Source: Candidatus Pacearchaeota archaeon
Lineage (GTDB): Archaea > Nanobdellota > Nanobdellia > Pacearchaeales > GW2011-AR1
Assembly (NCBI GenBank): GCA_050303855.1
Contig: JBNLCO010000010.1
Location: 124,093-188,092 of the forward strand
Direction: 5' to 3'
Length of the DNA stretch: 64,000 bases
Shown here: in pieces, positions 1 through 64,000 of the stretch
Layout of the letters: each line of letters opens with the position of its first letter
How positions within the stretch are numbered: the stretch's first letter is position 1
Notes under the pieces: generated by a model
Databases searched by the model: none
The model's input: the letters and a program-made list of their open reading frames with translations, nothing else
What the model was told of the DNA's origin: nothing
Translations under genes and position numbers: made by a program

Positions 1-1097
1 AGTATTTGTCCTGCAAGAAAGGCTGACTTCTCGCTAAGGTCTTCTGGACCTTCTTCGGAAGGATTGAGAACTTTGATTATGTCAATTAGTTCTAGGATGG
101 GCCCAATTCCATTTCCTATAGGCTCGTTTCCATTTGTCAAAACAACTTTTATGTTTATTTTGAAGTGTTTCCCTAATTTTTCAAAATCTTTCTTAAGCTT
201 TAGTGCTTCAATTTTTCCAACTTTTGCGGTTTTACCGTAAGGGATATCAATTAGAATGTGTTTGCTTCCTGCAGCAATTTTCTTGGACATTATTGAAGCT
301 AATAACTGTGATCTTGGATCAACTTTTAGCATCTTTTCTACTTTAAGGATTTTAGAATCAGCGGGCACAAGGCCTAAAGAACCTCCCCAAATAAGGAATG
401 CTCCCGTCTTCTTTATTATGCTCTTGAGTTCTTTTAGATTAAACTCTACTTTTGCAATCGCCTCTATCACATCTGCAGTTCCAGCCGCACTTGTAATTGC
501 CTTTGAAGAAGATTTAGGAAATATCAGTCCTGATGCGGCACAAATTGCAACTACGATAGGAGTTGTTCTGTTTCCAGGAATTCCCCCAATACAATGCTTA
601 TCTACAACTATCCCTCTACTGAATTTCAAAATGTTTCCAAATTTTAGGAAAGAATTTATTGTGCTCACTGTTTCTTTAAAATTCATTTTATTTTGGTATA
701 TTGCAGAAATGAACAGAGCTATTTCTGGTTCAGAAAGAGAATTATCTACTACGTCTTTTACAATTTCATCTATTTCTTGGGGAGTCAATCTTTTTCCATT
801 TAGTTTTTTTCTTATGTAGCTTAAACTCATAGGAGATTTAGCAAGGTTAACATCTATTTTTTGTCCATCTCTTAAACCCAAATGATTTGTTATTTCTGTA
901 GATATTCCAAGCTCACCTTTTTTTACTAACTTATTTACAATATCAACAATAGTAGAAAACTCCCCATCTTTTTTTGATAGAGGGGTTATTGAAATTCTAT
1001 CGCCTTCATGAACTCCAATTTCTGAAGAAGTATCCCTATGAAGCATAGCAACAGGCAATCCGGCAGACCAATCTAGAATTTTTACTTTTAATTCCAT
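1..1097 (-). CDS. deoA: AMP phosphorylase / archaeal thymidine-phosphorylase-family enzyme; the C-terminal part runs off the window
   Basis: Not in the ORF track because it is open at the window edge. Manual minus-strand translation from the ATG at 1097-1095 gives MELKVKILDWSAGLPVAMLHRDTSSEIGVHEGDRISI...DKHCIGGIPGNRTTPIVVAICAASG...SKAITSAAGTADVIE. These are glycosyl-transferase-family-3 / AMP-phosphorylase-type motifs. The + strand ORF 256-819 is its antisense shadow. Confidence 0.75.
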   Translation of the reverse strand, partial: MELKVKILDWSAGLPVAMLHRDTSSEIGVHEGDRISITPLSKKDGEFSTIVDIVNKLVKKGELGISTEITNHLGLRDGQKIDVNLAKSPMSLSYIRKKLNGKRLTPQEIDEIVKDVVDNSLSEPEIALFISAIYQNKMNFKETVSTINSFLKFGNILKFSRGIVVDKHCIGGIPGNRTTPIVVAICAASGLIFPKSSSKAITSAAGTADVIEAIAKVEFNLKELKSIIKKTGAFLIWGGSLGLVPADSKILKVEKMLKVDPRSQLLASIMSKKIAAGSKHILIDIPYGKTAKVGKIEALKLKKDFEKLGKHFKINIKVVLTNGNEPIGNGIGPILELIDIIKVLNPSEEGPEDLSEKSAFLAGQI

Positions 1098-1100
1098 TGT

Positions 1101-2135
1101 TTATCTTGGGCTTTCTATAAATGCCCCTGGAACTTTTTTATCTCTATAAATTTCAAGAACTATAAGCAAGTAAGCTAGTATTAACGGCCCCAAAATAATT
1201 CCCATTATTCCGAATAAGAATAATCCTCCAATCATACCTATAAGTATAACAGAAGAATTCATTTGAGTTCTTCTTGATACAAACACTGGTTTTATGAAGT
1301 TCTCTATGATTGAAGATATCACCCCAAATATTGCAACACCAAATGCACCAAAGGTATTTCCACCTATGAGAAGATATATTGTAACGGGGATCCAAATAAT
1401 GGTCGTACCAATTATAGGGAATATACCTGCAAGAGCTGCAAGGGCGGTAAGCAATAACGCGTTAGGAACTTTAAACAAGTAGAAACCAATACCTGCAACA
1501 ATACCCTGCACAATACCAATAATTATTTGTCCGTATAAAACAGAAAGTGTTATGTCTTTAGAAGATTTGAATAATTTCTTTTCTACTTCTTTAGAGAAAG
1601 GTATCAAACTTTGTATATAGGCTATCATTTCTTTTTTGTCCCTTAAAACAAAATAGAAAGTGAAGAAGGTTACCAATAATTGTAAAAATAATGTTGGGAA
1701 ATTTAAAATCAAGTTAGAAAGAGAATTTGTCATAGAATTTGTTGTTCTTGTTACAAAGGTTCTTATGGCAGATCCAATTTCATTTGAGAATGCTTCAGAT
1801 TGGAATAGCGAAGGGAAAATCTTTTGGAAAGGTGTAACAAAATCAATTTGTTGTGAAGCTAAGTAGAATTTTATTGACTGCTGAATCATTATTGGAGCAA
1901 GGTACCAAATAGGCAAGACTATCAAAACCAATAAAATCAAACAAACAATCGTAGCAGAAATATCCTTAGAACGTAACATTTTGTAGAGCCATTGATATAT
2001 TGGCATAAAAATAAAGGCCAATAATATACCTATGATAATTGCCATTAGTATCGGTTTTAGAAGTAGAAAAGATAAAACTATCAAAACTGCTAGAATAATT
2101 GTTGTGGAAATCTTTTTGAAATAATCGTCAACCAT
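1101..2135 (-). CDS. AI-2E family transporter (PerM/UPF0118-like permease)
   Basis: 344 aa polytopic membrane protein. The C-terminal region (GIFPIIGTTIIWIPVTIYLL...ENFIKPVFVSRRTQMNSSVILIGMIGG) is typical of the AI-2E/UPF0118 family. Its stop lies 3 nt upstream of the deoA start, so the two are probably co-transcribed. Confidence 0.8.
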   Translation of the reverse strand: MVDDYFKKISTTIILAVLIVLSFLLLKPILMAIIIGILLAFIFMPIYQWLYKMLRSKDISATIVCLILLVLIVLPIWYLAPIMIQQSIKFYLASQQIDFVTPFQKIFPSLFQSEAFSNEIGSAIRTFVTRTTNSMTNSLSNLILNFPTLFLQLLVTFFTFYFVLRDKKEMIAYIQSLIPFSKEVEKKLFKSSKDITLSVLYGQIIIGIVQGIVAGIGFYLFKVPNALLLTALAALAGIFPIIGTTIIWIPVTIYLLIGGNTFGAFGVAIFGVISSIIENFIKPVFVSRRTQMNSSVILIGMIGGLFLFGIMGIILGPLILAYLLIVLEIYRDKKVPGAFIESPR

Positions 2136-2212
2136 TTTTTTAACCTCTTTTAACGTTAATGGGAAGAAGATTGTATATTTAAAGTTTGTCCATATAAGAA
2201 TGGTTAAAAAAA

Positions 2213-2220
2213 TTTATAAA
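2213..2220 (+). promoter_or_regulatory. TATA-box-like element (TTTATAAA) about 26 nt upstream of the ATG at 2242
   Basis: An A/T-rich box at the spacing expected for an archaeal TBP/TFB promoter driving a leaderless mRNA. The same geometry recurs at many operon-leading genes in this window. Confidence 0.5.
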
Positions 2221-2241
2221 GACAGTTGATAGAATCTATTT

Positions 2242-2949
2242 ATGAATTTCATAAAAAAAGTTGCTGATAAGCATTTTGATGAGTCTGTTCATTTGCAGTT
2301 TCAAAAATTCTCTAAAGGAGAGTTCAGAAATAGGGCTATAATTGAAGCTAAAAATTCTAAAGGAAAATATACAATCAAAACTTCTGCGGAATTCTCCAAT
2401 GAACTCGTTAGAGATGTTGCTGAAAAACTTGGAAGTAATAAATCAAAAATTACAGGAGCGATTGTTTCTACCTCTGATCTAAAGGGAGAGTTAGAATTTA
2501 AAGAAGTTAAGCAATTTCAAGGCGTTAAAAGATATTTGATTGATAGTGAAATGTCGGGCGAGGAGATTATCAAGTTATTGGATAAATTCCCAAAGAATTT
2601 CTTTGCACTTTCTTTCAAATTGGAAGATGGAACTGAACTTAAGATAAAACCCAAAGCTCCTAAATCAGGAAAACCGGGGAAGGGAGAGGAAGCTCCTAAA
2701 GCAGATTTCTGTGTTTTGAAAACCACAGATAAAGATTTAGCAGAAGGATTTATCTTTGAGCAACCAATGTTTAAGACTGCAAAGATTAATCATACTTTCT
2801 TTATTGATAAAATAGAGATACCAGAAGATTTGAAGAGTTCTAAAGATTTTGCAATGATAAGGGAAATGTCAAAAAGAATTGGGAGAATTATAAGAAATGC
2901 TGAAATTGATGATAAAAAGCTTGAGGAAGAATTGAGCTTTGAGGCTTAA
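2242..2949 (+). CDS. hypothetical protein (235 aa), no family recognised
   Basis: Clean ORF with its own TATA-like box. Lys/Glu-rich soluble protein with a central KPKAPKSGKPGKGEEAPK linker. Confidence 0.6.
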   Translation: MNFIKKVADKHFDESVHLQFQKFSKGEFRNRAIIEAKNSKGKYTIKTSAEFSNELVRDVAEKLGSNKSKITGAIVSTSDLKGELEFKEVKQFQGVKRYLIDSEMSGEEIIKLLDKFPKNFFALSFKLEDGTELKIKPKAPKSGKPGKGEEAPKADFCVLKTTDKDLAEGFIFEQPMFKTAKINHTFFIDKIEIPEDLKSSKDFAMIREMSKRIGRIIRNAEIDDKKLEEELSFEA

Positions 2950-3069
2950 ATGAGGATTAGGCCTTTATTTGCATGGTATGATTTTTGGGTTGGATTATTT
3001 TGGGATAAAAACAAGAAAATACTCTATTTCTTTCCTATTCCCATGTTTGGACTAAAGTTCGTGTTCTGA
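2950..3069 (+). CDS. 39-aa micro-ORF (MRIRPLFAWYDFWVGLFWDKNKKILYFFPIPMFGLKFVF), putative small hydrophobic protein
   Basis: Below the ORF-track length cutoff. Its ATG directly follows the TAA of the upstream gene (TAA|ATG). It is aromatic-rich with a WYDFWVG..FWDK..K.LYFFP pattern. Confidence 0.35.
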   Translation: MRIRPLFAWYDFWVGLFWDKNKKILYFFPIPMFGLKFVF

Positions 3070-3171
3070 TCTATGGGATCTACCCACACAAGGTTTATAA
3101 ACCGAAATTTTCTATGATTTATATTCCAGGGTAGGACAAAATGAGATCCGCATCATTGACAATTATAGAAA

Positions 3172-4128
3172 ATGCCAACAAGAAAATCACCAAGAAAAGG
3201 AAGCTTGCAATTTTGGCCTCGAAAGAGGATCAACAAATTTTTGCCTAGAGTTAACTGGAGTGCTATTAATTCTGATAAGAAATTGAAGGGATTTGTTGGA
3301 TATAAGGCAGGGATGGTTTCTGTTGAAGTTAAGGATTTAACTGCCAATTCAATGACTAAAGATAAGAAGATAATTATTCCGGCTACAGTTATTGAATGTC
3401 CTAAGATGAAAATCTTTTCGGTTAGATTCTACAAAAATGGGGTCGTTAAGAAGGATGTTTTAGCTGAACAATTCGACAAGGAACTTAAGAAAAAGGTTAA
3501 GGTTCCAAAAGAGAATAAATTGAAGCTTGATTCTGTAAAAAGTGAGAATTATGATGATGTTTCTGTTATTGCTTATACTGTTGTTAAGAAAACAGGATTG
3601 AAGAAGAAACCAGATATGGCTGAAATTGGTATTTCAGGTTCAAGTGTTGATGAGAAATTAAGTTTTGTTAAAGAGAATTTGAATAAAGAGTTGAGTGTTA
3701 CGGATTTATTCGCTTCAGGAGATTTAGTTGACTTTAGAGGTTTAACTAAAGGTAAAGGTCTTGTTGGTCCTGTAAAGAGATTTGGAATTACATTAAAAGC
3801 TCATAAGTCGGAGAAAGGTGTTAGAAGACCAGGTAATGTTGGTCCGTGGCATCCTGCAAGAGTTACTTTTAGAATCCCTATGGCAGGTCAATTAGGGAAG
3901 TTTACAAGAGTACATTATAATCAAAAAGTTATTGTAACTGGAAATGATGAAGAAGTTAAGAAATCTTTGAAAGCGATAAAGAACTATGGAAATGTTAACA
4001 TGGATTATGTTATTGTTTCTGGTTCAGTTCAAGGTCCAGCAAAGAGACAAGTGTTTATTACTGCTCCTTTGAGAAAAAGTAAAATGTCTGCAAAGAAGAA
4101 TTATGAATTCGGGAGAATATTGAGATAA
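3172..4128 (+). CDS. rpl3: 50S ribosomal protein uL3
   Basis: N-terminus MPTRKSPRKGSLQFWPRKR and the ...GKGLVGPVKRFG...GPWHPARV motifs; first gene of the S10-like cluster. Confidence 0.95.
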   Translation: MPTRKSPRKGSLQFWPRKRINKFLPRVNWSAINSDKKLKGFVGYKAGMVSVEVKDLTANSMTKDKKIIIPATVIECPKMKIFSVRFYKNGVVKKDVLAEQFDKELKKKVKVPKENKLKLDSVKSENYDDVSVIAYTVVKKTGLKKKPDMAEIGISGSSVDEKLSFVKENLNKELSVTDLFASGDLVDFRGLTKGKGLVGPVKRFGITLKAHKSEKGVRRPGNVGPWHPARVTFRIPMAGQLGKFTRVHYNQKVIVTGNDEEVKKSLKAIKNYGNVNMDYVIVSGSVQGPAKRQVFITAPLRKSKMSAKKNYEFGRILR

Positions 4129-4129
4129 A

Positions 4130-4375
4130 ATGGATATTGGAGAATCAATGGCGAAGAGAAAAATGATTGAAGAATTTAAGAAGTTAGAAATTGTAGCAGA
4201 AGCATTTTCTGAGGTTAAGGGGAATGTTGCTAAAGACAAAGATCTTGGGATGAGGATTGATGAAACAACAGAATTTCATTATAATATTAAAACAAATTAT
4301 GAAGAAGCAAAGGGAAAATTCGTTGGAGAAGATGGAATGCAATATGCTTTTGAAATAAGGAGATATAACGATTAA
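4130..4375 (+). CDS. ORFan A (81 aa) inserted between uL3 and uL4; acidic, no family recognised
   Basis: TAA-A-ATG junctions on both sides, identical to genuine r-protein junctions. By my count 18 D/E versus 14 K/R, so it is not r-protein-like. Confidence 0.6.
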   Translation: MDIGESMAKRKMIEEFKKLEIVAEAFSEVKGNVAKDKDLGMRIDETTEFHYNIKTNYEEAKGKFVGEDGMQYAFEIRRYND

Positions 4376-4376
4376 A

Positions 4377-5216
4377 ATGAAAACTAAAACATACGATTTA
4401 ACAGGGAAAGAAAAAGCAGAAATTGCATTACCCAAAGAATTTAGTTCTAAGGTAAGAGAAGATATTGTTTCTAAAGTTCTTGAAGCTGCAAAGAAACATC
4501 AACCTTACTCTCCAAGTCCTGTTGCAGGAAAACAACATTCTGCCAAAGGAAAGATTGTACATAGAAGACATGTTTGGAGAAGTGGTTATGGTAGAGGAGC
4601 ATCAAGAGTACCAAGAAAAATATTCTCACAGAAAGGTTCAAGATTTAATTGGGAAGCTGCAGAAGTTCCATTCGCAAGAGGCGGTATGAGAGCTCACCCT
4701 CCAAAGATAGAACACTTCTTAAAAGAACTTAAGATCAATAAGAAAGAATTAAAGATTGCTTTTGTATCTGCATTGAGTGCAACAGCTTCTGAAAAATATG
4801 TTGTTGATAAATATGCTACAGTAAATAAATTGAATAAAAAAGTGCCATTCATCTTAACTCTTGGAAATACTGAAAACTTGAAAGTTAAAGATTTACTTAA
4901 TGGTTTGAAAGGTATGCTTGGAGAAGAACTTTACAATATTGCAATAAAGAAAAAATCAATTAGGGCTGGAAAAGGAACAATGAGAGGTAGAAAATACAAA
5001 TCAAATGCAGGTATGCTTTTAGTTGTTGGAAAAGATGAAATTGGAAAAGTAAAAACTAAAATGTTTGAAGTTGTTTCGGCTGGAGAACTTGGAGTTACAG
5101 ATCTTGCCCGAGGAGGATTAGGAAGATTAACTGTTTATACTGAAAATTCTGTTAAAGAATTAGAAAATAAGTTTAATGGTAAAACTGAAAAGAAAGTGGA
5201 GGAAAAGAAAAAATGA
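4377..5216 (+). CDS. rpl4: 50S ribosomal protein uL4
   Basis: Contains ...HQPYSPSPVAGKQHSAKGKIVHRRHVWRSGYGRGASRVPRK...; position in the operon. Confidence 0.95.
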   Translation: MKTKTYDLTGKEKAEIALPKEFSSKVREDIVSKVLEAAKKHQPYSPSPVAGKQHSAKGKIVHRRHVWRSGYGRGASRVPRKIFSQKGSRFNWEAAEVPFARGGMRAHPPKIEHFLKELKINKKELKIAFVSALSATASEKYVVDKYATVNKLNKKVPFILTLGNTENLKVKDLLNGLKGMLGEELYNIAIKKKSIRAGKGTMRGRKYKSNAGMLLVVGKDEIGKVKTKMFEVVSAGELGVTDLARGGLGRLTVYTENSVKELENKFNGKTEKKVEEKKK

Positions 5217-5545
5217 ATAGTGTAGAAATTAAAGTTGTTGAAAATTGGGAAAAACCTGAAGTTTTCAGGACTTTAAAAGAAAAAGATTTGATAAGTGATA
5301 AAGAAGTTGTATTTGAATCCTTCAAGTTGAGAGGAGAAGGAACTTCTTTAATTCATACGCTCCAGAGAGTCAAGCCAGGAATTGTGAAGGTTAAAAAATA
5401 TTATTTTGAATCAGGTAAATTGAGCAGTAACGCAGGAGTGGATTATTGGACCAATTCACTGGATATAGGATATAATCCAGAAGCAAAATCAGATCAAATA
5501 CTTTATGATGCAGAAGATAAATTCCTAAGAGAGGCAGGATTATGA
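5213..5545 (+). CDS. ORFan B (110 aa) inserted between uL4 and uL23; no family recognised
   Basis: ATGA start/stop overlaps at both ends (5213-5216 and 5542-5545). GGAGG lies 10 nt upstream of its ATG (5198-5202). Confidence 0.6.
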   Translation: MNSVEIKVVENWEKPEVFRTLKEKDLISDKEVVFESFKLRGEGTSLIHTLQRVKPGIVKVKKYYFESGKLSSNAGVDYWTNSLDIGYNPEAKSDQILYDAEDKFLREAGL

Positions 5546-5778
5546 GACCAATAGCAACTGAAAAAGCAGTAATGAAAATTGAAGCAGAGAATGTAATGAC
5601 CTTTGAATTTGATAAAAGAATGAATAAAGAGGACATTAAGAAAGAAATTGAAGAGCTTTTAGATGTTAAAGTTGATTCGGTTAAAACGCAAATAAGAAAG
5701 AACAAGAAAATTGTTTACGCTAAATTAAATAAGAAGAACCTTGCAATTGATCTTGCAACTAAATTAGGAATGATGTAA
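5542..5778 (+). CDS. rpl23: 50S ribosomal protein uL23
   Basis: 78 aa, MRPIATEKAVMKIEAENVMTFEFDKRMNK...; operon position. Confidence 0.9.
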   Translation: MRPIATEKAVMKIEAENVMTFEFDKRMNKEDIKKEIEELLDVKVDSVKTQIRKNKKIVYAKLNKKNLAIDLATKLGMM

Positions 5779-5779
5779 A

Positions 5780-6478
5780 ATGGGAAAGAGAATAATACAA
5801 CAGGCACGGGGAAAGGGAAGTTCAACTTATAGAGTTAAGAGAAAAGCTTTCAGTCACAAAATCCAATATCCAAGAGGATTAACTGGAGAAGGAAGAATTG
5901 TAAAGTTATTCTTAACTGGTGGACATAGTGCTCCGCTTGCAAAGATAAACTGGTCTGGAGAGAGTTTTTATGTTCCTGCATTCAAAGGAATGGTTCAAGG
6001 AGAGAAGATTAATTTTGATTCAAAAGAAATTGTTAAAGGAAGTATCCTTGAGTTAGGAGATATTCCACTTAAGACAAAGATATTTTGCATTGAATCGAGA
6101 CCTGGAGATGGTGGAAAGTTCATAAAGACTGCAGGAAGTTCTGCAGAAGTTGTTAGAAGGGTCGGCAAAAATGTTCATGTATTAATGCCGTCGAAAAAAG
6201 AAAAACCTTTTAACCCGAAATGTCGGGCTATTATTGGTGAAGCTGCTGGTCATGGTAGAACAGACAAACCAATAATGAAAGCTGGAAAGCAACATCATAT
6301 TAAGAAAGCAAAAAGTAAATTATGGCCAAGAACAGGTGCATTGAAAGTTAATGCTATCGATCATCCTTTCGGTTCAGGTAGAGGAAAGAACCCTAAGAGC
6401 AAGATTGCAAAGAGAAATTCAGCTCCTGGTCAAAAGGTTGGTTTATTGAGACCAAGAAGGACAGGTAAGAGAAAGTAA
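5780..6478 (+). CDS. rpl2: 50S ribosomal protein uL2
   Basis: Contains MGKRIIQQARGKGSSTYR...AIDHPFGSGRGKN... Confidence 0.95.
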   Translation: MGKRIIQQARGKGSSTYRVKRKAFSHKIQYPRGLTGEGRIVKLFLTGGHSAPLAKINWSGESFYVPAFKGMVQGEKINFDSKEIVKGSILELGDIPLKTKIFCIESRPGDGGKFIKTAGSSAEVVRRVGKNVHVLMPSKKEKPFNPKCRAIIGEAAGHGRTDKPIMKAGKQHHIKKAKSKLWPRTGALKVNAIDHPFGSGRGKNPKSKIAKRNSAPGQKVGLLRPRRTGKRK

Positions 6479-6479
6479 A

Positions 6480-6848
6480 ATGGAAATGAAATTACAAACA
6501 ACTGGAATAAAGTATGAAAATCTAGTTGGAAAAGGATTAGAACTTTTTTGTGAAAGTGCGGTCAATAAAGATGAAAATGTTGTGGGAAGGTATCTTCCTG
6601 GAATTGAGGGACAAGAGATAACCTATTTAGGAAATTTAGGACATAGATTCGGAGAAAGAGATTTATTTGGATTTGAAGAAGACAATAAATTGACTGTCCT
6701 TGTTGGAAACATAAAAGACATTACTGGAAACAGGGCAACGTTAAGCACCTTTGTTCAAAGCATTTCCCCAAATTTTTACGGAACTGAAAATTTGAGTGAT
6801 GAGATTTTAAAACAATGCAAAGAGATTTTGTCAGGAGTAAAAGAATAA
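6480..6848 (+). CDS. ORFan C (122 aa) inserted between uL2 and uS19; no family recognised
   Basis: TAA-A-ATG junctions on both sides. Gly/Glu-rich, not basic. Confidence 0.6.
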   Translation: MEMKLQTTGIKYENLVGKGLELFCESAVNKDENVVGRYLPGIEGQEITYLGNLGHRFGERDLFGFEEDNKLTVLVGNIKDITGNRATLSTFVQSISPNFYGTENLSDEILKQCKEILSGVKE

Positions 6849-6849
6849 A

Positions 6850-7254
6850 ATGGTAGATATAGGATCACAAAAGAAACAATTCAAGTATCGAGGCAAAGAT
6901 ATTGAAGAGTTGAAGGCTTTAGATACTCGAGAGGTTGCAAAATACCTTGATTCGAGAGCTAGAAGAACTGTACTTAGAAACTTCCAAGAAATTGAGGATT
7001 TCCTTCAGAGAGCTAAGAGAAAACAATCAAAGAATAAGAAGATTAAAACTCATAAGAGAAAATTGATAGTTGTTCCTCAAATGGTTGGAATGCAAATCCA
7101 AGTACATAACGGAAGAATGTTTATTCCAATTGAGGTTGTCCCGGAGATGATCGGACATTATTTGGGAGAATTTTCATTAACAAGGGCAAAAGCTTCACAT
7201 AGTAAATCAGGAGTTGGTGCTACTAAGGGTAGTAGAGCCAAATCCAAGAAGTAA
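6850..7254 (+). CDS. rps19: 30S ribosomal protein uS19
   Basis: Contains ...IVVPQMVGMQIQVHNGRMFIPIEVVPEMIGHYLGEFSLTR... Confidence 0.95.
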   Translation: MVDIGSQKKQFKYRGKDIEELKALDTREVAKYLDSRARRTVLRNFQEIEDFLQRAKRKQSKNKKIKTHKRKLIVVPQMVGMQIQVHNGRMFIPIEVVPEMIGHYLGEFSLTRAKASHSKSGVGATKGSRAKSKK

Positions 7255-7259
7255 GTAAA

Positions 7260-7871
7260 ATGACAGAAAAACAATACGCTCCAAGTGCTAAAGAAAAGAA
7301 GATGTCTACAAAGAAAGTAGAATCCCCAGTAGCAGAAGCTCCTAAAAAGGTTGAAGCTAAAGAAAATAAAACTGAAGAGAAAAAAGTTGAAGAAAAGAAA
7401 ACAGAAGTAAAGCAACCTGTTAAAGTTACAAAAGTTAAGAAAGATCTTGCTGTAGTTAATGCAAACAATTCAAAAGTTTCATTAAAATATGCAATAAGCA
7501 TTTGTAAATTCATTAAAGGCAAAAGAATTGGCGATGCGATAAGAGATTTAGAAGCAGTTGTTGTTAAGAAAAAGGCAGTTCCAATGACTGGAGAGTATGC
7601 GCATAAGAAAAGTGTAAAGAAATATGCATCAGGTGCTGGAAAATACCCTGTTAATGCTGCAAAGGCTTTCCTTGTGTTGGTTAAAAGCCTTTTAGGAAAT
7701 GCTAATGCAAATGACATAAATGAACCTGTAATCACTGAATGTATTGCAAACAAAGCCCCCAAACCAATGGGAAGATTTGGAAGATGGGAAAGAAAAAGAT
7801 GCCACATCAAATTGGTTGCAAGAGAAATTAAAGTTAAAGAGAATAAAGCTAAGACAGAGGAAAAGAAATAA
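7260..7871 (+). CDS. rpl22: 50S ribosomal protein uL22 with an N-terminal Lys/Glu-rich extension of about 60 aa
   Basis: The core ...VSLKYAISICKFIKGKRIGDAIRDLEAVV... is preceded by MTEKQYAPSAKEKKMSTKKVESPVAEAPKKVEAKENKTEEKKVEEKKTEVKQ. Confidence 0.9.
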   Translation: MTEKQYAPSAKEKKMSTKKVESPVAEAPKKVEAKENKTEEKKVEEKKTEVKQPVKVTKVKKDLAVVNANNSKVSLKYAISICKFIKGKRIGDAIRDLEAVVVKKKAVPMTGEYAHKKSVKKYASGAGKYPVNAAKAFLVLVKSLLGNANANDINEPVITECIANKAPKPMGRFGRWERKRCHIKLVAREIKVKENKAKTEEKK

Positions 7872-7872
7872 A

Positions 7873-8565
7873 ATGGAAGAAAAACAAACTGTAAAATTCA
7901 AGAAGGAAGACTTTGCTATAAAGGAAATCATAAGAAAGACAATTGGAAAGGGAAAGATGAGCAGAGTTAGAATTGAATATACTCCGGTTGGAGAAAAAGT
8001 AATAATCTCCACAGATAAACCAGGTTTGGTTATTGGAAGGGGTGGAGAGAGTTTGAACGAATTAAGTGATATGCTTAGAAAGAATTTCAAATTCCAAAAT
8101 TTACATATTGAAATTGAAGAAATAAAAGAACCTGAATTTGACTCTCAAACTATTGCAGATGAGATTGCTTTAGGTTTAGAGAGAGCTGGACCATTAAAGT
8201 TCAAGGTTATTGCTTACAGAACACTTGAGAAAGTGATGAAAGCGGGAGCATTAGGTTGTGAAATAAGATTAAGCGGAAAACTTCCAAGTTCAAGAGCTAA
8301 GACATGGAGATTCGCTCAAGGATATTTAAAGAAAACAGGAGACTCTGCAAAGGTTGTAAGTCGTGCTCAAGCAAGAGCTGAGACTAAGCCGGGAACTGTG
8401 GGAGTTAAGGTTAGTATATTATCACCGCATGCAATATTGAAAGATAGAATAAAGATCAACGAAGATTTGATAAACCAGTTGAAAGAAAACGCTGAAAAAT
8501 TAAATGAAGTTCCAGAGAAGAAAACTAAGAAAAAAGCTAAGACTGCTAAGGAGAGTAAAAAATGA
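7873..8565 (+). CDS. rps3: 30S ribosomal protein uS3
   Basis: The track ORF starts at 7744, inside uL22. The in-frame ATG at 7873 (TAA-A-ATG junction) gives MEEKQTVKFKKEDFAIKEIIRK... with the KH-domain motif LVIGRGGESL. Confidence 0.9.
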   Translation: MEEKQTVKFKKEDFAIKEIIRKTIGKGKMSRVRIEYTPVGEKVIISTDKPGLVIGRGGESLNELSDMLRKNFKFQNLHIEIEEIKEPEFDSQTIADEIALGLERAGPLKFKVIAYRTLEKVMKAGALGCEIRLSGKLPSSRAKTWRFAQGYLKKTGDSAKVVSRAQARAETKPGTVGVKVSILSPHAILKDRIKINEDLINQLKENAEKLNEVPEKKTKKKAKTAKESKK

Positions 8566-8756
8566 AACACTCAGAAGTAAAGAAATTAAGTAAGACAGAC
8601 AGAGATAAGAAATTAAAAGAACTAAAGTTGGAATTAGTTAAAGAAAACGTATCAAAGCAAGGCGGAAATAAATCTGCTAAAATAAGAAAAATAATCGCAA
8701 GAATACACACACTCAACAACATGGAAAATAAACCCAAGGAGTTGAATAACAAATAA
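8562..8756 (+). CDS. rpl29: 50S ribosomal protein uL29
   Basis: 64 aa, MKHSEVKKLSKTDRDKKLKELKLELVK...; ATGA overlap with uS3. Confidence 0.9.
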   Translation: MKHSEVKKLSKTDRDKKLKELKLELVKENVSKQGGNKSAKIRKIIARIHTLNNMENKPKELNNK

Positions 8757-8760
8757 AACA

Positions 8761-9060
8761 ATGGAAATAGATCCAAAAACAGGATTGCCAGTTCAGGCAA
8801 TGGAGTGGGAAGACCTTGCAAAGGGTTCCCAAAAAATACGGGTAACGACCGATAAAAAAAGATACGGAAAGATCGTTACTCTAGTGAGTGGTTTCGACAA
8901 AGGAATCGACATAAAGAAAACCGCAAAGGCATTGAAGAATGAACTTGCGTGTGGCGGGACCTTTAAGGACGATGCAGTTGAACTGCAAGGAGACCACACA
9001 AAGAAAGTAAAGCAAGTCCTTGTAAAAATGGGATTTGACGAAAGCTCCATAGAAGACTGA
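8761..9060 (+). CDS. translation initiation factor SUI1 (aSUI1/eIF1 family)
   Basis: 99 aa, ...IRVTTDKKRYGKIVTLVSGFD...LKNELACGGTFKDDAVELQGDH... is the typical SUI1 core. Confidence 0.9.
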   Translation: MEIDPKTGLPVQAMEWEDLAKGSQKIRVTTDKKRYGKIVTLVSGFDKGIDIKKTAKALKNELACGGTFKDDAVELQGDHTKKVKQVLVKMGFDESSIED

Positions 9061-9078
9061 AGAGGTGAAAAATAAAAA

Positions 9079-9423
9079 ATGGAAAGTAAGAAAATGAAAA
9101 AAACAGAAGTAAAAGAATCAAAAATAGTTGGAACTGAAAAGAGTATAAACCCAAGAGGAAAGATCTTCGAGGGAGTTGTAACAGCAAAGTTCCACAAGAG
9201 AATAACAATCGAATTCGAAAGAATGGTTTATATTAGAAAGTATGAAAGATATGCAAAGTCGAAGACAAAAATCCATGCAAGACTCCCAGTTTCAATGGAA
9301 AACGAAGTTAATGTTGGAGATTTGATAAGAGTTCAAGAGTGTAGACCTTTAAGTAAGATAATCCATTTCATCGTGGTTAAGAAATTAAAAGATGCTTCAG
9401 AAATTTTAGGAGGAAAGAAATAA
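9079..9423 (+). CDS. rps17: 30S ribosomal protein uS17
   Basis: Contains ...RGKIFEGVVTAKFHKRITIEFERMVYIRKYERYAKSKTKIHA...VGDLIRVQECRPLSK... Confidence 0.92.
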   Translation: MESKKMKKTEVKESKIVGTEKSINPRGKIFEGVVTAKFHKRITIEFERMVYIRKYERYAKSKTKIHARLPVSMENEVNVGDLIRVQECRPLSKIIHFIVVKKLKDASEILGGKK

Positions 9424-9424
9424 G

Positions 9425-9826
9425 ATGAAAGCAATAAGTTCAAGAGCTACAGAAGGATTGAATTTGGGGGCAATAATGGTTGCTGCAGACAATAGTGGGG
9501 CTAAAGTTGTAAAATTAGTTTCGGTTAAGAAAGCTAAAGCTAAGAAGGGAAAACAAGTTGCTGGAAAGATTGCTGACTGGGTTAAAGTATCCGTAAGAAA
9601 AGGTGTTCCAGATATGAAAGGAAAAGTGTTTGATGCAGTAATAGTTAGACAGAAAAAACCATGGAGAAGGAATACGGGGGAGAGAGTTGCATTTGAAGAT
9701 AACGCTGTTGCAATCTTGAAAGACGATAAAGGTAATCCGAAAGGAACTCAAATTAAAGGACCAATTGCAAGGGAGGTTCAGGAGCGATGGCAATCTGTTG
9801 CTAAAATAGCTCAAACTGTTTATTAA
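9425..9826 (+). CDS. rpl14: 50S ribosomal protein uL14
   Basis: Contains ...MVAADNSGAKVVKLVSV...DAVIVRQKKPWRR... Confidence 0.95.
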   Translation: MKAISSRATEGLNLGAIMVAADNSGAKVVKLVSVKKAKAKKGKQVAGKIADWVKVSVRKGVPDMKGKVFDAVIVRQKKPWRRNTGERVAFEDNAVAILKDDKGNPKGTQIKGPIAREVQERWQSVAKIAQTVY

Positions 9827-9827
9827 A

Positions 9828-10325
9828 ATGAAGAACAAATTTTCAACAAAATGGAAGGCAAGTAAGAGACCTTCAAAGCAGAGAAAGTATTTAGCAAATG
9901 CTCCTTTACATATAAAGGCAAAACTAGTTAGCGTAAATCTTGCAAAACCTCTTAGAAAGACTTCAGAAAAGAGAAATGTTCCAGTAAGAAAGGATGACAA
10001 GGTAAAGATTATGAGAGGTAAATTCAAAGGGAAAGAAGGAAAGGTTTTGAGTGTAAGTACAAAATATTCAAAAGTAATTGTCGAAGGAATAACAATCAAG
10101 AAAATGGATGGTTCACAAGCAAATGTTCCATTAAAACCTTCAAACTTACAGATAATTGAGATGACAGATAGAAAACAAAAAGCAGTTTCTGAGAAGAAGA
10201 CTGAAGTAAAAAAAAGAGTCTCTGAAACAAAGTCTCAGGACTCATCCGCTGTAGCGACGTCGAACGAAACACCTAAAAAGGAAGTTAAAGAAGTAAAAGA
10301 TAAAGGTAAGGAGAATAAAAAATGA
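9828..10325 (+). CDS. rpl24: 50S ribosomal protein uL24 with a C-terminal K/E/S-rich tail
   Basis: KOW motif VRKDDKVKIMRGKFKGKEGKVLSV. The tail is ...EKKTEVKKRVSETKSQDSSAVATSNETPKKEVKEVKDKGKENKK. Confidence 0.92.
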   Translation: MKNKFSTKWKASKRPSKQRKYLANAPLHIKAKLVSVNLAKPLRKTSEKRNVPVRKDDKVKIMRGKFKGKEGKVLSVSTKYSKVIVEGITIKKMDGSQANVPLKPSNLQIIEMTDRKQKAVSEKKTEVKKRVSETKSQDSSAVATSNETPKKEVKEVKDKGKENKK

Positions 10326-10972
10326 AACATCTAAAGAGAGAAGTAGTACCAAAGAGTTGGCCAGTTCCAAGGAAAGGAACAACTTTTGTAGTTAGATCTA
10401 ACTCAAATCCTGAAAAGGGTGTTCCAATGTTGATATTCCTTAGAGATATGGTAAAGGTTTCTCAAAATAGAAAAGAAGTGAAGAGAGCTTTAGTTAACAA
10501 GAATATTCTAATTAATGGAAAATACGTTTCAGATGAGAAAAACGCAGTTGTATTACTTGATGTTGTTACAATTGTTCCATCAAAGAAATATTTCGTTCTT
10601 GATTTAACAGAAAACGGAAAGTTCGTTGCTAGAGAAATATCTGAGAAAGAGTCAATGAATAAAGTTTCAAAGATTACCGGAAAGAAATCTCTAAGAGGGA
10701 AGAAAACTCAAATTAATTTGATAGACGGAAGAAATTTCATCTCAAATGTAAAATGTGTAGTAGGAGATTCTGTTTTGATTGATTTCAAAGGAAATAAAAT
10801 TGAGAAATGTGTTCCATTGAAAGATAAAGCGAAAGTAATTATTTTTGCAGGAAAACACGCAGGAATGAAAGGAGAAATAGAAAAGATTGACGAGGAAAGA
10901 AAGATGGCTTCAGTGTCTTCAAATGGAGAAAAAATAAATGTTCTTGTTGAACAACTAATGGTAACAGAATAA
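10322..10972 (+). CDS. rps4e: 30S ribosomal protein eS4
   Basis: MKHLKREVVPKSWPVPRKGTTFVVRS...; an archaeal/eukaryotic-specific r-protein. Confidence 0.93.
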   Translation: MKHLKREVVPKSWPVPRKGTTFVVRSNSNPEKGVPMLIFLRDMVKVSQNRKEVKRALVNKNILINGKYVSDEKNAVVLLDVVTIVPSKKYFVLDLTENGKFVAREISEKESMNKVSKITGKKSLRGKKTQINLIDGRNFISNVKCVVGDSVLIDFKGNKIEKCVPLKDKAKVIIFAGKHAGMKGEIEKIDEERKMASVSSNGEKINVLVEQLMVTE

Positions 10973-10973
10973 A

Positions 10974-11492
10974 ATGGCAGAAGAAAAAACTGAAAAAGTA
11001 AACCCTATGAATGAGGTTAAAATTGAAAAGGTAGTTTTAAGCATAGGTGGGACTGGAGATTATTTGGATAGAGGTTACAGATTGTTGAAATATCTTACAG
11101 GAAAGAATCCTATGAAGACAAAGGCTCAGAAAAGAATTCCAGCATGGGGGGTTAGACCTGGTTTGGAAGTTGGAGCAACAGTAACATTAAGGAAAGATGC
11201 TATTGATTTTTTGAAGAGAATGTTGGTTACAATAGATAATAACTTGAAAAAGAAGCAAGTAAGTGAAAATAGTCTTTCATTTGGAATAAAAGAGTATATT
11301 GAAATACCTGATGTAGAATATCAAAGGGATATCGGTATAATGGGGTTCGATGTAACAATAACATTTAAGAGATCAGGAAGAAGAGTTAAATTAAGAAAGA
11401 TAAAATCTGGAAAAGTTGGAAAAAAACAGATTATAAAGAAGGAAGAAATAGTAAAATATATGGAGGATAATTTCGGAACGGAATTTATATAA
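10974..11492 (+). CDS. rpl5: 50S ribosomal protein uL5
   Basis: Contains ...NPMNEVKIEKVVLSIGGTG...FGIKEYIEIPDVEYQRDIGIMGFDVTI... Confidence 0.93.
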   Translation: MAEEKTEKVNPMNEVKIEKVVLSIGGTGDYLDRGYRLLKYLTGKNPMKTKAQKRIPAWGVRPGLEVGATVTLRKDAIDFLKRMLVTIDNNLKKKQVSENSLSFGIKEYIEIPDVEYQRDIGIMGFDVTITFKRSGRRVKLRKIKSGKVGKKQIIKKEEIVKYMEDNFGTEFI

Positions 11493-11493
11493 A

Positions 11494-11760
11494 ATGGCAA
11501 ATAAAATAACTTTAAAGAATAGGGAGAAATTGAGGGAAGAGCTTGAGAAGTTAGTTGTACAAGTTGATGAGATAAACGACTTCATGGGGCAGTTACCTCA
11601 TAACAATCATGGGCAGGCAACTAGGAGCTTAAACCCTAAGAAAGGTGAATATTTAAGTCACTTTGATGGAAATAGCGAAGGCATAGTTGGAAAATATCGT
11701 TCAAAAAATGGAGAGGTTTATACTATTAGCGTATCAAAAGAATACGGAGGTGGAAAATAA
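11494..11760 (+). CDS. ORFan D (88 aa) inserted between uL5 and uS14; no family recognised
   Basis: TAA-A-ATG junctions on both sides. N-terminal helical K/E segment, then PHNNHGQ and a C-terminal EYGGGK. Confidence 0.6.
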   Translation: MANKITLKNREKLREELEKLVVQVDEINDFMGQLPHNNHGQATRSLNPKKGEYLSHFDGNSEGIVGKYRSKNGEVYTISVSKEYGGGK

Positions 11761-11761
11761 A

Positions 11762-11992
11762 ATGACAGCAAGCAATTACGAAAAGATGTTGAAGCAATTA
11801 AGAAGCAAACCTGCAAAGATGCAGAGATACTTGAAGCACAATAAGCCAAAAACTAGAACTACTGGTAAGGCTTTGAGAAGATGTGAACAGACGGGACAAT
11901 TCGGAGGACACATAAAAATGTACGGATTGAACTTATGTAGACAGGCATTCAGAGAAATAGCGGAGGAATTAGGATTTAAGAAATACTCTTAA
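11762..11992 (+). CDS. rps14: 30S ribosomal protein uS14, a variant lacking two of the four zinc-ribbon cysteines
   Basis: The track ORF starts at 11687, inside ORFan D. The ATG at 11762 gives MTASNYEKMLKQLRSKPAK...RRCEQTGQFGGHIKMYGLNLCRQAFREIAEELGFKKYS. Confidence 0.88.
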   Translation: MTASNYEKMLKQLRSKPAKMQRYLKHNKPKTRTTGKALRRCEQTGQFGGHIKMYGLNLCRQAFREIAEELGFKKYS

Positions 11993-12006
11993 ATTGCAAA
12001 AGTAAA

Positions 12007-12387
12007 ATGAGTCACGATGTTGTAGCAGATGGATTGAATATGTTGAGAAATGCAGCTGTAGCTGGAAAAGAAACCGTGAAGATAAATAGAATCTCAAATG
12101 TTTTGATAGAAGTTCTTAAAATAATGAAGCAAGATGGAGCAATAAAGAAATATAAAATAGATTCTGAAGATAAATCTCTTACAGTTACAATAGACAAATT
12201 AGATGAATGTAAGGCAATAAAACCAAGATTCACTTGTGATGTTTCGCAAATAGAGAACTATAGAAGAAGATATCTTCCAGCAAGAGATGTTGGAACAATG
12301 ATACTTTCTACAAACAAAGGGTTAATGACTCACAAAGAGGCAACAGAAGAAAATATTGGAGGATGCCTAATTGCATATTTCTATTAA
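12007..12387 (+). CDS. rps8: 30S ribosomal protein uS8
   Basis: MSHDVVADGLNMLRNAAVAGKETV...GGCLIAYFY. Confidence 0.93.
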   Translation: MSHDVVADGLNMLRNAAVAGKETVKINRISNVLIEVLKIMKQDGAIKKYKIDSEDKSLTVTIDKLDECKAIKPRFTCDVSQIENYRRRYLPARDVGTMILSTNKGLMTHKEATEENIGGCLIAYFY

Positions 12388-12388
12388 A

Positions 12389-12931
12389 ATGAAAAAACCT
12401 TTATCAAAAATAATTGAAATTCCTGAAGGAGTGGAAGTTGCTCTAGATGGAAGAGATGTTAAGGTAAAAGGCCCAGAAGGAGAGATAACTAAAGATTTTG
12501 ATTTTGGGACTTTAGATATTGTTATCAAAGATGGAAAGATAGAATTAAGCCATAAAAGTGCAACAAAGACTGAAAAGAGAACAATGAATACTTTTGCAGC
12601 GCATATACTAAACATGATTAAAGGTGTTCAAGAGAAATTCGAATATACGCTTAAGGTTGCTTCAAGCCACTTCCCTATGACTGTGAAGGTAGAAGGAAAC
12701 ATTGCAACAATAAAGAATTATTACGGAGAAAAAACTGATAGAAAAACAAAAATTCCGAAAGGAGTTGAGGTAGAAGTTAACAAAGATTCAATTGTTGTTA
12801 AGTCTGTTGATAAAGAACTTGCAGGTCAGGCTGCAGCAAATTTCGAGAACGCTACAAAAGTTAGAAATAGGGATAGAAGAATTTTCCAAGATGGAATTTA
12901 CATAACTAAAAAACACGATAAAGCTATTTAA
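12389..12931 (+). CDS. rpl6: 50S ribosomal protein uL6
   Basis: The track start at 12371 is a TTG inside uS8. The ATG at 12389 (TAA-A-ATG) gives MKKPLSKIIEIPEGVEVALDGRDVKVKGPEGE... Confidence 0.92.
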   Translation: MKKPLSKIIEIPEGVEVALDGRDVKVKGPEGEITKDFDFGTLDIVIKDGKIELSHKSATKTEKRTMNTFAAHILNMIKGVQEKFEYTLKVASSHFPMTVKVEGNIATIKNYYGEKTDRKTKIPKGVEVEVNKDSIVVKSVDKELAGQAAANFENATKVRNRDRRIFQDGIYITKKHDKAI

Positions 12932-12936
12932 TTAAA

Positions 12937-13341
12937 ATGACCGAAAAGAAAAAACCAAATTTCAAGAGAAAGGACTCACACAAGTATTCTAAGCTTGGAA
13001 AGTCAAGAAAGAATAAACAGAAGTGGAAGAAACCTACTGGAAGAGATAACAAAATGCGTGAGAAGAAGAAGGGTCATCCAGCGGTTGTTTCAATAGGGTA
13101 TAAGACAAACACTTCAATAAGAGGAAAAGTGGAAGAAAAGAAACCAGTTTATGTTTACAACATCAAGGATTTGGAAAATGTAAACACAAATGAAATTGTA
13201 ATTGTTGGAAATGTTGGGATGAAGAAGAAAGTAGAAATTACAAAGGTTGCAAAAGAAAAGAAAATCAAAATAAAAAACATTAATGAGAAAAAATTAATGA
13301 AGAAAGTTAAGAAAAAAACAACTAAGGAGAGTAAAAAATGA
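12937..13341 (+). CDS. rpl32e: 50S ribosomal protein eL32
   Basis: Contains ...KQKWKKPTGRDNKMREKKKGHPAVVSIGYK... Confidence 0.9.
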   Translation: MTEKKKPNFKRKDSHKYSKLGKSRKNKQKWKKPTGRDNKMREKKKGHPAVVSIGYKTNTSIRGKVEEKKPVYVYNIKDLENVNTNEIVIVGNVGMKKKVEITKVAKEKKIKIKNINEKKLMKKVKKKTTKESKK

Positions 13342-13805
13342 ATTTGAGATCAAAGAAGGAGCTAGCTGCAAGAACATTCAAGGTTGGTAAAGAAAGAATT
13401 ACTTTCATTAAAGAAAGATTGGATGAAGTAAAAGAAGCTATAACTAAACAAGATATGATTGGTTTGGAGAAAGACGGAGCAATAAAGGTAAAGGAAGTAA
13501 GTGGGAGAAAGAAGGTACATACTGTAAGAAATAGAAGCCCAGGGAACGTAAGAAAGAAGGTTAACACTAGAAAAAGGGACTATGTTATCATGACTAGAAA
13601 GCTTAGACAACACGTTAGACACCTTAAATCCAATGGAGAATTAAGCCCTGAAGAAGTTAAAGAAATAAGAAAAAGAATAAGAAACAAAGGATTTAAGAGT
13701 AAAGCACATATGAAAGAACAGATAGCAACAAAGAATTATTCCTCTGTTCAAGTATCAGGAAAATCAAAAAATAAAAAAACTAAATCAAGTAAAAAGAAAA
13801 AATGA
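13338..13805 (+). CDS. rpl19e: 50S ribosomal protein eL19
   Basis: MNLRSKKELAARTFKVGKERITF...; ATGA overlaps at both ends. Confidence 0.92.
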   Translation: MNLRSKKELAARTFKVGKERITFIKERLDEVKEAITKQDMIGLEKDGAIKVKEVSGRKKVHTVRNRSPGNVRKKVNTRKRDYVIMTRKLRQHVRHLKSNGELSPEEVKEIRKRIRNKGFKSKAHMKEQIATKNYSSVQVSGKSKNKKTKSSKKKK

Positions 13806-14290
13806 AAGTACAAAAACGAAGAAGAAGAGAAAATAAGACAGACTATCTTAAGAGAATGAAGCTTCTTAAGAGCGCAAAGCCAAGAGTAGTATTCAGAAAA
13901 ACAAACAAATATGTTATTGCGCAATATGTTGTTAGTGATGAAGCTAAAGATAAAGTTGTATTTGGAGTAAGTTCAAAAGATTTGTTAAAGAAAGGTTGGG
14001 ATGAAAATGCTAAAGGATCTTTGAAGTCAATACCTGCAACATATTTAACAGGGTATTATGCTGGTAAAAAAATCTTGAAAGAAGGGCTTGAAACTCCAAT
14101 AGTGGATTTAGGTATGATAAAAACTTTACATAAAACAAAGGTTTTTGCTTTTATCAAAGGTTTAATTGATTCTGGAGTAGAAATTGGATCAAAAGAAGAA
14201 GCATTCCCTGAAGAAGAAAGAATAAATGGAGAAAGTTTAAAGAACAAGGTAGACATTCAAAAAATTAAATCAAGTTTAGATAAAGAATAA
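13802..14290 (+). CDS. rpl18: 50S ribosomal protein uL18
   Basis: MKVQKRRRRENKTDYLKRMKLLKSAKPRVVFRKTNKYVIAQYV... Confidence 0.92.
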   Translation: MKVQKRRRRENKTDYLKRMKLLKSAKPRVVFRKTNKYVIAQYVVSDEAKDKVVFGVSSKDLLKKGWDENAKGSLKSIPATYLTGYYAGKKILKEGLETPIVDLGMIKTLHKTKVFAFIKGLIDSGVEIGSKEEAFPEEERINGESLKNKVDIQKIKSSLDKE

Positions 14291-14291
14291 A

Positions 14292-15158
14292 ATGACCGAA
14301 AAAGAACTTAATAAAAAAACTGCAGAAGCATACAAAGATAATTTGAATACTGACGCGGAAGAAGCTACAGAGAAAATGATAAAGGATGAAGAAAATGATG
14401 AATATGCAGAAGTTCCTGAAGAAGTTTTAGATGAGAAAGAACTTAAGGAATTAAAAGAGATGGAAAAGGACACTAAGAAGCCTGGAAGGGACAGAAGAGA
14501 TAGCGCTCCTGCAGAAGCATGGTCTCCTATTACAAAGTTAGGGGTTGCTGTAAAAGAAGGAACAATCAAAGATATTGATGAAATTATTGAGAAAAAAATG
14601 AAGATCCTTGAACCAGAAATAGTTGATAAATTAATACCTGTTGAATCAGATTTAATTTCTATAGGGCAATCTAAAGGTAAGTTTGGTGGTGGAAAAAGGA
14701 GAGCATGGAGACAGACTCAAAGAAAAAAGAAGGAAGGAAATGTTGCTACATTCTCAGCTATGGCCGTTATTGGCGATGGTAATGGTCATGTGGGTATTGG
14801 AACAGGAAAGTCTACAGAGACTCTTCCAGCAAGAGATAAAGCTACAAGAAAAGCTAAAATTAATGTAATAAAAATTATTAGGGGGGATGGAAGTTTCGAT
14901 TCTGTTGGAGGAGGAAATACAAGTATTCCATTCAAAGTTTCAGGTCAAGCAGGAAGTGTAAGAATTACTTTAATGCCTGCTGCTCCAGGTACAGGTCTTG
15001 TTGCAGGGGATGAAATGAAGAAGATACTTAGAATTGCAGGAATAAAAGATATATACTCAAAAACAGAAGGAAAATTGTCTACAAAGTTTAACCTTGCAAA
15101 AGCAACAATAGATGCACTTAAGAAAACAAATCCTTTGTATAAGAGGGCAAAACAATAA
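14292..15158 (+). CDS. rps5: 30S ribosomal protein uS5 with an acidic N-terminal extension of about 75 aa
   Basis: Core ...AWSPITKLGVAVKEGTI...FSAMAVIGDGNGHVGIGTGKS..., preceded by MTEKELNKKTAEAYKDNLNTDAEEATEKMIKDEENDEYAEVPEEVLDEKELKELKEMEKD. Confidence 0.92.
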   Translation: MTEKELNKKTAEAYKDNLNTDAEEATEKMIKDEENDEYAEVPEEVLDEKELKELKEMEKDTKKPGRDRRDSAPAEAWSPITKLGVAVKEGTIKDIDEIIEKKMKILEPEIVDKLIPVESDLISIGQSKGKFGGGKRRAWRQTQRKKKEGNVATFSAMAVIGDGNGHVGIGTGKSTETLPARDKATRKAKINVIKIIRGDGSFDSVGGGNTSIPFKVSGQAGSVRITLMPAAPGTGLVAGDEMKKILRIAGIKDIYSKTEGKLSTKFNLAKATIDALKKTNPLYKRAKQ

Positions 15159-15159
15159 A

Positions 15160-15522
15160 ATGAAAATCGCAGTAATAAGGATAAAAGGAATGGTTGGACT
15201 AAAAACAGACATAGCTGAGACTTTGGATAGATTAAGATTGAGAAGAAAATATGCGTGTGTGGTTATAGAAGATACACCAGAGAATTTAGGAATGATAAAG
15301 AAGGTTGGAGACTTTGTTGCACATGGCCCTATTGATGAAAAAACCTACAAAGAATTAGTTGATAAGAGAGGAAAGAAAGATTCTGAAGGCAAACTTAAAC
15401 CATTCTTTAGATTGCACCCTGCTAGAGGCGGAATGGAAACTAAAAAACACTTTGGAGTGGGTAAAGGAGTTTTAGGAAATAATAAAGATAAAATAAATGA
15501 ATTAATAGGGAGGATGTTGTGA
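15160..15522 (+). CDS. rpl30: 50S ribosomal protein uL30
   Basis: The track ORF starts at 15112, inside uS5. The ATG at 15160 (TAA-A-ATG) gives MKIAVIRIKGMVGLKTDIAETLDRLRLRRKYACVVI... Confidence 0.9.
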   Translation: MKIAVIRIKGMVGLKTDIAETLDRLRLRRKYACVVIEDTPENLGMIKKVGDFVAHGPIDEKTYKELVDKRGKKDSEGKLKPFFRLHPARGGMETKKHFGVGKGVLGNNKDKINELIGRML

Positions 15523-15523
15523 A

Positions 15524-15742
15524 GTGTCCGAGTACTATAAGGGCAAAAAAATTAATGGCGAGCTTATTTGCGGAGTGAGTGATCAGGGAAACTACAATCC
15601 TATAATTACAACCGTTTCAAAGTCAGAGGACGAGAATTTAAGGAATACTTATGTTCTCAAAGAAGACATCCTTGAGTTTGTCAAGGCCGATCCGCTAACA
15701 GACAAACAAGCTAGAAATTACATAAACAAATCAAAAAGATAA
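15524..15742 (+). CDS. ORFan E (72 aa, GTG start) inserted between uL30 and uL15; no family recognised
   Basis: TGA-A-GTG junction upstream and TAA-A-ATG downstream. Sequence MSEYYKGKKINGELICGVSDQGNYNPIITTVSK... Confidence 0.5.
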   Translation: MSEYYKGKKINGELICGVSDQGNYNPIITTVSKSEDENLRNTYVLKEDILEFVKADPLTDKQARNYINKSKR

Positions 15743-15743
15743 A

Positions 15744-16235
15744 ATGGCGCAAAGAACACATAAAAGAAAAAAATCAACAAGATACCATGGAAGGAATATG
15801 GGTACTTCTAGCAATGGTTCTAGAAAAACACATAGAAGTTCAGGTAATAAAGGTGGAACGGGATTATCTGGTACTGGAAAGAGAGCAGACCATAAGAAAA
15901 CATTGATAAACAAATTATACGGAAATAATTACTTTGGGAAACAAGGAATTACCTCTAAGAAGACTCAGAGAGATAAGAGATTAAGAATAACTCTTTCTCA
16001 AATAATGAATAACCTTGAAAGCTATGGAAAAAAGACTGCAAAAGGTTGGGAAATTGATTTAAGCAAGTACAAAATACTTGGTAAAATTGAAGTTAAGGAA
16101 AAATTAATAATAAAGGCTCTTGAAGCATCAAAAGGAGCAATTGAATCGGTTAAGAAATCTGGTGGAGAGATAGTTTTGCCTGTTCCTAAAAAGAAGGTTG
16201 AAGTCAAAAGTTCCGACGATGGCAAAGAAGAATAG
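15744..16235 (+). CDS. rpl15: 50S ribosomal protein uL15
   Basis: MAQRTHKRKKSTRYHGRNMGTSSNGSRKTHRSSGNKGGTGLSGTGKRADHKK... Confidence 0.92.
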   Translation: MAQRTHKRKKSTRYHGRNMGTSSNGSRKTHRSSGNKGGTGLSGTGKRADHKKTLINKLYGNNYFGKQGITSKKTQRDKRLRITLSQIMNNLESYGKKTAKGWEIDLSKYKILGKIEVKEKLIIKALEASKGAIESVKKSGGEIVLPVPKKKVEVKSSDDGKEE

Positions 16236-16244
16236 TTTTAAAAA
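16236..16244 (+). promoter_or_regulatory. TATA-like box (TTTTAAAAA) about 27 nt upstream of the secY ATG
   Basis: It lies in the only sizeable spacer (31 nt) at the end of the r-protein string. The geometry matches the other leaderless promoters in the window. Confidence 0.5.
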
Positions 16245-16266
16245 CACTCTTTCTTAATTCTATACT

Positions 16267-17661
16267 ATGGCAAATCTTACGAAGATATTCTCTTTAATTC
16301 CTGAAGTTAGGAATCCAGATGAAAAGAAGCTAGCTTTTAATGTGAAGCTTAAGTGGACACTTGTTGTATTGATAGGATTTTTTATTTTAGCAAACATACC
16401 TTTGTTTGGTTTGACGAATAATGCTTTGGAGAGATTCCAATATTTAGCTATAATTTTAGGGACAGATTTTGGTTCAATAATTTCTTTAGGTATTGGTCCG
16501 ATCGTTATGGCTTCGATTATATTGCAGTTGTTAACGGGAGCGGGTATTTTAAACATAAATACAAACACTGCAGAAGGAAAGAAGTTTTTCCAAGGAGTTC
16601 AGAAATTAATGGTGTTCTTCTTTATATTATTTGAAGCCACAGTTTATGTATTAATGAAAGGTCTTGAAGCTGCCCCTGGACTTGCAGGAATAGTTATCTT
16701 CCAACTTATAATTGGAGGTATTGCGATTTACTATATGAATGAACTTTGTGAAAAATGGGGATTCGGTTCGGGAGTTAGTTTGTTCATTGCAGCGGGAGTA
16801 TCTTGGAATCTATTTACTGGTGCATTCCAGTTCATAAATCAGCAAGGTAGAAACTGTCTTGCAGATTTCTCGGGAACTGCATGTTCAGGAAAGATTTTCG
16901 TATTAATACAATCAATTGTGAATAAGTACCCTGTTGAATTTATGTCCGCACTTGGGGCTATTGTAGCAACGGTTGCTATATTTTTGTTGGTAGTTTGGGC
17001 CCAATCGCTTAAGGTAGAAATTCCTTTGAGTTTTGGAAGAATTAGAGGATATGGTGTAAAGTGGCCTTTGAGTTTCTTCTACGCTTCAGTTATCCCTGTT
17101 ATTTTAACTGCTGCTTTAGTTGCAAACATACAACTATTTGGAGGGCTTTTGGAGAATTGGAGAGGTCATGCAACATTCCTAGGTCATTTCGTAAATGGTC
17201 AGGCAGTGTCCGGTTTAGGGTTCTGGCTTGGGCATACGAATTTGCTTGAATTGGCAATAAGAGGAGGATTCTTACCTAGGTTCTTAGTCCAAGGATTGAC
17301 GCACATAATATTCTATACTGGACTTGCAATGTTGTTCTCGATATTTTGGGTTAAAAGTTCTGGAATGGACTCAAAAGCTCAAGCTCAAAAGATATCTTCA
17401 TCAGGATTACAAGTTGCAGGTTTCAGACAAGATAACAGAGTTTTGGAAAGCATATTAGATAGATATATAATGCCTTTAACAGTTATGGGAGGAGCGGCAA
17501 TAGGATTGCTAGCTGCTTTAACAGACTTGTTAGGTGCTATGGTTTCAGGAACAGCGATACTTTTGGTTATCATGATAATGTTCCAATTCTATCAGAGTAT
17601 TGCACAACAACACATGACAGATATGAATCCTGCTATGAGGAAGTTTATGGGAAATGCATAA
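16267..17661 (+). CDS. secY: preprotein translocase subunit SecY
   Basis: 464 aa, 10-TM-like profile, ...LGIGPIVMASIILQLL...; canonical position after uL15. Confidence 0.95.
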   Translation: MANLTKIFSLIPEVRNPDEKKLAFNVKLKWTLVVLIGFFILANIPLFGLTNNALERFQYLAIILGTDFGSIISLGIGPIVMASIILQLLTGAGILNINTNTAEGKKFFQGVQKLMVFFFILFEATVYVLMKGLEAAPGLAGIVIFQLIIGGIAIYYMNELCEKWGFGSGVSLFIAAGVSWNLFTGAFQFINQQGRNCLADFSGTACSGKIFVLIQSIVNKYPVEFMSALGAIVATVAIFLLVVWAQSLKVEIPLSFGRIRGYGVKWPLSFFYASVIPVILTAALVANIQLFGGLLENWRGHATFLGHFVNGQAVSGLGFWLGHTNLLELAIRGGFLPRFLVQGLTHIIFYTGLAMLFSIFWVKSSGMDSKAQAQKISSSGLQVAGFRQDNRVLESILDRYIMPLTVMGGAAIGLLAALTDLLGAMVSGTAILLVIMIMFQFYQSIAQQHMTDMNPAMRKFMGNA

Positions 17662-17662
17662 G

Positions 17663-18376
17663 ATGACAGAAGAAGAAAATACAAAAAAAGAGGAAGTGGA
17701 CGATACTGTTTCTGAAGAAGTTTTGAAGGTTGAAGAGAAAACTCCCGAGGAAGATAAAAAAACTGAAGAAGTTAAAGAGGAAATTGTTCAAGAGAAAAAA
17801 ACTGATCCAAGGAATTCAAGCAACCTTATGAAAGATAAGAATGCTAAAGAAGGAAGTTTTACACCATTAGTTTTGATTATGATTGCTTCACTAGTTATTG
17901 CATTTTATTGGGATAAAATATCATTCATAAAAGAAGCGATACACTTTATTTTTAATCCAACCGCTGGAGCATTATTGGATTGGAATTTAAACATTGGTAT
18001 GTTGATTATAGTTTTTATTATTTCTATTATTACAACACTAGTTCAGAAATATGCAACGGACCAAGATAAGTTGAAAGAATTGAAGAAAGAGCAGAAAGAA
18101 ATACAAAAGCAGATGAAAGAGTTCAAGAATCATCCTGAGAAAATCATGGAGTTGCAGAAAAAACAATTTGCAATGATGCCAAAGCAGATGAAGTTGTCTA
18201 TGAGAGGTATTGCTTATACAGGTATACCGTTTATATTGTTCTTTAGATGGTTTAATGATTATTTCTTAGCTGCAGGAAATCCAAAATTCATTCTTGGATT
18301 GAGTTGGTTCTGGTTCTATTTGATATTTGCAATGGTATTCAGTTCTATCCTTAGGAAGAAAATGGATGTTGTTTAG
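17663..18376 (+). CDS. DUF106 / EMC3-TMCO1-like archaeal YidC/Oxa1-type insertase homolog with an acidic N-terminal extension
   Basis: The ATG at 17663 (TAA-G-ATG) is preferred over the track start at 17654. A TM segment is followed by a coiled-coil hairpin (QDKLKELKKEQKEIQKQMKEFKNHPEKIMELQKKQFAMMPKQMK) and then more TM segments. This gene neighbours secY in many archaea. Confidence 0.75.
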   Translation: MTEEENTKKEEVDDTVSEEVLKVEEKTPEEDKKTEEVKEEIVQEKKTDPRNSSNLMKDKNAKEGSFTPLVLIMIASLVIAFYWDKISFIKEAIHFIFNPTAGALLDWNLNIGMLIIVFIISIITTLVQKYATDQDKLKELKKEQKEIQKQMKEFKNHPEKIMELQKKQFAMMPKQMKLSMRGIAYTGIPFILFFRWFNDYFLAAGNPKFILGLSWFWFYLIFAMVFSSILRKKMDVV

Positions 18377-18389
18377 ACCATTCAAAACC

Positions 18390-18398
18390 CTTAAAAAT
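18390..18398 (+). promoter_or_regulatory. TATA-like box (CTTAAAAAT) about 25 nt upstream of the ATG at 18419
   Basis: Spacing and composition as at the other operon-leading genes. Confidence 0.45.
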
Positions 18399-18418
18399 GC
18401 TTTTTATCTGGATTATTC

Positions 18419-18820
18419 ATGGCTAAAAGTGAGAAATCAGAACAAGAACTTATGATGAAGTTTAGTATGTTTGAACAGCAAATAAGACTAATTCAAGATC
18501 AACTTCAGGCAGTTGAACAGAAAATACTAGAATTGAAAGATATAGAATTAGGCCTTGAAGAATTAATCGGTAAAGCGAACTCAGAAATCTATGCTCCAGT
18601 TGGAAGCGGAATATATGTTAAAGCAAAATTGGAATCAGAAGAGTTATTAGTTAATGTTGGAGGGAGAAACCTTATTTCAAAAGATATTCCTGAAACAAGA
18701 AAGATTTTACAAGAACAAATAAAGAAATTAGAGGGAATAAGAGGGGACTTGAATAAAGAAATGGATAAAATCAATGACGAAGTAACTAAGGTTTTTATGG
18801 AACACAAAGAAAATAACTAA
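18419..18820 (+). CDS. pfdA: prefoldin alpha subunit
   Basis: 133 aa. Two coiled-coil arms flank the beta-hairpin region ...IYAPVGSGIYVKAKLESEELLVNVGGRNLISKD... Confidence 0.8.
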   Translation: MAKSEKSEQELMMKFSMFEQQIRLIQDQLQAVEQKILELKDIELGLEELIGKANSEIYAPVGSGIYVKAKLESEELLVNVGGRNLISKDIPETRKILQEQIKKLEGIRGDLNKEMDKINDEVTKVFMEHKENN

Positions 18821-18823
18821 TAA

Positions 18824-19642
18824 TTATTTCATCATTTTTCTTATGAAAGTATTGTAGGACATAAAACCCTCTTCAGTTATTATTCCAGAAATGTATTTTT
18901 TATCGATAAATTCAAATGCGGGATTTTTTATTTTTATTTTTCTTGGAGCGTTATCCCAAATTTCATTTAATTTTCTTTGTTCAATAGGCACAGGGCTTTT
19001 TGTGAATTTCCAAGAGTCTGCAACTATGTAAAAAGGTATTTTTTCGTCCTTGGCGATTCTGGCTACAAGTTCCGAACCCACTTTATTGATAACTCCATTT
19101 TTTGTCAGGGCATCGGCTCCAAGAAAGACAATTGAGACTTTTTTTGTTCCTTGTTCCTTCCCAAGTGCAATTCCAATAGCAGAATCTACAAACATAGTAA
19201 CTTTTATTCCTGCTTTACGAAGTTCTTTTGAAGTTTTTCTTCCTTGGAATAGAGGTCGAGTCTCAGTGTTATACACTTCAAACTTTTTTCCCTTATTATG
19301 AGAATATTTTAGAGCATTAGAAACATTTGTAGAATGGCAATGTGTGAATATTACTGAATTTGGTTTTATTATTTTATGAACGTAAGAATTTATTTTATCT
19401 TGAGCGGAATCAAAATGGTATAGAATTGTCTCTTTTGGAATTCCCAATTCGGCCATTTCCAACACATTTTCCATCATTGGCTCGGTAGGTCTAGATTTAA
19501 GGAGGGCTTTCTTTGATTTCTTTGAAGGAACTAAGAAATAAGCTTTTATTGCTGCTTTAGCAACATTACGCGCCCCTTGTATTTTTACGGATTTTATATC
19601 CCTTACAACTTTATCAAACTTCTTTTGTTTTGAAAACATCAT
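18824..19642 (-). CDS. eIF-2B alpha/beta/delta-family protein (candidate ribose-1,5-bisphosphate isomerase / aIF-2B-II-like)
   Basis: 272 aa, ...IQGARNVAKAAIKAY...VIFTHCHSTNV...VFLGADALTKNGVINKVGSELVA... is the typical IF-2B fold family. GAGGTG lies just upstream of the ATG. Confidence 0.65.
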   Translation of the reverse strand: MMFSKQKKFDKVVRDIKSVKIQGARNVAKAAIKAYFLVPSKKSKKALLKSRPTEPMMENVLEMAELGIPKETILYHFDSAQDKINSYVHKIIKPNSVIFTHCHSTNVSNALKYSHNKGKKFEVYNTETRPLFQGRKTSKELRKAGIKVTMFVDSAIGIALGKEQGTKKVSIVFLGADALTKNGVINKVGSELVARIAKDEKIPFYIVADSWKFTKSPVPIEQRKLNEIWDNAPRKIKIKNPAFEFIDKKYISGIITEEGFMSYNTFIRKMMK

Positions 19643-19723
19643 ACACCTCTTTGAGTCTTAAGAAAGATGAATATAAAAATTGTTCGTAAGAATATTATTT
19701 CTAATGTGTCCAACCTAAGAACA

Positions 19724-19733
19724 TTTAAAAATA
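19724..19733 (+). promoter_or_regulatory. TATA-like box (TTTAAAAATA) about 25 nt upstream of the ATG at 19753
   Basis: Same geometry as the other promoters in the window. Confidence 0.5.
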
Positions 19734-19752
19734 TCTTTTATTATTTTTAGTT

Positions 19753-20619
19753 ATGCTTGAAAGAATAATAAGCCCAAAAACAGGTGAGAAATATCCGTGG
19801 AGAATGTTCTTTGTAGGAATAATTTACGCTTCTCTTTCACTATTGCTTGTTCATTGGTTGTTTGGAGATGACCCTAGTCTGTCTGGAGCATCAGGGATGA
19901 TGGTTGTTCTATTTTGCATAATGTTTACATTACCTTATATGTATTTTATAATACGTAGAGAGGAAAGAGAAGACGAAGGCGTAGAGGGTTTCTTTGGTGT
20001 TTGGAAAGTTCATAAAGACGCAATTTATTCCCTTATGTGGTTGTTCTTTGGTTTTATAGTTGCTTTTGCTTTCTGGAATATGATCTTGCAAGACCCAAAT
20101 CTTCTAAATTTCCAAGTTCAAACTTACTGTCAAATAAATGATCCTGCAAATGTTTCAAGATGTGTCTCTGACTATTCATTTGAAAGTATTGGGCAGTCTC
20201 TTGGAACTGGTGCTGCAACAAAGGAATTAAGATTGTTGGCAATTATCGAAAATAATGTATATGTTATGATCTTTACTTTAATATTTTCATTGTTGTTTGG
20301 TGCTGGAGCAATATTTATTTTGGTATGGAATGCTAGCGTTATATCCGCAGCAATAGGTATTTTCTCCAGATATAATCTGAAAGATCTTCCATTGGGCATT
20401 GCAAGATATATGATCCATGGATTCCCTGAAATCGCAGCTTACTTCATAACGGCTCTTGCAGGAGGAATGTTTGGAGTAGGAATTTTAAGGCATGGCTTCA
20501 AGGATAAAAGAACACTTAGAGTAATTGAGAATTCTATAATACTTCTGTTTATTGCAATAATTGTAATTATTCTTGCAGGGATTATTGAGGTTTATATAAC
20601 TCCTCTTCTGTTTGGGTAG
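19753..20619 (+). CDS. SpoIIM-like (DUF95) integral membrane protein
   Basis: 288 aa, ...IIENNVYVMIFTLIFSLLFGAGAIFILVWNASVI...IHGFPEIAAYFITALAGG... is the pattern of the stage-II-sporulation-protein-M family. Confidence 0.65.
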   Translation: MLERIISPKTGEKYPWRMFFVGIIYASLSLLLVHWLFGDDPSLSGASGMMVVLFCIMFTLPYMYFIIRREEREDEGVEGFFGVWKVHKDAIYSLMWLFFGFIVAFAFWNMILQDPNLLNFQVQTYCQINDPANVSRCVSDYSFESIGQSLGTGAATKELRLLAIIENNVYVMIFTLIFSLLFGAGAIFILVWNASVISAAIGIFSRYNLKDLPLGIARYMIHGFPEIAAYFITALAGGMFGVGILRHGFKDKRTLRVIENSIILLFIAIIVIILAGIIEVYITPLLFG

Positions 20620-20620
20620 A

Positions 20621-20630
20621 TTTAAAAAAA
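20621..20630 (+). promoter_or_regulatory. TATA-like box (TTTAAAAAAA) about 25 nt upstream of the ATG at 20650
   Basis: Same geometry as the other promoters in the window. Confidence 0.5.
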
Positions 20631-20649
20631 CCCAAATCAATAGAAAAGT

Positions 20650-21636
20650 ATGGAACCCTTAATTGCAATAACAATTTTTGCGAGTTTTTTTTGCTCATTT
20701 TTGATAACACCCCTTTGGATAAGGAAAGCCAAGTCTTTAGGGTTAACAGGTAAAGATATTCACAAGAAAAAATCTGAAGAGGTAGCAGAAGGGGGAGGAG
20801 TAGGTATCTTGTTTGGATTTACAATAGGCGTTTTACTTTATGTTGCAATAAATACGTTCTACTTTAACAATACTACCAAACTTACAGAAATATTTGCTTT
20901 ACTTTGTGTTATATTCATAGGGTCAATTGTAGGAATAGTTGATGATTTGACTGGATGGAAAAAGGGGTTGAGTAGGAAGATAAGAATTGCGATAGTTGTA
21001 TTTGCTGCAATTCCTTTAATGGTTATAAACGCGGGGGAATCTTCTATACTTGGAATAAATCTGGGCATATTCTTCCCATTGATAGTTATACCTCTTGGGA
21101 TTGTTGGGGCGACAACAGTTTACAACACTCTAGCTGGATACAATGGTCTTGAAACTTCGCAAGGTATGCTTTTACTTGGAGCTTTGGCTTATATTACATA
21201 CATTACGGGAAACCCTTGGTTAAGTGTTGTTGCATTGTGTATGGTTGCTGCTCTTCTTGCATTCTACTTTTTCAATATGAATCCTGCTAAAATCTTCCCA
21301 GGAGATATTACAACATACTCAATTGGGGCTCTATTTGGGGGGATTGCTATAATTGGAAATGTAGAAAAAATAGCTTTGTTCTTTTTCATACCCTATATAT
21401 TTGAGATCATATTAAAGATCAGAGGTAAATTGGAAAAGGAGAGTTTTGGTAAATTAAACCAAGATGGAGAAAGTCTTGATTTGAGGTATAATAAGATATA
21501 TGGTCTTGAACATCTTGCTATAAAAATATTAAAGAAAGTCAAGAAATCTGGAAAAGCATACGAAAACGAAGTGGTCTGGTTGATAAATGGTTTCCAATTA
21601 TTAATAATTATTCTTGGACTTTTGATATTCTTTTAA
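20650..21636 (+). CDS. polyprenyl/dolichyl-phosphate HexNAc-1-phosphate transferase (MraY/WecA/AglH superfamily, Pfam Glycos_transf_4)
   Basis: 328 aa polytopic protein with ...GSIVGIVDDLTGW...TVYNTLAGYNGLETSQG...NPAKIFPGDITTYSIGA... Confidence 0.8.
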   Translation: MEPLIAITIFASFFCSFLITPLWIRKAKSLGLTGKDIHKKKSEEVAEGGGVGILFGFTIGVLLYVAINTFYFNNTTKLTEIFALLCVIFIGSIVGIVDDLTGWKKGLSRKIRIAIVVFAAIPLMVINAGESSILGINLGIFFPLIVIPLGIVGATTVYNTLAGYNGLETSQGMLLLGALAYITYITGNPWLSVVALCMVAALLAFYFFNMNPAKIFPGDITTYSIGALFGGIAIIGNVEKIALFFFIPYIFEIILKIRGKLEKESFGKLNQDGESLDLRYNKIYGLEHLAIKILKKVKKSGKAYENEVVWLINGFQLLIIILGLLIFF

Positions 21637-21645
21637 TAAAAAAGG

Positions 21646-21653
21646 TTTTAAAT
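21646..21653 (+). promoter_or_regulatory. TATA-like box (TTTTAAAT) about 24 nt upstream of the aglB ATG
   Basis: Same geometry as the other promoters in the window. Confidence 0.45.
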
Positions 21654-21673
21654 GATCATTATTTATCAAGAAG

Positions 21674-24415
21674 ATGAGTGATAAAGAATTTTCCCTAAAT
21701 GTTAAGGAAATTAAGAGTAGTTACAAAAAATCTAAGCATTTCTTTATGGACAAAAGAGTACAATTAATCCTTACTGCAGTTATTTTTCTTATTATACTAA
21801 TATCTGCTTCTGTAATAAGAACCTCCAATTTGGACAATCTTAAAGACATGACTACCGGAAACTATTCTGCAGCAGATCCAGATGCTCTTTATTTCCTAAG
21901 GCTGTCCCACGTTGTTCTTGACCAAGGAAATTTAAATGGTGTTGATGCTTTAAGGGCTCCAGGTTTAAACATACCTTATCTTAAGGAGATTGCCCCTTAC
22001 ACAATTGTTGGAATTTACAAAATAGCTAGTGTGTTTAGCCAGGGGGCAGATCTTAACTTCATTGCGGTAATTTCGCCAGTAATATTCTTCATTTTGGGAC
22101 TAATTGTCTTTTTCTTTCTCTGTTATTATTTAACAAAATCAAAACTTGTTGCTTTACTTTCTTCCGCATTTTTAGCATTTTCACCTGCATATTTGTTTAG
22201 AACTATGTCTGGAGTTTTAGATCACGATTCTATAGGTATGTTGGGAATATTTGCGACACTACTCGTTTTTGCTGTAGGCTCTAAGAGATATAATAAATCA
22301 AAAAATAAAACTTTGTTGTGGGGAGGAATTTTGGGCCTATCAACAGCATTCGCATTGGGAGCATGGGCAGGAGGGGTTACATTCTTGTTTATGATTATAC
22401 CTCTTGCAATAATTGTTAATTACTTGTTTAACCTTGAAGGGAAAAAGGAGGAAAAAGAGAAACTAATTTTATTCAATATAACTTGGCTTGTTTCATATGT
22501 AATCTTCACTAGAATCATTGGATTTGCTATGTCTGATATACTTAATCGGTTGACAAATCCTTCAAGTATGTTGGTATTACTCGTCTTAGGTTTTATCGTG
22601 GTGGATTATCTTGTTGAAAGAAACATGAAGAAGTTGAAAATGATTAAAGAAGAAAATAGGGTTGCTTATTCTATTGTTGCAGCAATAATTTTGGGAATCT
22701 TATTATTGACTTTGACGGGAAACAATTTCTTCTCTATGGTCTCTCAAATATATTATAAAATCTTGAATCCTTTCGGTTACGGAGGAAGATTAGGTTCCAC
22801 CGTTTCAGAAAATGCCCAACCGTATCTAACCTCTTGGATAAGCCAAATAGGAAAGGGTCTGTTCGCTTTATTCTTTGCAGGAATGGTTCTTATGGGGTTT
22901 GATTTTTCTAAGAAGATCGGCTCTAAAAAACACCGTATTTATTTTGTTGCGTTTTGGATAATCCTTATATCAGGGATATTATTTAGTAGAATCTCTCAAG
23001 GCCATATACTAAACGGAGAAAATTTCATAAGTCAAATATTTTACATTGGAGGATTTTTATTATTCCTTATTTATTTCGTAAGACTATATTTCAAAAACAG
23101 ATTTGAGATAGACAAAGACATGATCTTGGTTTTCTCTTGGATGTTATTCATGTTAGTTCTTAGTAGGGCTGCTGCAAGAACAATATTTGTTGCAACACCC
23201 TTTGCATGTTTCGCTGCAAGCTATTTGCTTGTTGGGTTGGGAAAGAGATTGAGAAAACCTAGAGAAGATACGATGAAAATGATTCTTTGGTTAATTTTCA
23301 TAATAGGAGTTATACTTGCATTCGTTTCTTTATTTGGAAACCCTTTAACTCAGTCTCCAGGTACGTATCAAATACTTAAGAATCAGGCGTCAGGCATCGG
23401 TCAAGCAGCAAATTATCAATGGCAATACGCAATGGAGTGGGCAAGAGATAATACTGGAGAAGGAGATATTTTTGTACACTGGTGGGATTATGGGTATCTC
23501 GTCCAAACCCTAGCAAATAGAAAGACCGTTAGTGATGGAGGTCATGCTGCAGGAGATTCAGGAGACCATAATGTAGGGAGATACATCTTAACAACCCCTA
23601 ACCCTATTACTGCCTTGAGCTATATGAAGACTTGGAATGTTTCCTATTTGATAATTGATCCAACAGATCTTGGAAAATATGGAGCATATTCAAAGATTGG
23701 AAGTGATAAGGATTATGATAGATACTCAGCTCCATTTGCTTTAGCAAAAGAAGATAGTCAAACTGTTGAAACTTCTTCAGGAAACAAATTTGTTTACCAA
23801 GGAAGTAGTTTTGTTGACGGAGATATCAGCTATCAAGATATATTCATCCCTGGACCAAGCTTTACAGAATCAGGACAAGCAACTGCGAACGCATACATTA
23901 TAGGATTACTTTTAGAAACCTCCGATGTGTCGGAAGGAAGAACCGAGATAAAACAACCCCAAGCAGTATTCTACTATAAAGATAAACAATATCAAATTCC
24001 CATAAGATATGTGTATTATCAAGGAAGGATTATGGATTTCCAATCAGGTATAGAATCAACATTCGTTTTGATTCCTAAAGTAAATGAAGACTCTTTAGGG
24101 TCAATAGGCATTGATTATACAGGGGCAGGAATGTATTTATCAGAAAAAGTCTCCGATAGTCTATTTGCAAACCTTTATTTGATGGATGATCCATTCAATA
24201 AATACCCTACAATCACTCTTGCAAATTCTGAAGATGATTACGTTGTTAATGCTTTGAAACAACAGGGTGCAGAGGTTGGGGACTTTGTATATTATGGTGG
24301 TTTCAGAGGTCCTTTAAAAATTTGGAAAGTAGAATACCCTCAAGGAACTGAAACACATGATGAATTCTTGCAGTTGACTTCTAATTGGGAAGGAGAATTA
24401 GATAAATTATTTTGA
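21674..24415 (+). CDS. aglB: archaeal oligosaccharyltransferase AglB (STT3 family)
   Basis: 913 aa with a multi-TM N-terminal half and the catalytic WWDYGY motif (...IFVHWWDYGYLVQ...). Confidence 0.92.
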   Translation: MSDKEFSLNVKEIKSSYKKSKHFFMDKRVQLILTAVIFLIILISASVIRTSNLDNLKDMTTGNYSAADPDALYFLRLSHVVLDQGNLNGVDALRAPGLNIPYLKEIAPYTIVGIYKIASVFSQGADLNFIAVISPVIFFILGLIVFFFLCYYLTKSKLVALLSSAFLAFSPAYLFRTMSGVLDHDSIGMLGIFATLLVFAVGSKRYNKSKNKTLLWGGILGLSTAFALGAWAGGVTFLFMIIPLAIIVNYLFNLEGKKEEKEKLILFNITWLVSYVIFTRIIGFAMSDILNRLTNPSSMLVLLVLGFIVVDYLVERNMKKLKMIKEENRVAYSIVAAIILGILLLTLTGNNFFSMVSQIYYKILNPFGYGGRLGSTVSENAQPYLTSWISQIGKGLFALFFAGMVLMGFDFSKKIGSKKHRIYFVAFWIILISGILFSRISQGHILNGENFISQIFYIGGFLLFLIYFVRLYFKNRFEIDKDMILVFSWMLFMLVLSRAAARTIFVATPFACFAASYLLVGLGKRLRKPREDTMKMILWLIFIIGVILAFVSLFGNPLTQSPGTYQILKNQASGIGQAANYQWQYAMEWARDNTGEGDIFVHWWDYGYLVQTLANRKTVSDGGHAAGDSGDHNVGRYILTTPNPITALSYMKTWNVSYLIIDPTDLGKYGAYSKIGSDKDYDRYSAPFALAKEDSQTVETSSGNKFVYQGSSFVDGDISYQDIFIPGPSFTESGQATANAYIIGLLLETSDVSEGRTEIKQPQAVFYYKDKQYQIPIRYVYYQGRIMDFQSGIESTFVLIPKVNEDSLGSIGIDYTGAGMYLSEKVSDSLFANLYLMDDPFNKYPTITLANSEDDYVVNALKQQGAEVGDFVYYGGFRGPLKIWKVEYPQGTETHDEFLQLTSNWEGELDKLF

Positions 24416-24420
24416 GAACA

Positions 24421-25221
24421 ATGGATGGCAAAATTAAGAATAGCTTGAAAGAGAACTATGTCAAAAGAATAGCTAATAGAGTGATGAACACGCTTTATAT
24501 CTACCCTTTCTTCAAACTAAAGGGTCCTTTGAAAGGCCATACGGCAAAAATAATTAATTTGCATTACATAGAGAGGGCTCCAGAAACTCAAGTTGCGGAA
24601 ATAATTGAGAGTAAAGTAAACCTCGGAGACAAGGTAATTGATGTGGGAACACATTTTGGATACTATACCTTACTCATGGCAAAGAAGGTTGGATCGGAAG
24701 GAAAAGTCATATGTTTTGAGCCTTCTAAAGAGACAAGAAATATTCTTAGGAACAATATTAAGAAAAATAAATACCAAGATAGAACAATAATTGAGAGCAA
24801 AGGCGTTTCCAATGAAAGAAAAACTCTCCCATTTAGCGTTAGGAAATTTAGTCCAATGAATACTTTTACGATTGAGGAATATGGAAATGTCAAAAAAATT
24901 GAATGTATTGATTTAGACACTTATTGTAAAGAGAAGGATATTACCCCTTCTTTCCTAAAGATTGATGTAGAGGGTGTGGAAAAAGAAGTTATTGAAGGTA
25001 TGAAGAAGCTAATAAGAATAAGTAAACCAAAGGTTCTCCTTGAAGCTTCAAAAGAAACAGAAGGTATGGAAGAAATATTTGATATGTTTATTAAAAATGG
25101 ATACAAAGTTTACACTTGGAGAACAAGGGTTGATGAGGACTCTTGGAAAGATCTGGTTGAAATAAAAAGGCCAGGAGAAGTGATTACAAAACACATCTAC
25201 TTCGAGTATCCTCTTTTCTAG
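24421..25221 (+). CDS. FkbM-family SAM-dependent methyltransferase
   Basis: The track start at 24412 is a TTG overlapping the aglB stop; the ATG at 24421 is preferred. Motifs: ...VIDVGTHFGYYTLLMA...KVICFEPS...LKIDVEGVEKEVIEGM... Confidence 0.8.
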   Translation: MDGKIKNSLKENYVKRIANRVMNTLYIYPFFKLKGPLKGHTAKIINLHYIERAPETQVAEIIESKVNLGDKVIDVGTHFGYYTLLMAKKVGSEGKVICFEPSKETRNILRNNIKKNKYQDRTIIESKGVSNERKTLPFSVRKFSPMNTFTIEEYGNVKKIECIDLDTYCKEKDITPSFLKIDVEGVEKEVIEGMKKLIRISKPKVLLEASKETEGMEEIFDMFIKNGYKVYTWRTRVDEDSWKDLVEIKRPGEVITKHIYFEYPLF

Positions 25222-26324
25222 TTTATCGCTTTAGAATATATTTCTCTTAGAATTTCATTTCTTTTTTCTATGGAAAATTTCTCTTTTGATTCTTTTATAG
25301 CATTCTTAGACATTTTATTAAGTAGTTTTTTATTCTTTATTAGCAATGAAGTTTTCTCAACAAGATTACTTATGAACGTTTCATCCATTTCAGCATACCC
25401 TTTCCAATTTTTAGGAAGATCTATTAGAAAACCTGTTTTCCCTTCAGAAACCAATTCTGATTTTGCAAAACTATTTGTTGTTATTACAGGTAATCCGTAC
25501 GCCAATGCTTCTGGAACTGCAAAACCATAAGAATCTCCAAACCCGGGGTAAAAGAATATATCTGAAGAAGGATAAATTTCTTTGAATAACTTCTCTTGAG
25601 GAATAAGGTCCATTATTTTTATCTGTTTGTTTTTAGAATACTTATCTTTAAACTCCTTTGGAATCGGACAGAGAAATATAAATTCAACATTCTTATGATT
25701 TTTTGATAAACGATCAAAGACCTCCAAAGTTTGACGGCCCCCTTTTGCATCAAACCACCTTGCAACGAATAAAACTCTTGTTTTTTTGTGAGGTATTTTC
25801 TTAAAATTAACGGGAGGTGTTGCGAAAGGCACAATAGCCATTTTGTCTAAGATCTTTCTATTTCTATGGAATGCTTTTTCAAAAGTTTTTTTGCAATCTT
25901 CTGACCAAACCAATATTTTCTTACAATATTTACTCTCTAGCCTATTTCTTATTATTGCTTTTCCTAAGCCCTTTGTGGCAGTATTTCTACCTGCAGAAGC
26001 TAATTGATCATAAACTTCAGTATCTACCACCCATGGTTTCCTATTTAAGCTTAAACAGTGAGCACAATGAATTAGATCAAAATTTCTTGAGGTAGTAAAG
26101 GTTAAGTTAGGCAAGTGGATCAGCCTCAATAATTTCCTTATTCTATTTTTGAAAACCCTCATAGATTCGAATTTCCTTCCAGATCCAATAATTTCCATTT
26201 TCTTTGAATTCTTTTTGTAGTTAACATAACTAATATTTTTTGGAGGAAAATCAAGAATGTTTTTGTAGTATGAACTATCTGGAAATTTCCATGGATATTG
26301 CAGATGAACCTTGATTTCTTTCAT
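25218..26324 (-). CDS. GT-B fold glycosyltransferase (CAZy GT4-like)
   Basis: 368 aa, ...GFGDSYGFAVPEALAYGLPVITTNSFAKSELVSEGKTGFLI... (E-x7-E type motif). Confidence 0.8.
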   Translation of the reverse strand: MKEIKVHLQYPWKFPDSSYYKNILDFPPKNISYVNYKKNSKKMEIIGSGRKFESMRVFKNRIRKLLRLIHLPNLTFTTSRNFDLIHCAHCLSLNRKPWVVDTEVYDQLASAGRNTATKGLGKAIIRNRLESKYCKKILVWSEDCKKTFEKAFHRNRKILDKMAIVPFATPPVNFKKIPHKKTRVLFVARWFDAKGGRQTLEVFDRLSKNHKNVEFIFLCPIPKEFKDKYSKNKQIKIMDLIPQEKLFKEIYPSSDIFFYPGFGDSYGFAVPEALAYGLPVITTNSFAKSELVSEGKTGFLIDLPKNWKGYAEMDETFISNLVEKTSLLIKNKKLLNKMSKNAIKESKEKFSIEKRNEILREIYSKAIN

Positions 26325-26347
26325 ATATATTTTGCATACCAGAAGAG

Positions 26348-26362
26348 TTTATAAAATTATAA
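26348..26362. promoter_or_regulatory. single near-palindromic TATA element (TTTATAAAATTATAA) shared by divergent genes
   Basis: It is centred in the 52-nt spacer 26325-26376, about 28 nt from the minus-strand ATG (26324) and about 25 nt from the plus-strand ATG (26377). Confidence 0.45.
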
Positions 26363-26376
26363 CCTTGATAATAAGT

Positions 26377-27570
26377 ATGGTTAAGGAAGTGGACGCGGTT
26401 TACGTTGTTGCATCCAAATTGGGAAGTATTGGAATGGGTTCTGCAGCATATAGTGCTATAAAAGGTATTGATAAATCAAAAGACATATCTTATAGAATTT
26501 TCTGTAGAGGATATAATTCTAAAGTTAAAATAAATAAAAAAAATCTTATTTCTTATGGATATTTAGAATATCTTTCTTACCCTTTTCGTTTTTTGGAGAA
26601 AAAACTTAAGATAAAGATTGATTCATTCAAATGGGTAAACTATCTTTTTGGCAAAAGAATTTATAAAAATCTGCCAAAGTGTAAGATCTACCATACTTGG
26701 ATGGGGATATCTCCAGAAGCGATAAAAAAGGCAAAAAAGAACGGAGCAATATTGATTCTAGAAGCGGCAAATTCCCACCCCCTAAATTTCTTAAATCTTA
26801 TTAATGAAGAATACAAAACTTTTGATTGCGATAAATTCATTTTAGAAACTGAAAAATTTAAGAAAGATGTGGAATACATAAAATCATTTGACTATATTTC
26901 TTGCCCGTCTGATTTCGTTTATAATTCTTTTTTGGAAGAAGGCTTTGCAAAAGAAAAACTAATAAAGATTAACTATGGGGTTGATGTGGACAAATTTTCT
27001 CCTTCTAGAAGAAAGAAAGATAAGAAATTTCGGGTGTTATTTGTGGGATCAATACAAATGAGAAAAGGAATTCCTTATTTACTAAAAGCGTGGGAAGAAT
27101 TGAATTTAAAAGATTCTGAACTAGTTGTTGTAGGAAGTGTTTATCCTGAAGCTGTTCAAATTATTAAGAAATATTTAAAAAACCCTTCAATAAAATTCTG
27201 CGGTTTTAACCCTGATTTGAGGGAATACTATTCAAATGCGGATGTTTTTGTATTTCCTTCTATTGAAGAGGGTTCTGCTTTAGTTAATTATGAGGCTATG
27301 GCTTCAGGTTTACCATTAATCACAACATTTAATTCAGGAAGTGTTGCAAGAGACGGAAAGGAGGGATTTATTATACCTATAAGAAATACAGAGAAGTTAA
27401 AAGAAAAAATAAAATTTATGCATGACAACCCTAAAAAACGTATTCAAATGGGCAAAAATGCTAGAAAAAGAATCGAAGAATTTACTTGGGACATATACGG
27501 AAAGAAGTTATCAAATCTTTATCGAGATCTCCTGAAGAAATCAAAATATACTTCTCTTACAATTATTTAA
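26377..27570 (+). CDS. GT-B fold glycosyltransferase (CAZy GT4-like)
   Basis: The track start at 26311 is a TTG overlapping the divergent gene. The ATG at 26377 gives MVKEVDAVYVVASKLGSIGMG...; ...PSIEEGSALVNYEAMASGLPLITT... Confidence 0.8.
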   Translation: MVKEVDAVYVVASKLGSIGMGSAAYSAIKGIDKSKDISYRIFCRGYNSKVKINKKNLISYGYLEYLSYPFRFLEKKLKIKIDSFKWVNYLFGKRIYKNLPKCKIYHTWMGISPEAIKKAKKNGAILILEAANSHPLNFLNLINEEYKTFDCDKFILETEKFKKDVEYIKSFDYISCPSDFVYNSFLEEGFAKEKLIKINYGVDVDKFSPSRRKKDKKFRVLFVGSIQMRKGIPYLLKAWEELNLKDSELVVVGSVYPEAVQIIKKYLKNPSIKFCGFNPDLREYYSNADVFVFPSIEEGSALVNYEAMASGLPLITTFNSGSVARDGKEGFIIPIRNTEKLKEKIKFMHDNPKKRIQMGKNARKRIEEFTWDIYGKKLSNLYRDLLKKSKYTSLTII

Positions 27571-27589
27571 GAATAATAATGTTTATTAA

Positions 27590-28612
27590 ATGTCATTTTT
27601 TGAGGTTCTTATGGATTTAACAAATGAATATTTGAATAAAAAAGTATTGATTACAGGCGGTGGCGGCTTTATTGGAAGCAACCTTGCAATAAAATTAGTA
27701 GAATTAGGCGCAGAAGTTTCGGTAATGGATTCGAAATTAAAGCCTTATGGGTTTAATTTGTTTAATCTTGATCCAGTGTTGGATAAAATAAATATAGATT
27801 ATTCGGATATAAGGGATAGAAATGCTGTTGAAAGGAATATTGCTGGACAAGATATAATCTTTAATTTGGCTGCACAGGTAGGTGAAAAAGTAGGAGAGGA
27901 AAATCCTTTTTTAGACTGGGACATAAATGTTAGAGGGCACATGGAAGTATTAAATGCATGCAAAAACAAAAATAAAGAAGCAAGAATAATATTTCCAGGT
28001 TCAAGGTTACAATATGGTAAGACAAATGGGGCAGAGATAATTTCTGAAAGCCACCCCATGAACCCCTTAACTAATTATGCCAGAAACAAAGTCGTGGGGG
28101 AAGAAATGTACCAAAAACTTAACAAAGAGGGTTTAGAAACGGTAACATTTAGAATTGCTAATCCTTTCGGTCCTCGTGCATCAATTAATAATCCTGGTTA
28201 TTGTATTGTCAATTGGTTTATTGGTAGGGCCTTGGATGGAAAAGATTTACCCATTTATGGAGAAGGGTCTCAGGCAAGAGATTATATTTTTATAGAAGAT
28301 TTAACAGATGCTATGGCAATCGCAGGAGTCCATAAAAATTCTCCAGGAAACACTTACAATTTAGGGTCAGGCCAGAAGACTTTATTCAAAGATATGGCTG
28401 AGAAAATAGTTGCACTTTCAGAAAATAATTATTCAAAAATAAATTTTGTTGAATGGCCAAAAGATGCAAAAGAAAGAGAGACTGGAAATTTTGTCGCAGA
28501 TATCTCAAAGATAGAAAGAGAATTGGGTTGGAAGCCTAAGTATAGTTTAGAAGAGGGTCTGAAAAGAACAATTGAATTTTATAGAGAAAATAAGAACAAT
28601 TATATTGGATAA
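27590..28612 (+). CDS. NAD-dependent nucleotide-sugar epimerase/dehydratase (extended SDR)
   Basis: Contains VLITGGGGFIGSNL...; a YxxxK region. The start could instead be the Met at 27611. Confidence 0.8.
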   Translation: MSFFEVLMDLTNEYLNKKVLITGGGGFIGSNLAIKLVELGAEVSVMDSKLKPYGFNLFNLDPVLDKINIDYSDIRDRNAVERNIAGQDIIFNLAAQVGEKVGEENPFLDWDINVRGHMEVLNACKNKNKEARIIFPGSRLQYGKTNGAEIISESHPMNPLTNYARNKVVGEEMYQKLNKEGLETVTFRIANPFGPRASINNPGYCIVNWFIGRALDGKDLPIYGEGSQARDYIFIEDLTDAMAIAGVHKNSPGNTYNLGSGQKTLFKDMAEKIVALSENNYSKINFVEWPKDAKERETGNFVADISKIERELGWKPKYSLEEGLKRTIEFYRENKNNYIG

Positions 28613-28694
28613 AATCACGAGAATATTTATAAAATAGAAAAAAATTCTAGATGAATGAGGAATAATTTTATTACATTTTGTAGGAGGTTATTGG

Positions 28695-29279
28695 ATGGAA
28701 GATCAAGAAAGTAAAGTTTATTTTTCGATTGGGGAGAGTATAAATGCAAAAAAATCTTTTTATAGTCGCCCAAAAGATCTTGTTGATATTTCAAACAAAA
28801 TTTATGAGTCTTTAAATAAAGGTCAAAAAATACTTGTTTTTGGGAATGGAGGTAGTGCGGCAGATGCACAACACATTGCAGGAGAGTTAGTTGGAAGGTT
28901 TAAGAAAGAACGTAAAGCTTTAGCAGCAATGGCTTTAACCACAGATACATCCGTAATAACATCATTATCTAATGATTATGATTATTCAAAGGTATTCGAG
29001 AGGCAAATTGAAGCATTTGCTAGGGAAGGAGATATTTTATGGGGAATTTCAACCTCAGGAAACTCGGAAAACGTTATTAAAGGTCTTGAAAAAGGAAGAG
29101 AAATAGGCACTTATAATTTTTCTATGACTGGTAAAGATGGAGGCATAGTAAAGAAATTAAGTGATTTTAATATAAATATTGATTCTAAAAACACTCCAAG
29201 AATTCAGGAAGCACATCAATTGGCGTACCATATTATTTGCGAATTGGTTGAAGATAAAATATATCATAATAATCTTTAA
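28695..29279 (+). CDS. gmhA: SIS-domain sedoheptulose-7-phosphate isomerase (GmhA-like)
   Basis: 194 aa, ...LVFGNGGSAADAQHIAGELVGRF...LTTDTSVITSLSNDYDYSKVFERQIEA...GDILWGISTSGNSENV...; GGAGGT lies 8 nt upstream of the ATG. Confidence 0.85.
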   Translation: MEDQESKVYFSIGESINAKKSFYSRPKDLVDISNKIYESLNKGQKILVFGNGGSAADAQHIAGELVGRFKKERKALAAMALTTDTSVITSLSNDYDYSKVFERQIEAFAREGDILWGISTSGNSENVIKGLEKGREIGTYNFSMTGKDGGIVKKLSDFNINIDSKNTPRIQEAHQLAYHIICELVEDKIYHNNL

Positions 29280-29305
29280 AAAGAAAAACAAAGTTTTAGG
29301 AAGGT

Positions 29306-30286
29306 ATGGTAAGAAATCTTATAACAGGCACTACAGGGATGGTGGGTTCTCATTTGGCAGAATTTCTTTTGGACAAAGGGGAAGAAGTTTATGGAACACG
29401 TCGTTGGCGAAGTAGGATGGATAATTGTAGAGGATTTGAGGACAAAATAAATTGGGTGAATATGGAATTAATTGACGCCCATTCTGTTAGAAATGCTATT
29501 GAAAGTGTAAGACCTGATGTGATCTATCATCTTGCTGCACAAAGCTATGTTGTTGATTCAAAAGATGAGCCTGTAGCCACAATGGAAATTAACGCCCATG
29601 GAACTGCTCATATTCTTGAAACCGTGAAGGAAATGAAGAAAAGAGATGGGTACAACCCTGTTATTCATGTTTGTAGTAGTAGTGAAGTTTATGGGCAGGT
29701 GAATCCGGACGAAGTTCCAATAAAAGAAACAAACCAATATCGACCGGCCTCTCCTTATGCGATAGGAAAGCTAGGAGCAGATATGCTTGCTAGGTGGTAT
29801 TTTGAAGAATATGATCTGAAGACGATACGTACAAGAATGTTTACTCATACAGGGCCAAGAAGAGGGGATGTTTTTGTAGTTTCAGCTTTTGCCAAACAAA
29901 TTGCAAAAATTGAGAAAGGATTACAAAAACCAAAATTAAAAGTAGGTAATCTAGAATCTGTTAGGACTTTTGCAGATGTTAGAGATACTGTGCATGCATA
30001 CTATCTCTTAACTAAGCATTGTAAGCCTGGAGAAGTCTATAACATAGGAGGAAATAGAACAATGAAGATTGGAGAGATGTTGGATATCCTTTTAAGCTAC
30101 TCTCCAATGAAAGATAAAATAGAAGTTGAAGTGGATCCGAATCTTCTAAGAAAAACTGATGTAACATATCAAATACCCGACACATCTAAGTTCAAAAAAG
30201 AAACCGGATGGGATAGCCCAATTCCTCTTGAGAAGACTTTAGAAGACACCCTAGACTATTGGAGAGGGGAATTTAAGAATGAGTAA
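29306..30286 (+). CDS. GDP-sugar 4,6-dehydratase family enzyme (Gmd/Rmd/DmhA-like)
   Basis: Contains ITGTTGMVGSHLAEFLL...CSSSEVYG...PASPYAIGKLGAD...FTHTGPRRGDVFVVSAFAKQI (compare the Gmd motif NHESPRRG..FVTRKI). Confidence 0.75.
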   Translation: MVRNLITGTTGMVGSHLAEFLLDKGEEVYGTRRWRSRMDNCRGFEDKINWVNMELIDAHSVRNAIESVRPDVIYHLAAQSYVVDSKDEPVATMEINAHGTAHILETVKEMKKRDGYNPVIHVCSSSEVYGQVNPDEVPIKETNQYRPASPYAIGKLGADMLARWYFEEYDLKTIRTRMFTHTGPRRGDVFVVSAFAKQIAKIEKGLQKPKLKVGNLESVRTFADVRDTVHAYYLLTKHCKPGEVYNIGGNRTMKIGEMLDILLSYSPMKDKIEVEVDPNLLRKTDVTYQIPDTSKFKKETGWDSPIPLEKTLEDTLDYWRGEFKNE

Positions 30287-31349
30287 AGAAGTAAAAGTAA
30301 AATTAAATCATTTTTCTGGGGAATATGAAAATGATGAAGAGTATTATGAGAAATATTGGTCAATTAAAGTTTTGTTAGATAATTTTAATGTAAAAATTGT
30401 AGATAATGTGAAAGAGGCGGATGTTATATTTGAACAGTGTACAAGAGGAAGTAATTATAATTTTTTAAATGAAAAGAATAAAAAAATAGTGCTCTTTTCT
30501 TCAGAAGATCTATATAAAAAAAGAGATATTTTTAATTTAATAGAATCCTTTCTTTATAAGGTAGGATTGGGGGATAAAAAGTGGAAAATTATAGATAAAC
30601 TAGATAGTATTATTCCTTCAAGTATCTCAAGCATTCCATTGAAATATTTTCTACCAAAACATTTGAAGTTTGTGAGAAAAATTTCAGAAGGAAAAATAAA
30701 AAATGCATACGCAATTGTTCAAAATGATATAAAAGGGGAAAACATCTTGATAATTCCCTGTTTCTTGCATGTTTTTTATTATAATTTGAAAGATTTCACA
30801 AAAAAGAAAAAACAGGAATCAAGTAAAAGGAAGAAATTTTGTGCGTTTATTGTATCTAGCAATTCCTCTAGGGAAAGGGTTAAATTTTTTAAGAAATTGT
30901 CCAAATACAAGAAAATTGATTCTTATGGAAGGGTCATGAATAATATGGGAGATAGTATTTTTAATGGCCACTGGAGTGGAACCCACCCGGAGATATATAA
31001 AGACTATAAATTCGTGATTTGTTTTGAGAATAGTTTTACAAAAGAGTATATTTGTGAGAAATTGCCTAGGACTATGCTTTCTGGAGCAATACCTATATTC
31101 AGAGGTGCTCCAAACATTGGAGAATATTTCAATAAAAAATCTTTCATTAATTATGATAATTATGGAAGTTATGAAAATATGATAAAGAAAATTATTGAGT
31201 TGGATAGTGATGATAAAAGATATGAATCATTCCTAAGAGAACCTTGGTTCAAAGATAACAAGATTCCAAAGATATTTAGAGATAAAGAGAAAGAATTAAT
31301 TCAATTTTATACCAAGATTTTTGGACCTCCAAAGAGAAAATTAAAATGA
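30279..31349 (+). CDS. GT10-like (alpha-1,3-fucosyltransferase family) glycosyltransferase
   Basis: Contains ...KKFCAFIVSSNSSRERVKFFKKLSKYKKIDSYGRVMNN...YKDYKFVICFENSFTKEYICEKLPRTMLSGAIPIF...; this matches the GT10 YKF.L.FENS....Y.TEK motif. Confidence 0.7.
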   Translation: MSKEVKVKLNHFSGEYENDEEYYEKYWSIKVLLDNFNVKIVDNVKEADVIFEQCTRGSNYNFLNEKNKKIVLFSSEDLYKKRDIFNLIESFLYKVGLGDKKWKIIDKLDSIIPSSISSIPLKYFLPKHLKFVRKISEGKIKNAYAIVQNDIKGENILIIPCFLHVFYYNLKDFTKKKKQESSKRKKFCAFIVSSNSSRERVKFFKKLSKYKKIDSYGRVMNNMGDSIFNGHWSGTHPEIYKDYKFVICFENSFTKEYICEKLPRTMLSGAIPIFRGAPNIGEYFNKKSFINYDNYGSYENMIKKIIELDSDDKRYESFLREPWFKDNKIPKIFRDKEKELIQFYTKIFGPPKRKLK

Positions 31350-32002
31350 ACAATATTTTTTATGGAATACTTTCTGTAGGGTTTGACATCGATCAAACAA
31401 TGTACGCAAAAAATAGTGAAATAGACTTAATTATTCAAGATGAAATTGCGAGGAAGATTCTTGAAATAAAACCTTCTTTCAATAATCTTGAATCAGCAAA
31501 AGAATTTTCTGAAAGAAGATATTCTGAATTAGGGAGCCGAACAAGTGTGTTAGAAGAGGTTGGCTATAAAAATGCTCAAGAAATCTTGTACGGATGCATT
31601 TCAAGTGATAAAACAATAAACCCTCTCCAGAAAGACGAAAGGCTTCAGGAAATGATTTCAAGATTGGGACATAAATATGATCTTTTTTTAATAACTAATA
31701 ATTCGGAGGATATTGCGACTAAAAAATTAGATCGATTAGGTGTTGACAAGTCTTTATTTAACCTAAAATTTTATGGAGACACATTACCTGGAATAAAAAA
31801 ATCTGATGGTTCTTTGTTCAAATATTTCCTAAGTAGGTCCAAACATTCCCCTGAAAACCACATATATGTCGGAGATAGCCTTAATGCAGACATAATCCCT
31901 TCTAAAAAGCTAGGTTTCAAAACAATTTGTGTAGGAAATCACTTTCTTGAAGCGAATTATTCTGTTAAAGAAATTTATGATATAGAAAATCTTCTTCTAT
32001 AA
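31346..32002 (+). CDS. HAD-superfamily hydrolase/phosphatase
   Basis: N-terminal nucleophile motif GFDIDQT and C-terminal ...YVGDSLNADI... Confidence 0.7.
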   Translation: MNNIFYGILSVGFDIDQTMYAKNSEIDLIIQDEIARKILEIKPSFNNLESAKEFSERRYSELGSRTSVLEEVGYKNAQEILYGCISSDKTINPLQKDERLQEMISRLGHKYDLFLITNNSEDIATKKLDRLGVDKSLFNLKFYGDTLPGIKKSDGSLFKYFLSRSKHSPENHIYVGDSLNADIIPSKKLGFKTICVGNHFLEANYSVKEIYDIENLLL

Positions 32003-32033
32003 GGCAATTTAGGGTAACCTAGGACATAAATTC

Positions 32034-32041
32034 TTTTAAAG
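32034..32041 (+). promoter_or_regulatory. TATA-like box (TTTTAAAG) about 25 nt upstream of the ATG at 32062
   Basis: Same geometry as the other promoters in the window. Confidence 0.4.
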
Positions 32042-32061
32042 GAATCACCCATCAAATATTA

Positions 32062-33849
32062 ATGAAGTTAGCAGATTATGTTATTGATTATTTTGGAGAT
32101 AAGGGAGTGAAGGATATATTTGAGGTCTATGGTGCTGCGAATGGTGATTTGATTGATGCTTTTACGAGAACAGATAAAACAAGATATGTTGCTATAATGC
32201 ACGAACAAGCTGCAGGGTTTGCTACAGAATGTTATTCTAAGATCAGCGGTAAGCCAGGTGTTGCGATAGCCACAAGTGGCCCTGGAGGCCAGAATTTTGT
32301 GACTCCAATTGCAAATTGTTATTATGATTCTGTTCCGGCAATTTTTATAACAGGTCAGGTAAACTCCAGATTTTTAAGGCCTGATGAAAGTATAAGACAG
32401 AGAGGATTCCAAGAAACCCCTATTGCAGAAATTGTTGCTCCCATAACAAAATATTCTAAAATGATTACAGACCCAAGCACAATAAAACATGAACTTGAAA
32501 AAGCATGGTATATTTCCCAAGAAGGAAGACCAGGCCCAATTCTTCTTGATCTTCCGATAGATATTCAAAAAGCGGAAGTAGATCCGTCAAAACTATTTGG
32601 GTTTAATTCAGAAACTTATAAAACCAATTTTAATATGGAACAGGTTAATAACCAGATAGACCACTATCTTGAAGACTTGTCCCGTGCTGAAAGACCAGTT
32701 ATTCTTGTTGGAGGAGGAGTAAGACCTTCAGGAGGAATAGAAAAACTTCTGAGTTTGGGAGAGAAATTAAAAATTCCGATGTTCCCCACATGGAATTCAT
32801 TAGATATTGTTACTTCTGATTACAATTACTATGGAGGAAGGGTTGGAACTTATGGCGGAAAAGGAAGAAACTTTGGTTTGCAGAACTCCGATTTAGTTTT
32901 GGCTTTGGGAAGCAGAATTTCTGGAAGACTTTATGGAAGCCAGACAAAGGCTTTCTTAAGAGATGCAAAGAAATATGTAGTAGATATTGATAAAGCTAAC
33001 TTACAACAAATATTCCAAGAAGTTCCCTTTGACGAGAACATTTTTTGTGACGCGAAAACTTTTATAGAAAGTTTAGATAAAAAGTTGGAAGGTGTTCCTA
33101 AGAAAGATTTCTCTTCATGGACAAGTAAAGTTATGGGTTGGAGAAACAAGTATGACCCTGTAAAGAAAGAATTTTTTGAGGCTAATGAGAATGCAAACCC
33201 CTATGCTTTTTTTAGAACACTTTCTCAAGAAATGAAATCTGGAGATATCCTTGTGGGAGACTGTGGGGGAAATATTGTTGTTGCTAGTCACGCTTTTGAA
33301 ACAAAGAAAGGGCAAAGATTCATTACAAATAATGGAAACTCCCCTATGGGATTTTCATTTTCAGGAGCCATGGGGGCCTACCTTGCTGCAAATGAAGGCC
33401 AAAATGTAGTTTGCACGATTGGAGATGGAGGTTTCAATATGAATATCCAAGAACTACAAACTTTAAAGAATTATGATCTAAATTTCAAGACATTCATAAT
33501 TAACAATGGAATTTATGGTATCACTAAAGCATTCCAAGAAAAGAAGTTTGAGGGTAGGGCTGAAGCATGTGGTCCAAAAGGCTATGTTCCTCCTAATTTT
33601 ATGGCCATATGTGATGCTTACGGAATTAAAACCGAATCTATAAAAGGAAATGATATTGATAGCATGAGAGAGAAAATTGGAGATGTTTTGAATTCAAAAG
33701 GTCCTGTTGTGTGTGATGTAAGTTGTCCAGACTGGCATACTTACGAACCAACAGTTTTTGGATCAGTCCCAATCGAAGAAATGCACCCTCAGTTGCCTGA
33801 AGAAGAATTCAGAGAAAATATGATTATAAAACCTTGGAAAAAGAAATAA
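32062..33849 (+). CDS. thiamine-diphosphate-dependent enzyme, acetolactate-synthase-large-subunit-like (YerE-like candidate)
   Basis: 595 aa, ...HEQAAGFATECYSKISGKPGVAIATSGPGGQNFVTPIANCYYDSVPAIFITGQV...IGDGGFNMNIQELQTL... (ThDP-binding GDG..N motif). Confidence 0.8.
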   Translation: MKLADYVIDYFGDKGVKDIFEVYGAANGDLIDAFTRTDKTRYVAIMHEQAAGFATECYSKISGKPGVAIATSGPGGQNFVTPIANCYYDSVPAIFITGQVNSRFLRPDESIRQRGFQETPIAEIVAPITKYSKMITDPSTIKHELEKAWYISQEGRPGPILLDLPIDIQKAEVDPSKLFGFNSETYKTNFNMEQVNNQIDHYLEDLSRAERPVILVGGGVRPSGGIEKLLSLGEKLKIPMFPTWNSLDIVTSDYNYYGGRVGTYGGKGRNFGLQNSDLVLALGSRISGRLYGSQTKAFLRDAKKYVVDIDKANLQQIFQEVPFDENIFCDAKTFIESLDKKLEGVPKKDFSSWTSKVMGWRNKYDPVKKEFFEANENANPYAFFRTLSQEMKSGDILVGDCGGNIVVASHAFETKKGQRFITNNGNSPMGFSFSGAMGAYLAANEGQNVVCTIGDGGFNMNIQELQTLKNYDLNFKTFIINNGIYGITKAFQEKKFEGRAEACGPKGYVPPNFMAICDAYGIKTESIKGNDIDSMREKIGDVLNSKGPVVCDVSCPDWHTYEPTVFGSVPIEEMHPQLPEEEFRENMIIKPWKKK

Positions 33850-34416
33850 TTAAATTAATATTTTCTCTAATTCGTTTATAAATTTCTTTGAACCTTTACG
33901 AACTATTTTTTTATCTAAATAATTTTCTTCGGTATTGAGAACTAAATAGGAAACAAAATCAACCCCTGGATATTTGAAGTCAAGGTCTATATCTTCCCAG
34001 TACTTTGCTGTTTTATCCCAAACAGATACGTCTGAAGGATCTGAGATAAGTCCATCTGAAGGGGGCCTAGATTTCATTCTTTTCTTTGCTTCAGCCTCAG
34101 AACAAACACATTCTACAACAATTACATTCTTTCCTGCACCCGAAGCTACACCATAAATCTGTTGTCTTCTAAAGGTATGTCTATTTACGCTATCGATTAT
34201 TACCCCTTTCCCTTTGGTTAAATAATCCATTGCAGTCCGATCAATAAGCCTTAAAGTTTCTTCTTGTTTCTTTGGCATTTTTTTTAGTCCTAAATTACGT
34301 CTTACTTCGTTTTGAGAAATATATTCATAATTTTGGAGGCCTTTAGCCAATTTAGCAGAAGCACTAGTTTTACCTGTACCGGGGAAACCAGTCATCAAAA
34401 TGAGGTAATTTTCCAT
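33850..34416 (-). CDS. P-loop kinase-like ATP-binding protein (AAA_33-like)
   Basis: The internal ATG at 34416 (MENYLILMTGFPGTGKTSAS...) is preferred because it avoids overlap with the upstream SDR gene and places the Walker A motif at the N-terminus. Confidence 0.65.
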   Translation of the reverse strand: MENYLILMTGFPGTGKTSASAKLAKGLQNYEYISQNEVRRNLGLKKMPKKQEETLRLIDRTAMDYLTKGKGVIIDSVNRHTFRRQQIYGVASGAGKNVIVVECVCSEAEAKKRMKSRPPSDGLISDPSDVSVWDKTAKYWEDIDLDFKYPGVDFVSYLVLNTEENYLDKKIVRKGSKKFINELEKILI

Positions 34417-34438
34417 ATAACCCCAATTTTTATTTAAT

Positions 34439-35128
34439 TTAAATAGATTTATGTCTTTGTTTAGAATGTTTTCTTCCATCTAAAATGAGTTCAGATTTTT
34501 TTTCTTTGTATGCAGCAAATATTTCTTCTGAAACATATTTTGGATCCATGGAGTTTTCTCTACCAGGTCGAGTTCTTATTCTAGTTGGATAAACTCCCAT
34601 CACATGTATTCCGTTTTCAATTGCTTCCAAATTTAAGCTATCTGTGAAACCCTTAAGCCCGTATTTGCATGCTGAAGCCACGCTACGAAACTTTTTGCTT
34701 TCAAGGCCCATTATTGAGTTAATATTTATGATTGTTCCAGAGTTCTTCTTTAAAAAAAGAGGATAAATTTCCTTAGATAATTTTATTGGAGCATATAGAT
34801 TTGTTTCGAGTAATTCGTCTACTGTTTCTCTGGATATTTTATCTAAGGGTAAACCAGGACAAAAAACCCCTGCATTATTTACTAAAATTGACAAGTCTTT
34901 TTTCTCTGCAATGTTTGCCAAGTCCTTAATAGTCTTCTCGGATCTTAAATCTCCATAAACCACTTCCACCTTTGACCCGTATTTTAGTATTTCTCTCTGA
35001 GAATCATTTAAGCTAGTTTTATCCCTTCCATGGATTATTAAATTGTAACCTTCTCTTGCAAAAGTTAAAGCTAATTCCTTTCCAAGACCTTTGCTAGAAC
35101 CAGTTATCAGAACAGATTCTTTTTTCAT
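34439..35128 (-). CDS. short-chain dehydrogenase/reductase (classical SDR)
   Basis: Contains VLITGSSKGLGKELAL...NNAG... Confidence 0.8.
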   Translation of the reverse strand: MKKESVLITGSSKGLGKELALTFAREGYNLIIHGRDKTSLNDSQREILKYGSKVEVVYGDLRSEKTIKDLANIAEKKDLSILVNNAGVFCPGLPLDKISRETVDELLETNLYAPIKLSKEIYPLFLKKNSGTIININSIMGLESKKFRSVASACKYGLKGFTDSLNLEAIENGIHVMGVYPTRIRTRPGRENSMDPKYVSEEIFAAYKEKKSELILDGRKHSKQRHKSI

Positions 35129-35132
35129 TTTT

Positions 35133-36044
35133 TTAATTCGAAGAATTTTTTGAATACCAATCCAAAGTTTTTACAATACCTTCTTCAAGCGGGACTTTTT
35201 GAGACCACCCAATTTCATTTGCTTTGGTACAATCTAAGGATAGATTCATCTTAATCGTAGGTTTTGTTGTATCATGCTCAATTTTCAAATTCTTTCCGGA
35301 GGCATTAATGATCTTCTTTGTTAAGTCATTAACTGGTACTTGCTCTCCAGATCCAACATTATAAACCCCATCAAGTTCTTTTTCAAGAGCAATTTCCACA
35401 AAATCTACAAAATCAGAAACATACAAGAAATCTCTTTTTTCTTTTCCATCTCCCCAAATTACAATGCTTTCTCCGTCTGGAGTATTAGTAACTTCATTAA
35501 TTTTTGCTGCAAAAACATGAGAAGTAGCCAAATCAAAATTATCGTTAGGTCCGTAAATATTGGAGTGTCTCATCACAGTATGTTTTGTTCTTCCCAATCC
35601 AGAATAAAAATTGCACATATTTTCAAGATAAATCTTTGTACCTCCTCCACCTGAATATTTTACATTTGGAGAAGTGGGATCTGTTTCCTTATGGGGTTTA
35701 TCGCTTGAAGGGTAAACATTTGTACAGCTTGGAAATATAAACTGTTTAACATTATTTTCAAAAGCACTTCTTAACAAAAGAGAATTCATTACTGCATTAT
35801 CGGTTACATGAATATAAGGCCTCTCTATTATATCTTTAACCCCTGTACTCGTAGCAGCCATTTGAATTATAACGTCTTGACCTTTTACTACCCTTTCAAC
35901 GTCTTCTTTTCTAGTTAAATCGGCATATACATCTGATTTATTTCTAAATCCAACTCCTGTAACATCATATTTATCTTTTAGTCTTTCATATATGTTACTT
36001 CCTAAGAATCCTGTTGCTCCAGTTATTAACACTTTCTTTTTCAT
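35133..36044 (-). CDS. NAD-dependent nucleotide-sugar epimerase/reductase (extended SDR)
   Basis: Contains KVLITGATGFLGSNIYERL... Confidence 0.78.
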   Translation of the reverse strand: MKKKVLITGATGFLGSNIYERLKDKYDVTGVGFRNKSDVYADLTRKEDVERVVKGQDVIIQMAATSTGVKDIIERPYIHVTDNAVMNSLLLRSAFENNVKQFIFPSCTNVYPSSDKPHKETDPTSPNVKYSGGGGTKIYLENMCNFYSGLGRTKHTVMRHSNIYGPNDNFDLATSHVFAAKINEVTNTPDGESIVIWGDGKEKRDFLYVSDFVDFVEIALEKELDGVYNVGSGEQVPVNDLTKKIINASGKNLKIEHDTTKPTIKMNLSLDCTKANEIGWSQKVPLEEGIVKTLDWYSKNSSN

Positions 36045-36081
36045 TATATATCTTCCTTTACTTTTTACTTTTTATATTTTA

Positions 36082-37062
36082 TCATTCAAAGATATTATAT
36101 CTTTTATTTACAATATCTTTATTTTCTTTATACCAATCCATTGTTCTCCGAACTCCCTCTTCTAGAGATACTTTTGGATTCCATCCAAGAGACTTTGCTC
36201 TTGATACATCCATTAACCTTATTTTATCTCCTCTTGGCATAGAAGGATCCCATTTTATGGAGGGTTTTCCTTCAATGTTATTTACAATTATATTTGCTAA
36301 TTCTTTTATGCTCTTTCTTTCCCCTGATCCAAGATTTAAAGGGTAGTCTGGGCCTGGAGCCTTTTCTAAAGCCACAAGCATTCCTTCAGCAACATCCTCT
36401 GAATAAATGAAATCTCTTATTGGACTTCCATCTCCTCCTACTTTAAGGGGATTTTCTCCATCAACAGCCCTTTTTATCAATGAAGGTATTACCATTGCGT
36501 TATTCACATCAAAGTTATCAAAAGGCCCGTAGACATTTGCAGGTCTTACTATTGCTGTTTTATCCCACCCATGTTGAATTTTATATGCCCTTGCTTGTAA
36601 TTCACCAGATCTCTTTGCATAACCCCCAAACAAATCATTCTCGGAAGGAAGCGTTTTGAAAACGTCATCCTCTCTCAAAATTTCGGCAGGTTGATAAACA
36701 CCTATTGTGCTTGTAAACAAGAATCTTTCTGTCCCCTCTTTTCTAGCAGCTTCCATCAAATTTGTATTAAATTGGAGAACAGGAACAAGAAAATTAGCTG
36801 GTTTTTCCAAGGTCATTTTTGGAGAACCTTTTATTCCAAGAAGATTAAAAACATAATCCTGTCCTTCGCAAGCAATTTCACAGTTGTGATAATTGGTTAG
36901 ATCAAGTTTCAAATATTCTGAATTGGGATTTGCCCTTGAAGGATCATCCATTGAAACAACTCTTACATTTGCACCTTCCTCAAGAAGTCTATTTACTAGA
37001 GGCTTTCCAATAAGTCCGGTTCCCCCTGCGACAAGAACGTTTTTTCCCTCATAAAAACCCAT
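36082..37062 (-). CDS. NAD-dependent nucleotide-sugar epimerase/dehydratase (extended SDR)
   Basis: Contains NVLVAGGTGLIGKPLVNRLL...GGYAKRSGE...; first gene of the minus-strand sub-operon 37062 to 33850. Confidence 0.78.
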   Translation of the reverse strand: MGFYEGKNVLVAGGTGLIGKPLVNRLLEEGANVRVVSMDDPSRANPNSEYLKLDLTNYHNCEIACEGQDYVFNLLGIKGSPKMTLEKPANFLVPVLQFNTNLMEAARKEGTERFLFTSTIGVYQPAEILREDDVFKTLPSENDLFGGYAKRSGELQARAYKIQHGWDKTAIVRPANVYGPFDNFDVNNAMVIPSLIKRAVDGENPLKVGGDGSPIRDFIYSEDVAEGMLVALEKAPGPDYPLNLGSGERKSIKELANIIVNNIEGKPSIKWDPSMPRGDKIRLMDVSRAKSLGWNPKVSLEEGVRRTMDWYKENKDIVNKRYNIFE

Positions 37063-37083
37063 AAAGAGATGTATTTCCTTTTC

Positions 37084-37090
37084 TTTTTAA
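37084..37090 (-). promoter_or_regulatory. TATA-like box (TTAAAAA on the minus strand) about 25 nt upstream of the ATG at 37062
   Basis: Divergent partner of the plus-strand box at 37144-37152. Confidence 0.4.
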
Positions 37091-37143
37091 GGATTTGTTT
37101 TATTGATAGTATATTTACAAAACATACAGAAAAGAACAATTAA

Positions 37144-37152
37144 TTTTATAAA
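37144..37152 (+). promoter_or_regulatory. TATA-like box (TTTTATAAA) about 26 nt upstream of the ATG at 37174
   Basis: Same geometry as the other promoters in the window. Confidence 0.5.
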
Positions 37153-37173
37153 CAATTATAGCCCAGGTTCAGG

Positions 37174-38304
37174 ATGGGAATTTCTTTTGGAGATTTGAGA
37201 GTCAGTAAGGAGTCTAGAAAACATCTTGAAGACTGTCTCAATAATAATATGATTTCTGGAGGAGATAAAGTGAAAATCTTGGAGGATTCTTGGGGAAAAC
37301 TTTTTGGATATAAATATAATGTTGCTATGGGTTCTGGAACAGATGCAGATATGGCTGCTGCAATGACTCTTTATGATACAGTGGAAGCCAAACCAGGTGA
37401 TGAGGTTATCGTTCCTGCTCTTGCATTTGCAGCCGTAGGGAATAGTGTAAGAGCTGCAGGTTTTACACCTAAATTTGTTGACATAGAAAGAGAAACATTA
37501 AACATCAACCCTGATTTGATTGAAGAAAAAATAACTCCAAAAACAAAGGCCATAATGGCAGTCCATACAATGGGAAAACCAAATGAGATGGACAAAATAA
37601 CTCAAATTGCAAACAAGTATAACCTAAGGGTTTTAGAAGATTGTTGTGAATCTCATGGGGGAGAATATAAGGGGAAGTTTTTAGGTAGCTTTGGGGATGC
37701 ATCTGCATTTAGTTTTTATGTTGCACACATTGTTTCTTGTGGTGATGGAGGCATGCTTTCAACAAACTCTGAAGAGATAAGCGATTTAGCCGATTCAGTA
37801 AAACACCACGGAAGAAAACCTAGAACAATTTATTTTGATCATCCAAGATTTGGTATGAATTTTAGGATGAATGCCTTGACAGCTTCCATAGGCATCCCCG
37901 AAATACAAAATTTTTGGAAGATTTTTGATAAAAGAAAAGGCAATTTGAATTATTTACTGGATTCAACAAAAGACCTTCAGGATTTTGCTTATTTTGTTAA
38001 GGAGGAACCTCATGAGGTTGTCTCTCCTCACGCTTTTAGTATAACTCTTAAAAATCCGGATCACGATTTCAAAGGATTGTATGCATTCTTAGAAAAAAAT
38101 GATATAGAATGTAAAAGAAACTTCGGGAGTATGCCAACACAGCATAAAGCTTTTGAATATCTTGGATACAAGAAAGGTGAATTTCCTGAAGCAGAGTATG
38201 TTGGAGATAATGGGTTGCATTTTGGAATCCATCAATTCTTAGAAAAGAGTGATTTAGATTATGCTTCAGAAAAAATCCACGAATATTTTAAAAAATTTAA
38301 ATAA
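37174..38304 (+). CDS. DegT/DnrJ/EryC1-family PLP/PMP enzyme with His in place of the Schiff-base Lys (ColD-like sugar 3-dehydratase candidate)
   Basis: 376 aa. The motif region is ...DASAFSFYVAHIVSCGDGGM... In aminotransferases of this family the aligned position (SF...K....GEGG) is Lys; here it is His185 (codon CAC at 37726-37728). Confidence 0.7.
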   Translation: MGISFGDLRVSKESRKHLEDCLNNNMISGGDKVKILEDSWGKLFGYKYNVAMGSGTDADMAAAMTLYDTVEAKPGDEVIVPALAFAAVGNSVRAAGFTPKFVDIERETLNINPDLIEEKITPKTKAIMAVHTMGKPNEMDKITQIANKYNLRVLEDCCESHGGEYKGKFLGSFGDASAFSFYVAHIVSCGDGGMLSTNSEEISDLADSVKHHGRKPRTIYFDHPRFGMNFRMNALTASIGIPEIQNFWKIFDKRKGNLNYLLDSTKDLQDFAYFVKEEPHEVVSPHAFSITLKNPDHDFKGLYAFLEKNDIECKRNFGSMPTQHKAFEYLGYKKGEFPEAEYVGDNGLHFGIHQFLEKSDLDYASEKIHEYFKKFK

Positions 38305-38310
38305 AAAAAT

Positions 38311-39168
38311 TTATTTTTTAGAATCTAAAGATTGAATATAGTTCTTTATTTCATTCAAATTGTCTTCGGATATTTTGTAGAAAAGGTTTTCTTCGGGAAA
38401 ACTTCCAGATCTTATTTCGTTTACATAACTAGACAAACCTTTCTTCATTTCACTTCCAACATCTGAGAATTGTTTTACAAACTTAGCTTTTATTCCGCCT
38501 AAACCAACCACATCGTTAACTATTGCCAAGATACCGTCTACGTTTTTTCCAGCCCCGATTCCGTAAACAGGAATGTTCAAAGATTTTGCGATATATCCTG
38601 CAGGTTCATTTGGAACAGCTTCCAAAAGTATTGCGCAAGCTCCCGCGTCCTGTAATGCTTTTGAATCATTATAGAGGGTTTTGAATCCGTCTAAACTTTT
38701 TGATTGTACAACCCCCATTAGATCTGTTGATTGGGGTGTATATCCTATATGCCCTATTGTCGCTATCCCAGCATCTTTCAAGGCCTTTACTCTTTGAGTT
38801 ACTCTTTCTCCCCCTTCAAGCTTAACTGCATCAACACCTGCTTCTTTCATAAATCTTAATGCATTGAAAGTTGCATTTTCATTAGAAATTTGGTAAGAAC
38901 CTAAAGGCATATCCCCCACAATAAAAGTATTTGGAGCTCCTCTACGGACTGCTTTTGTTAACATGATCATCTCATCCATTGTTACTGGAATAGTATTTTC
39001 ATAACCTAGAAGATTATTTCCTGCAGAATCTCCAACAAGGATCATATCCACTCCAGACTCTTCAGCTATTCTTGCTGTTTGAAAATCATAAGAAGTTATC
39101 CATGTGACTTTTTCCCCTTTTTTTTTCATCTTTACAAGATCTCCGAGGGTTTTTCTCTTTCCTTCCAT
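38311..39168 (-). CDS. panB: 3-methyl-2-oxobutanoate hydroxymethyltransferase (PanB family)
   Basis: Contains ...KVTWITSYDFQTARIAEESGVDMILVGDSAGNNLLGYENTIPVTMDEMIMLTKAVRRGAPNTFIVGDMPLGSYQ... Confidence 0.8.
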   Translation of the reverse strand: MEGKRKTLGDLVKMKKKGEKVTWITSYDFQTARIAEESGVDMILVGDSAGNNLLGYENTIPVTMDEMIMLTKAVRRGAPNTFIVGDMPLGSYQISNENATFNALRFMKEAGVDAVKLEGGERVTQRVKALKDAGIATIGHIGYTPQSTDLMGVVQSKSLDGFKTLYNDSKALQDAGACAILLEAVPNEPAGYIAKSLNIPVYGIGAGKNVDGILAIVNDVVGLGGIKAKFVKQFSDVGSEMKKGLSSYVNEIRSGSFPEENLFYKISEDNLNEIKNYIQSLDSKK

Positions 39169-39394
39169 ATTCTTTGGTACAGGCTATTCTTTTTAAAATT
39201 AATTATATCCTAAAATACACTAAATAAAGGATGCTTTGATAAATTCAATTGTTTAACTAAGTTTTAGATTAAATTTATAACAATCCTTTTGGAAAAAATG
39301 TCTTTTACCCTATAAATATTTATAAACAATTTTCTTATTATTGGAAAATGAGGTTTATCATCTTTTTGAATAAAGTATTGATTGCAGGCAAAAG

Positions 39395-41440
39395 ATGAAA
39401 GCATTGATACTTGCAGGAGGATTTGGTACCCGACTTCAAGGGGTTGTTAAAGATGTTCCAAAACCAATGGCCTCTATTGCGGGAAAACCTTTTTTGGAGC
39501 ATCAGATACGTTATTTGAAAAGACAAGGAATTAACGAATTTATCTTGGGAGTTCATTATAAATCAGATGTCATAAAATCTTATTTTGGCAACGGTATGAG
39601 GCAAGATGTAAGCATAACTTATTCTGAAGAGGATTCTCCTCTTGGAACAGGGGGAGCAATAAAACTCGCGCAGAAATTCATTGACGGGCCATTTTTAGTT
39701 TTGAATGGGGACTCGTATACTGATTTGGATCTGGGCAAATTTATGAGATTCCATGAAAAAAATAATTCTGTTGCAAGCATGGTCTTGCAAAAAATGGAAA
39801 AGGATAATTCCCACTATGGAAATGTTGAATTAGAAGGGGATACAATAAAGAGATATTCCGAAAAAAAATCAGTTGGCAAAGGACTGTCCAATTCAGGAAT
39901 CTATTTATTTGATCAAGAGATATTTGACTACATTCCTGGATCTAAAAAGATTTCTTTGGAAGAAAGAGTGTTTCCTGAACTGGTAAAGAAGGGTGCTATT
40001 TCTGGATTTGTCAACAAAGGTTATTTTGTCGATATCGGAAGACCCGAGACCTATCTTCAATTTAAAAAAGATTTTATTGAGAAATTGCAATCTTCAAAAG
40101 ACATTATTTTAAGAGATGCTATAAAAAAGATGTATGAAAATGGTTCAGACATATTGTTTATGGTTAATGAAGAGAAAGAATTTCAAGGTTTGCTAACAGA
40201 TGGAATTATTAAAAGATACCTAATAAGAGGGGGAGAATTTGAAGCAGGAGTTGATGAAGCCATGATAGAAAAACCAGAAAGGATTGCTACAATAAAAGAC
40301 AGTGAGGATAAAATAAGAGGTTTCTTAAAAGAAGGGGTCAAGAATCTTCCAATACTGGACGAACAAGGAAAAATATACGATATTCGATTTAGAACCGAAG
40401 AGGTAAAAGGAGAAGAATATCCAACCATTAGAGGTAAAACTCCTTTGAGAATAAGTTTTGCAGGAGGCGGTACAGATATGCCCTATTTTTTTGAGAAATA
40501 CGGAGGGGCTGTAATAAGCACAACTATTGATAAGTATTGCAACATTACTGCAAAAAAAAGAGGGGATTCCAAAATCGTAATTAATTCGGATATTTTAGAG
40601 GAGGAAGTGATTTTGGATGCCGGGAATTTAAAATATGATAGAAGTAAATTTGATCTAGTAAAATCAGTATATAATCTTGTAAACCCGGGGTGTGGTGTTG
40701 ATCTCCATTTGAATAATGACGTACCTCCAGGAAGAGGTCTTGGTTCATCTGCATCATTTGCAGTTCTTTTAACTAAAATTTTGGGCAAGCTAAAAGGGAG
40801 TAATTTGAGTGATGAGGAAGTTGCAGAATTTGCTTATAGAGCAGAAGTTGAAGAATTGGGAATAAGAGGAGGCAAGCAAGATCAATACGCTGCAGTATTT
40901 GGAGGATTTAATTGGATGGAATTTGAAAATGGAAATAGAAAAATAATGACATCCCTTAGAATAAAAGAAGATACTTTGAATGAATTGAAAGATCATTTAA
41001 CTTTATGCTACACTGGCAAAGAACATGAATCAATCCATCAACAGAAGTTATTGGAAGACAAATTTAAAAAAGAGAACCAGAGTGCAATTGAAAGGCTAAA
41101 AAGAATGAAACTTAATGCACGAGAAATAAAGAATTATCTTCTATCTCCGACCCCCGATTTTCAAAGGATAGGCGAGATAACCCATAAAATCTGGACAGAT
41201 AAAAAGAAGACTTCTTCGAAAGTAACCAGCAAAGTTATTGAAAACCTTTATGAAGTGGGAATGACTAATGGATCATATGGAGGTAAGCTTTTAGGTTCTG
41301 GTGGGGGAGGCTACTTGTTATTTTTCCATCCTCCAGAAAAAAGGAACAAATTAGAGAGAGGATTATCTCAGGAAGGTGGAGAAATCATGAACTTCAATTT
41401 TACTGAAGATGGTGCCAAGATATGGGTTCCGAACAAATAA
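39395..41440 (+). CDS. tri-domain fusion: sugar-1-phosphate nucleotidyltransferase (HddC/ManC-like) + CBS pair + GHMP sugar kinase (HddA-like)
   Basis: N-terminus MKALILAGGFGTRLQ...KPM. The middle has a CBS-like segment (...LLTDGIIKRYL...NLPILDEQGKIYDIRF). The C-terminal half has RGKTPLRISFAGGGTDMPYFFEKYGGAVISTTIDKY...PPGRGLGSSASFAV (GHMP motif). Confidence 0.8.
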   Translation: MKALILAGGFGTRLQGVVKDVPKPMASIAGKPFLEHQIRYLKRQGINEFILGVHYKSDVIKSYFGNGMRQDVSITYSEEDSPLGTGGAIKLAQKFIDGPFLVLNGDSYTDLDLGKFMRFHEKNNSVASMVLQKMEKDNSHYGNVELEGDTIKRYSEKKSVGKGLSNSGIYLFDQEIFDYIPGSKKISLEERVFPELVKKGAISGFVNKGYFVDIGRPETYLQFKKDFIEKLQSSKDIILRDAIKKMYENGSDILFMVNEEKEFQGLLTDGIIKRYLIRGGEFEAGVDEAMIEKPERIATIKDSEDKIRGFLKEGVKNLPILDEQGKIYDIRFRTEEVKGEEYPTIRGKTPLRISFAGGGTDMPYFFEKYGGAVISTTIDKYCNITAKKRGDSKIVINSDILEEEVILDAGNLKYDRSKFDLVKSVYNLVNPGCGVDLHLNNDVPPGRGLGSSASFAVLLTKILGKLKGSNLSDEEVAEFAYRAEVEELGIRGGKQDQYAAVFGGFNWMEFENGNRKIMTSLRIKEDTLNELKDHLTLCYTGKEHESIHQQKLLEDKFKKENQSAIERLKRMKLNAREIKNYLLSPTPDFQRIGEITHKIWTDKKKTSSKVTSKVIENLYEVGMTNGSYGGKLLGSGGGGYLLFFHPPEKRNKLERGLSQEGGEIMNFNFTEDGAKIWVPNK

Positions 41441-41441
41441 A

Positions 41442-42314
41442 ATGAATAATAATAAATCCAAGAAATTTGATTTGAATACTCCTGTTTTATTTTTAGTATT
41501 TAATCGATTAAATTCTACAAAAAAAGTTTTTGAAGAAATTAAGAAAGCTAAGCCAAAAAAAATATTCATAGCTGCAGATGGGCCTCGGAATCAAGAAGAA
41601 AAATCTAAGACAGATTCTGTTAGAGAATATATTATAAAAAACATTAAATGGAAATGTCAGGTCAAAACTCTTTTTCGGGAAAAAAACCTTGGTTGCAAAT
41701 ATGCAGTATCTTCCGCGATTGATTGGTTCTTCAAAAATGTTGAAAGAGGGATTATATTAGAGGATGATTGTTTGCCTAACCAAAGTTTCTTTAGATTTTG
41801 TCAAGAAATGCTTGAAAAATACAGGGATAACGAGAAAATAATGCATGTTTCAGGGACCAATATTGAAGAAGTCTCAAAAATTCCAGAGAGTTATTTCCTC
41901 TCAAGATGCACCAACGTTTGGGGATGGGCTACATGGAGAAGAGCTTGGAAAGATTATGATGTTGAAATGAGAAAATGGCCAATTTGGAAAATAAAAATTC
42001 TTGGTCTGATGAAAAATTATGGACTATTTAACAAAATAAAATCTTGGAGGTTGTATGAATTAACTTATAGAAATAAGATAAATACGTGGGACTACCAATG
42101 GGATTTCTTATGTAGAATAAAAAAAGGACTAAGCATTGTTCCAAAGGTTAATTTGATAACCAATCTCGGTTTTATTGAAGGAACCCATACAGTCAATTAT
42201 CAAAAAAATGAAAAAACATTAAAGAGGAGAGAGCTAAAATTCCCTTTAGAATCCAGAAAAATCAATATTTTGGAAGAATATCAGAAGAAATATTTTAGAT
42301 TCTTTGGGAAATAA
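41442..42314 (+). CDS. GT-A-fold nucleotide-diphospho-sugar transferase-like protein
   Basis: The ATG at 41442 (TAA-A-ATG junction) is preferred over the track start at 41409. Contains ...TPVLFLVFNRLNSTKKVFEEI...IILEDDCLP... (DxD-like). Confidence 0.55.
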   Translation: MNNNKSKKFDLNTPVLFLVFNRLNSTKKVFEEIKKAKPKKIFIAADGPRNQEEKSKTDSVREYIIKNIKWKCQVKTLFREKNLGCKYAVSSAIDWFFKNVERGIILEDDCLPNQSFFRFCQEMLEKYRDNEKIMHVSGTNIEEVSKIPESYFLSRCTNVWGWATWRRAWKDYDVEMRKWPIWKIKILGLMKNYGLFNKIKSWRLYELTYRNKINTWDYQWDFLCRIKKGLSIVPKVNLITNLGFIEGTHTVNYQKNEKTLKRRELKFPLESRKINILEEYQKKYFRFFGK

Positions 42315-42351
42315 GGAATATTTTTAAAAAGTGTATGGAATTGGTTAATCA

Positions 42352-43005
42352 ATGGTCGAAAAGCTTAGGGGAGATTATTCACTCCATACTTTCAAAAAAG
42401 AAATTTTTAGAAGAGTTCCAAGAAATTCTAAGGTTTTGGAAGTTGGATGTAATTTTGGTCTTTTAGGAAAAGCCCTTAAAGATAAAAAAGAATGTACTGT
42501 TTACGGTATAGAGATTTATGAGCCTGCTCTGAAGAAGGCTAAAGAGAATCTTGATTTAGCAAAGAAAGTAGATTTGGAAGATTATTCTTTACCATTTAAG
42601 GAGAAATTTGATGTAATAATCTTTGAAGATGTTCTCGAGCATATACGATACCCAGAAGTTACACTTAAATTATATAGGGATATGCTTACCCCAAAAGGAA
42701 AAATCATCATATCTCTTCCAAATGTTGCAAACATAAAAATTAGATTTAAACTTTTATTTGGAAAATGGGACTATGAAGATGAAGGGATACTAGACAAAAG
42801 TCATTTTAAATTTTATACAAGAAAAACTTCTCTTCTTCTCCTAAGAAATGCAGGCTACTCTGCAAAAATAGTAGACTTTACTCCAGGTTTTAGTTTTATA
42901 TTTTTTAGGTTTTACCCCTTATTAAAGAGAATAAGGAAGGTTCTATGTTCAATAAACCCAAAATTATTTTCACAACAGTTTATCCTAGAAGGAAAATTAA
43001 GATGA
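42352..43005 (+). CDS. class I SAM-dependent methyltransferase
   Basis: Contains ...KVLEVGCNFGLLGKAL...IIFEDVLEHI... Confidence 0.8.
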   Translation: MVEKLRGDYSLHTFKKEIFRRVPRNSKVLEVGCNFGLLGKALKDKKECTVYGIEIYEPALKKAKENLDLAKKVDLEDYSLPFKEKFDVIIFEDVLEHIRYPEVTLKLYRDMLTPKGKIIISLPNVANIKIRFKLLFGKWDYEDEGILDKSHFKFYTRKTSLLLLRNAGYSAKIVDFTPGFSFIFFRFYPLLKRIRKVLCSINPKLFSQQFILEGKLR

Positions 43006-43886
43006 AATCCAAACCATTTGTAAATATTGTATTGCTAAATTTAAACAATTATTTGGATACAGTAGAATGTTTGGATTCGATTAAAAATATAGAATATAAG
43101 AAATGGGGCATAACGCTTTTAGATAATGGATCTACAGACAATTCTTTTGATAAGTTGAAGAAGAAATATGGAAAGAACAAGAAAATAAAATTCATGTCAA
43201 ACAAAACAAACTTAGGATTTGCTAAAGCAAACAATCAGGCTATGAAAAAGGACCTATTTGACTCTGATTATTTTCTTTTGTTAAATAATGATACAATTGT
43301 TAAGAGAGATTTTTTAACAAAACTTGTTCATGAAGAAAAAGATCTAATTTCTCCTTTAATTTACAACTACTATTCTAAGAAAGAATTGAGTAGAAACGAT
43401 TTTCCAGGAAAATTCAATCTTTTTATTGGAGGGGGGAGAGCAATCAACCCTGTGAGAGATAAAACAACCAAGGTAGATTATGCTTCAGGGTGTTGTTGGT
43501 TAATAAAGAAGTCATTATTCAAAGAAACAAACGGGTTTAACGAGGAATATTTTGCATATAATGAGGAAGTTGAGTGGGCGTATAGGTTGAGAAAATCAGG
43601 CTATCAATTTTACTTGTCCGGCCATTCAAAGATCTGGCACAAAGGGGCAAAAACCTCTTCTAAAATATCAGGTTTCAAAATGAAATTTATGAACCGAAAT
43701 ATAATCTGGTTTGAAAAAAAATATGCCGGATGGAAATATCCTATTTTCCTAATATATTTATTTTTATATAGGGTTCCAAAGAACATTATTAAGATTATCG
43801 TCTCGAGGAAAGAAGTTGTTAAAAACATAAAGAGTTTTTTTTCAGGTCTTGGAGAAGGTTTATTTTCAAAAGAGGTAAATCAATAA
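43002..43886 (+). CDS. GT2-family glycosyltransferase
   Basis: The ATG at 43002 (ATGA overlap) gives MKSKPFVNIVLLNLNNYLDTVECLDSI...LLDNGSTDNS...LLLNNDTIV... Confidence 0.8.
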   Translation: MKSKPFVNIVLLNLNNYLDTVECLDSIKNIEYKKWGITLLDNGSTDNSFDKLKKKYGKNKKIKFMSNKTNLGFAKANNQAMKKDLFDSDYFLLLNNDTIVKRDFLTKLVHEEKDLISPLIYNYYSKKELSRNDFPGKFNLFIGGGRAINPVRDKTTKVDYASGCCWLIKKSLFKETNGFNEEYFAYNEEVEWAYRLRKSGYQFYLSGHSKIWHKGAKTSSKISGFKMKFMNRNIIWFEKKYAGWKYPIFLIYLFLYRVPKNIIKIIVSRKEVVKNIKSFFSGLGEGLFSKEVNQ

Positions 43887-43910
43887 AAACCCTTTTTTAC
43901 TGAAGAAAGT

Positions 43911-45716
43911 ATGTGTGGAATAAACGGATTTAATTTTTTAGACAAAAAAACTCTAAGATCTATGAATGGGTCTCTGAGTCATAGGGGCCCTGACGGATCA
44001 GGAGAATTCTTTGATACAAGGGGCAAAGTTTCACTCGGGCATCTAAGACTTTCTATTATTGACTTATCTAAAAAAGGATCTCAGCCAATGACTTATACCC
44101 ACAAAGGGAAGAAGGTAGTTATTGTATTTAATGGGGAAATCTATAATTTTATGGAAATAAAAGAAGATCTCTTGAAAAAAGGACATAGGTTTAAATCAAA
44201 TTCGGATACGGAGATTATAACTGCAAGTTATTTGGAATGGGGAAAGGAATGTGTAAAGAAGTTCAACGGTATGTGGGCTTTTTGTATCTATGATCCTCAA
44301 AAAGAAATCTTGTTCTTATCCAGAGACCGAATTGGAAAAAAGCCAATTTACTATTACTTTGATAAGAAGAAATTTATTTTTTCATCAGAAATAAAGGGTA
44401 TATTGGAACATAAAGTAAAGAAAAAAATAAATCCAGAGTCATTGGATCTTTATTTCTCTCTAGGATTCATCCCTGCTCCTTATTCAATTTATGAGAATAT
44501 ATTTAAGCTAGAGCAAAGACAATCAGTGATATTTGATTTGAACAAGAAAAAACTTACAAAAGAATATTATTATCACTGGCCCGAATATTCACCAAAGAGA
44601 AATAAAGATAAGAATATCGAAGAAATAAAGAATCTTCTGAGGGACTCGGTTAAGAGGAGAATGATTTCTGATGTCCCTTTAGGCGCTTTCCTTTCTGGAG
44701 GTCTCGATAGCTCGACAATAGTTAACTTTGCAAAGAAACTAAACCCAAACATAAATACTTATTCAATTGGATTTGAAGGCAAATATGATGAAACCCAAAA
44801 CATAAACCAAATAGTTAAAAAATTCAAGACAAAACACCACCATAAATATTATCACGAATCTGATTTCAAAAAAGGTTTAAAGAAAATATTTTATTACTAT
44901 GATGAGCCTTTTTCGGATCCTTCCATGTTTCCAACTATATTTCTTTCAAGGTTTGCTCGTCAAAAAATCACAGTATCTCTTAGCGGAGATGGAGGGGATG
45001 AAATTTTTGGAGGTTATCCAAGGTACAAAAAAGCAAAACAACTTGAGAAATTAATGAAAATCCCAAGATTTTTAAGAAAAATTGTTTTACATCTCCCCCT
45101 GCCTTATTCTCTCAAAGAAGGAATCAAATTAAGTTTGAATAAAAAGGATTTGTTCTATTCTGAAGCAAGAAGTGATTTCTATAAACCATTCGTTACTAAG
45201 AATCTGCTTCAAGAAAAATTAGCATCGTGTCTTAAAAGAACAAAAGGCAACCTTGTAGAGGCAGTTAGGCTGATGGACATTGAATTTTATACTCTTCCGG
45301 ATAATTTCTTAACTAAGGTAGACCGAGCTTCTATGGCCAATGGATTAGAGATTAGATGTCCTTTTTTAGATTACAAAATTATAGAATACTCTATGAAAAT
45401 TCCAACAAAATATAGGGTTTCATTATTTAGAGATAAAATTCTTTTTAAGAAAATTATAAAGAATTTCTTGCCCAAAAAGATTATCTCACAAAAAAAGAAA
45501 GGATTTACTCCTCCAATAAATGATTGGATTTCTCGAAAAGAGTACGGAGATACACTCAACAAAATCATATCTGAATTGGAAAAAAATAAGGTGTTGTCTG
45601 GAGATTGGATCAATTTTTATAAAAAAAGGATACTGGATAGAAACTCTCTTGTTGAAAATAACTATAAAATAAGACTTTATTTGTTCTATGAATGGTATAA
45701 ACTTTGGATTAAATAG
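43911..45716 (+). CDS. asnB: asparagine synthase (glutamine-hydrolysing) family amidotransferase
   Basis: N-terminal nucleophile MCGI..., ...GHLRLSIIDLS...; PP-loop ...FLSGGLDSS... Confidence 0.85.
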   Translation: MCGINGFNFLDKKTLRSMNGSLSHRGPDGSGEFFDTRGKVSLGHLRLSIIDLSKKGSQPMTYTHKGKKVVIVFNGEIYNFMEIKEDLLKKGHRFKSNSDTEIITASYLEWGKECVKKFNGMWAFCIYDPQKEILFLSRDRIGKKPIYYYFDKKKFIFSSEIKGILEHKVKKKINPESLDLYFSLGFIPAPYSIYENIFKLEQRQSVIFDLNKKKLTKEYYYHWPEYSPKRNKDKNIEEIKNLLRDSVKRRMISDVPLGAFLSGGLDSSTIVNFAKKLNPNINTYSIGFEGKYDETQNINQIVKKFKTKHHHKYYHESDFKKGLKKIFYYYDEPFSDPSMFPTIFLSRFARQKITVSLSGDGGDEIFGGYPRYKKAKQLEKLMKIPRFLRKIVLHLPLPYSLKEGIKLSLNKKDLFYSEARSDFYKPFVTKNLLQEKLASCLKRTKGNLVEAVRLMDIEFYTLPDNFLTKVDRASMANGLEIRCPFLDYKIIEYSMKIPTKYRVSLFRDKILFKKIIKNFLPKKIISQKKKGFTPPINDWISRKEYGDTLNKIISELEKNKVLSGDWINFYKKRILDRNSLVENNYKIRLYLFYEWYKLWIK

Positions 45717-46821
45717 TTTCAAATATTTTTATAAACCTTTTAGAGAATTTTTTTAATTCAAATTCCTTTATGAATTTTTTTCTTCCCGTAAGACCCATTT
45801 TTTTCCTTTTGTTGAAATTCTTTAACTTTAAAACAGCCTCCGCTATTTCTTCGGGTTTATTTTCCTTTAGAACGAATCCTGTTTTTTCATCATCAATTAT
45901 TGAGGGTATGGTTGCTATTCCATTTGCAACAACAGGGATCCCAAACATCATCCCTTCAATTATAACCCTTCCAAAAGTCTCCAAGGGATATTCTGTTGGA
46001 AATATTATAATATCAGACTTACTTAGGACCATGTTTTTTTCCTCTCCTGATTTTTTTCCTAGGTAAGAGATGTTCTCTTGTAGATTGTGTGATGTGGCAA
46101 AATTCTTGAATAAATTGAATTCGTTTTTTCCAGGAAAAGCGCCAACAAAAGCACAATTAAATTTTAATCCAGATTTTTTTAATAAAACACAAGATTGAAG
46201 TAGTTTCATCCATCCTTTGGAGATATCCATATTTGATAAAAAAAGAAGGTCAAGTTTTCGTTTTGAACTTTTTTTGTTTATAAGTTTACTTAGTTCTTTT
46301 TCGGATACCACGTTCTCAATTGCGTTAGGAAGTAAAATTATGTTCTCTCTAGATATTGAACCGTGTAGATCTTTGATAAGTTCTTCTCCTAACAGAATGA
46401 TTTTTTGGTTTTTAATCATCTTTGATAATTTTCGCTTAAACGATTTTTTTCCCCAATCGTTATCAAGAATCCTACTCCTTAGATGAAAAATAATCTTTCC
46501 CGCATAATTCTTCTTTATTTGTTTCCAGAATAAATAATCTCTCTTGAAACCCCAGGAAGAAGTTGCAGGGACAAAATATATTACGTCTGGGTTAAATTTC
46601 TTTAAAGTCTTTTTAATCATAGATCTTACCTTAAAAAAACCCCTTATTTTTTCGATATTGAATTTTCCTATATCAGATATTTTTTTAGAATAGTTTAGAC
46701 GAATGTTTTCTACATCAAATTTTCTAGAATCATTTAATATCTTAAGGCACATCTCGCTAGAAAGTGCACTCCCGTAATTAGGGGGAGGTAACGGACTTAT
46801 GAACAAGATTCTCTTTTTCAT
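45709..46821 (-). CDS. GT-B fold glycosyltransferase (GT4/GT1-like)
   Basis: Contains ...FPTEYPLETFGRVIIEGMMFGIPVVANGIATIPSIIDDEKTGFVL... Confidence 0.75.
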   Translation of the reverse strand: MKKRILFISPLPPPNYGSALSSEMCLKILNDSRKFDVENIRLNYSKKISDIGKFNIEKIRGFFKVRSMIKKTLKKFNPDVIYFVPATSSWGFKRDYLFWKQIKKNYAGKIIFHLRSRILDNDWGKKSFKRKLSKMIKNQKIILLGEELIKDLHGSISRENIILLPNAIENVVSEKELSKLINKKSSKRKLDLLFLSNMDISKGWMKLLQSCVLLKKSGLKFNCAFVGAFPGKNEFNLFKNFATSHNLQENISYLGKKSGEEKNMVLSKSDIIIFPTEYPLETFGRVIIEGMMFGIPVVANGIATIPSIIDDEKTGFVLKENKPEEIAEAVLKLKNFNKRKKMGLTGRKKFIKEFELKKFSKRFIKIFETI

Positions 46822-47549
46822 TTTATCAAGGTTGTGTGTTTAAGGAGGTATTTATTTGCCATAAAACTTCGTTTCACTTTTTTCCAAGTATGTCTGAAAT
46901 CGGTTATTAACCTATAGAACCATTCCAAACCAATAGATTGGAAAAACGTTGGAGATTGTTTTTTGTTCCCTTTTGCATAATCAAAGAATGCACCGACATT
47001 AAAGAAAAAAGACACATTTACTTTTTCTGATAAATCGTTAGATAAAATTTCCTGTTTGGGGTTTCCAATTGCAATCCAAACATAATCTGTCTTTATTTTT
47101 TTTATCTTTTTTACTAATTCACTGTCATCAAATTTCTCTTTTTTTAGTTGAGGAAGCCCGTAGTAAAAACAACTTGTTTTTTTTAATAAAGGGTATTTTT
47201 CAACAATGTTTTCTATATCTTCTTCTGAAAAATTTCCAATAAATAAATGTCTTTTTCCTTTTAGAATAGCCTCATTTTTCATAAAAGAATCTGAGAAATC
47301 AGGACCCTTCAATCTTTTTACGGGTTTTAGAAATTTGAAGGATAATATAATGGAGAGGATAAAACCATCAACAAAGTTATAATTTTTGTCTTTTAATATA
47401 TGTTCTCTAAAAATTTTGTGATTTCTGAACAAATATACAGTGTGAGAATTTACAAAATTAAAAATAGAATTTTTTGGGAATTCATTCTGAGAGATTCTTT
47501 CAAATAAACCATTAATTGACGTTTCTGTTAAACCTAATGATTCTTTCAT
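46818..47549 (-). CDS. WecB/TagA/CpsF-family (GT26) glycosyltransferase
   Basis: Contains ...IAIGNPKQEIL...VGAFFDYAKGNKKQSPTFFQSIGLEWFYRLITDFRHTWKK... Confidence 0.8.
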   Translation of the reverse strand: MKESLGLTETSINGLFERISQNEFPKNSIFNFVNSHTVYLFRNHKIFREHILKDKNYNFVDGFILSIILSFKFLKPVKRLKGPDFSDSFMKNEAILKGKRHLFIGNFSEEDIENIVEKYPLLKKTSCFYYGLPQLKKEKFDDSELVKKIKKIKTDYVWIAIGNPKQEILSNDLSEKVNVSFFFNVGAFFDYAKGNKKQSPTFFQSIGLEWFYRLITDFRHTWKKVKRSFMANKYLLKHTTLIK

Positions 47550-47585
47550 GTAAATTTAAGAAATAAGCCCATTAAAAGGGTTTTG

Positions 47586-48980
47586 CTACCCTCTATTTCT
47601 TCTCCGAGAATAAATTATACCCACAAAATAAATTAGTCTGCTTGCTATCGTAGCGAAACAAGCTCCAAGTACTGCTTGAAACATTCCAGGGGGACCAAAG
47701 AAGCCATGATTTAAACCATAAGTTATTCCGAAATAGTTAAACCCAATATTAAAAATTGTACTTACGATTAGAAGCTTTGCAATTACACTTGTTTTCTTTT
47801 GTGAAATCATATAGTTATCGTATATTCCTGAAATCGGAAGTAAGAAAATTATAGCCGCTAGAAGTTTTAGGATAGGAACGGCTGTCAGATATTCTGAACC
47901 ATAAGCAATTTTAACAACATAATAAGCGATAAAATAAGTTATTATTGCAGATAAAAATGCGATTAGGAAAGTTATATTTCTAGATTTCTTAAATAATCTT
48001 TCTAGAGATCTACCTTCAAGTTTAGCAAATAAAGGGAATAGTGCTGCAGCAGTAAAACCGATTATTGCTGTGGCAGAACCCACCAAACTAAATGCTGCCC
48101 CATAATATGCTATAAATTCTTCTGAAACAAAATGTCCAAGCATAAGAGTATCAATATATCCAAAAAACACTCCCGAAAGGGCTGTGACCGTTAAAGGGAG
48201 AAGGAATTTCTTTACTTCTTTTACTTCTTGTTTATCTAATTTTCCAGCTTTCCCTTTTACGAAAGAGACTTTCTTCCTTGCCATGAGGGCAAATATGAAG
48301 AGACTAATTGCATAACAAATCGTTAAAGAAAGTAAAACAAGTGCTACAACGGTTCCATTTGATAAACTTGTCTTTAGCAAGAACAAAATAGTCAAAGGAA
48401 CAATTGTCAATCTTAGGGTCTGAAATATTATTTCCTTTACAAGAGGCATCTTGAAATTATTTGTTGCTTTAAAAGACTGCTCAAAGAAATTTAGGAATCC
48501 TACAATTGGTATATAAAGGCCTCCTACCAGCAAAGCATAGAATATTGGTTTGTTATAATATCCATTTGCAACAAAATAAGCACTTGCTAGGAGAACTAAG
48601 GAGCACACTGTGGTTAAAACAAATTTCCATCTTAATAAGGTTCTGAAATATTTTTTAGCTTTTTCTAGATCTTTTCTTCCAAGAACTTTAGAAATAAACG
48701 TGACAACGCCTGTTGATATCCCAAAATCAGAAAATGCAGAAAACAAAACAATTGTGGATAGTGCAAGTGAATAAAGGCCCATTCTCTCTGGCATAAGTAG
48801 TCTTGCAACGATTATTGTGAAAAAAAGTGATCCAAACTTAATTGTCAAATTTTCTGCTAATTGGTAACTAGAATTCTTTATAGCTTGTCCAGTGTTTCCT
48901 GAAAAATCTCTCTTCTTAAAACGCCTGAAAACATTTCTCGCATCTCCTTCTTCCTTTTCTAAAAAATCATCCATGAACAA
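47586..48980 (-). CDS. MOP-superfamily oligosaccharide flippase (Wzx-like polysaccharide biosynthesis protein)
   Basis: 464 aa with a 12-14-TM-like profile; position at the head of the minus-strand GT sub-operon. Confidence 0.7.
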   Translation of the reverse strand: MFMDDFLEKEEGDARNVFRRFKKRDFSGNTGQAIKNSSYQLAENLTIKFGSLFFTIIVARLLMPERMGLYSLALSTIVLFSAFSDFGISTGVVTFISKVLGRKDLEKAKKYFRTLLRWKFVLTTVCSLVLLASAYFVANGYYNKPIFYALLVGGLYIPIVGFLNFFEQSFKATNNFKMPLVKEIIFQTLRLTIVPLTILFLLKTSLSNGTVVALVLLSLTICYAISLFIFALMARKKVSFVKGKAGKLDKQEVKEVKKFLLPLTVTALSGVFFGYIDTLMLGHFVSEEFIAYYGAAFSLVGSATAIIGFTAAALFPLFAKLEGRSLERLFKKSRNITFLIAFLSAIITYFIAYYVVKIAYGSEYLTAVPILKLLAAIIFLLPISGIYDNYMISQKKTSVIAKLLIVSTIFNIGFNYFGITYGLNHGFFGPPGMFQAVLGACFATIASRLIYFVGIIYSRRRNRG

Positions 48981-49024
48981 CGAAGGAGGATTTTATTTTT
49001 ATATATATTGGATTTAAAGAAATC

Positions 49025-50542
49025 TTAATCTTTATGAATCTTTTTTATTATCTCGCCAAATGCAGGTCTTGTAATGAAAACCCCTACAGAAATACCAATT
49101 ATTGTTGTTATTGCGAACCCTTTTAATAAACCTGCTCCAGCCCACATTAGAGGAAGTAGTGAAACCAATGCGGTGAAATAAGCTCCCATAATTATTGCAA
49201 ATGCCCTTTTCAACCTTTGCTTGAGGCTCATAACCGTCTTGTTTCTAGATTCGTCAAGCAAAACAATTTGATCATCAAATCCTGTACCAATTGTAGCCAG
49301 TATTCCCGCAATTCCCGCTAAATCTATGTTCCAATCTATTAAAGAAGCTATCCCTAAAATAATTATAATTTCTGAAAAACTAACCACAACTAGAGCTATT
49401 GAAGACTTAAAATCACGGTATCTAATGAACACCACAATTGATGCTGCTATAAGTGCGGCTATTCCAGCAAGCATGATGAATTTTATGAAATTATTTCCAA
49501 GGGTGGGAGATATTGTATCAAGCTTTACAATTTCTAATTGGTAAGGCAAGCTACCTGTTATTAAAACTGTTTTAAGTCTATTCATTTCTGCCTGAGCGTT
49601 GTCGTATGCTTCTTCGATAGTTGCCCCTGATTCTGAACCCGAAATAGAAATTCTTGTTTCTAATTGGCCTTTAAGTCCTGTACTAATTTGTAAGCTACTT
49701 ACAAGAGAATCATCAACATAAAGGTCAAGTGATTCTTCCAAATAAGTTGGATTGGAATCATTTGATGAAAGATTAGACGTTACTTTTGCGAATTTCTTTG
49801 CTGCTTCTGGGCTTAGAGTTATTCCGAATTGGAAACTACAAACTGGATCGTTGGTAGGGCAGGACACATAAGACTCTTGGGCATTGTTACTTACGGAAGC
49901 TATATCTTTATCCCCTCCAATAAATACAATTTCATCCCCGATTTTGGCTTCAAATTTACCTTGATTTTCGATTAGATCTTTCAAGTCTTTAGGGGTAGAT
50001 CCTGCAATCTCTATTAACATGAAATAATTCCCATCCAAATCTCTTACTGGGCTTACCTTAACATCGGATAAACCATATACGTTTAATCTGTTTGTTGTAA
50101 TTGAAACCAAATCGCTTATTTCTTCTGAATTTAATTCTTGCCCTTTAGCTTTGATTAACGCTCTTGCCCCTCCTGATAAATCCAACCCAGTTTTTATAGA
50201 AGTTTTGGGTATTTGGGCAACGGTTATTTCAGGGGCTGAACTAGAATAATAAATTATCTCTGAACCCTTTGTTTGAAAAACCATTTTTGTGTTTCCATTC
50301 AAGAATTTCCCTTGCAAATAATTTGAGAAATCTGAAAGGTTTTCTATTTTTACATTGTCAATAGAAGTTATTATTTGTCCTTGCCGGAATCCTTGGTCAA
50401 AAGCGGTAGAATTGGCTTCTACGCTAGTAACCAAAACTCCTTTTTGTAAAATGGTAAAACCATTTGATGAAACGAAAATAGACAATAAGGAGATCAAAAT
50501 TAGGATTAACCAGATCCAAGTCTTAATTCCAAGTTTCTTCAT
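49025..50542 (-). CDS. secD: protein-export membrane protein SecD
   Basis: 505 aa. N-terminal TM segment, large periplasmic-type domain, C-terminal 5-TM block (...GIAGILATIGTGFDDQIVLLDE...). Confidence 0.8.
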   Translation of the reverse strand: MKKLGIKTWIWLILILISLLSIFVSSNGFTILQKGVLVTSVEANSTAFDQGFRQGQIITSIDNVKIENLSDFSNYLQGKFLNGNTKMVFQTKGSEIIYYSSSAPEITVAQIPKTSIKTGLDLSGGARALIKAKGQELNSEEISDLVSITTNRLNVYGLSDVKVSPVRDLDGNYFMLIEIAGSTPKDLKDLIENQGKFEAKIGDEIVFIGGDKDIASVSNNAQESYVSCPTNDPVCSFQFGITLSPEAAKKFAKVTSNLSSNDSNPTYLEESLDLYVDDSLVSSLQISTGLKGQLETRISISGSESGATIEEAYDNAQAEMNRLKTVLITGSLPYQLEIVKLDTISPTLGNNFIKFIMLAGIAALIAASIVVFIRYRDFKSSIALVVVSFSEIIIILGIASLIDWNIDLAGIAGILATIGTGFDDQIVLLDESRNKTVMSLKQRLKRAFAIIMGAYFTALVSLLPLMWAGAGLLKGFAITTIIGISVGVFITRPAFGEIIKKIHKD

Positions 50543-51432
50543 CTTGAACCTCCGTGTTTTTTATGGAAGTACCACTTAAGTATTGAAACATTGGTGATCC
50601 AAGTGTTTATCATATCAAAGAATAATCCTATTACAAGGATTGTGAAAATTTGAGTTAAAATTTCTGAGAAAGATGAGGCAACAAACAGAGCTATTGCCAT
50701 AGCAAAAAATGAAGTTAAAGTCATAGTCATACCGGTCTTAAAAGCCCCAGATATTCTTTCGTTTAGAGAGCCTTCGTGACGTTTCAATACTCTGTTTGTA
50801 AGAAGGATATCCGTATCCACAGAATAACCAATAAGCATAAGCAAAGCAATTATTCCTGCGCTAGACATCTTTATTCCAAAGAGATTTATTGCAACAAGGG
50901 TTAACAGGATATCTGCAAAAGCAGAAATTATAACTGCTCCTGAAGGAATTAGATCTTTGAAAATTATGAAAACAACTATTGCCATAAATAAGAATGCTAC
51001 AAGAACTGCAATTATCAATTGCTTATAGAAACTTTCACCAAAAGAAGATCCTGTTGAAATTATGTCTGAATTCTCTCCAGATATTAATTCGTAACCCAAG
51101 AATGTCTCTAATTCGGCTTTAGCTGTGTCAACATCTGAAGTAGTTTCTATTGTGAGGGCTATTTGCTCTTGAGTTAGAAGATCAGAGATTTCTCTTACTG
51201 CGAGATTATCCAATTTTGGTTCTAGAGCTAAGGTTAATTCGGAAGCGGATATTTTATCATAAACAGTTATTGAAGTTCCCCCTGTAAGGGAGATATCTTT
51301 CTCAAAGAATGCTCCGTGGTTTGAATTATAAACTCCAAGATAAACTAGTGAAAATAGGATTAAAACTGCAGGGATAATTAGCAAATATTTGTAAGATTTA
51401 TCATGCCAGTGTTTTTTTGTTGATTCTTCCAT
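50539..51432 (-). CDS. secF: protein-export membrane protein SecF
   Basis: 297 aa, ...LLMLIGYSVDTDILLTNRVLK...; 4-nt overlap with secD. Confidence 0.8.
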   Translation of the reverse strand: MEESTKKHWHDKSYKYLLIIPAVLILFSLVYLGVYNSNHGAFFEKDISLTGGTSITVYDKISASELTLALEPKLDNLAVREISDLLTQEQIALTIETTSDVDTAKAELETFLGYELISGENSDIISTGSSFGESFYKQLIIAVLVAFLFMAIVVFIIFKDLIPSGAVIISAFADILLTLVAINLFGIKMSSAGIIALLMLIGYSVDTDILLTNRVLKRHEGSLNERISGAFKTGMTMTLTSFFAMAIALFVASSFSEILTQIFTILVIGLFFDMINTWITNVSILKWYFHKKHGGSR

Positions 51433-51443
51433 TTGAAATTCTA

Positions 51444-51531
51444 TGCGCGGACCGGGGATCGAACCCGGATCAACTGGTCTCTTCAGACAACCTGTGGAAG
51501 CCAGTTATTCTAACCATTAAACTATCCACGC
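51444..51531 (-). tRNA. tRNA-Gly(UCC) with a 16-nt intron at the canonical 37/38 position
   Basis: Manual fold. Acceptor GCGTGGA/TCCGCGC plus discriminator A73; D arm GTTT-AATGGTTA-GAAT; anticodon stem ACTGG/CCAGT; loop CTTCCA|intron CAGGTTGTCTGAAGAG|A; T arm CCGGG-TTCGATC-CCCGG. No encoded CCA. Confidence 0.85.
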
Positions 51532-51891
51532 CTATTTATCTATATTGTGGGTGTGTTTTAAAGGTTTTTGCTTTTCCCAATGTAATTTTCTATGGCAGTT
51601 GGCACAAAGCACTTTGCATTTTTTAATCTCATGAAGTATCCTCTTAATTGAATATCCTTCGGAAACCATCTTGGCAACTTCCATTTCTTTATCATCCCTT
51701 TGGTGATGAAAATCTATTGTGGCGGGATGGTTTTCTTTGCAAATTGTGCAACCCAAACTATCCTTATAGTTGCGAAACCAGGATTTTATTTCTTTTTTCC
51801 TTCTTGCCACGTGCTTTATCTCTGATTCCTTATTTTTGCTGTACCAATTTTTCCGATACTCCAATCTTTTTTTACGGTCTTTGAAGGGCAT
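51532..51891 (-). CDS. HNH endonuclease-domain protein (119 aa)
   Basis: Contains ...GCTICKENHPATIDFHHQRDD...VLCANCHRKLH... (Cys-box plus HNH signature). Its stop codon directly abuts the tRNA-Gly 5' end. Confidence 0.7.
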   Translation of the reverse strand: MPFKDRKKRLEYRKNWYSKNKESEIKHVARRKKEIKSWFRNYKDSLGCTICKENHPATIDFHHQRDDKEMEVAKMVSEGYSIKRILHEIKKCKVLCANCHRKLHWEKQKPLKHTHNIDK

Positions 51892-51944
51892 ATAAATTTC
51901 AGGATTTAAACCATTATAAAAGGTTGTAACCTCTTAAGAATAAA

Positions 51945-52020
51945 ACGCCCGAGACAGGATTTGAACCTGCGACCTATTCCTTAGGAGGGAATCGCTCTAA
52001 TCCAGGCTGAGCTACCCGGG
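51945..52020 (-). tRNA. tRNA-Arg(CCU)
   Basis: Manual fold: GCCCGGG-TA-GCTC-AGCCTGGATTA-GAGC-G-ATTCC-CTCCTAA-GGAAT-AGGTC-GCAGG-TTCAAAT-CCTGT-CTCGGGC-G. Confidence 0.88.
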
Positions 52021-52104
52021 CAATTGTTCTCAGAACAAGAAAAGGAGATTTAAATGTTATGCAAGGAACTAAATCTTTAATAATAAGGCTTTAGATGCGA
52101 AATA

Positions 52105-52920
52105 ATGGTTACAAAGAACATCATATCTGACTATGAAATTGAAAAAGGTAGGAAAGTTCTTGAAAACCACCTTGTTTACCCTTTAACAAAAGAAGGAGCA
52201 TTTGAATCAGGATTGTGGTGCATAAGCAGTCAGGCAACACCTTGGGAAATGGCCTCCAACATAATCTATAAACTTAGGGAAAATTCTTATCCAGGAGACC
52301 CTCATGCAAAAAAGAAGATTTCTCGGATGGAAACTCTTAAGGATGTAGGAGAAGTTAACAAGTCTGCTAAAGAAGCGGGATGGAGGTTTGCAAAGGGAAA
52401 TAGATTCAACGATTTTATTAATTATTTCTCAAAAGAGGAAATATCTTCAAAGGACTGGCACTATGAAGTTAGAGATGCCAATAATGAATATAGAAAACAA
52501 ATTGTGAAGGATGTTGGGTGGCTAGGCTTGAAGACTTTCTCATTTTGGAACATCTGTTTGGGAGGAAAAGATTTTCTTGCATTAGATGTATGGATTCTAA
52601 AAGATCTTAAGAAATTAGGTTTAGATATAAAAGAGGAATATGTTGTAGCTCAGAGTAGGAATGTGGGAAAACAAAAAGTAAGGAAGACCCCTAGGGAAAA
52701 AGAATATTGTAAGGTAGAAAACGAAGCAAGAGAATTATTTTCTAAAGATAAAAGATTCCTACAAGAAGATGGAAAGGTCGACCTTGCTTTAGTAGATAGT
52801 GTTTTATGGTGGAGAGGTGCAAACAGAGGTACTTTGTATCAGCAGTCTCTTTTTGAAGAAGAAGTACTTTTAGAAATGCCTTATCAAAATATGCGGAGAA
52901 CAGGATTCGAACCTGCGTAG
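52105..52920 (+). CDS. HhH-GPD-superfamily DNA glycosylase candidate (Ogg2-type 8-oxoguanine glycosylase/AP-lyase-like)
   Basis: The pattern parallels archaeal Ogg as I recall it: ...GLWCISSQATPWE..., ...VGWLGLKTFSFWNICLGGKDFLALDVWILKDL... (HhH with Lys, then Asp), ...LALVDSVLWW... The last 29 nt overlap tRNA-Leu on the opposite strand. Confidence 0.45.
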   Translation: MVTKNIISDYEIEKGRKVLENHLVYPLTKEGAFESGLWCISSQATPWEMASNIIYKLRENSYPGDPHAKKKISRMETLKDVGEVNKSAKEAGWRFAKGNRFNDFINYFSKEEISSKDWHYEVRDANNEYRKQIVKDVGWLGLKTFSFWNICLGGKDFLALDVWILKDLKKLGLDIKEEYVVAQSRNVGKQKVRKTPREKEYCKVENEARELFSKDKRFLQEDGKVDLALVDSVLWWRGANRGTLYQQSLFEEEVLLEMPYQNMRRTGFEPA

Positions 52921-52975
52921 GCACTAAGCCATAAGAGCCTTAATCTTACCCATTTGACCACTCTGGCATCTCCGC
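52892..52975 (-). tRNA. type-II tRNA-Leu with an apparent anticodon AAG
   Basis: Manual fold: GCGGAGA-TG-CCA-GAGTGGTCAAA-TGG-G-TAAGA-TTAAGGC-TCTTA-(variable arm TGGCTTAGTGCCTAC)-GCAGG-TTCGAAT-CCTGT-TCTCCGC-A73. Confidence 0.75.
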
Positions 52976-53044
52976 ATAAGCACAGAAAAACAAACTTCAG
53001 ACCCTATAAAAAAGTTTGGAATGTGGTCTGTAAAGACATAAATG

Positions 53045-53053
53045 TTTTTAAAA
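53045..53053 (+). promoter_or_regulatory. TATA-like box (TTTTTAAAA) about 26 nt upstream of the ATG at 53075
   Basis: The track ATG at 53042 sits just upstream of and abutting this box, so the downstream Met is the more likely start. Confidence 0.4.
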
Positions 53054-53074
53054 TTGGGAGGGTTTGATAAAACC

Positions 53075-53230
53075 ATGACAGATGAATTAGTTCTTAAAAT
53101 GGCGGTTATTGCAGGTGCGTCAAACGCTCTTAAGTTAAAAGAGAAGAATCCTAGTTGGAATGATGATAAAATATTCCAGAAGATCAACGATCAAATTCTT
53201 GAGATTTTAAGCAAACTCGATAGAGAATAA
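53075..53230 (+). CDS. small hypothetical protein (51 aa from the ATG at 53075)
   Basis: MTDELVLKMAVIAGASNALKLKEKNPSWNDDKIFQKINDQILEILSKLDRE; helical and short. No family recognised. Confidence 0.4.
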   Translation: MTDELVLKMAVIAGASNALKLKEKNPSWNDDKIFQKINDQILEILSKLDRE

Positions 53231-53263
53231 AAAGGTTTAAATAGCCCTTATTTCTTGAAAAAT

Positions 53264-53379
53264 TAAGACGGCCATAGTAGCGATGGTTCCACCTGGTCTC
53301 TTTCCGAACCCAGAAGTTAAGCATCCTACGTTGTTACCGGTACTGTCCTGCAAGATGGGAAAGTAACAAGCTGTCCTAC
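53264..53379 (+). rRNA. rrf: 5S rRNA (ends approximate to within about 4 nt)
   Basis: GACGGCCATAGTAGCGATGGTTCCACCTGGTCTCTTTCCGAACCCAGAAGTTAAGCATCC...GGGAAAGTAACAAGCTGTCC. It has the conserved CCGAAC..GAAGTTAAGC loop region, and the terminal helix GACGGC/GCTGTC pairs. Confidence 0.88.
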
Positions 53380-54119
53380 TTTTTTTTATAGAATTTATTT
53401 AATATTTGAACATATTCTTTATTTATTCCTTCTAACCTAAAAATGACTACTTTCTTGAACCCAGATTTTTTTACAAAGTTCAGATCTTTTTCTAAATTCT
53501 CTGGAGAGAGGATTGGTTCGTTTCCAAGAATCCCTATCGCAATTGTCCCGAGAGATATAGAATGGTTCTCTTTATTTCTCAGCCCCATTAAATTAGATTT
53601 AACCCTTTTATTAAAAGCTCTTGGAAACATACTTGAATACCACATTATGCTCCGCTCATAATTGAGATTATAATTTAACCCAATTAACTTCATAAATTTT
53701 GAAACAAATGCGAAGGGATATTCTGCGGTAGTTACTCTTTCCTTGTTGTTCTTCAAGAATTCTAGGATAAGCTTTTTGTTTTTCTTAAAGTGAAAAATAT
53801 TTCTAAAGTACATCTTCCATTTATTTCTTAGAGGCAGCTCCAGATCAATAAGAAGATGATTTTTTATGGAATTTAATTCATGGAATAATTCCTTAAGATC
53901 TTCTGTGTTGGAAAATGGAGAAATCCAATAAGAATTTTTTACAATAGGCCAATATGCTACTTCAAGATCTTTTTTGTAAGACTTAGCTATCTTTTCGTAT
54001 TTTTGGAATTCATTAATTGATTTAGAAGCAATAAATATTTTTGTTGGATATTTTATTAATTTTAGTTTAGAAAGATTTTCTTCATTTGGAAATTCTTCAT
54101 AAAATTCTATCTCCATCAA
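53376..54119 (-). CDS. hypothetical protein (247 aa), no family recognised
   Basis: Clean ORF, MMEIEFYEEFPNEENLSKLKLIKYPTKIFIASKS... Its stop codon overlaps the 5S 3' end on the opposite strand. Confidence 0.55.
   Translation of the reverse strand: MMEIEFYEEFPNEENLSKLKLIKYPTKIFIASKSINEFQKYEKIAKSYKKDLEVAYWPIVKNSYWISPFSNTEDLKELFHELNSIKNHLLIDLELPLRNKWKMYFRNIFHFKKNKKLILEFLKNNKERVTTAEYPFAFVSKFMKLIGLNYNLNYERSIMWYSSMFPRAFNKRVKSNLMGLRNKENHSISLGTIAIGILGNEPILSPENLEKDLNFVKKSGFKKVVIFRLEGINKEYVQILNKFYKKK
53380..53387 (+). terminator. oligo-T tract (T8) immediately after the 5S rRNA
   Basis: Archaeal RNAP terminates on T-runs, and the tract follows the 5S 3' helix directly. Confidence 0.6.
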
Positions 54120-54146
54120 TTAATATAAATAAAGAAGCTCTTAAAA

Positions 54147-54347
54147 TTAACTCTTCTTGAACTTAGAAATAATTTCAATTGTATCTGTTTGACCTAAGAA
54201 GATTGATCTGCAACACATTCTTTCAAGACCTAATTCATCTAGAACTTTTTTTGGGTTCTCACTATTTTCTTGTGTTCTCTTTTTGAACTCTTCCCACAAG
54301 TGACCAAGAGGCTTTCCACAACTCATACATCTTACTGGAACTATCAT
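54147..54347 (-). CDS. rpoN: DNA-directed RNA polymerase subunit N (Rpo10)
   Basis: MIVPVRCMSCGKPLGHLWEEF...LGLERMCCRSIFLGQTD... Confidence 0.92.
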   Translation of the reverse strand: MIVPVRCMSCGKPLGHLWEEFKKRTQENSENPKKVLDELGLERMCCRSIFLGQTDTIEIISKFKKS

Positions 54348-54465
54348 GATATTAAAGACAATTGGCTATTTTTAAAGCTTTTGATGTAAGAAATATTCTG
54401 ATTTATACAAATCTTTAAAAAGAAATTTTCTCTAAGAATTTGATTAATCAAAAAAAGGTGTGCTA

Positions 54466-54663
54466 ATGTCAAAAAAGTGTATTTATTGTAAATCTGAGAT
54501 ACCTGATGAATCCGTAATAGATTTCTGCAATAGGTGTGGAGTTAGTGTCTGGGGAGAAAAGATGTTTGAAGCGATAGTTAAGAATATGGAAGATGCGAGA
54601 GATAACGACGATCTCTGCAGAACAAATATGAACCCGGATCAGATTGGAGAAACTCCAAGATAA
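54466..54663 (+). CDS. small zinc-ribbon protein (65 aa from the ATG at 54466)
   Basis: MSKKCIYCKSEIPDESVIDFCNRCGVSVWGEKMFE... has a CxxC...CxxC pattern. GGTG lies upstream of the ATG. Confidence 0.55.
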   Translation: MSKKCIYCKSEIPDESVIDFCNRCGVSVWGEKMFEAIVKNMEDARDNDDLCRTNMNPDQIGETPR

Positions 54664-54676
54664 AACAAAAGGATAG

Positions 54677-54686
54677 TTTTTTAAAG
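54677..54686 (+). promoter_or_regulatory. TATA-like box (TTTTTTAAAG) about 26 nt upstream of the eL21 ATG
   Basis: Same geometry as the other promoters in the window. Confidence 0.5.
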
Positions 54687-54706
54687 AGAATATTTCTGGA
54701 TATTTT

Positions 54707-54961
54707 ATGGCAAACAAGAAACCAATAAGGACAAGAGGAAAAATAAGCCTTAGTAGATACTTTAGAAGATATAATGATGGAGATAGAGTATCTATTGTTG
54801 AAGAAAGATCTGTTCCAAAGAATTTTCCTGGGAGATTACAAGGTAGGACAGGGATAGTGGAAGGAAAACAAGGAAGGTCTTATAGGGTGAAATTGAAGGA
54901 TCAGAACAAGGAAAAAGTATATCTTGTGCAATCAGCACATTTAAAAAAAATAAAAAACTAA
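54707..54961 (+). CDS. rpl21e: 50S ribosomal protein eL21
   Basis: MANKKPIRTRGKISLSRYFRRYNDGDRVSIVEERSVPKNFPGRLQGRTGIVEGKQGRSYRV... Confidence 0.9.
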   Translation: MANKKPIRTRGKISLSRYFRRYNDGDRVSIVEERSVPKNFPGRLQGRTGIVEGKQGRSYRVKLKDQNKEKVYLVQSAHLKKIKN

Positions 54962-54968
54962 TTATAAA

Positions 54969-55274
54969 ATGATAAAAAGCTCACAACAACTAAGTACGCC
55001 AGAAGCAATGGAATATGTAGATGGTAAAAGCGAACAAGGTGCAAAAGTACTAGCTTTTGCTAAGAAGTTTGGAGCAATAAACCCAAAGAAAGCTAATGAA
55101 ATGAGAGAGAAACTATTGGAAGTTAACTCTATAAAAATAAATGAGGGGCATATAGCTAAGATAATTGAGTTTATGCCTGAGAATTCTGAAGAAGTGAATA
55201 AGATATTCACTGAATTAAGTTTGGAAGAAGATGAAAAGAATAAAATACTTGACATCGTCAACCAGTTCAAATAA
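54969..55274 (+). CDS. rpoF: DNA-directed RNA polymerase subunit F (Rpo4/Rpb4-like)
   Basis: 101 aa helical protein in the conserved eL21-RpoF-DUF655 position; ...EVNSIKINEGHIAKIIEFMPENSEEVNKIF... Confidence 0.7.
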   Translation: MIKSSQQLSTPEAMEYVDGKSEQGAKVLAFAKKFGAINPKKANEMREKLLEVNSIKINEGHIAKIIEFMPENSEEVNKIFTELSLEEDEKNKILDIVNQFK

Positions 55275-55311
55275 AGGGACCAAAATCTTATATCAAGAGC
55301 GAGGAAATTAA

Positions 55312-55851
55312 ATGGCAAAAGAAGAAAAAGCAATAATTTTAGAATATTTACCTAACGGATATCCCCTATCAAAGAAGATGTTGCCAGTTGCACAGGCAAT
55401 AGGGGAGAATAACTTGACACTTTTAGAGCTTGTTCCAAGAAAAGGCGTTGGCTTAGAACTGGGAGAGGAAGTTTACATTGGAGAAGGTAAAAGAGATAAA
55501 ATATACTATATTTTGGGCAGATTACATAGAGAAAAGCTTACAGAAACTGCTAAGAATCAATTAGAAGAATTTATAAAGGGTGTTGTCAAGAAAAGAGAGA
55601 AGGAATTTGTAGAATTCTTCAATAAGGCAGATGCCATAAACAAAAGAATTCATCAGATTGAACTTCTTCCTGGTATGGGAAAAAAACATATGCAGGAGAT
55701 ATTAAAGCAAAGAAAGGAAAAGGATTTTGAGTCCTTTGACGACATGAAGGCGAGAGTACCTAACCTCCCTGACCCTGAAAAAGCCGTCGAAAAGAGAATT
55801 TTTCAGGAGTTAACGAATTTGGAAAGGTACAACTTGTTTACAGGAAACTAA
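55312..55851 (+). CDS. DUF655-family protein (putative nucleotide-binding, HhH-containing)
   Basis: MAKEEKAIILEYLPNGYP...LLELVPRKGV...IHQIELLPGMGKKHMQEILKQR... Confidence 0.8.
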   Translation: MAKEEKAIILEYLPNGYPLSKKMLPVAQAIGENNLTLLELVPRKGVGLELGEEVYIGEGKRDKIYYILGRLHREKLTETAKNQLEEFIKGVVKKREKEFVEFFNKADAINKRIHQIELLPGMGKKHMQEILKQRKEKDFESFDDMKARVPNLPDPEKAVEKRIFQELTNLERYNLFTGN

Positions 55852-55852
55852 G

Positions 55853-56320
55853 ATGGAAAAACCAATACAACAGAAAGACTCCGAAAGAATAGTAAGAATT
55901 TTATCTAAAGATATAGAAGGAAATACAACAGTTTATTCTGGATTAACTCAAATAAAGGGTGTTTCATGGAGTTTTTCAAATGCAGTTTGTAGAATTCTTG
56001 GAATCGACAAAAAAAAGAAAATTGGATCACTTACTTCTGAAGAAGTGAAAAAAATTGAAGATTTTATAAAAAATCCGCAATTACCTGAATATTTGTTGAA
56101 TAGAAGAAAGGATCTCGAAACAGGAAATGATAAGCATTTGCAAGGAACAGATTTGGAATTAAGAAAAGACTTTGATGTTAAGAGATTAAAACAAATAAGA
56201 AGCTACAGAGGTTTAAGACACACTCTTGGGTTACCTATGAGAGGTCAAAGAACAAAAGCTAATTTCAGAAGAAATAGGAAGAAAGGTTCAGGAATTAAAA
56301 AAAAGAACGTAAAGAAGTAA
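55853..56320 (+). CDS. rps13: 30S ribosomal protein uS13
   Basis: Contains ...IVRILSKDIEGNTTVYSGLTQIKGVSWSFSNAVC...RSYRGLRHTLGLPMRGQRTK... Confidence 0.93.
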   Translation: MEKPIQQKDSERIVRILSKDIEGNTTVYSGLTQIKGVSWSFSNAVCRILGIDKKKKIGSLTSEEVKKIEDFIKNPQLPEYLLNRRKDLETGNDKHLQGTDLELRKDFDVKRLKQIRSYRGLRHTLGLPMRGQRTKANFRRNRKKGSGIKKKNVKK

Positions 56321-56321
56321 A

Positions 56322-56831
56322 ATGAAAAGAAAACATAAGATATATTCGAGACCAAAGAGACCTTTTGATAAGAAAAGGATAGAAGAAGAAGGAAAAATCA
56401 AAGAAGAGTTTGGTTTAAAGAATAAGAGAGAAATCTGGAGAGCAGAAGCAAAAATAAAGGTTATAAGAGAAAGGGCTAAGAAACTTGTTTCAGCAAAAGA
56501 TGAAGAGAAGAAAGCGTTCTTTGATAAATTGAATAAACAAGGTTTCAAAGTAACTTCTATTGCAGAGGTTCTTTCATTAACAAAAGAAGATTATCTTAAT
56601 AGAAGATTGCAAACAATTGTTTTTAAGAAAGAGTTAGCAAAGACTCCAAAAGAAGCAAGACAGTTAATAACTCATAAGAAAGTTATTATTGGGGATAGCA
56701 TAGTTAATATTCCCTCTTATTTGGTTTCTATTGAAGAAGAAGGTAAACTGAAAGTTAAAGAAAAGAAGGTTAAGGCTAAGCCGGTAGAAGCTTCAAAAGA
56801 AGAACCAGAGGAGGAAGATAAATCAGAATAA
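56322..56831 (+). CDS. rps4: 30S ribosomal protein uS4 with an acidic C-terminal tail
   Basis: MKRKHKIYSRPKRPFDKKRIEEE...; S4 domain ...RLQTIVFKKELAKTPKEARQLITHKKVIIG... Confidence 0.93.
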   Translation: MKRKHKIYSRPKRPFDKKRIEEEGKIKEEFGLKNKREIWRAEAKIKVIRERAKKLVSAKDEEKKAFFDKLNKQGFKVTSIAEVLSLTKEDYLNRRLQTIVFKKELAKTPKEARQLITHKKVIIGDSIVNIPSYLVSIEEEGKLKVKEKKVKAKPVEASKEEPEEEDKSE

Positions 56832-56832
56832 A

Positions 56833-57315
56833 ATGGCAAAAGAAATAGAAGAAAAAAAAGAAGAAATTGTTGAAGATAATAAGGAAGAGGCTTCGAAAGA
56901 AGAAGTTAAAGAAAAGACTGAAGTTAAGAAAAAAAAGGAGAAGGAAATAGAAGCTGTTGTTAACATTTATACTTCATTCAATAACACAATAGTTCATGTT
57001 ACAGATATGTCTGGGAGGACTCTTGCAAAAGTTTCTGGAGGAATGGTCACAAAGCATTCTAGACTTAAGGCAAACCCTACAATTGCGATGTTTATAGCTA
57101 AAAGAATTGCAGAAAATATGAAAGAAAAAGGAGTCAAATCTCTTTATATTAAAATAAGAGCTAAGACTGGAAATCCAACTCCGGGTCCTGGAGCTAATGC
57201 TATCGTTAAGAGTCTTACAAAGGAAGGTTTTAGAATATTAAATATCTTAGATGTTACACGTGTTCCAAGAGGAGGTCCAAAGAAGAAAGGTGGAAGACGT
57301 GGTAGAAGGCCGTAG
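56833..57315 (+). CDS. rps11: 30S ribosomal protein uS11 with a K/E-rich N-terminal extension of about 40 aa
   Basis: Core ...VNIYTSFNNTIVHVTDMSGRTLAKVSGG..., preceded by MAKEIEEKKEEIVEDNKEEASKEEVKEKTEVKKKKEKE. Confidence 0.93.
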   Translation: MAKEIEEKKEEIVEDNKEEASKEEVKEKTEVKKKKEKEIEAVVNIYTSFNNTIVHVTDMSGRTLAKVSGGMVTKHSRLKANPTIAMFIAKRIAENMKEKGVKSLYIKIRAKTGNPTPGPGANAIVKSLTKEGFRILNILDVTRVPRGGPKKKGGRRGRRP

Positions 57316-57324
57316 ACCCCTTAA

Positions 57325-57334
57325 ATTTAAAAAA
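57325..57334 (+). promoter_or_regulatory. TATA-like box (ATTTAAAAAA) about 25 nt upstream of the rpoD ATG
   Basis: Same geometry as the other promoters in the window. Confidence 0.45.
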
Positions 57335-57354
57335 CCCCAAAATAACCTAATAAT

Positions 57355-58059
57355 ATGGAAAAAATAAACGAAACAAAGGATAAGCTTGTATTTAAGGCAG
57401 AAGTTGATGAGAGCTTAGCTAACGCCGTTAGAAGGTATGTTCACCAGATACCTGTGGTTGCTGTCGATAGTGTAGAAATCTCAAGAAACGATTCTCCTTT
57501 GTATGATGAAACCGTTGCTCATAGAATTGGATTAATCCCTTTGAAACAAAATAAAAAAGAAGGAACAATGAAATTAAAGGTGAGTAAAGAAGGATTTGCT
57601 TATTCCGGAGAATTTGAAGGAGACATTAGTGTAGTTTATGATGGAATACCAATAACTTTGTTGAATAAAGGACAAGAAATTGATTTAACTGCTACTGCAA
57701 AGACTGGAAAGGGTGCAGACCATTCTAAATTCTCTCCTGGATTATTTTATTACAGAAAAGTGTTAGAGCTATCTATGGAGAAAGATGTTGCAGACAGATT
57801 AAAAAGAATGTATCCAGAAATAGAAATTAAGACAAAAGGTAATAAAGCGGTAGTTATTGATGATCAAGAAAGAGAAGTTTATGATTTTTGTGAGGGAGTT
57901 AGTGAAAAGGAAGGAAAGGAAGTTGAAGTTAAACCAATGAAAGAGTTGGTTGTTACAATTGAATCATTTGGCCAGATCCCTGCTAAAGATATTTTTACTA
58001 AATCATTAGATGTTTTGAAAAAAGATTTAGAAGATTTTGCAAAAAAAATAGCAAAATAA
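57355..58059 (+). CDS. rpoD: DNA-directed RNA polymerase subunit D (Rpo3)
   Basis: Contains ...LANAVRRYVHQIPVVAVDSVEISRNDSPLYDETVAHRIGLIPLK... Confidence 0.9.
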   Translation: MEKINETKDKLVFKAEVDESLANAVRRYVHQIPVVAVDSVEISRNDSPLYDETVAHRIGLIPLKQNKKEGTMKLKVSKEGFAYSGEFEGDISVVYDGIPITLLNKGQEIDLTATAKTGKGADHSKFSPGLFYYRKVLELSMEKDVADRLKRMYPEIEIKTKGNKAVVIDDQEREVYDFCEGVSEKEGKEVEVKPMKELVVTIESFGQIPAKDIFTKSLDVLKKDLEDFAKKIAK

Positions 58060-58064
58060 TTTTT
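58060..58064 (+). terminator. oligo-T tract (T5) directly after the rpoD stop
   Basis: TAA followed by TTTTT; end of the plus-strand cluster. Confidence 0.35.
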
Positions 58065-58223
58065 CTAAAAAATAAAATATAATTTTGGATTTTTGTGACA
58101 AGAAATTTGTCTTTGGAAGTAATAATTTAATGAAATAGGGTATTTCGGGTAGGCTTATTTTTGGAAATTTTGCAAAAAAAATATCCCAAAACCAAATTAA
58201 TGATTCGGGGATATTTTGTGAAT

Positions 58224-58508
58224 TTAATGTAACGAATGATAAAGCTTCTGCGGGGGCAAAAGAATTTTAAAGAAATCACCGGAATTAAGGAAGTATAAAT
58301 AGAATTCAAATGAATCCCCTCCTTTATTTAAATAGAGGACCCAGCAATAATTTTCTTCCCAAATTAGCTTCGCTTTATTTCTTAATTCTCCCCAGCTAGG
58401 ACTAGTTTTTGTAAGCGACCAGTCATTTGTTTGAATTACTCCGAATATCGAATTAGGAGAATTTTCTTTATTGAAAGCTTCTTTTACAATTTCTAAATCA
58501 TTTTTCAT
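58224..58508 (-). CDS. hypothetical protein (94 aa)
   Basis: The ORF follows the upstream lipoprotein gene by 17 nt. No family recognised. The C-terminal third is low-complexity and may be read-through. Confidence 0.4.
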   Translation of the reverse strand: MKNDLEIVKEAFNKENSPNSIFGVIQTNDWSLTKTSPSWGELRNKAKLIWEENYCWVLYLNKGGDSFEFYLYFLNSGDFFKILLPPQKLYHSLH

Positions 58509-58525
58509 ACCATTTTATTTTAAGG

Positions 58526-59092
58526 TTAAGCAAAATAATTAATTGAGATGAAATTAAGAGGGTGGAATTCGCCTTGTTCTTTTTCAGATTTTATTTTCTC
58601 ATGAGACCTCCAAACCTTTCCATCTTGTCCAATCAATATGGCCTTATCGCCAGCGTAAACAATGTACTTGGGTCTTGGATCTACCTGATAAACATAATCC
58701 TCTTCGGCACTGTAATTATCACAGAAATCTTCATAATCTTCTATCTTTAATGACCGCCCGCTCTTAAATATAACTCTAACAGAGAGAGGGTTTTCTTTTA
58801 GGATAGGTTTCAGATCATCATATTTCCAAAATTCTTTGAATGGGACAAAACGAACAACTTTGACTAAAGAATCTTCTCCTTTAATCGAATATCCTTCCGT
58901 GTTTATTAGTTTGGATTCCTTTTTCTTCAGGAATCCTTTTTCTTCAACAAATTTTGCGGCGTCAGTCACAAAATCTTCAAGCGTTGCCTCTTTTGGAGGT
59001 TTTACTATTTTCTCCTGAGTTTTAGGAGATTTTTTATTGCAACCAGAAATAAAAAGTGCAATAATTACTAAAATAACGATACGTGTTTTCAT
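58526..59092 (-). CDS. putative lipoprotein (188 aa)
   Basis: N-terminus MKTRIVILVIIALFISGCNKK has a signal peptide plus a lipobox-like L-F-I-S-G-C. Confidence 0.6.
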   Translation of the reverse strand: MKTRIVILVIIALFISGCNKKSPKTQEKIVKPPKEATLEDFVTDAAKFVEEKGFLKKKESKLINTEGYSIKGEDSLVKVVRFVPFKEFWKYDDLKPILKENPLSVRVIFKSGRSLKIEDYEDFCDNYSAEEDYVYQVDPRPKYIVYAGDKAILIGQDGKVWRSHEKIKSEKEQGEFHPLNFISINYFA

Positions 59093-59118
59093 AATTATAA
59101 ATTTAATTTGGATAATTT

Positions 59119-59460
59119 TTAAAACAAAAGACTAAAATAATTATCAATTTCATTATCAGATACGGCCTCTTCAAAATTCTCTATATTTTTTACAGCAAGT
59201 TTTAATTTATTAAAACAATCTTCTGTAATGATCAAAAAAGGCGATTCTTTATAAGGGACCTTAATAGTGATGATGTAATCTTGATTTCTTAGAAGAGGAA
59301 TAATCTTCTTATAATGCTTATAGAATTCATCGGAATCTGACATGAAACCAAGCGCAATGAGCTCTTGAATTGCTTCTATAGTTAAACGTGTTATCCCGGG
59401 CTCTTTTAAAGTCTTTATAACATCTTTATTGTTCATCTTTTTATCAATTATATTAAACAA
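59119..59460 (-). CDS. hypothetical protein (113 aa), cytoplasmic-looking
   Basis: Clean ORF; no signal peptide; no family recognised. Confidence 0.5.
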   Translation of the reverse strand: MFNIIDKKMNNKDVIKTLKEPGITRLTIEAIQELIALGFMSDSDEFYKHYKKIIPLLRNQDYIITIKVPYKESPFLIITEDCFNKLKLAVKNIENFEEAVSDNEIDNYFSLLF

Positions 59461-59533
59461 AAAGAAAAGGCATAAGCTATTGCTCTTTGCCTTTTCTAAG
59501 TTAGAGATTGGTATAGAAGAAATTAATAGGAGA

Positions 59534-60397
59534 TTAATTTGTATTAGTTTGGGTTGTTGATGGATTGCTTAATACTTCAAACCTTTCTTTAATCATTGTT
59601 ATGGAAAGCTTCTTGTGGGTATTGGAGGCGTATCCCATATTAACAACAACCAAATATTGTCCTGGTTCAAGTTCCAGCCCGATATTTTTGCCTTGTACAA
59701 ACTTTTCAAAACGATTATTGTAACCGTTACCTCTTATCTGAAAAGTTTCAACTTTCAAGACCTTTCCAGTTGAAGCGTCATATATTTTTGCATTAATACA
59801 AGGTATATCTTTTGATAACATTTTAATATAAAATGCAAAGTTTATTTCTTCTCCTTGAACGAATGATCTTTTCTTGCCTTGGAATTCATCTATTTGAGCA
59901 AGACCATCTCTGTTAAAATCAGAATACCAATTGTACATGAAAATATTGCCCAAAGTGGCATAATCCTTTACTCCAAAAGTATTTGAGGGTATGTATGCAA
60001 AGTTTACTAACTCATTTTGAGTATACTCTGGAAGAGTATGGGAGACAGAAACGGGGGTGTGTATAACGTTAAAGTCGCCTGGATCTTCGTTTGCCCAGGT
60101 GTATCCTTCATCAGGGTACACTCTCCTAGTGCCATCAACTTCTAAAACATGAGTATTTGGATAGTTATGCGTTACATTTATGTTTTGGGTGGAAGTATTT
60201 GAAGCGGTAGTAATCTCCATAGTGTATTCCATTTCACCAGATGTTGTAAGAGCCTTTCCCAATACACGGGAAAATTTATTTGCACCATTTTCTACTAAAA
60301 ACTCTCCAGCAATAATTTTCGCCTGAGTTTTAACTGATTGCGCACTTGTACCTAGTACAAGTAGAACCATTACTGAAATAAAAACTAATTTTTTCAT
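59534..60397 (-). CDS. secreted hypothetical protein (287 aa)
   Basis: N-terminal signal peptide MKKLVFISVMVLLVLGTSAQS; Thr/Asn-rich mature protein; no family recognised. Confidence 0.6.
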   Translation of the reverse strand: MKKLVFISVMVLLVLGTSAQSVKTQAKIIAGEFLVENGANKFSRVLGKALTTSGEMEYTMEITTASNTSTQNINVTHNYPNTHVLEVDGTRRVYPDEGYTWANEDPGDFNVIHTPVSVSHTLPEYTQNELVNFAYIPSNTFGVKDYATLGNIFMYNWYSDFNRDGLAQIDEFQGKKRSFVQGEEINFAFYIKMLSKDIPCINAKIYDASTGKVLKVETFQIRGNGYNNRFEKFVQGKNIGLELEPGQYLVVVNMGYASNTHKKLSITMIKERFEVLSNPSTTQTNTN

Positions 60398-60439
60398 CTT
60401 ATTTAATTTTTGTTAATAAATGTTATTTTTAATAAAAAA

Positions 60440-60459
60440 GAAACCTCCAGAGAGGTTTC
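60440..60459 (-). terminator. perfect 8-bp stem / 4-nt loop hairpin followed by T6 on the minus strand (intrinsic-terminator-like)
   Basis: The minus strand reads GAAACCTC-TCTG-GAGGTTTC-TTTTTTATT, starting 19 nt after the stop of the 60479-61207 gene. Confidence 0.6.
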
Positions 60460-60478
60460 ATAAAAATTGCTTAAGAAA

Positions 60479-61207
60479 TTATTCTTTCTTAACAAAAATT
60501 CGAGAATAATTATTTATTCCAAGAAGCAATTGGTTTGAACAAATATAAACCAAATTTGTGACTATTTGACATCTAAAAGCCCCGTTTATGGAATTAGAGG
60601 GGTGCATTAAACTGATCTTATGATCTCCGTTTCCTTGTGTGGGCACCCCATATTCATCAATATCTCCATAATAACGCCACTTAGCTGAATAATCCTCAGA
60701 CCAAATAGATCTTTCTGTAAGATCGAATAACCCTTCCTTAGTTAATTCTAATCCCGGAAGATCAATTTTAAGAGGAATTTTTAATTTTCCAAAAGAATCA
60801 ATCTCTCCAAGAGATTTTTTGAATGATTTGAACTGGTTGATCAAATGGGTTGCATCTCCCTTATTTATACTCACTCCGTTAAGATAAATCCCTGCTTCAA
60901 CCAAGTGTTTTCCAAAGAATATTTTTTGGTTATTGTAACATTGATATGTTGTCAAAGGATTGTTTTTCAGACCTTCAGTATTTACCCACATATCATAAAG
61001 AACAATGAACTTTGGGTTAGCACGAATAATATCTACTTTTCCGGTTGAATAAACAATATCTTTTGTCATTAATTCGAAAACTTCTTTTCTAAGAAAAGAT
61101 CTTCCGAACCTGAGAACTTCTTTGAATATTTCAACATCTGAAAGCATTTCTCCATTCACTTTTAAACTTAATTCATGGAAAGGGTTTGATCTTAAAATAT
61201 TTTCCAT
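60479..61207 (-). CDS. hypothetical protein (242 aa)
   Basis: Clean ORF; no signal peptide; no family recognised. Confidence 0.55.
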   Translation of the reverse strand: MENILRSNPFHELSLKVNGEMLSDVEIFKEVLRFGRSFLRKEVFELMTKDIVYSTGKVDIIRANPKFIVLYDMWVNTEGLKNNPLTTYQCYNNQKIFFGKHLVEAGIYLNGVSINKGDATHLINQFKSFKKSLGEIDSFGKLKIPLKIDLPGLELTKEGLFDLTERSIWSEDYSAKWRYYGDIDEYGVPTQGNGDHKISLMHPSNSINGAFRCQIVTNLVYICSNQLLLGINNYSRIFVKKE

Positions 61208-61230
61208 AATTGTTGTTTTACATTATACAT

Positions 61231-61350
61231 TATTTTTTCTTCTTGTTGAAACCTTTCTTCCTATTATATTCCAACCTTCTTTTTATCTTCTCTGGATTTA
61301 CCTCAGAAGAATCAATAAAATCTTCTTGCAAAAATAGATTGTTTTTCATA
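61231..61350 (-). CDS. possible 39-aa basic micro-ORF (MKNNLFLQEDFIDSSEVNPEKIKRRLEYNRKKGFNKKKK)
   Basis: Found by manual reading of the 163-nt gap between two minus-strand genes. It is below the track cutoff and has no other support. Confidence 0.2.
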
Positions 61351-61370
61351 AGAACTAATTTAAATTATAA

Positions 61371-62561
61371 CTACTCTTTAATCCCTGTTATCCGGATTTT
61401 ACGGAGGTGTAGATATTCATTCTTTTCTTTTAGGAATTTATCATATTTTGCCACCACTCCTATCTTTATTATCCCTTCACTTTGATTAATTGACTTATTA
61501 AATTTTGTTAGATAATCTAAAGGGTCTTCCCAATTAAAGTCAGGGATTGGAGAAGAATAAATATCAAAAAGAAGGAAAATGTTTCCAAGACTATCTTGTC
61601 CAAATATTTCCAAATGACCTCCCTTTTTATTCCCCGCATCAAAAGATAGTTTTGTAATTGCATAACCTGACTCTGAGAACAAATCATCAAACCAAATAGT
61701 GTCCTTACACCCATATAATTTAAAGGGCCCTTCAATTTTGGAAGTCTCTTTTGGGATAAAGGTTGTATCTCCAGGGGCGAAAACAAATACAGAATCATAA
61801 ATCACAAGAGTATCTTTACTTGAAATGAAAACGCTGTCTATGCTATACACTGTGTCTTTCTGGTAAATGTAAATATACTCTATATTATAAATTGTATCAA
61901 GTTCAAAAGTAAAAATTGAATCTATACTAAAAACCGTATCTTTTTTATAGATAATAACAGAATCTATACTAAAAATAGTGTCAAAGAAATTATTTACAAC
62001 AAATACTGTATCTAACTTCGATATTATAAGTGTGTCCACATTGGAAATTATTTCTCTTATAGTATCATAAAAGAAATAAATTTTTGTCTGAACAATTGTG
62101 TCTTTTTCCACAATCCAATTAATTTTTCCACAAACTGTATCTTGAAGCAATAAAACATCTTCTTCATAAAACAAATAAATGTGGCACAAATCATTAAGGG
62201 CAACTGCCTCAAAATGAAAGTCGGGTTTTGTAACTTGGCTTGAATCGCCTTTTGGACCTTGAGGACCCCTATCTCCATTACAAGTAGTGTCTCTATATAT
62301 GAACCTGTCAACACCTTCATTATAGGTGGCATCTTCATCAAGGTTTTGATAAAGTGTTCTCACCCGGCACAATTCATCTATCTTTTTTGATTCAGAAAGA
62401 ATTGGGGGCCACTCTGGAGATCCGATATAGATTGTATCCACCCTGCCTTCTGGAGAGTTTATAGTTACATCAATAGAAACATTTGTTTCTTCCAAATAAT
62501 CTTCACAAGAGATAATTGTAAAGATTGTAATCACTATTACTAAATAGATTAAATTTCTCAT
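61371..62561 (-). CDS. putative surface lipoprotein (396 aa) with a short collagen-like tract and more than 10 degenerate D-T-[IVL]-[FYV] beta-repeat units
   Basis: N-terminus MRNLIYLVIVITIFTIISCEDYLEETN (lipobox Cys followed by acidic residues). GDRGPQGPKGDS at aa 96-107. Repeats such as KDTVFSIDS / FDTIFSIDS / KDTVYSIDS between aa 140 and 270. Confidence 0.65.
   Translation of the reverse strand: MRNLIYLVIVITIFTIISCEDYLEETNVSIDVTINSPEGRVDTIYIGSPEWPPILSESKKIDELCRVRTLYQNLDEDATYNEGVDRFIYRDTTCNGDRGPQGPKGDSSQVTKPDFHFEAVALNDLCHIYLFYEEDVLLLQDTVCGKINWIVEKDTIVQTKIYFFYDTIREIISNVDTLIISKLDTVFVVNNFFDTIFSIDSVIIYKKDTVFSIDSIFTFELDTIYNIEYIYIYQKDTVYSIDSVFISSKDTLVIYDSVFVFAPGDTTFIPKETSKIEGPFKLYGCKDTIWFDDLFSESGYAITKLSFDAGNKKGGHLEIFGQDSLGNIFLLFDIYSSPIPDFNWEDPLDYLTKFNKSINQSEGIIKIGVVAKYDKFLKEKNEYLHLRKIRITGIKE
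61752..62144 (-). repeat. degenerate intragenic tandem repeats (10-15 codon period) inside the 396-aa lipoprotein gene
   Basis: At the DNA level, for example GAATCTATACTAAAAACCGTATC and GAATCTATACTAAAAATAGTGTC lie about 45 nt apart on the + strand (61915-62000). At the protein level the motif x-D-T-[IVL]-[FYV]-S-I-D-S recurs. Confidence 0.6.
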
Positions 62562-62588
62562 AAATTTAAAGATTTAAAGGGTTATTAG

Positions 62589-63479
62589 TTAAAATTTTAT
62601 TTTTAAGCCTGCACCATATTGAGAGGTTTCTAATTCAAAAGAATTCAACAATTTGTATTGGTTTTTTATTTCTCTGAATTTTCTTCCAAATATTCCATCC
62701 AAAAGAATTATGCCGCCTGCTGTTATTAAAACTGGCTTAAAGGGGTTCATCGTTTCCTTATAGGATTCAATTTTAGTCGAAACTTCAACACCATCCAAGT
62801 TTAAGTTAATGTCTTGGTTCGTTCTTTTAATTCTATCAGGTAGAAAAAACCCTCCAATAATTAAACCTGATCCAAGAGCGGTTTCGTAGTTTAGAAAATC
62901 ATTAAATTTCCATTTCAAAGTTTCTTCAAGAGACAAGAGGGATTTTTTTGAGAGTAAATTACAAGGATATTCAAAATAATGGTACATTGAATCAATATCT
63001 CCTTTATAGTCTAAAAGAATTAATGTATCTTTTCTAGAATATTCTTCAATAACAATATACGAATCTTTTGGGCATTCTTTTTTATCAGTTTTTCCCAATT
63101 CAATAGAAGGTTCACTGTTATTACTCTCATTTCTGGAGGAATCAATCGTCACACCTTTATTTGCAGAAAAGGTTGAATTCTTCTTATGCGATCCAACCTT
63201 GGATCTGGAAGGTTTTCTATTAGTTTGTCCTTTAATTTTAGGACATGTGCAGCAACAAGTGTCTACTTTTTCTTCTAGTTTCCTTAATTTATCTGAAAGG
63301 ATAATCATTTCATCAGTTAAAGTATTCAAATTTAATTTATTTCTGAGTACTTCACTTTCGAGTGGAGATATACTTCCATTGGAGGAGCTTTTATCTTTCC
63401 AAAAAGTTCCGTACGCTACAAAACAAAGTATCGCAAAAAGCAATACAGTGTTTATGTGAGAATTTTTGATTGTTTTCAT
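62589..63479 (-). CDS. membrane-anchored hypothetical protein (296 aa) ending in ...GAGLKIKF
   Basis: N-terminal TM/signal anchor (INTVLLFAILCFVAYGTF), a coiled-coil segment, a Cys cluster DTCCCTCPK, a basic Ser-rich linker, and a C-terminal domain ending in Phe. Confidence 0.6.
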   Translation of the reverse strand: MKTIKNSHINTVLLFAILCFVAYGTFWKDKSSSNGSISPLESEVLRNKLNLNTLTDEMIILSDKLRKLEEKVDTCCCTCPKIKGQTNRKPSRSKVGSHKKNSTFSANKGVTIDSSRNESNNSEPSIELGKTDKKECPKDSYIVIEEYSRKDTLILLDYKGDIDSMYHYFEYPCNLLSKKSLLSLEETLKWKFNDFLNYETALGSGLIIGGFFLPDRIKRTNQDINLNLDGVEVSTKIESYKETMNPFKPVLITAGGIILLDGIFGRKFREIKNQYKLLNSFELETSQYGAGLKIKF

Positions 63480-63824
63480 TTTTAAAATTTTAAAGTTTTA
63501 AACTATTTTCAGATTATTTCTTGAACAAGAGGACAAATTAATATAACCTGATATTAAATTTTGGTTATTATTTTTCTTTGAATCCTTTCTTGAGAGATTT
63601 TCGATTCTAAATAAAATGATCTTTTTTCTCATTTTTCTACTATTTTTTGAGGATTGTTTTTTAAATAAACTAAAATATTATCAAACTCATGGAAGGCTCA
63701 ATACCGATATCTGGATCATCTGGAAAGTTATCTCCATAGTTATAATAGATGTCGTATTGATCCTCCTCAAAAAAATATTTTAAATTCATAATTTTATCTC
63801 CTATTTTTAATTATATCTTTTAAA

Positions 63825-64000
63825 ATTAAATTCTCTCGGCTCTTATGAACATGTCTCGGTAGGCATGTTTTTGGTTTCTAAATAGATTCCTCCAAGAACT
63901 TCTTCTCAAGATTATCTTTGCCAAAGTTTTAGACACGGCTATTGGATTCCAAAGCAAAGGAATCTCGGGAGATCTATAAATCTCTGTTTGAATTATTTTA
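63825..64000 (-). CDS. 3' end of an ORF entering from beyond the window (...IYRSPEIPLLWNPIAVSKTLAKIILRRSSWRNLFRNQKHAYRDMFIRAERI*)
   Basis: Manual minus-strand translation. It is open to the window edge with a stop at 63827-63825. No family recognised. Confidence 0.3.

What the first reader, a model, noticed from the sequence alone, without database searches (positions are those of the whole stretch)
3172..16235. Five unrecognisable ORFs interleaved inside the S10/spc ribosomal-protein operon
The string uL3-uL4-uL23-uL2-uS19-...-uL5-uS14-...-uL30-uL15-SecY is one of the most conserved gene orders in Archaea, and I recall it as normally uninterrupted. Here five extra ORFs occupy slots:
- after uL3 (4130-4375, 81 aa)
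- after uL4 (5213-5545, 110 aa)
- after uL2 (6480-6848, 122 aa)
- after uL5 (11494-11760, 88 aa)
- after uL30 (15524-15742, 72 aa)

All five are on the same strand. All use exactly the junction grammar of the genuine r-protein genes: a 1-nt spacer between stop and start (TAA-A-ATG, or TGA-A-GTG at uL30 to ORFan E), or an ATGA overlap. They must therefore be co-transcribed and are probably translationally coupled, which argues against a recent insertion.

They are not basic like r-proteins; ORFan A has 18 D/E versus 14 K/R by my count. They show no similarity to each other that I can see, and I recognise no family.

Speculative readings:
- lineage-specific ribosome-associated proteins
- dedicated chaperones or escorts for the preceding basic r-protein, by analogy with eukaryotic Rrb1-uL3, Acl4-uL4 and Syo1-uL5
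- long-domesticated selfish insertions
Basis: partly seen in the sequence, partly recalled or inferred. Interest (0 to 1): 0.75.

Follow-up and report, generated by a model that had tools for sequence, protein, structure and literature searches.

The report
Small variable genes inside ribosomal operon
In this tiny archaeon and many relatives, the ribosomal-protein gene cluster is peppered with small, mostly unique protein genes that differ between related genomes and sometimes sit in different positions, so one of the most conserved operons in biology is here a hotspot of gene turnover.

Summary
Five + strand ORFs (81, 110, 122, 88 and 72 aa) sit after uL3, uL4, uL2, uL5 and uL30. Each is joined to its neighbours by a 1-nt spacer or an ATGA overlap, and none matches a known family.

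They are real genes. Their codon usage is host-like. For B-E, pN is far below pS against their nearest homologues. The D family gives a confident AlphaFold model (pLDDT 89).

They are one case of a lineage-wide pattern. In 80 related Woese-/Pacearchaeota-type loci I found about 190 such junction ORFs, spread over 21 different junctions. Of 67 well-covered relatives, 41 carry 1-12 of them and 26 carry none. 140 of 158 sequence clusters are singletons.

The closest relative (r-proteins 85% identical) holds unrelated ORFs in three of the four shared slots. Homologues of C, D and part of B sit in other junctions elsewhere.

This argues against slot-specific r-protein chaperones and against ancient domesticated residents. 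The best reading is promoterless small accessory genes that colonise stop-start junctions, are expressed by translational coupling, and turn over fast. Their function and the insertion mechanism remain unknown; only two duplication scars give a hint. I found no published description.

The parts
3172..16235 (+). S10/spc-type ribosomal-protein operon (uL3 ... uL15). It is the host of the five inserted ORFs. No internal non-coding gap exceeds 18 nt.
   Evidence: ORF map and Pfam assignments.
4130..4375 (+). ORF A, 81 aa, pI 5.1, in the uL3>uL4 junction with 1-nt spacers on both sides. Complete orphan.
   Evidence: No relative among 1.84 billion representative proteins. Codon-usage score 0.41 per codon, within the range of true small genes of this genome. 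In relatives the slot is empty (L006) or holds an unrelated ORF (L005, L088).
5213..5545 (+). ORF B, 110 aa, pI 5.5, in the uL4>uL23 junction with ATGA overlaps on both sides. Member of a very small family.
   Evidence: Homologues P0011, P0016 and P0019 at 35-40% identity. pN 0.34 against pS 0.60 versus P0011. AF2 model pLDDT 75: beta-meander plus C-terminal helix. Mosaic relations to the L005 ORF (N-terminus) and to P0013 in L102 (C-terminus).
6480..6848 (+). ORF C, 122 aa, pI 4.9, in the uL2>uS19 junction with 1-nt spacers.
   Evidence: Single homologue P0007 (42% identity), which lies in the uL23>uL2 junction of L088. pN 0.39 against pS 0.57.
11494..11760 (+). ORF D, 88 aa, pI 8.9, in the uL5>uS14 junction with 1-nt spacers.
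   Evidence: Family of 8 further representatives. AF2 pLDDT 89: one long helix plus a 4-stranded meander. Members occur in uL5>uS14 (L089), in uL14>uL24 (L079, L098), and outside the operon (L100/L101). pN 0.32 against pS 0.86.
15524..15742 (+). ORF E, 72 aa, pI 7.8, GTG start, in the uL30>uL15 junction.
   Evidence: Homologue P0009 (56% identity) occupies the same junction in L090-L093 and was seen on 7 contigs. pN 0.31 against pS 0.86.
4358..4362 (+). AGGAG inside the last codons of ORF A, 15-19 nt upstream of the uL4 start. A Shine-Dalgarno-like motif supplied by the cassette to the next gene.
   Evidence: Read directly from the sequence. In relatives, 66% of r-protein genes that follow a cassette have such a motif, against 22% of random 17-mers.
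5529..5534 (+). GAGAGG inside the 3' end of ORF B, upstream of the uL23 start.
   Evidence: The same 3' end (AGAGAGGnAGGATTAT) is present in the B-like mini-ORF of L102.
6833..6837 (+). AGGAG inside the 3' end of ORF C, upstream of the uS19 start.
11746..11752 (+). GGAGGTG inside the 3' end of ORF D (codons for the GGGK tail), upstream of the uS14 start. In the alignment only D and its closest homologue P0008 extend past the conserved core, and their tails do not align.

Best explanation
The five ORFs are real, promoterless small protein genes ('junction cassettes') sitting in stop-start junctions of the S10/spc operon.

Shown:
1. They are transcribed as part of the operon mRNA, because there is no non-coding room for their own signals.
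2. They use the same junction consensus (TAAAATGAAA or ATGA) as the r-protein genes.
3. Four of the five carry a Shine-Dalgarno-like motif in their own last codons for the next gene. Translation of the downstream essential gene is therefore preserved.
4. They belong to a very large, very diverse pool of small, mostly soluble, non-basic proteins. In Woese-/Pacearchaeota-type DPANN archaea this pool occupies almost any r-protein gene junction.
5. The repertoire differs between related genomes, and homologous cassettes occur in different junctions.
6. Where homologues exist, the proteins are under purifying selection but evolve about 2-5 times faster than the flanking r-proteins.

Inferred:
1. 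Insertions persist only if they arrive as, or become, an ORF that keeps translational coupling. That would explain the perfect grammar.
2. Insertion and exchange happen by recombination at the short sequences shared by all junctions, or at the ends of the flanking conserved genes. This sometimes leaves a duplicated gene end.
3. The products are dispensable accessory proteins that ride on the operon's strong constitutive expression. They are not ribosome parts or r-protein escorts. Their biochemical role is unknown.
For: Reality of the genes:
- Host-like codon usage for all five ORFs.
- Codon-position composition of 211 junction ORFs in relatives equals that of r-protein genes (G at codon positions 1/2/3 = 0.31/0.17/0.13).
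- pN 0.31-0.39 against pS 0.57-0.86 for B-E.
- pN < pS in nearly all alignable pairs, though three pairs, including window B versus L005's ORF, have dN/dS 0.85-0.99.
- AF2 pLDDT 89 for the D family and 75 for the B family.

Lineage-wide pattern:
- 184 of 206 gaps of at least 150 nt between r-protein genes in relatives are at least 80% covered by + strand ORFs.
- 193 cassettes occupy 21 junctions. 41 of 67 relatives have at least one, with a maximum of 12.

Diversity:
- 140 of 158 clusters are singletons.
- The five window ORFs have 0-8 relatives among 1.84e9 representative proteins, and each is a singleton 90% cluster.

Turnover:
- L005 (r-proteins 85% identical) has no detectably related ORF in three of the four shared slots. 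DNA identity falls from about 80% to about 40% exactly at the gene borders.
- L058 and L068 (92% identical) share no cassette.

Position changes:
- C, D and a B fragment sit elsewhere in other genomes.
- 8 of 18 multi-member clusters span more than one junction.
- The L045 cassette is closer to that of distant L079 in another slot than to that of near L053 in the same slot.

Grammar:
- Offsets of +2 or -3 dominate at both cassette ends. The SD-like motif frequency is 66% / 66% / 54% against 22% at random. The junction consensus is identical in all classes.

Scars:
- A 54-nt unit beginning with the first 24 nt of uL23 is repeated on both sides of the B homologue in L094-L097.
- A perfect 49-nt duplication of the SUI1 3' end flanks an insert in L023.
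Against: - No expression data exist.
- ORF A has no homologue, so selection on its protein cannot be shown.
- dS is saturated in most comparisons, so omega values are only upper-bound-like. For B versus L005's ORF, pN is about equal to pS.
- All relatives are species-level representatives. No close strain pairs were available (the metagenome scans found none), so no single gain or loss event was caught and rates are not measured.
- The window's own cassettes carry no scars, repeats or recombination sites.
- Movement between junctions could partly reflect old paralogy.
- Enrichment in the r-protein operon relative to other operons was only checked crudely in this one window. One D-family member lies in a non-ribosomal operon.
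- Function is not addressed by any positive evidence. Pfam, NCBIfam, PHROGs, PADLOC, PDB sequence and fold searches, and phage and plasmid searches are all empty.
Confidence: 0.55

Rival explanations
1. The junctions form an integron-like capture platform served by a trans-acting recombinase or a circular cassette intermediate. Cassettes would be actively excised and integrated at gene-end sequences.
For: - Same-orientation, promoterless, hyperdiverse cassettes that vary between relatives.
- Array in L094-L097 with an identical 54-nt unit between cassettes, containing a duplicated uL23 start. Contigs break at that unit, as expected for a multi-copy or polymorphic repeat.
- The 49-nt direct repeat in L023.
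- Excess of long junction duplications: 10 cases of at least 12 nt, against 2 in controls.
Against: - No integrase or transposase family appears in the gene lists covering about window 1-20,400 and 49,200-58,100.
- No attC-like inverted repeats and no motif beyond the ordinary junction consensus.
- Most cassettes have zero or one spacer base, leaving no room for a site.
- Only two clear scars among about 190 cassettes.
Confidence: 0.15
2. Old resident genes of the operon that evolve extremely fast and are lost differentially. No mobility is involved; apparent position changes are ancient paralogues.
For: - E and D have homologues in the same slot in relatives (53% identity) whose flanking r-proteins are 77-88% identical. 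This is as expected for fast vertical evolution.
- The RNase_T-like family stays in uL4>uL23 in 14 genomes.
Against: - At the same r-protein distance L005 has no detectable similarity in three shared slots, with sharp identity cliffs at the gene borders.
- C, D and the B fragment sit in other junctions.
- 8 of 18 families occupy several slots.
- Similarity is incongruent with r-protein distance for L045, L053 and L079.
- There are duplication scars.
Confidence: 0.12
3. ORF-shaped spacers. Inserted DNA is kept open only because ribosomes must read through it to reinitiate on the next essential gene; the peptide itself has no function.
For: - Perfect junction grammar everywhere.
- Extreme sequence turnover.
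- ORF A is a total orphan.
- pN is about equal to pS for B versus the L005 ORF.
- The L023 insert looks like a repeat element read through in frame.
Against: - Strong codon-position bias, equal to real genes and not explained by stop avoidance alone.
- Host codon usage.
- pN far below pS for B-E against true homologues.
- Invariant residues and a confident fold in the D family.
Confidence: 0.08
4. Ribosome-associated factors or dedicated chaperones for the adjacent r-protein.
For: - Location and co-expression with r-proteins.
- Acidic charge of A-C, complementary to basic clients.
- Both known C-family members touch uL2.
Against: - Clients are 72-90% conserved, while the supposed partners are absent, unrelated or elsewhere in near relatives.
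- 26 of 67 relatives have none.
- No resemblance to known escort folds.
Confidence: 0.06
5. Assembly or gene-calling artefact.
For: The source is a metagenome-assembled genome.
Against: - An independent Logan assembly gives the same arrangement for A-D; that contig ends before slot E.
- The same architecture is seen in dozens of independent MAGs.
- Long open frames are very improbable by chance.
Confidence: 0.01

Closest known systems
Integron gene cassettes
   Same: Small, promoterless, same-orientation ORFs, mostly of unknown function. They are expressed from an upstream promoter and their repertoire differs sharply between close relatives. One related locus (L094-L097) shows an array with an identical inter-cassette unit.
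   Different: No IntI and no attI or attC were found. Cassettes are dispersed singly between essential genes rather than stacked at one site. Junctions have 0-1 spacer bases.
ORFans of phage hyperplastic regions and 'morons' (own knowledge: T4-type phages, lambdoid phages)
   Same: Short orphan genes wedged between conserved genes, with overlapping stop/start codons. They vary among relatives and are thought to be shuffled by recombination at short shared sequences.
   Different: Here the host is a cellular chromosome and the core operon of the translation apparatus. There are no own promoters or terminators, and no similarity to viral proteins or structures.
Core-gene-flanked integration hotspots of bacterial chromosomes (own knowledge)
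   Same: Accessory genes concentrate between highly conserved core genes that can serve as homology arms. Turnover is fast.
   Different: Hotspots usually lie between operons and hold kilobases with mobility genes. Here single about 0.3-kb ORFs sit inside one operon, at gene-to-gene junctions.
Non-ribosomal residents of the archaeal S10/spc cluster (SUI1/aIF1, RNase P Rpp29, SecY, Adk, Cmk; own knowledge)
   Same: Non-r-protein genes co-transcribed within the cluster. SUI1 is present here at 8761-9060.
   Different: Those residents are ancient, conserved, at fixed positions and in known families. A-E are none of these.
Eukaryotic dedicated r-protein chaperones Rrb1, Acl4, Syo1
   Same: Acidic or neutral proteins produced together with basic r-proteins.
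   Different: Those chaperones are large repeat proteins (WD40, TPR, ARM/HEAT; own knowledge), conserved with their clients. A-E are 72-122 aa, not conserved with the client, and occur next to different r-proteins.

Membership tests
Integron cassette array | IntI tyrosine recombinase next to the array | tested here: not met
   The Pfam lists of called genes for about window 1-20,400 and 49,200-58,100 contain no integrase or transposase family. The rest of the window was not scanned.
Integron cassette array | attC imperfect inverted repeat at the 3' end of each cassette | tested here: not met
   Spacers are 1 nt or an overlap. No local inverted repeats at cassette ends. No motif beyond the common junction consensus in 80 cassettes.
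Integron cassette array | Promoterless, co-oriented cassettes that vary between relatives | tested here: met
Dedicated r-protein chaperone (Rrb1/Acl4/Syo1-like) | Co-conservation with the client r-protein | tested here: not met
   Slots are empty or hold unrelated ORFs in relatives whose r-proteins are 72-90% identical. Family members sit next to other r-proteins.
Dedicated r-protein chaperone (Rrb1/Acl4/Syo1-like) | Repeat-protein fold (WD40, TPR, ARM/HEAT) | tested here: not met
   No Pfam hit. The D and B models are a helix plus a small beta-meander.
Dedicated r-protein chaperone (Rrb1/Acl4/Syo1-like) | Physical binding to the nascent r-protein | not testable with these tools
   No multimer prediction or experiment was available.
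Ribosomal protein | Match to an r-protein family model | tested here: not met
   No Pfam or NCBIfam hit. No PDB sequence hit for the D or B profiles.
Ribosomal protein | Presence throughout the lineage | tested here: not met
   tblastn of A-E found nothing in any of the 80 related loci at E<=1e-3; protein-level comparison found only weak partial matches for B (L005) and D (L079). There are 0-8 relatives in 1.84e9 proteins.
Toxin-antitoxin or anti-phage defence gene | Match to a known TA or defence family; two-gene module | tested here: not met
   PADLOC and Pfam gave no hits. The cassettes are single genes.
Free-standing homing endonuclease gene | HNH, GIY-YIG or LAGLIDADG domain | tested here: not met
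   No Pfam hit for A-E. None appears among the 25 listed of 34 families hit by 150 junction ORFs of relatives.
Phage moron / hyperplastic-region ORFan | Small orphan ORF between conserved genes, variable among relatives | tested here: met
Phage moron / hyperplastic-region ORFan | Located in a virus genome; own promoter and terminator | tested here: not met
   The context is a cellular core operon. There is no intergenic room and no match in the phage, PHROGs or BFVD collections; only the B family was scanned against IMG/VR.

The most novel reading that the evidence does not exclude
In a large clade of DPANN archaea, the stop-start junctions of the ribosomal-protein operon (and perhaps of operons generally) act as a capture-and-display platform for small gene cassettes without a classical integron. 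Cassettes would be exchanged by recombination at the near-identical junction or gene-end sequences, must preserve translational coupling to survive, and together form a hypervariable accessory proteome, plausibly used in symbiont-host or virus conflict.
Probability: 0.25. Interest if true: 0.9.

Novelty: new variant of a known kind. Interest (0 to 1): 0.72.

Why it matters
The S10/spc cluster is the textbook example of frozen gene order, and it underlies the marker sets used for phylogeny and binning.

**A natural system for studying gene gain.** A whole archaeal clade tolerates, and keeps renewing, orphan genes at almost every junction of this operon. This offers three things:
- A way to study how new genes enter essential operons.
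- A readout of the rules of translational coupling in archaea, because every surviving insertion obeys the same grammar.
- A concentrated, highly expressed set of unknown small proteins in organisms whose biology (episymbiosis, small genomes) is poorly understood.

**A practical consequence.** Operon-synteny-based annotation, and the use of contiguous r-protein blocks in binning, will meet variable inserts and assembly breaks. One example is the short contigs that end at the repeated unit in L094-L097.

Tried and rejected
**Family and homology searches**
- Family searches of A-E found nothing: Pfam, NCBIfam, PHROGs, PADLOC.
- A word-indexed search of 5.8e9 proteins with the five ORFs concatenated returned nothing, not even the ORFs themselves. 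I therefore judge that tool unsuitable for this query. The exhaustive HMMER search replaced it.
- Pfam on all members of the D and B families found nothing.
- PDB sequence profiles found nothing meaningful.

**Structure searches**
- Foldseek of the D model against viral structures had best E of 0.15.
- The afdb50 library was unavailable.

**Mobile-element origin**
- tblastn against phage and plasmid collections gave no match.
- The IMG/VR scan with the B family gave none.

**Closer relatives**
- The metagenome scan with C found nothing.
- The scan with eS4 found only two distant loci. No strain-level comparison was therefore possible.

**Origin and insertion mechanism**
- Origin by local duplication: no DNA or protein paralogy of A-E anywhere in the window.
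- General duplication of the downstream gene's 5' end in cassette N-termini: 8 of 174 against about 4 expected, not significant. The perfect matches were artefacts of relocated or mis-bounded genes.
- Repeats or inverted repeats bounding the window's cassettes: none.

**Other scans**
- The bacterial-type promoter/terminator scan was not informative.
- Rfam found no RNA family in the region.

**Artefacts removed from my own gap table**
- Nine 'junction ORFs' were pieces of uS5, uL2 or uL3, or a relocated uS3-SUI1 block.

**Literature**
- Eight full-text searches and three papers inspected gave no description of the phenomenon.

Full report
**1.

The window is part of contig JBNLBP010000001.1 of assembly GCA_050302495.1. 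It is a low-GC (about 33%) DPANN archaeon whose nearest public relatives are labelled Woesearchaeota, Pacearchaeota or Nanoarchaeota.

Pfam confirms the identity of the flanking uL3, uL4, uL23, uL2, uS19, uL5, uS14, uL30 and uL15 genes.

The junctions are as described:
- A, C and D have TAA-A-ATG on both sides.
- B has ATGA overlaps on both sides.
- E follows uL30 as TGA-A-GTG.

The five proteins are not basic: pI 4.9-8.9, against 9.3-11 for the r-proteins. They are unrelated to each other and match nothing in Pfam or NCBIfam.

In this base composition an 80-codon open frame has a chance probability of about 5e-4. An independent Logan assembly of run SRR36185838 gives the same arrangement for A-D; that contig ends before slot E.

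**2. They are genes, not noise**

I trained a codon model on 27 long genes elsewhere in the window. It scores all five ORFs in frame at 0.15-0.41 per codon. Genuine small genes of the operon score 0.11-0.42, and both shifted frames score negative.

An exhaustive HMMER search of 1.84 billion representative proteins used the five ORFs concatenated. It found each ORF itself plus these relatives:

| ORF | Relatives found |
|---|---|
| A | none |
| B | three full-length and one fragment |
| C | one |
| D | eight |
| E | one |

Against their nearest homologues, B-E have pN 0.31-0.39 and pS 0.57-0.86. Their dN is about 2-5 times that of the flanking r-proteins in the same genome pairs.

The D family has invariant residues. 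It gives a confident AlphaFold model (pLDDT 89): a long N-terminal helix packed on a four-stranded meander. The B family gives a moderate model (pLDDT 75): a beta-meander plus a C-terminal helix.

For ORF A, only codon usage speaks for function.

**3. The wider picture**

I fetched 80 related loci with uL14 and mapped all operon genes on them. By tblastn, none of A-E is present in any of these relatives.

The table of distances between consecutive r-protein genes was the surprise. Many relatives have 200-900-nt gaps at varying junctions.

- 184 of 206 gaps of at least 150 nt are at least 80% covered by + strand ORFs. Most are joined to both neighbours by a 1-nt spacer or a 4-nt overlap.
- I removed nine artefacts (pieces of r-protein genes, a relocated uS3-uL29-SUI1 block). 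That leaves 193 junction ORFs with median length 102 aa.
- These occupy 21 different junctions. 41 of 67 loci with at least 15 scorable junctions carry 1-12 of them; 26 carry none.
- Their codon-position composition equals that of r-protein genes.
- 56% have pI below 7, and only 6 have a TM-like segment.
- About 85% of the 150 scanned have no Pfam hit. The larger ones that do hit are ordinary small enzymes and regulators: an RNase_T-type exonuclease recurring in uL4>uL23, plus GNAT, MazG, 2-thiouracil desulfurase, HD, HAD and HTH.

**4. Diversity and turnover**

At blastp E<=1e-3 the 193 ORFs fall into 158 clusters, of which 140 are singletons.

The closest relative is L005, whose r-proteins are 85% identical to the window's.
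- It has ORFs of similar size in four of the window's five slots. Only B's first 37 residues are recognisably shared.
- DNA identity drops from about 80% to about 40% exactly at the gene borders.

L006 (80% identical) has empty uL3>uL4, uL2>uS19 and uL5>uS14 junctions. It has cassettes in ten junctions that are empty in the window.

The closest pair in the whole set, L058 and L068 (92% identical), differs in three junctions. It shares no cassette family in the two junctions that both occupy.

Some cassettes are inherited. E's homologue (53%) sits in the same junction in L090-L093, and D's closest homologue (52%) sits in the same junction in L089.

**5. Cassettes change position**

- C's only homologue lies between uL23 and uL2 in L088. 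C itself lies between uL2 and uS19.
- D-family members lie after uL5 (window, L089) and after uL14 (L079, L098). In L100/L101 one lies together with another 80-aa ORF between an ABC ATPase gene and a gene for a protein with an N-terminal TM helix, outside any r-protein operon.
- A 37-aa ORF that is 68% identical to B's C-terminus sits directly in front of uS3 in L102.
- Among the relatives, 8 of 18 multi-member families occupy more than one junction.
- L045's cassette is closer to that of distant L079 (40% identity, another junction, r-proteins 57% identical) than to that of near L053 (34% identity, same junction, r-proteins 77% identical).

**6. How they are expressed, and why they look so tidy**

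Inside the operon there is no room for separate signals.

| Class of start | SD-like 4-mer in -20..-4 |
|---|---|
| Cassette starts | 66% |
| r-protein genes following a cassette | 66% |
| r-protein genes following an r-protein gene | 54% |
| Random 17-mers | 22% |

All three junction classes share the consensus TAAAATGAAA and nothing more.

In the window, four of the five cassettes carry the motif for the next gene inside their own last codons:
- AGGAG in A
- GAGAGG in B
- AGGAG in C
- GGAGGTG in D

In the alignment only D and its closest homologue P0008 extend past the conserved core, and their tails do not align; D's motif lies in its GGGK tail.

I infer that only insertions preserving coupled translation of the downstream essential gene survive.

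**7. Hints on the insertion mechanism**

These hints are weak.

- In four independent assemblies (L094-L097), B's homologue P0011 is flanked on both sides by an identical 54-nt unit. The unit begins with the first 24 nt of the uL23 gene (ATGAAACCGATAGCAACTGAAAAA) and ends in a G-rich SD. The contigs break at this unit.
- In L023, an insert between SUI1 and uS17 is flanked by a perfect 49-nt duplication of the SUI1 3' end. Its core recurs elsewhere in that genome and in L014.
- Junction duplications of at least 12 nt are more frequent than in controls: 10 against 2.

These scars fit integration by recombination at a gene end, which regenerates that end.

The window's own cassettes show no scars, repeats or inverted repeats. 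No integrase-like gene is seen in the annotated parts of the window.

**8. Function**

The proteins are small, soluble and mostly acidic to neutral.

The comparative pattern argues against ribosomal proteins and against escorts of the preceding r-protein. I commit to dispensable accessory proteins that exploit the operon's expression. A role in symbiont-host or virus conflict is speculation by analogy with other hypervariable small-protein pools.

**9. Is it restricted to this operon?**

In the window, a crude gene map shows no small ORF wedged between same-strand genes outside the S10/spc cluster. The second r-protein cluster (54707-58059) is uninterrupted. The D-family member in an ABC-transporter operon shows the phenomenon is not exclusive. 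A genome-wide census is needed.

**10. Prior knowledge**

Eight full-text searches and inspection of three candidate papers gave no description of variable ORFs interleaved in DPANN r-protein operons. The library is incomplete, so this is absence of evidence only.

**Verdict**

- The finding is larger than reported. It is a clade-wide, fast-turning-over population of small orphan genes occupying the junctions of a very conserved operon.
- I class it as a new variant of a known kind (cassette or moron-like accessory genes at conserved-gene-flanked sites), and of high interest.

Noticed in passing
window 2242-2949 (+): A 235-aa ORF directly upstream of uL3 with no Pfam or NCBIfam hit. tblastn finds it upstream of the operon in about half of the 80 relatives at 33-73% identity. 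It is a conserved unknown, in contrast to the variable junction ORFs.
   Followed up: partly
L004, L009, L012, L015, L022, L029, L031, L038, L056, L058, L066, L072, L076, L086: uL4>uL23 junction: A blastp family of about 200-220-aa proteins recurs in this one junction in 14 relatives. Of the five members included in the Pfam scan, five matched RNase_T / DEDD exonuclease. The window has the unrelated ORF B there.
   Followed up: partly
L094-L097 (for example L094:475-534 and L097:372-431): An array of small ORFs separated by an identical 54-nt unit. The unit starts with the first 24 nt of uL23 and forms a 21-codon mini-ORF that bridges the cassettes. The four contigs, from four assemblies, end at this unit.
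   Followed up: partly
L023:9310-9610: An insert between SUI1 and uS17 flanked by a perfect 49-nt direct repeat of the SUI1 3' end. The insert contains an internal repeat and has copies at L023:20138-20392 and in L014. It looks like a small repeat element read through in frame.
   Followed up: partly
L079 and L080: The uS3-uL29-SUI1 block lies between uS5 and uL30 instead of after uL22. This is a rearrangement of the operon order.
   Followed up: no
L100:2604-3100 / L101:1811-2307: A D-family member plus another 80-aa unknown ORF (ATGA overlap) sit between an ABC-type ATPase gene and a gene for a protein with an N-terminal TM helix. This is the same wedging pattern outside a ribosomal operon.
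   Followed up: partly
L042, L052, L057: uL30>uL15 junction: A family of about 60-aa proteins with a CxC...CxxC zinc-ribbon-like motif and an acidic tail occupies the junction where the window has ORF E.
   Followed up: no
window 54460-54663 (+): A 67-aa ORF without a Pfam hit lies 43 nt upstream of eL21. The following cluster (eL21, Rpb4-like, DUF655, uS13, uS4, uS11, RpoD; 54707-58059) has no interleaved ORFs.
   Followed up: no
window 7260-7871 (uL22) and 14292-15158 (uS5): Both r-proteins carry long charged N-terminal extensions (about 60-75 aa) that do not align with some relatives. These produced false 'gaps' in my junction table.
   Followed up: no
window 51444-53379: Rfam finds a 5S rRNA (53264-53379, +) and three tRNAs (51444-51531, 51946-52021, 52892-52975, all -).
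   Followed up: no

What the first reader, a model, noticed from the sequence alone, without database searches (positions are those of the whole stretch)
3172..18376. Stereotyped stop-start grammar: TAA-A-ATG at 14 junctions and ATGA overlaps at 6
Reading every junction from uL3 to the DUF106 gene gives the following counts.
- Fourteen junctions are exactly TAA-A-ATG: uL3>A, A>uL4, uL23>uL2, uL2>C, C>uS19, uL22>uS3, uL14>uL24, eS4>uL5, uL5>D, D>uS14, uS8>uL6, uL18>uS5, uS5>uL30 and E>uL15.
- Three are one-letter variants: TGA-A-GTG, and TAA-G-ATG at uS17>uL14 and SecY>DUF106.
- Six are ATGA overlaps: uL4>B, B>uL23, uS3>uL29, uL24>eS4, eL32>eL19 and eL19>uL18.

The TAA-A-ATG form recurs at uS13>uS4, at uS4>uS11 and in the glycan island (41438-41444). 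Two ATGA junctions share an identical 21-mer, CTAAGGAGAGTAAAAAATGAA, at 8546-8566 and 13322-13342. That 21-mer carries a GGAG Shine-Dalgarno-like element. Many TAAAATG junctions have no obvious Shine-Dalgarno element.

This points to termination-reinitiation coupling as the dominant mode for internal genes.
Basis: seen in the sequence. Interest (0 to 1): 0.4.

Follow-up and report, generated by a model that had tools for sequence, protein, structure and literature searches.

The report
Stereotyped stop-start joints, ribosomal operon
In this tiny-genome (DPANN) archaeon almost every gene of the big ribosomal-protein operon is joined to the next by the same 7-letter joint TAAAATG or by an ATGA overlap. 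This is a clade-wide way of chaining translation from gene to gene, known in principle, but here with an unusual preferred spacing.

Summary
Across 29 junctions from uL3 to DUF106 there are 14 TAA-A-ATG, 2 TAA-G-ATG, 1 TGA-A-GTG and 6 ATGA overlaps, plus the identical 21-mer.

It is not chance. TAAAATG occurs 20 times on the operon's sense strand against 5.1±2.3 in shuffles, and 17 of those 20 sit at gene starts.

It is also not peculiar to this window. In 80 related Woese/Pacearchaeota operons (1855 junctions), gap +1 (491, of which 415 are TAAAATG) is as common as ATGA (459). It far exceeds gap 0 (34) and is independent of GC content. This differs from the -4 >> -1 rule reported for 1,695 species.

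The heptamer merges two preferences: an extended stop signal TAA-A and an A-rich start context (A at -3 to -1 in 73-86% of internal starts in every gap class).

The +1 joints are poor in Shine-Dalgarno (SD) motifs (29%). Overlap joints are SD-rich (63-70%). Stand-alone genes look leaderless.

Termination-reinitiation is the best reading, but the evidence is indirect. In relatives, junctions 20-130 nt apart are bridged by mini-ORFs three times more often than chance.

Side finding: the operon carries variable accessory ORFs (A-E here; C has no homologue anywhere searched, B belongs to a tiny family), each with the same joint type on both sides.

The parts
3172..18376 (+). Ribosomal-protein operon (uL3 to uL15, then SecY and DUF106): 30 ORFs and 29 junctions. 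17 have gap +1, 6 have overlap -4, and the remaining 6 have gaps of 4, 5, 5, 14, 18 and 31 nt.
4126..4132 (+). TAAAATG, uL3>A
4373..4379 (+). TAAAATG, A>uL4
5776..5782 (+). TAAAATG, uL23>uL2
6476..6482 (+). TAAAATG, uL2>C
6846..6852 (+). TAAAATG, C>uS19
7869..7875 (+). TAAAATG, uL22>uS3
9824..9830 (+). TAAAATG, uL14>uL24
10970..10976 (+). TAAAATG, eS4>uL5
11490..11496 (+). TAAAATG, uL5>D
11758..11764 (+). TAAAATG, D>uS14. An alternative in-frame ATG lies at 11708.
12385..12391 (+). TAAAATG, uS8>uL6
14288..14294 (+). TAAAATG, uL18>uS5
15156..15162 (+). TAAAATG, uS5>uL30. An alternative in-frame ATG lies at 15112.
15740..15746 (+). TAAAATG, E>uL15
9421..9427 (+). TAAGATG, uS17>uL14. A strong SD (AGGAGG) lies upstream.
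17659..17665 (+). TAAGATG, SecY>DUF106. An alternative ATG lies at 17654.
15520..15526 (+). TGAAGTG, uL30>E. GTG start, with SD GGGAGGA upstream.
5213..5216 (+). ATGA overlap, uL4>B
5542..5545 (+). ATGA overlap, B>uL23
8562..8565 (+). ATGA overlap, uS3>uL29
10322..10325 (+). ATGA overlap, uL24>eS4
13338..13341 (+). ATGA overlap, eL32>eL19
13802..13805 (+). ATGA overlap, eL19>uL18. This is the only ATGA joint without an SD.
8546..8566 (+). 21-mer CTAAGGAGAGTAAAAAATGAA, copy 1. It comprises the SD, the Lys-rich tail of uS3 and the ATGA joint.
13322..13342 (+). 21-mer, copy 2, in the tail of eL32
7256..7262 (+). TAAAATG at the uL22 start. The real uS19 stop is 4 nt earlier (7252-7254). Read in the other frame, the tail would end at this TAA, so this is probably a relic of a +1 joint after a frameshift in the tail.
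   Evidence: reading of the sequence
12003..12009 (+). TAAAATG at the uS8 start. The uS14 stop is at 11990-11992 (gap 14). No SD.
12933..12939 (+). TAAAATG at the eL32 start. The uL6 stop is at 12929-12931 (gap 5).
16237..16244 (+). TTTAAAAA box 30 nt before the SecY ATG (16267). This suggests an internal promoter giving a leaderless SecY mRNA, and explains the one long gap (31 nt).
3094..3143 (+). Operon leader: TATA-like TTTATAAA (3094-3101), conserved CCAGGG (3126-3131) and a conserved upstream AUG in the context CAAAATG (3137-3143). That context is TAAAATG in 26 of 35 relatives.
55849..55855 (+). TAAGATG, DUF655>uS13 (second ribosomal cluster)
56318..56324 (+). TAAAATG, uS13>uS4
56829..56835 (+). 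TAAAATG, uS4>uS11
41438..41444 (+). TAAAATG, NTP-transferase/GHMP-kinase gene > next ORF (41442-42314)
54965..54971 (+). TAAAATG at the start of ORF 54969-55274. Its TAA is a second in-frame stop, 6 nt after the stop of ORF 54707-54961.
31342..31349 (+). TAAAATGA: an ATGA overlap preceded by an out-of-frame TAA
46818..46825 (-). TAAAATGA on the minus strand: an ATGA overlap preceded by an out-of-frame TAA

Best explanation
The operon is read as a chain of translationally coupled cistrons.

Shown:
- The joints are stereotyped, they are a habit of the whole clade, and they fall into two types.
- Type 1 (gap +1, TAAAATG) is the shortest sequence that combines the clade's preferred four-base stop signal TAA-A with its preferred start context A(-3)A(-2)A(-1)AUG. 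+1 is also the tightest spacing geometrically possible for gene pairs in that relative reading frame. These joints mostly lack an SD.
- Type 2 (ATGA, and TAATG in relatives) lies in the other frame class and usually carries a GGAGG-like SD 8-14 nt upstream, inside the upstream gene.

Inferred:
- One polycistronic mRNA starts about 45 nt upstream of uL3.
- A ribosome that releases the upstream protein at TAA-A is not fully recycled. Its small subunit shifts a few nucleotides and restarts on the adjacent AUG.
- The unstructured A-rich context helps at type 1 joints. SD pairing helps at type 2 joints.
- Because stand-alone genes in this genome appear leaderless, reinitiation is the main way for ribosomes to reach SD-less internal genes.
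For: - Geometry and counts in the window.
- Enrichment on the sense strand of the operon: 20 against 5.1±2.3.
- Clade-wide pattern: 1855 junctions in 80 loci. Gap +1 = 491 (415 TAAAATG), -4 = 459, -1 = 174, +2 = 78, 0 = 34.
- The +1 fraction is not correlated with GC (rho -0.11).
- A at -3 to -1 is 0.73-0.86 in all gap classes against a background of 0.42. T is depleted at -3 to -1 and enriched at -4.
- A follows TAA in 66% of cases even when the next gene is at least 5 nt away.
- SD (duplex <= -6 kcal/mol) occurs at 63-70% of -4/-1/0 joints, 29% of +1 joints and 11% of random coding positions.
- The AAA context is commonest at short SD-less gaps: 76% at 9-20 nt against 35% at 21-60 nt.
- 19 of 39 uncoupled window genes have a TATA-like box at a fixed -29 or so from the ATG, against 2.4% of random positions.
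- Outside the operon, tight joints are rare.
- In relatives, 91 of 303 junctions with gaps of 20-130 nt are bridged joint-to-joint by mini-ORFs, against 27.5±3.9 for shuffled spacers.
- Literature: TeRe was shown at a native +1 pair in H. volcanii and is lost by about 22 nt (PMC10666635). SD is helpful but not essential for TeRe in H. volcanii (PMC6728339).
Against: - There is no expression or translation data.
- The 16S 3' tail is not in the window, so the SD scores assume a canonical anti-SD.
- The AAA context is also present at starts that are not next to a stop. TAAAATG is conserved at the first AUG of the leader, and uL3 itself (AGAAAATG, no SD) must be initiated de novo. Context-driven internal initiation could therefore do part or all of the work.
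- Two thirds of the 20-130 nt gaps in relatives are not bridged by mini-ORFs.
- Start codons in relatives were assigned by homology and a first-ATG rule, not by a trained gene finder.
- The genomes are related, so counts are not independent events.
Confidence: 0.6

Rival explanations
1. Each cistron is initiated independently. The A-rich, unstructured context just before the AUG (a Kozak-like signal, as in Bacteroidia) recruits ribosomes de novo. The tight spacing only reflects genome streamlining.
For: - AAA at -3 to -1 occurs in 46-63% of starts in gap classes -4, 3-8 and 9-60.
- uL3, the first cistron, has AGAAAATG, no SD, no adjacent stop and a leader of about 45 nt.
- TAAAATG is conserved at the first AUG of the leader in 26 of 35 relatives.
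- Upstream adenines tune initiation in Flavobacterium (PMC6847099).
Against: - SD motifs are clearly used at overlap joints, unlike in Bacteroidia.
- AAA frequency falls once the gap exceeds 20 nt.
- Mini-ORFs that start exactly at the upstream stop and end exactly at the next start would be pointless if initiation were independent.
- Tight joints are nearly confined to operons.
Confidence: 0.2
2. There is no translational function. The heptamer is a by-product of AT/A-rich composition, preference for TAA stops and selection for a compact genome.
For: - The window is 33% GC with a very purine-rich sense strand.
- TAAAATG is not enriched in the window as a whole: 40 against 33±6.
- The +1 fraction rises weakly with TAA usage (rho 0.34).
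Against: - There is no correlation with GC.
- Compaction alone would favour TAATG (-1) or TAAATG (0), yet +1 outnumbers gap 0 by 14:1 and -1 by about 3:1. The window has no -1 or 0 joints at all.
- The spacer is A in 85% of cases against about 42% expected.
- The A/T pattern at -4 to -1 is position-specific and independent of the stop.
- SD content differs by joint class.
Confidence: 0.12
3. Annotation artefact: A-E are not genes and the starts were chosen to make tidy joints, so the count is inflated.
For: - A-E have no Pfam, PHROG or NCBIfam hit.
- C is unique among 5.8 billion proteins.
- AlphaFold confidence is low.
- Three genes have alternative upstream ATGs.
Against: - All five ORFs (72-122 codons) fill their gaps exactly in DNA where about 9% of codons would be stops.
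- Their codon-position composition is that of real genes: G1 0.36, G2 0.17, G3 0.16.
- B has five homologues at 35-67% identity among 1.84 billion representatives, one of them at the same position in L004.
- 14 of the 23 tight joints do not involve A-E.
- The junction ATG is the first in-frame ATG for 26 of the 30 genes.
- The N-termini of relatives agree.
Confidence: 0.03

Closest known systems
Translational coupling by termination-reinitiation at overlapping or closely spaced gene pairs (Huber et al. 2019, PMC6728339; Huber et al. 2023, PMC10666635)
   Same: - Co-directional genes lie within -8..+6 nt.
- ATGA overlaps carry an SD inside the upstream gene.
- The genes encode subunits of one complex (the ribosome).
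- A native +1 pair was shown to be coupled in an archaeon that is otherwise largely leaderless.
   Different: - In 1,695 species, -4 is by far the commonest spacing, then -1 and -8. Here +1 equals -4 across the clade and dominates the window (17 of 29, with no -1 joints).
- The +1 joint has one fixed sequence and is mostly SD-free.
- No experiment exists for this lineage.
Kozak-like upstream adenines in Bacteroidia (Baez et al. 2019, PMC6847099) and the A-rich -3 to -1 context of eukaryotic start codons (own knowledge)
   Same: There is strong, position-specific enrichment of A just before the AUG, including at -3, at starts that lack an SD.
   Different: - Bacteroidia avoid SD genome-wide and their ribosomes are blind to it. 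Here SD is frequent at overlap joints.
- The signal here is seen at operon-internal starts.
- No functional test has been done.
Four-base stop signals (stop codon plus the following base; own knowledge)
   Same: TAA is followed by A in 66% of cases even when the next gene is at least 5 nt away.
   Different: The preference has not been measured for archaeal aRF1 in this lineage. Here the same A doubles as position -1 of the next start.
Bicistronic design (BCD) elements of synthetic biology: a short leader cistron that contains the SD of the target gene and ends in a stop-start overlap (PMC5995908; review PMC12548453)
   Same: The 16-19-codon mini-ORFs found between ribosomal genes of relatives have exactly this layout. 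They start at the upstream stop, carry GGAGG near their 3' end, and their stop touches or overlaps the next ATG.
   Different: They are natural, repeated at many joints of one operon, and conserved as a family across genomes. They are absent from this window.

Membership tests
Termination-reinitiation (TeRe) coupled gene pairs | Co-directional pair with stop-to-start distance within about -8..+6 nt | tested here: met
   26 of 29 operon junctions are within -4..+5 nt, and 23 are exactly -4 or +1.
Termination-reinitiation (TeRe) coupled gene pairs | Translation of the downstream gene depends on translation of the upstream gene | not testable with these tools
   This needs reporters or ribosome profiling. 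The only indirect support is mini-ORF bridging of longer gaps in relatives.
Termination-reinitiation (TeRe) coupled gene pairs | Both genes lie on one transcript | tested here: inconclusive
   No TATA-like box lies at -29 of internal genes except SecY. No transcript data are available.
Termination-reinitiation (TeRe) coupled gene pairs | SD inside the 3' end of the upstream gene (frequent but not essential) | tested here: met
   5 of 6 ATGA joints and 7 of 17 +1 joints in the window have an SD. In the clade the figures are 70% and 29%. The anti-SD sequence is assumed, not read.
Kozak-like, SD-independent initiation (Bacteroidia type) | Enrichment of A at -3 and neighbouring positions of start codons | tested here: met
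   A is 0.73-0.86 at -3 to -1 in all gap classes.
Kozak-like, SD-independent initiation (Bacteroidia type) | General absence of SD motifs | tested here: not met
   SD is present at 63-70% of overlap joints against 11% of control positions.
Leaderless archaeal mRNAs | TATA box at a fixed distance, so that transcription starts at or next to the AUG | tested here: met
   This applies to stand-alone genes only. 19 of 39 have a box starting at -35..-26 (mode -29), against 2.4% of random positions. It does not apply to internal operon genes or to uL3.
Mobile cassette or MITE-like insertion at the joints (considered only for the accessory ORFs) | Repeated element with duplicated target flanks at independent sites | tested here: inconclusive
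   The pattern is clear in L022: a 57-62-nt repeat at two joints, flanked by 80-nt and 43-nt direct repeats. A mini-ORF family has 35 copies. There is no flank similarity in general, and none for A-E in the window.

The most novel reading that the evidence does not exclude
The stereotyped joint may work as a socket.

New DNA enters the ribosomal operon by duplications that span a joint. The insert therefore borrows the first codons of the downstream gene and the last codons plus stop of the upstream gene, and ends up with the same joint on both sides.

Every insert would then have to stay an open reading frame running from joint to joint, because the downstream ribosomal proteins are reached only by reinitiation. 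Inserts include an ORF with no detectable homologue (C), four unnamed small ORFs such as A, B, D and E here, recruited enzymes, and a mobile 17-19-codon mini-ORF carrying its own SD.

On this reading, the operon of these archaea would be both a nursery and a landing pad for small genes, held together by obligate translational relay.
Probability: 0.35. Interest if true: 0.75.

Novelty: new variant of a known kind. Interest (0 to 1): 0.5.

Why it matters
Translation initiation in DPANN archaea is unstudied because almost none are cultured. The sequence data suggest a three-part system:
- leaderless mRNAs for single genes;
- SD-assisted restart at overlaps;
- an SD-poor, A-context restart at a fixed +1 joint.

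The preferred spacing departs from the -4/-1 rule seen across prokaryotes.

Practical consequences:
- TAAAATG marks true starts in these genomes.
- It flags short real ORFs that gene callers and annotators tend to dismiss.

If the relay reading is right, the variable ORFs and mini-ORFs wedged between the most conserved genes of life are a natural experiment. They would show that coupling is obligatory, and they would offer a visible route by which new small genes arise.

Tried and rejected
- **'Relay ORFs are random sequence kept open only for coupling'.** Rejected as stated. The 149 inserted ORFs in relatives that lack any detectable homologue have normal coding periodicity and amino-acid composition. 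Some inserts are recognisable enzymes.
- **General tandem-duplication signature.** Flanks of inserted ORFs are no more similar than controls. Clear cases are few: L022 and L057.
- **Homology of A-E to same-position inserts in relatives.** None is convincing.
- **Domain libraries for A-E.** Pfam, PHROGs and NCBIfam gave nothing.
- **AlphaFold on C and B from a single sequence.** pLDDT was 40 and 52, which is uninformative. No fold search was run.
- **Closer relatives from metagenomes.** C found nothing. eS4 found only relatives at 57% identity, so dN/dS for A-E was not possible.
- **Source contig look-up for C.** Not on record. Contigs carrying the B homologue P0003 are under 1 kb.
- **Conserved RNA structure.** None was found in the uL3 leader or in the mini-ORF cassette, and there is no Rfam match.
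- **Composition as the cause.** The +1 fraction does not correlate with GC.
- **Sigma-70 and terminator scan.** At chance level and irrelevant for an archaeon.
- **Literature.** No paper was found on junction usage or on ORFs interleaved in ribosomal operons of DPANN.

Full report
**What is there**

The window is 33% GC. From about 4 to 16 kb the plus strand is very purine-rich (GC skew and AT skew both about 0.3).

Positions 3172-18376 hold an archaeal ribosomal-protein operon in the canonical order: uL3, uL4, uL23, uL2, uS19, uL22, uS3, uL29, aIF1/SUI1, uS17, uL14, uL24, eS4, uL5, uS14, uS8, uL6, eL32, eL19, uL18, uS5, uL30, uL15, SecY, and a DUF106/EMC3-like gene. Five extra ORFs sit between these genes:
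- A, 4130-4375
- B, 5213-5545
- C, 6480-6848
- D, 11494-11760
- E, 15524-15742

uL14 is 83-95% identical to MAGs labelled Woesearchaeota, Pacearchaeota or Nanoarchaeota, so the organism is a DPANN archaeon.

**Checking the observation**

Every count is right: 14 TAA-A-ATG, 2 TAA-G-ATG, 1 TGA-A-GTG and 6 ATGA overlaps. The 21-mer occurs exactly twice, at 8546 and 13322.

uS13>uS4 (56318) and uS4>uS11 (56829) are TAAAATG, and the gene identities are confirmed. 41438 is a true stop-A-start joint.

I add four points:
- Three further operon genes (uL22, uS8, eL32) begin with TAAAATG although the functional upstream stop lies 4, 13 and 4 nt before that TAA.
- For uL22 and eL32, the upstream tail read in the other frame would end at the joint TAA. 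These look like former +1 joints displaced by a frameshift in the Lys-rich tail.
- Three starts (uS14, uL30, DUF106) have alternative upstream ATGs. Homologues support the junction starts.
- Nine of the 23 tight joints flank A-E.

**Is it more than chance?**

Across the whole window the heptamer is as common as composition predicts: 40 against 33±6.

On the operon's sense strand it occurs 20 times against 5.1±2.3, with a maximum of 11 in 300 dinucleotide shuffles. 17 of the 20 are at gene starts.

The one-base spacer is A in 15 of 17 cases (p=1e-4) and always a purine (p=4e-4).

**It is a clade habit**

I annotated the same operon in 80 related genomes, assigning orthologues by BLASTP and placing starts by alignment to the window proteins.

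| Gap class | Junctions (of 1855) |
|---|---|
| +1 | 491 |
| -4 | 459 |
| -1 | 174 |
| +2 | 78 |
| 0 | 34 |

Of the +1 joints, 415 are TAAAATG, 38 TAAGATG, 17 TAAT and 15 TAAC. All but three use TAA as the stop.

The +1 fraction per genome ranges from 0.07 to 0.59. It is unrelated to GC (rho -0.11) and weakly related to TAA use (rho 0.34). The window, at 0.59, ties for the highest.

Joint type is partly specific to the gene pair:
- uL3>uL4, uL4>uL23, uS17>uL14, eL32>eL19, eL19>uL18 and uS5>uL30 are mostly -4.
- uL14>uL24, uS14>uS8, uS8>uL6 and uL22>uS3 are mostly +1.

The largest published survey (1,695 species) finds -4 by far the commonest spacing, then -1 and -8, with little phylum effect. 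DPANN are not mentioned in it (PMC10666635). That paper also notes that -2 and -5 overlaps are impossible. It follows that +1 is the tightest non-overlapping spacing available to pairs in that frame class.

**What the heptamer is made of**

At internal starts of every gap class, A is 0.73-0.86 at -3, -2 and -1, against a background of 0.42. T is nearly absent at those positions and is enriched at -4.

AAA precedes the ATG in 46-63% of starts in classes -4, 3-8 and 9-60, against about 7% expected.

Independently, TAA is followed by A in 66% of cases when the next gene is at least 5 nt away. The A frequency falls to 52% and 38% at the next two positions.

TAAAATG is therefore the minimal string that satisfies an extended stop signal (TAA-A) and an A-rich start context at once. 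Gap 0 would put T at -3, and the -1 overlap would put T at -2. That fits their rarity.

**Two kinds of joint**

I scored pairing to an assumed canonical anti-SD, because the 16S gene is not in the window. The fraction with a duplex of -6 kcal/mol or better was as follows:

| Position class | Fraction with SD |
|---|---|
| -4, -1 and 0 joints | 63-70% |
| +1 joints | 29% |
| Random coding positions | 11% |

In the window, 5 of 6 ATGA joints have an SD, against 7 of 17 +1 joints. uL24, uL6, uS5, uL15 and uL5 have none.

The motifs seen (AAGGAG, GGAGG, GGAGGTG) match the canonical tail.

**How other genes start**

Outside the operons, genes are rarely joined tightly.

19 of 39 uncoupled window genes carry a TTTAWAAA-like box starting at -35..-26 from the ATG, with a mode of -29. 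The figure for random positions is 2.4%. This is the spacing expected for leaderless archaeal mRNAs. SecY has such a box, which explains the single long gap in the operon.

uL3 is different. Its TATA-like box lies 78 nt upstream, giving a leader of about 45 nt. It has no SD and its context is AGAAAATG.

**Mechanism**

The best reading is a chain of termination-reinitiation events on one long mRNA. SD pairing would hold the subunit at overlap joints. An A-rich, unstructured four-base step would serve at +1 joints.

Experiments in H. volcanii show three relevant things:
- coupling at a native +1 pair;
- loss of coupling by about 22 nt;
- an SD that helps but is not essential.

The strongest indirect support comes from relatives. 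Of 303 operon junctions with gaps of 20-130 nt, 91 are bridged by one or two mini-ORFs. Each begins at a tight joint with the upstream stop and ends at a tight joint with the downstream ATG. Shuffled spacers give 27.5±3.9.

None of this measures translation. The A context at non-adjacent starts, at uL3, and at a conserved leader AUG (see below) leaves room for context-driven de novo initiation. I put the coupling reading at 0.6.

**Accessory ORFs**

In the window:
- A-E have no family hit.
- C is unique among 5.8 billion proteins.
- B has five distant homologues among 1.84 billion representatives, one at the same position in L004.
- Their codon-position composition is that of real genes.

In relatives:
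- Many plus-strand ORFs fill the gaps between ribosomal genes at variable positions, up to 13 per operon.
- Of about 214 such ORFs, excluding uL29, roughly 180 have no BLASTP match to each other.
- Others are an RNase T-like exonuclease (a 12-member family, always at uL4>uL23), a GNAT acetyltransferase, a MazG-like protein, and a 2-thiouracil desulfurase found at two different joints.

Inserted ORFs carry the same joint class on both sides far more often than expected: 77 of 115 against 50.8±5.3 after controlling for genome. Core genes show no such effect: 250 against 251.6. In the window all five ORFs are concordant: A, C, D and E are +1/+1, and B is -4/-4.

Some cases show how this can arise:
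- In L022 an 80-codon ORF between SUI1 and uS17 ends with the last 16 residues of SUI1 and starts like uS17. It contains a 57-62-nt repeat that is also found in a second insert after uS5. The two sites are flanked by 80-nt and 43-nt direct repeats.
- In L057 an insert before uL6 starts like uL6.

Flank similarity is otherwise at background level. If duplication is the general route, its traces are quickly lost.

**Mini-ORF cassette**

One mini-ORF family has the following properties:
- Its consensus is MKANQ(R/K)FSFI(R/Q)NKxRRYF(K/E). It is about 52 nt long, with GGAGG near its 3' end.
- It has 35 detectable copies, all in the sense orientation, 33 inside operons, in 21 genomes and at nine or more different joints.
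- Its first codons match those of uL14, next to which it is most often found.
- It has no conserved RNA structure, and its length variants differ by 6 nt.
- It is absent from the window.

Its layout is that of the synthetic 'bicistronic design' element (PMC5995908).

Within a genome, different joints share at least 14 identical start-proximal bases six times more often than joints from different genomes. The window's 21-mer pair is one of the eight within-genome pairs that share at least 16 identical bases upstream of the ATG. Convergence on an optimum and copying between joints cannot be told apart.

**Verdict**

The joint is a composite of a stop signal and a start context. It belongs to the clade, and it coexists with an SD-dependent overlap type.

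The mechanism class is known. The preferred spacing, the fixed sequence, the low SD content and the associated insert biology are not described in the literature I could search.

Noticed in passing
window 4130-4375 (A), 5213-5545 (B), 6480-6848 (C), 11494-11760 (D), 15524-15742 (E): Five small, non-basic ORFs (72-122 aa, pI 4.9-8.9) are interleaved between core ribosomal-protein genes.
- None has a Pfam, PHROG or NCBIfam hit.
- C has no homologue among 5.8 billion proteins.
- B has five distant homologues.
- Their codon periodicity is gene-like.
- Each has the same joint type on both sides.
   Followed up: partly
L001-L080, operon region (for example L005 3874-19166, L015, L078, L032, L051): Related genomes carry 0-13 extra plus-strand ORFs wedged between ribosomal genes at variable positions.
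- About 180 of 214 have no detectable similarity to each other.
- Others are RNase T-like, GNAT, MazG and 2-thiouracil desulfurase genes.
- The same family can sit at different joints.
- Up- and downstream joint classes are concordant: 77 of 115 against 50.8 expected.
   Followed up: partly
L022 9309-9632 and 15573-15751: Two new ORFs have been caught forming. A 57-62-nt repeat was inserted at two joints, flanked by 80-nt and 43-nt direct repeats of the target. Each new ORF starts like the downstream gene and ends with the upstream gene's last codons and stop.
   Followed up: partly
L004, L005, L006, L011, L013, L014, L020, L028, L035, L040, L045, L058, L065, L067, L068, L070 (for example L005 uS17>uL14 and uL5>uS14; L070 uS17>uL14 and eL19>uL18): A conserved mini-ORF cassette of about 52 nt encodes MKANQRFSFIxNKxRRYFK and carries an internal GGAGG.
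- It starts at the upstream stop and ends at the next ATG.
- It is present at nine or more different joints.
- There are 35 copies, all in the sense orientation and almost all inside the operon.
- It has no conserved RNA structure.
- It is not present in the window.
   Followed up: partly
window 3094-3247, and the equivalent region upstream of uL3 in 35 loci: The operon leader is conserved in sequence: TATA-like box, then UUCCAGGG, then 7-10 nt later (U/C)AAAAUG, then UCCGC.
- The upstream AUG is in the same alternative frame relative to uL3 in 31 of 35 loci, although the distance varies (22-46 nt, in steps of 3).
- It opens a 24-40-codon ORF (35 codons here, stop at 3246-3248) that overlaps the uL3 start.
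- There is no Rfam match and no conserved secondary structure.
- It may be a regulatory uORF.
   Followed up: partly
window, upstream of for example 18419, 19753, 20650, 26377, 37174, 39168(-), 54707, 57355, 16267: A TTTAWAAA-like box sits at a fixed -29 or so from the ATG in about half of the stand-alone genes. This implies mostly leaderless mRNAs.
   Followed up: partly
window 7260-7460 (uL22 N-terminus), 14292-14700 (uS5 N-terminus), 17663-17830 (DUF106 N-terminus): These proteins have long, low-complexity, Lys/Glu-rich N-terminal extensions: about 65, 130 and 55 residues before the Pfam domains. Many ribosomal proteins also end in Lys-rich tails that supply the A-rich run before the next start. 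The extensions could be former inserted ORFs fused to the core gene.
   Followed up: no
window 7223-7810 (-), 9515-10099 (-), 7692-8090 (-): Long antisense ORFs (130-195 codons) lie inside the operon. They are most likely artefacts of the purine-rich sense strand, whose complement has few stop codons. A length-based gene caller picks them over real genes.
   Followed up: no
window 51444-51531 (-), 53264-53379 (+): An 88-nt tRNA was called by Rfam, but ARAGORN could not read its anticodon, so it may contain an intron. A solitary 5S rRNA gene is present. No 16S or 23S gene is in the window.
   Followed up: no
window 42315-42944: A 630-nt stretch without a called ORF of 60 aa or more lies between two plus-strand genes of the sugar-nucleotide region.
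   Followed up: no
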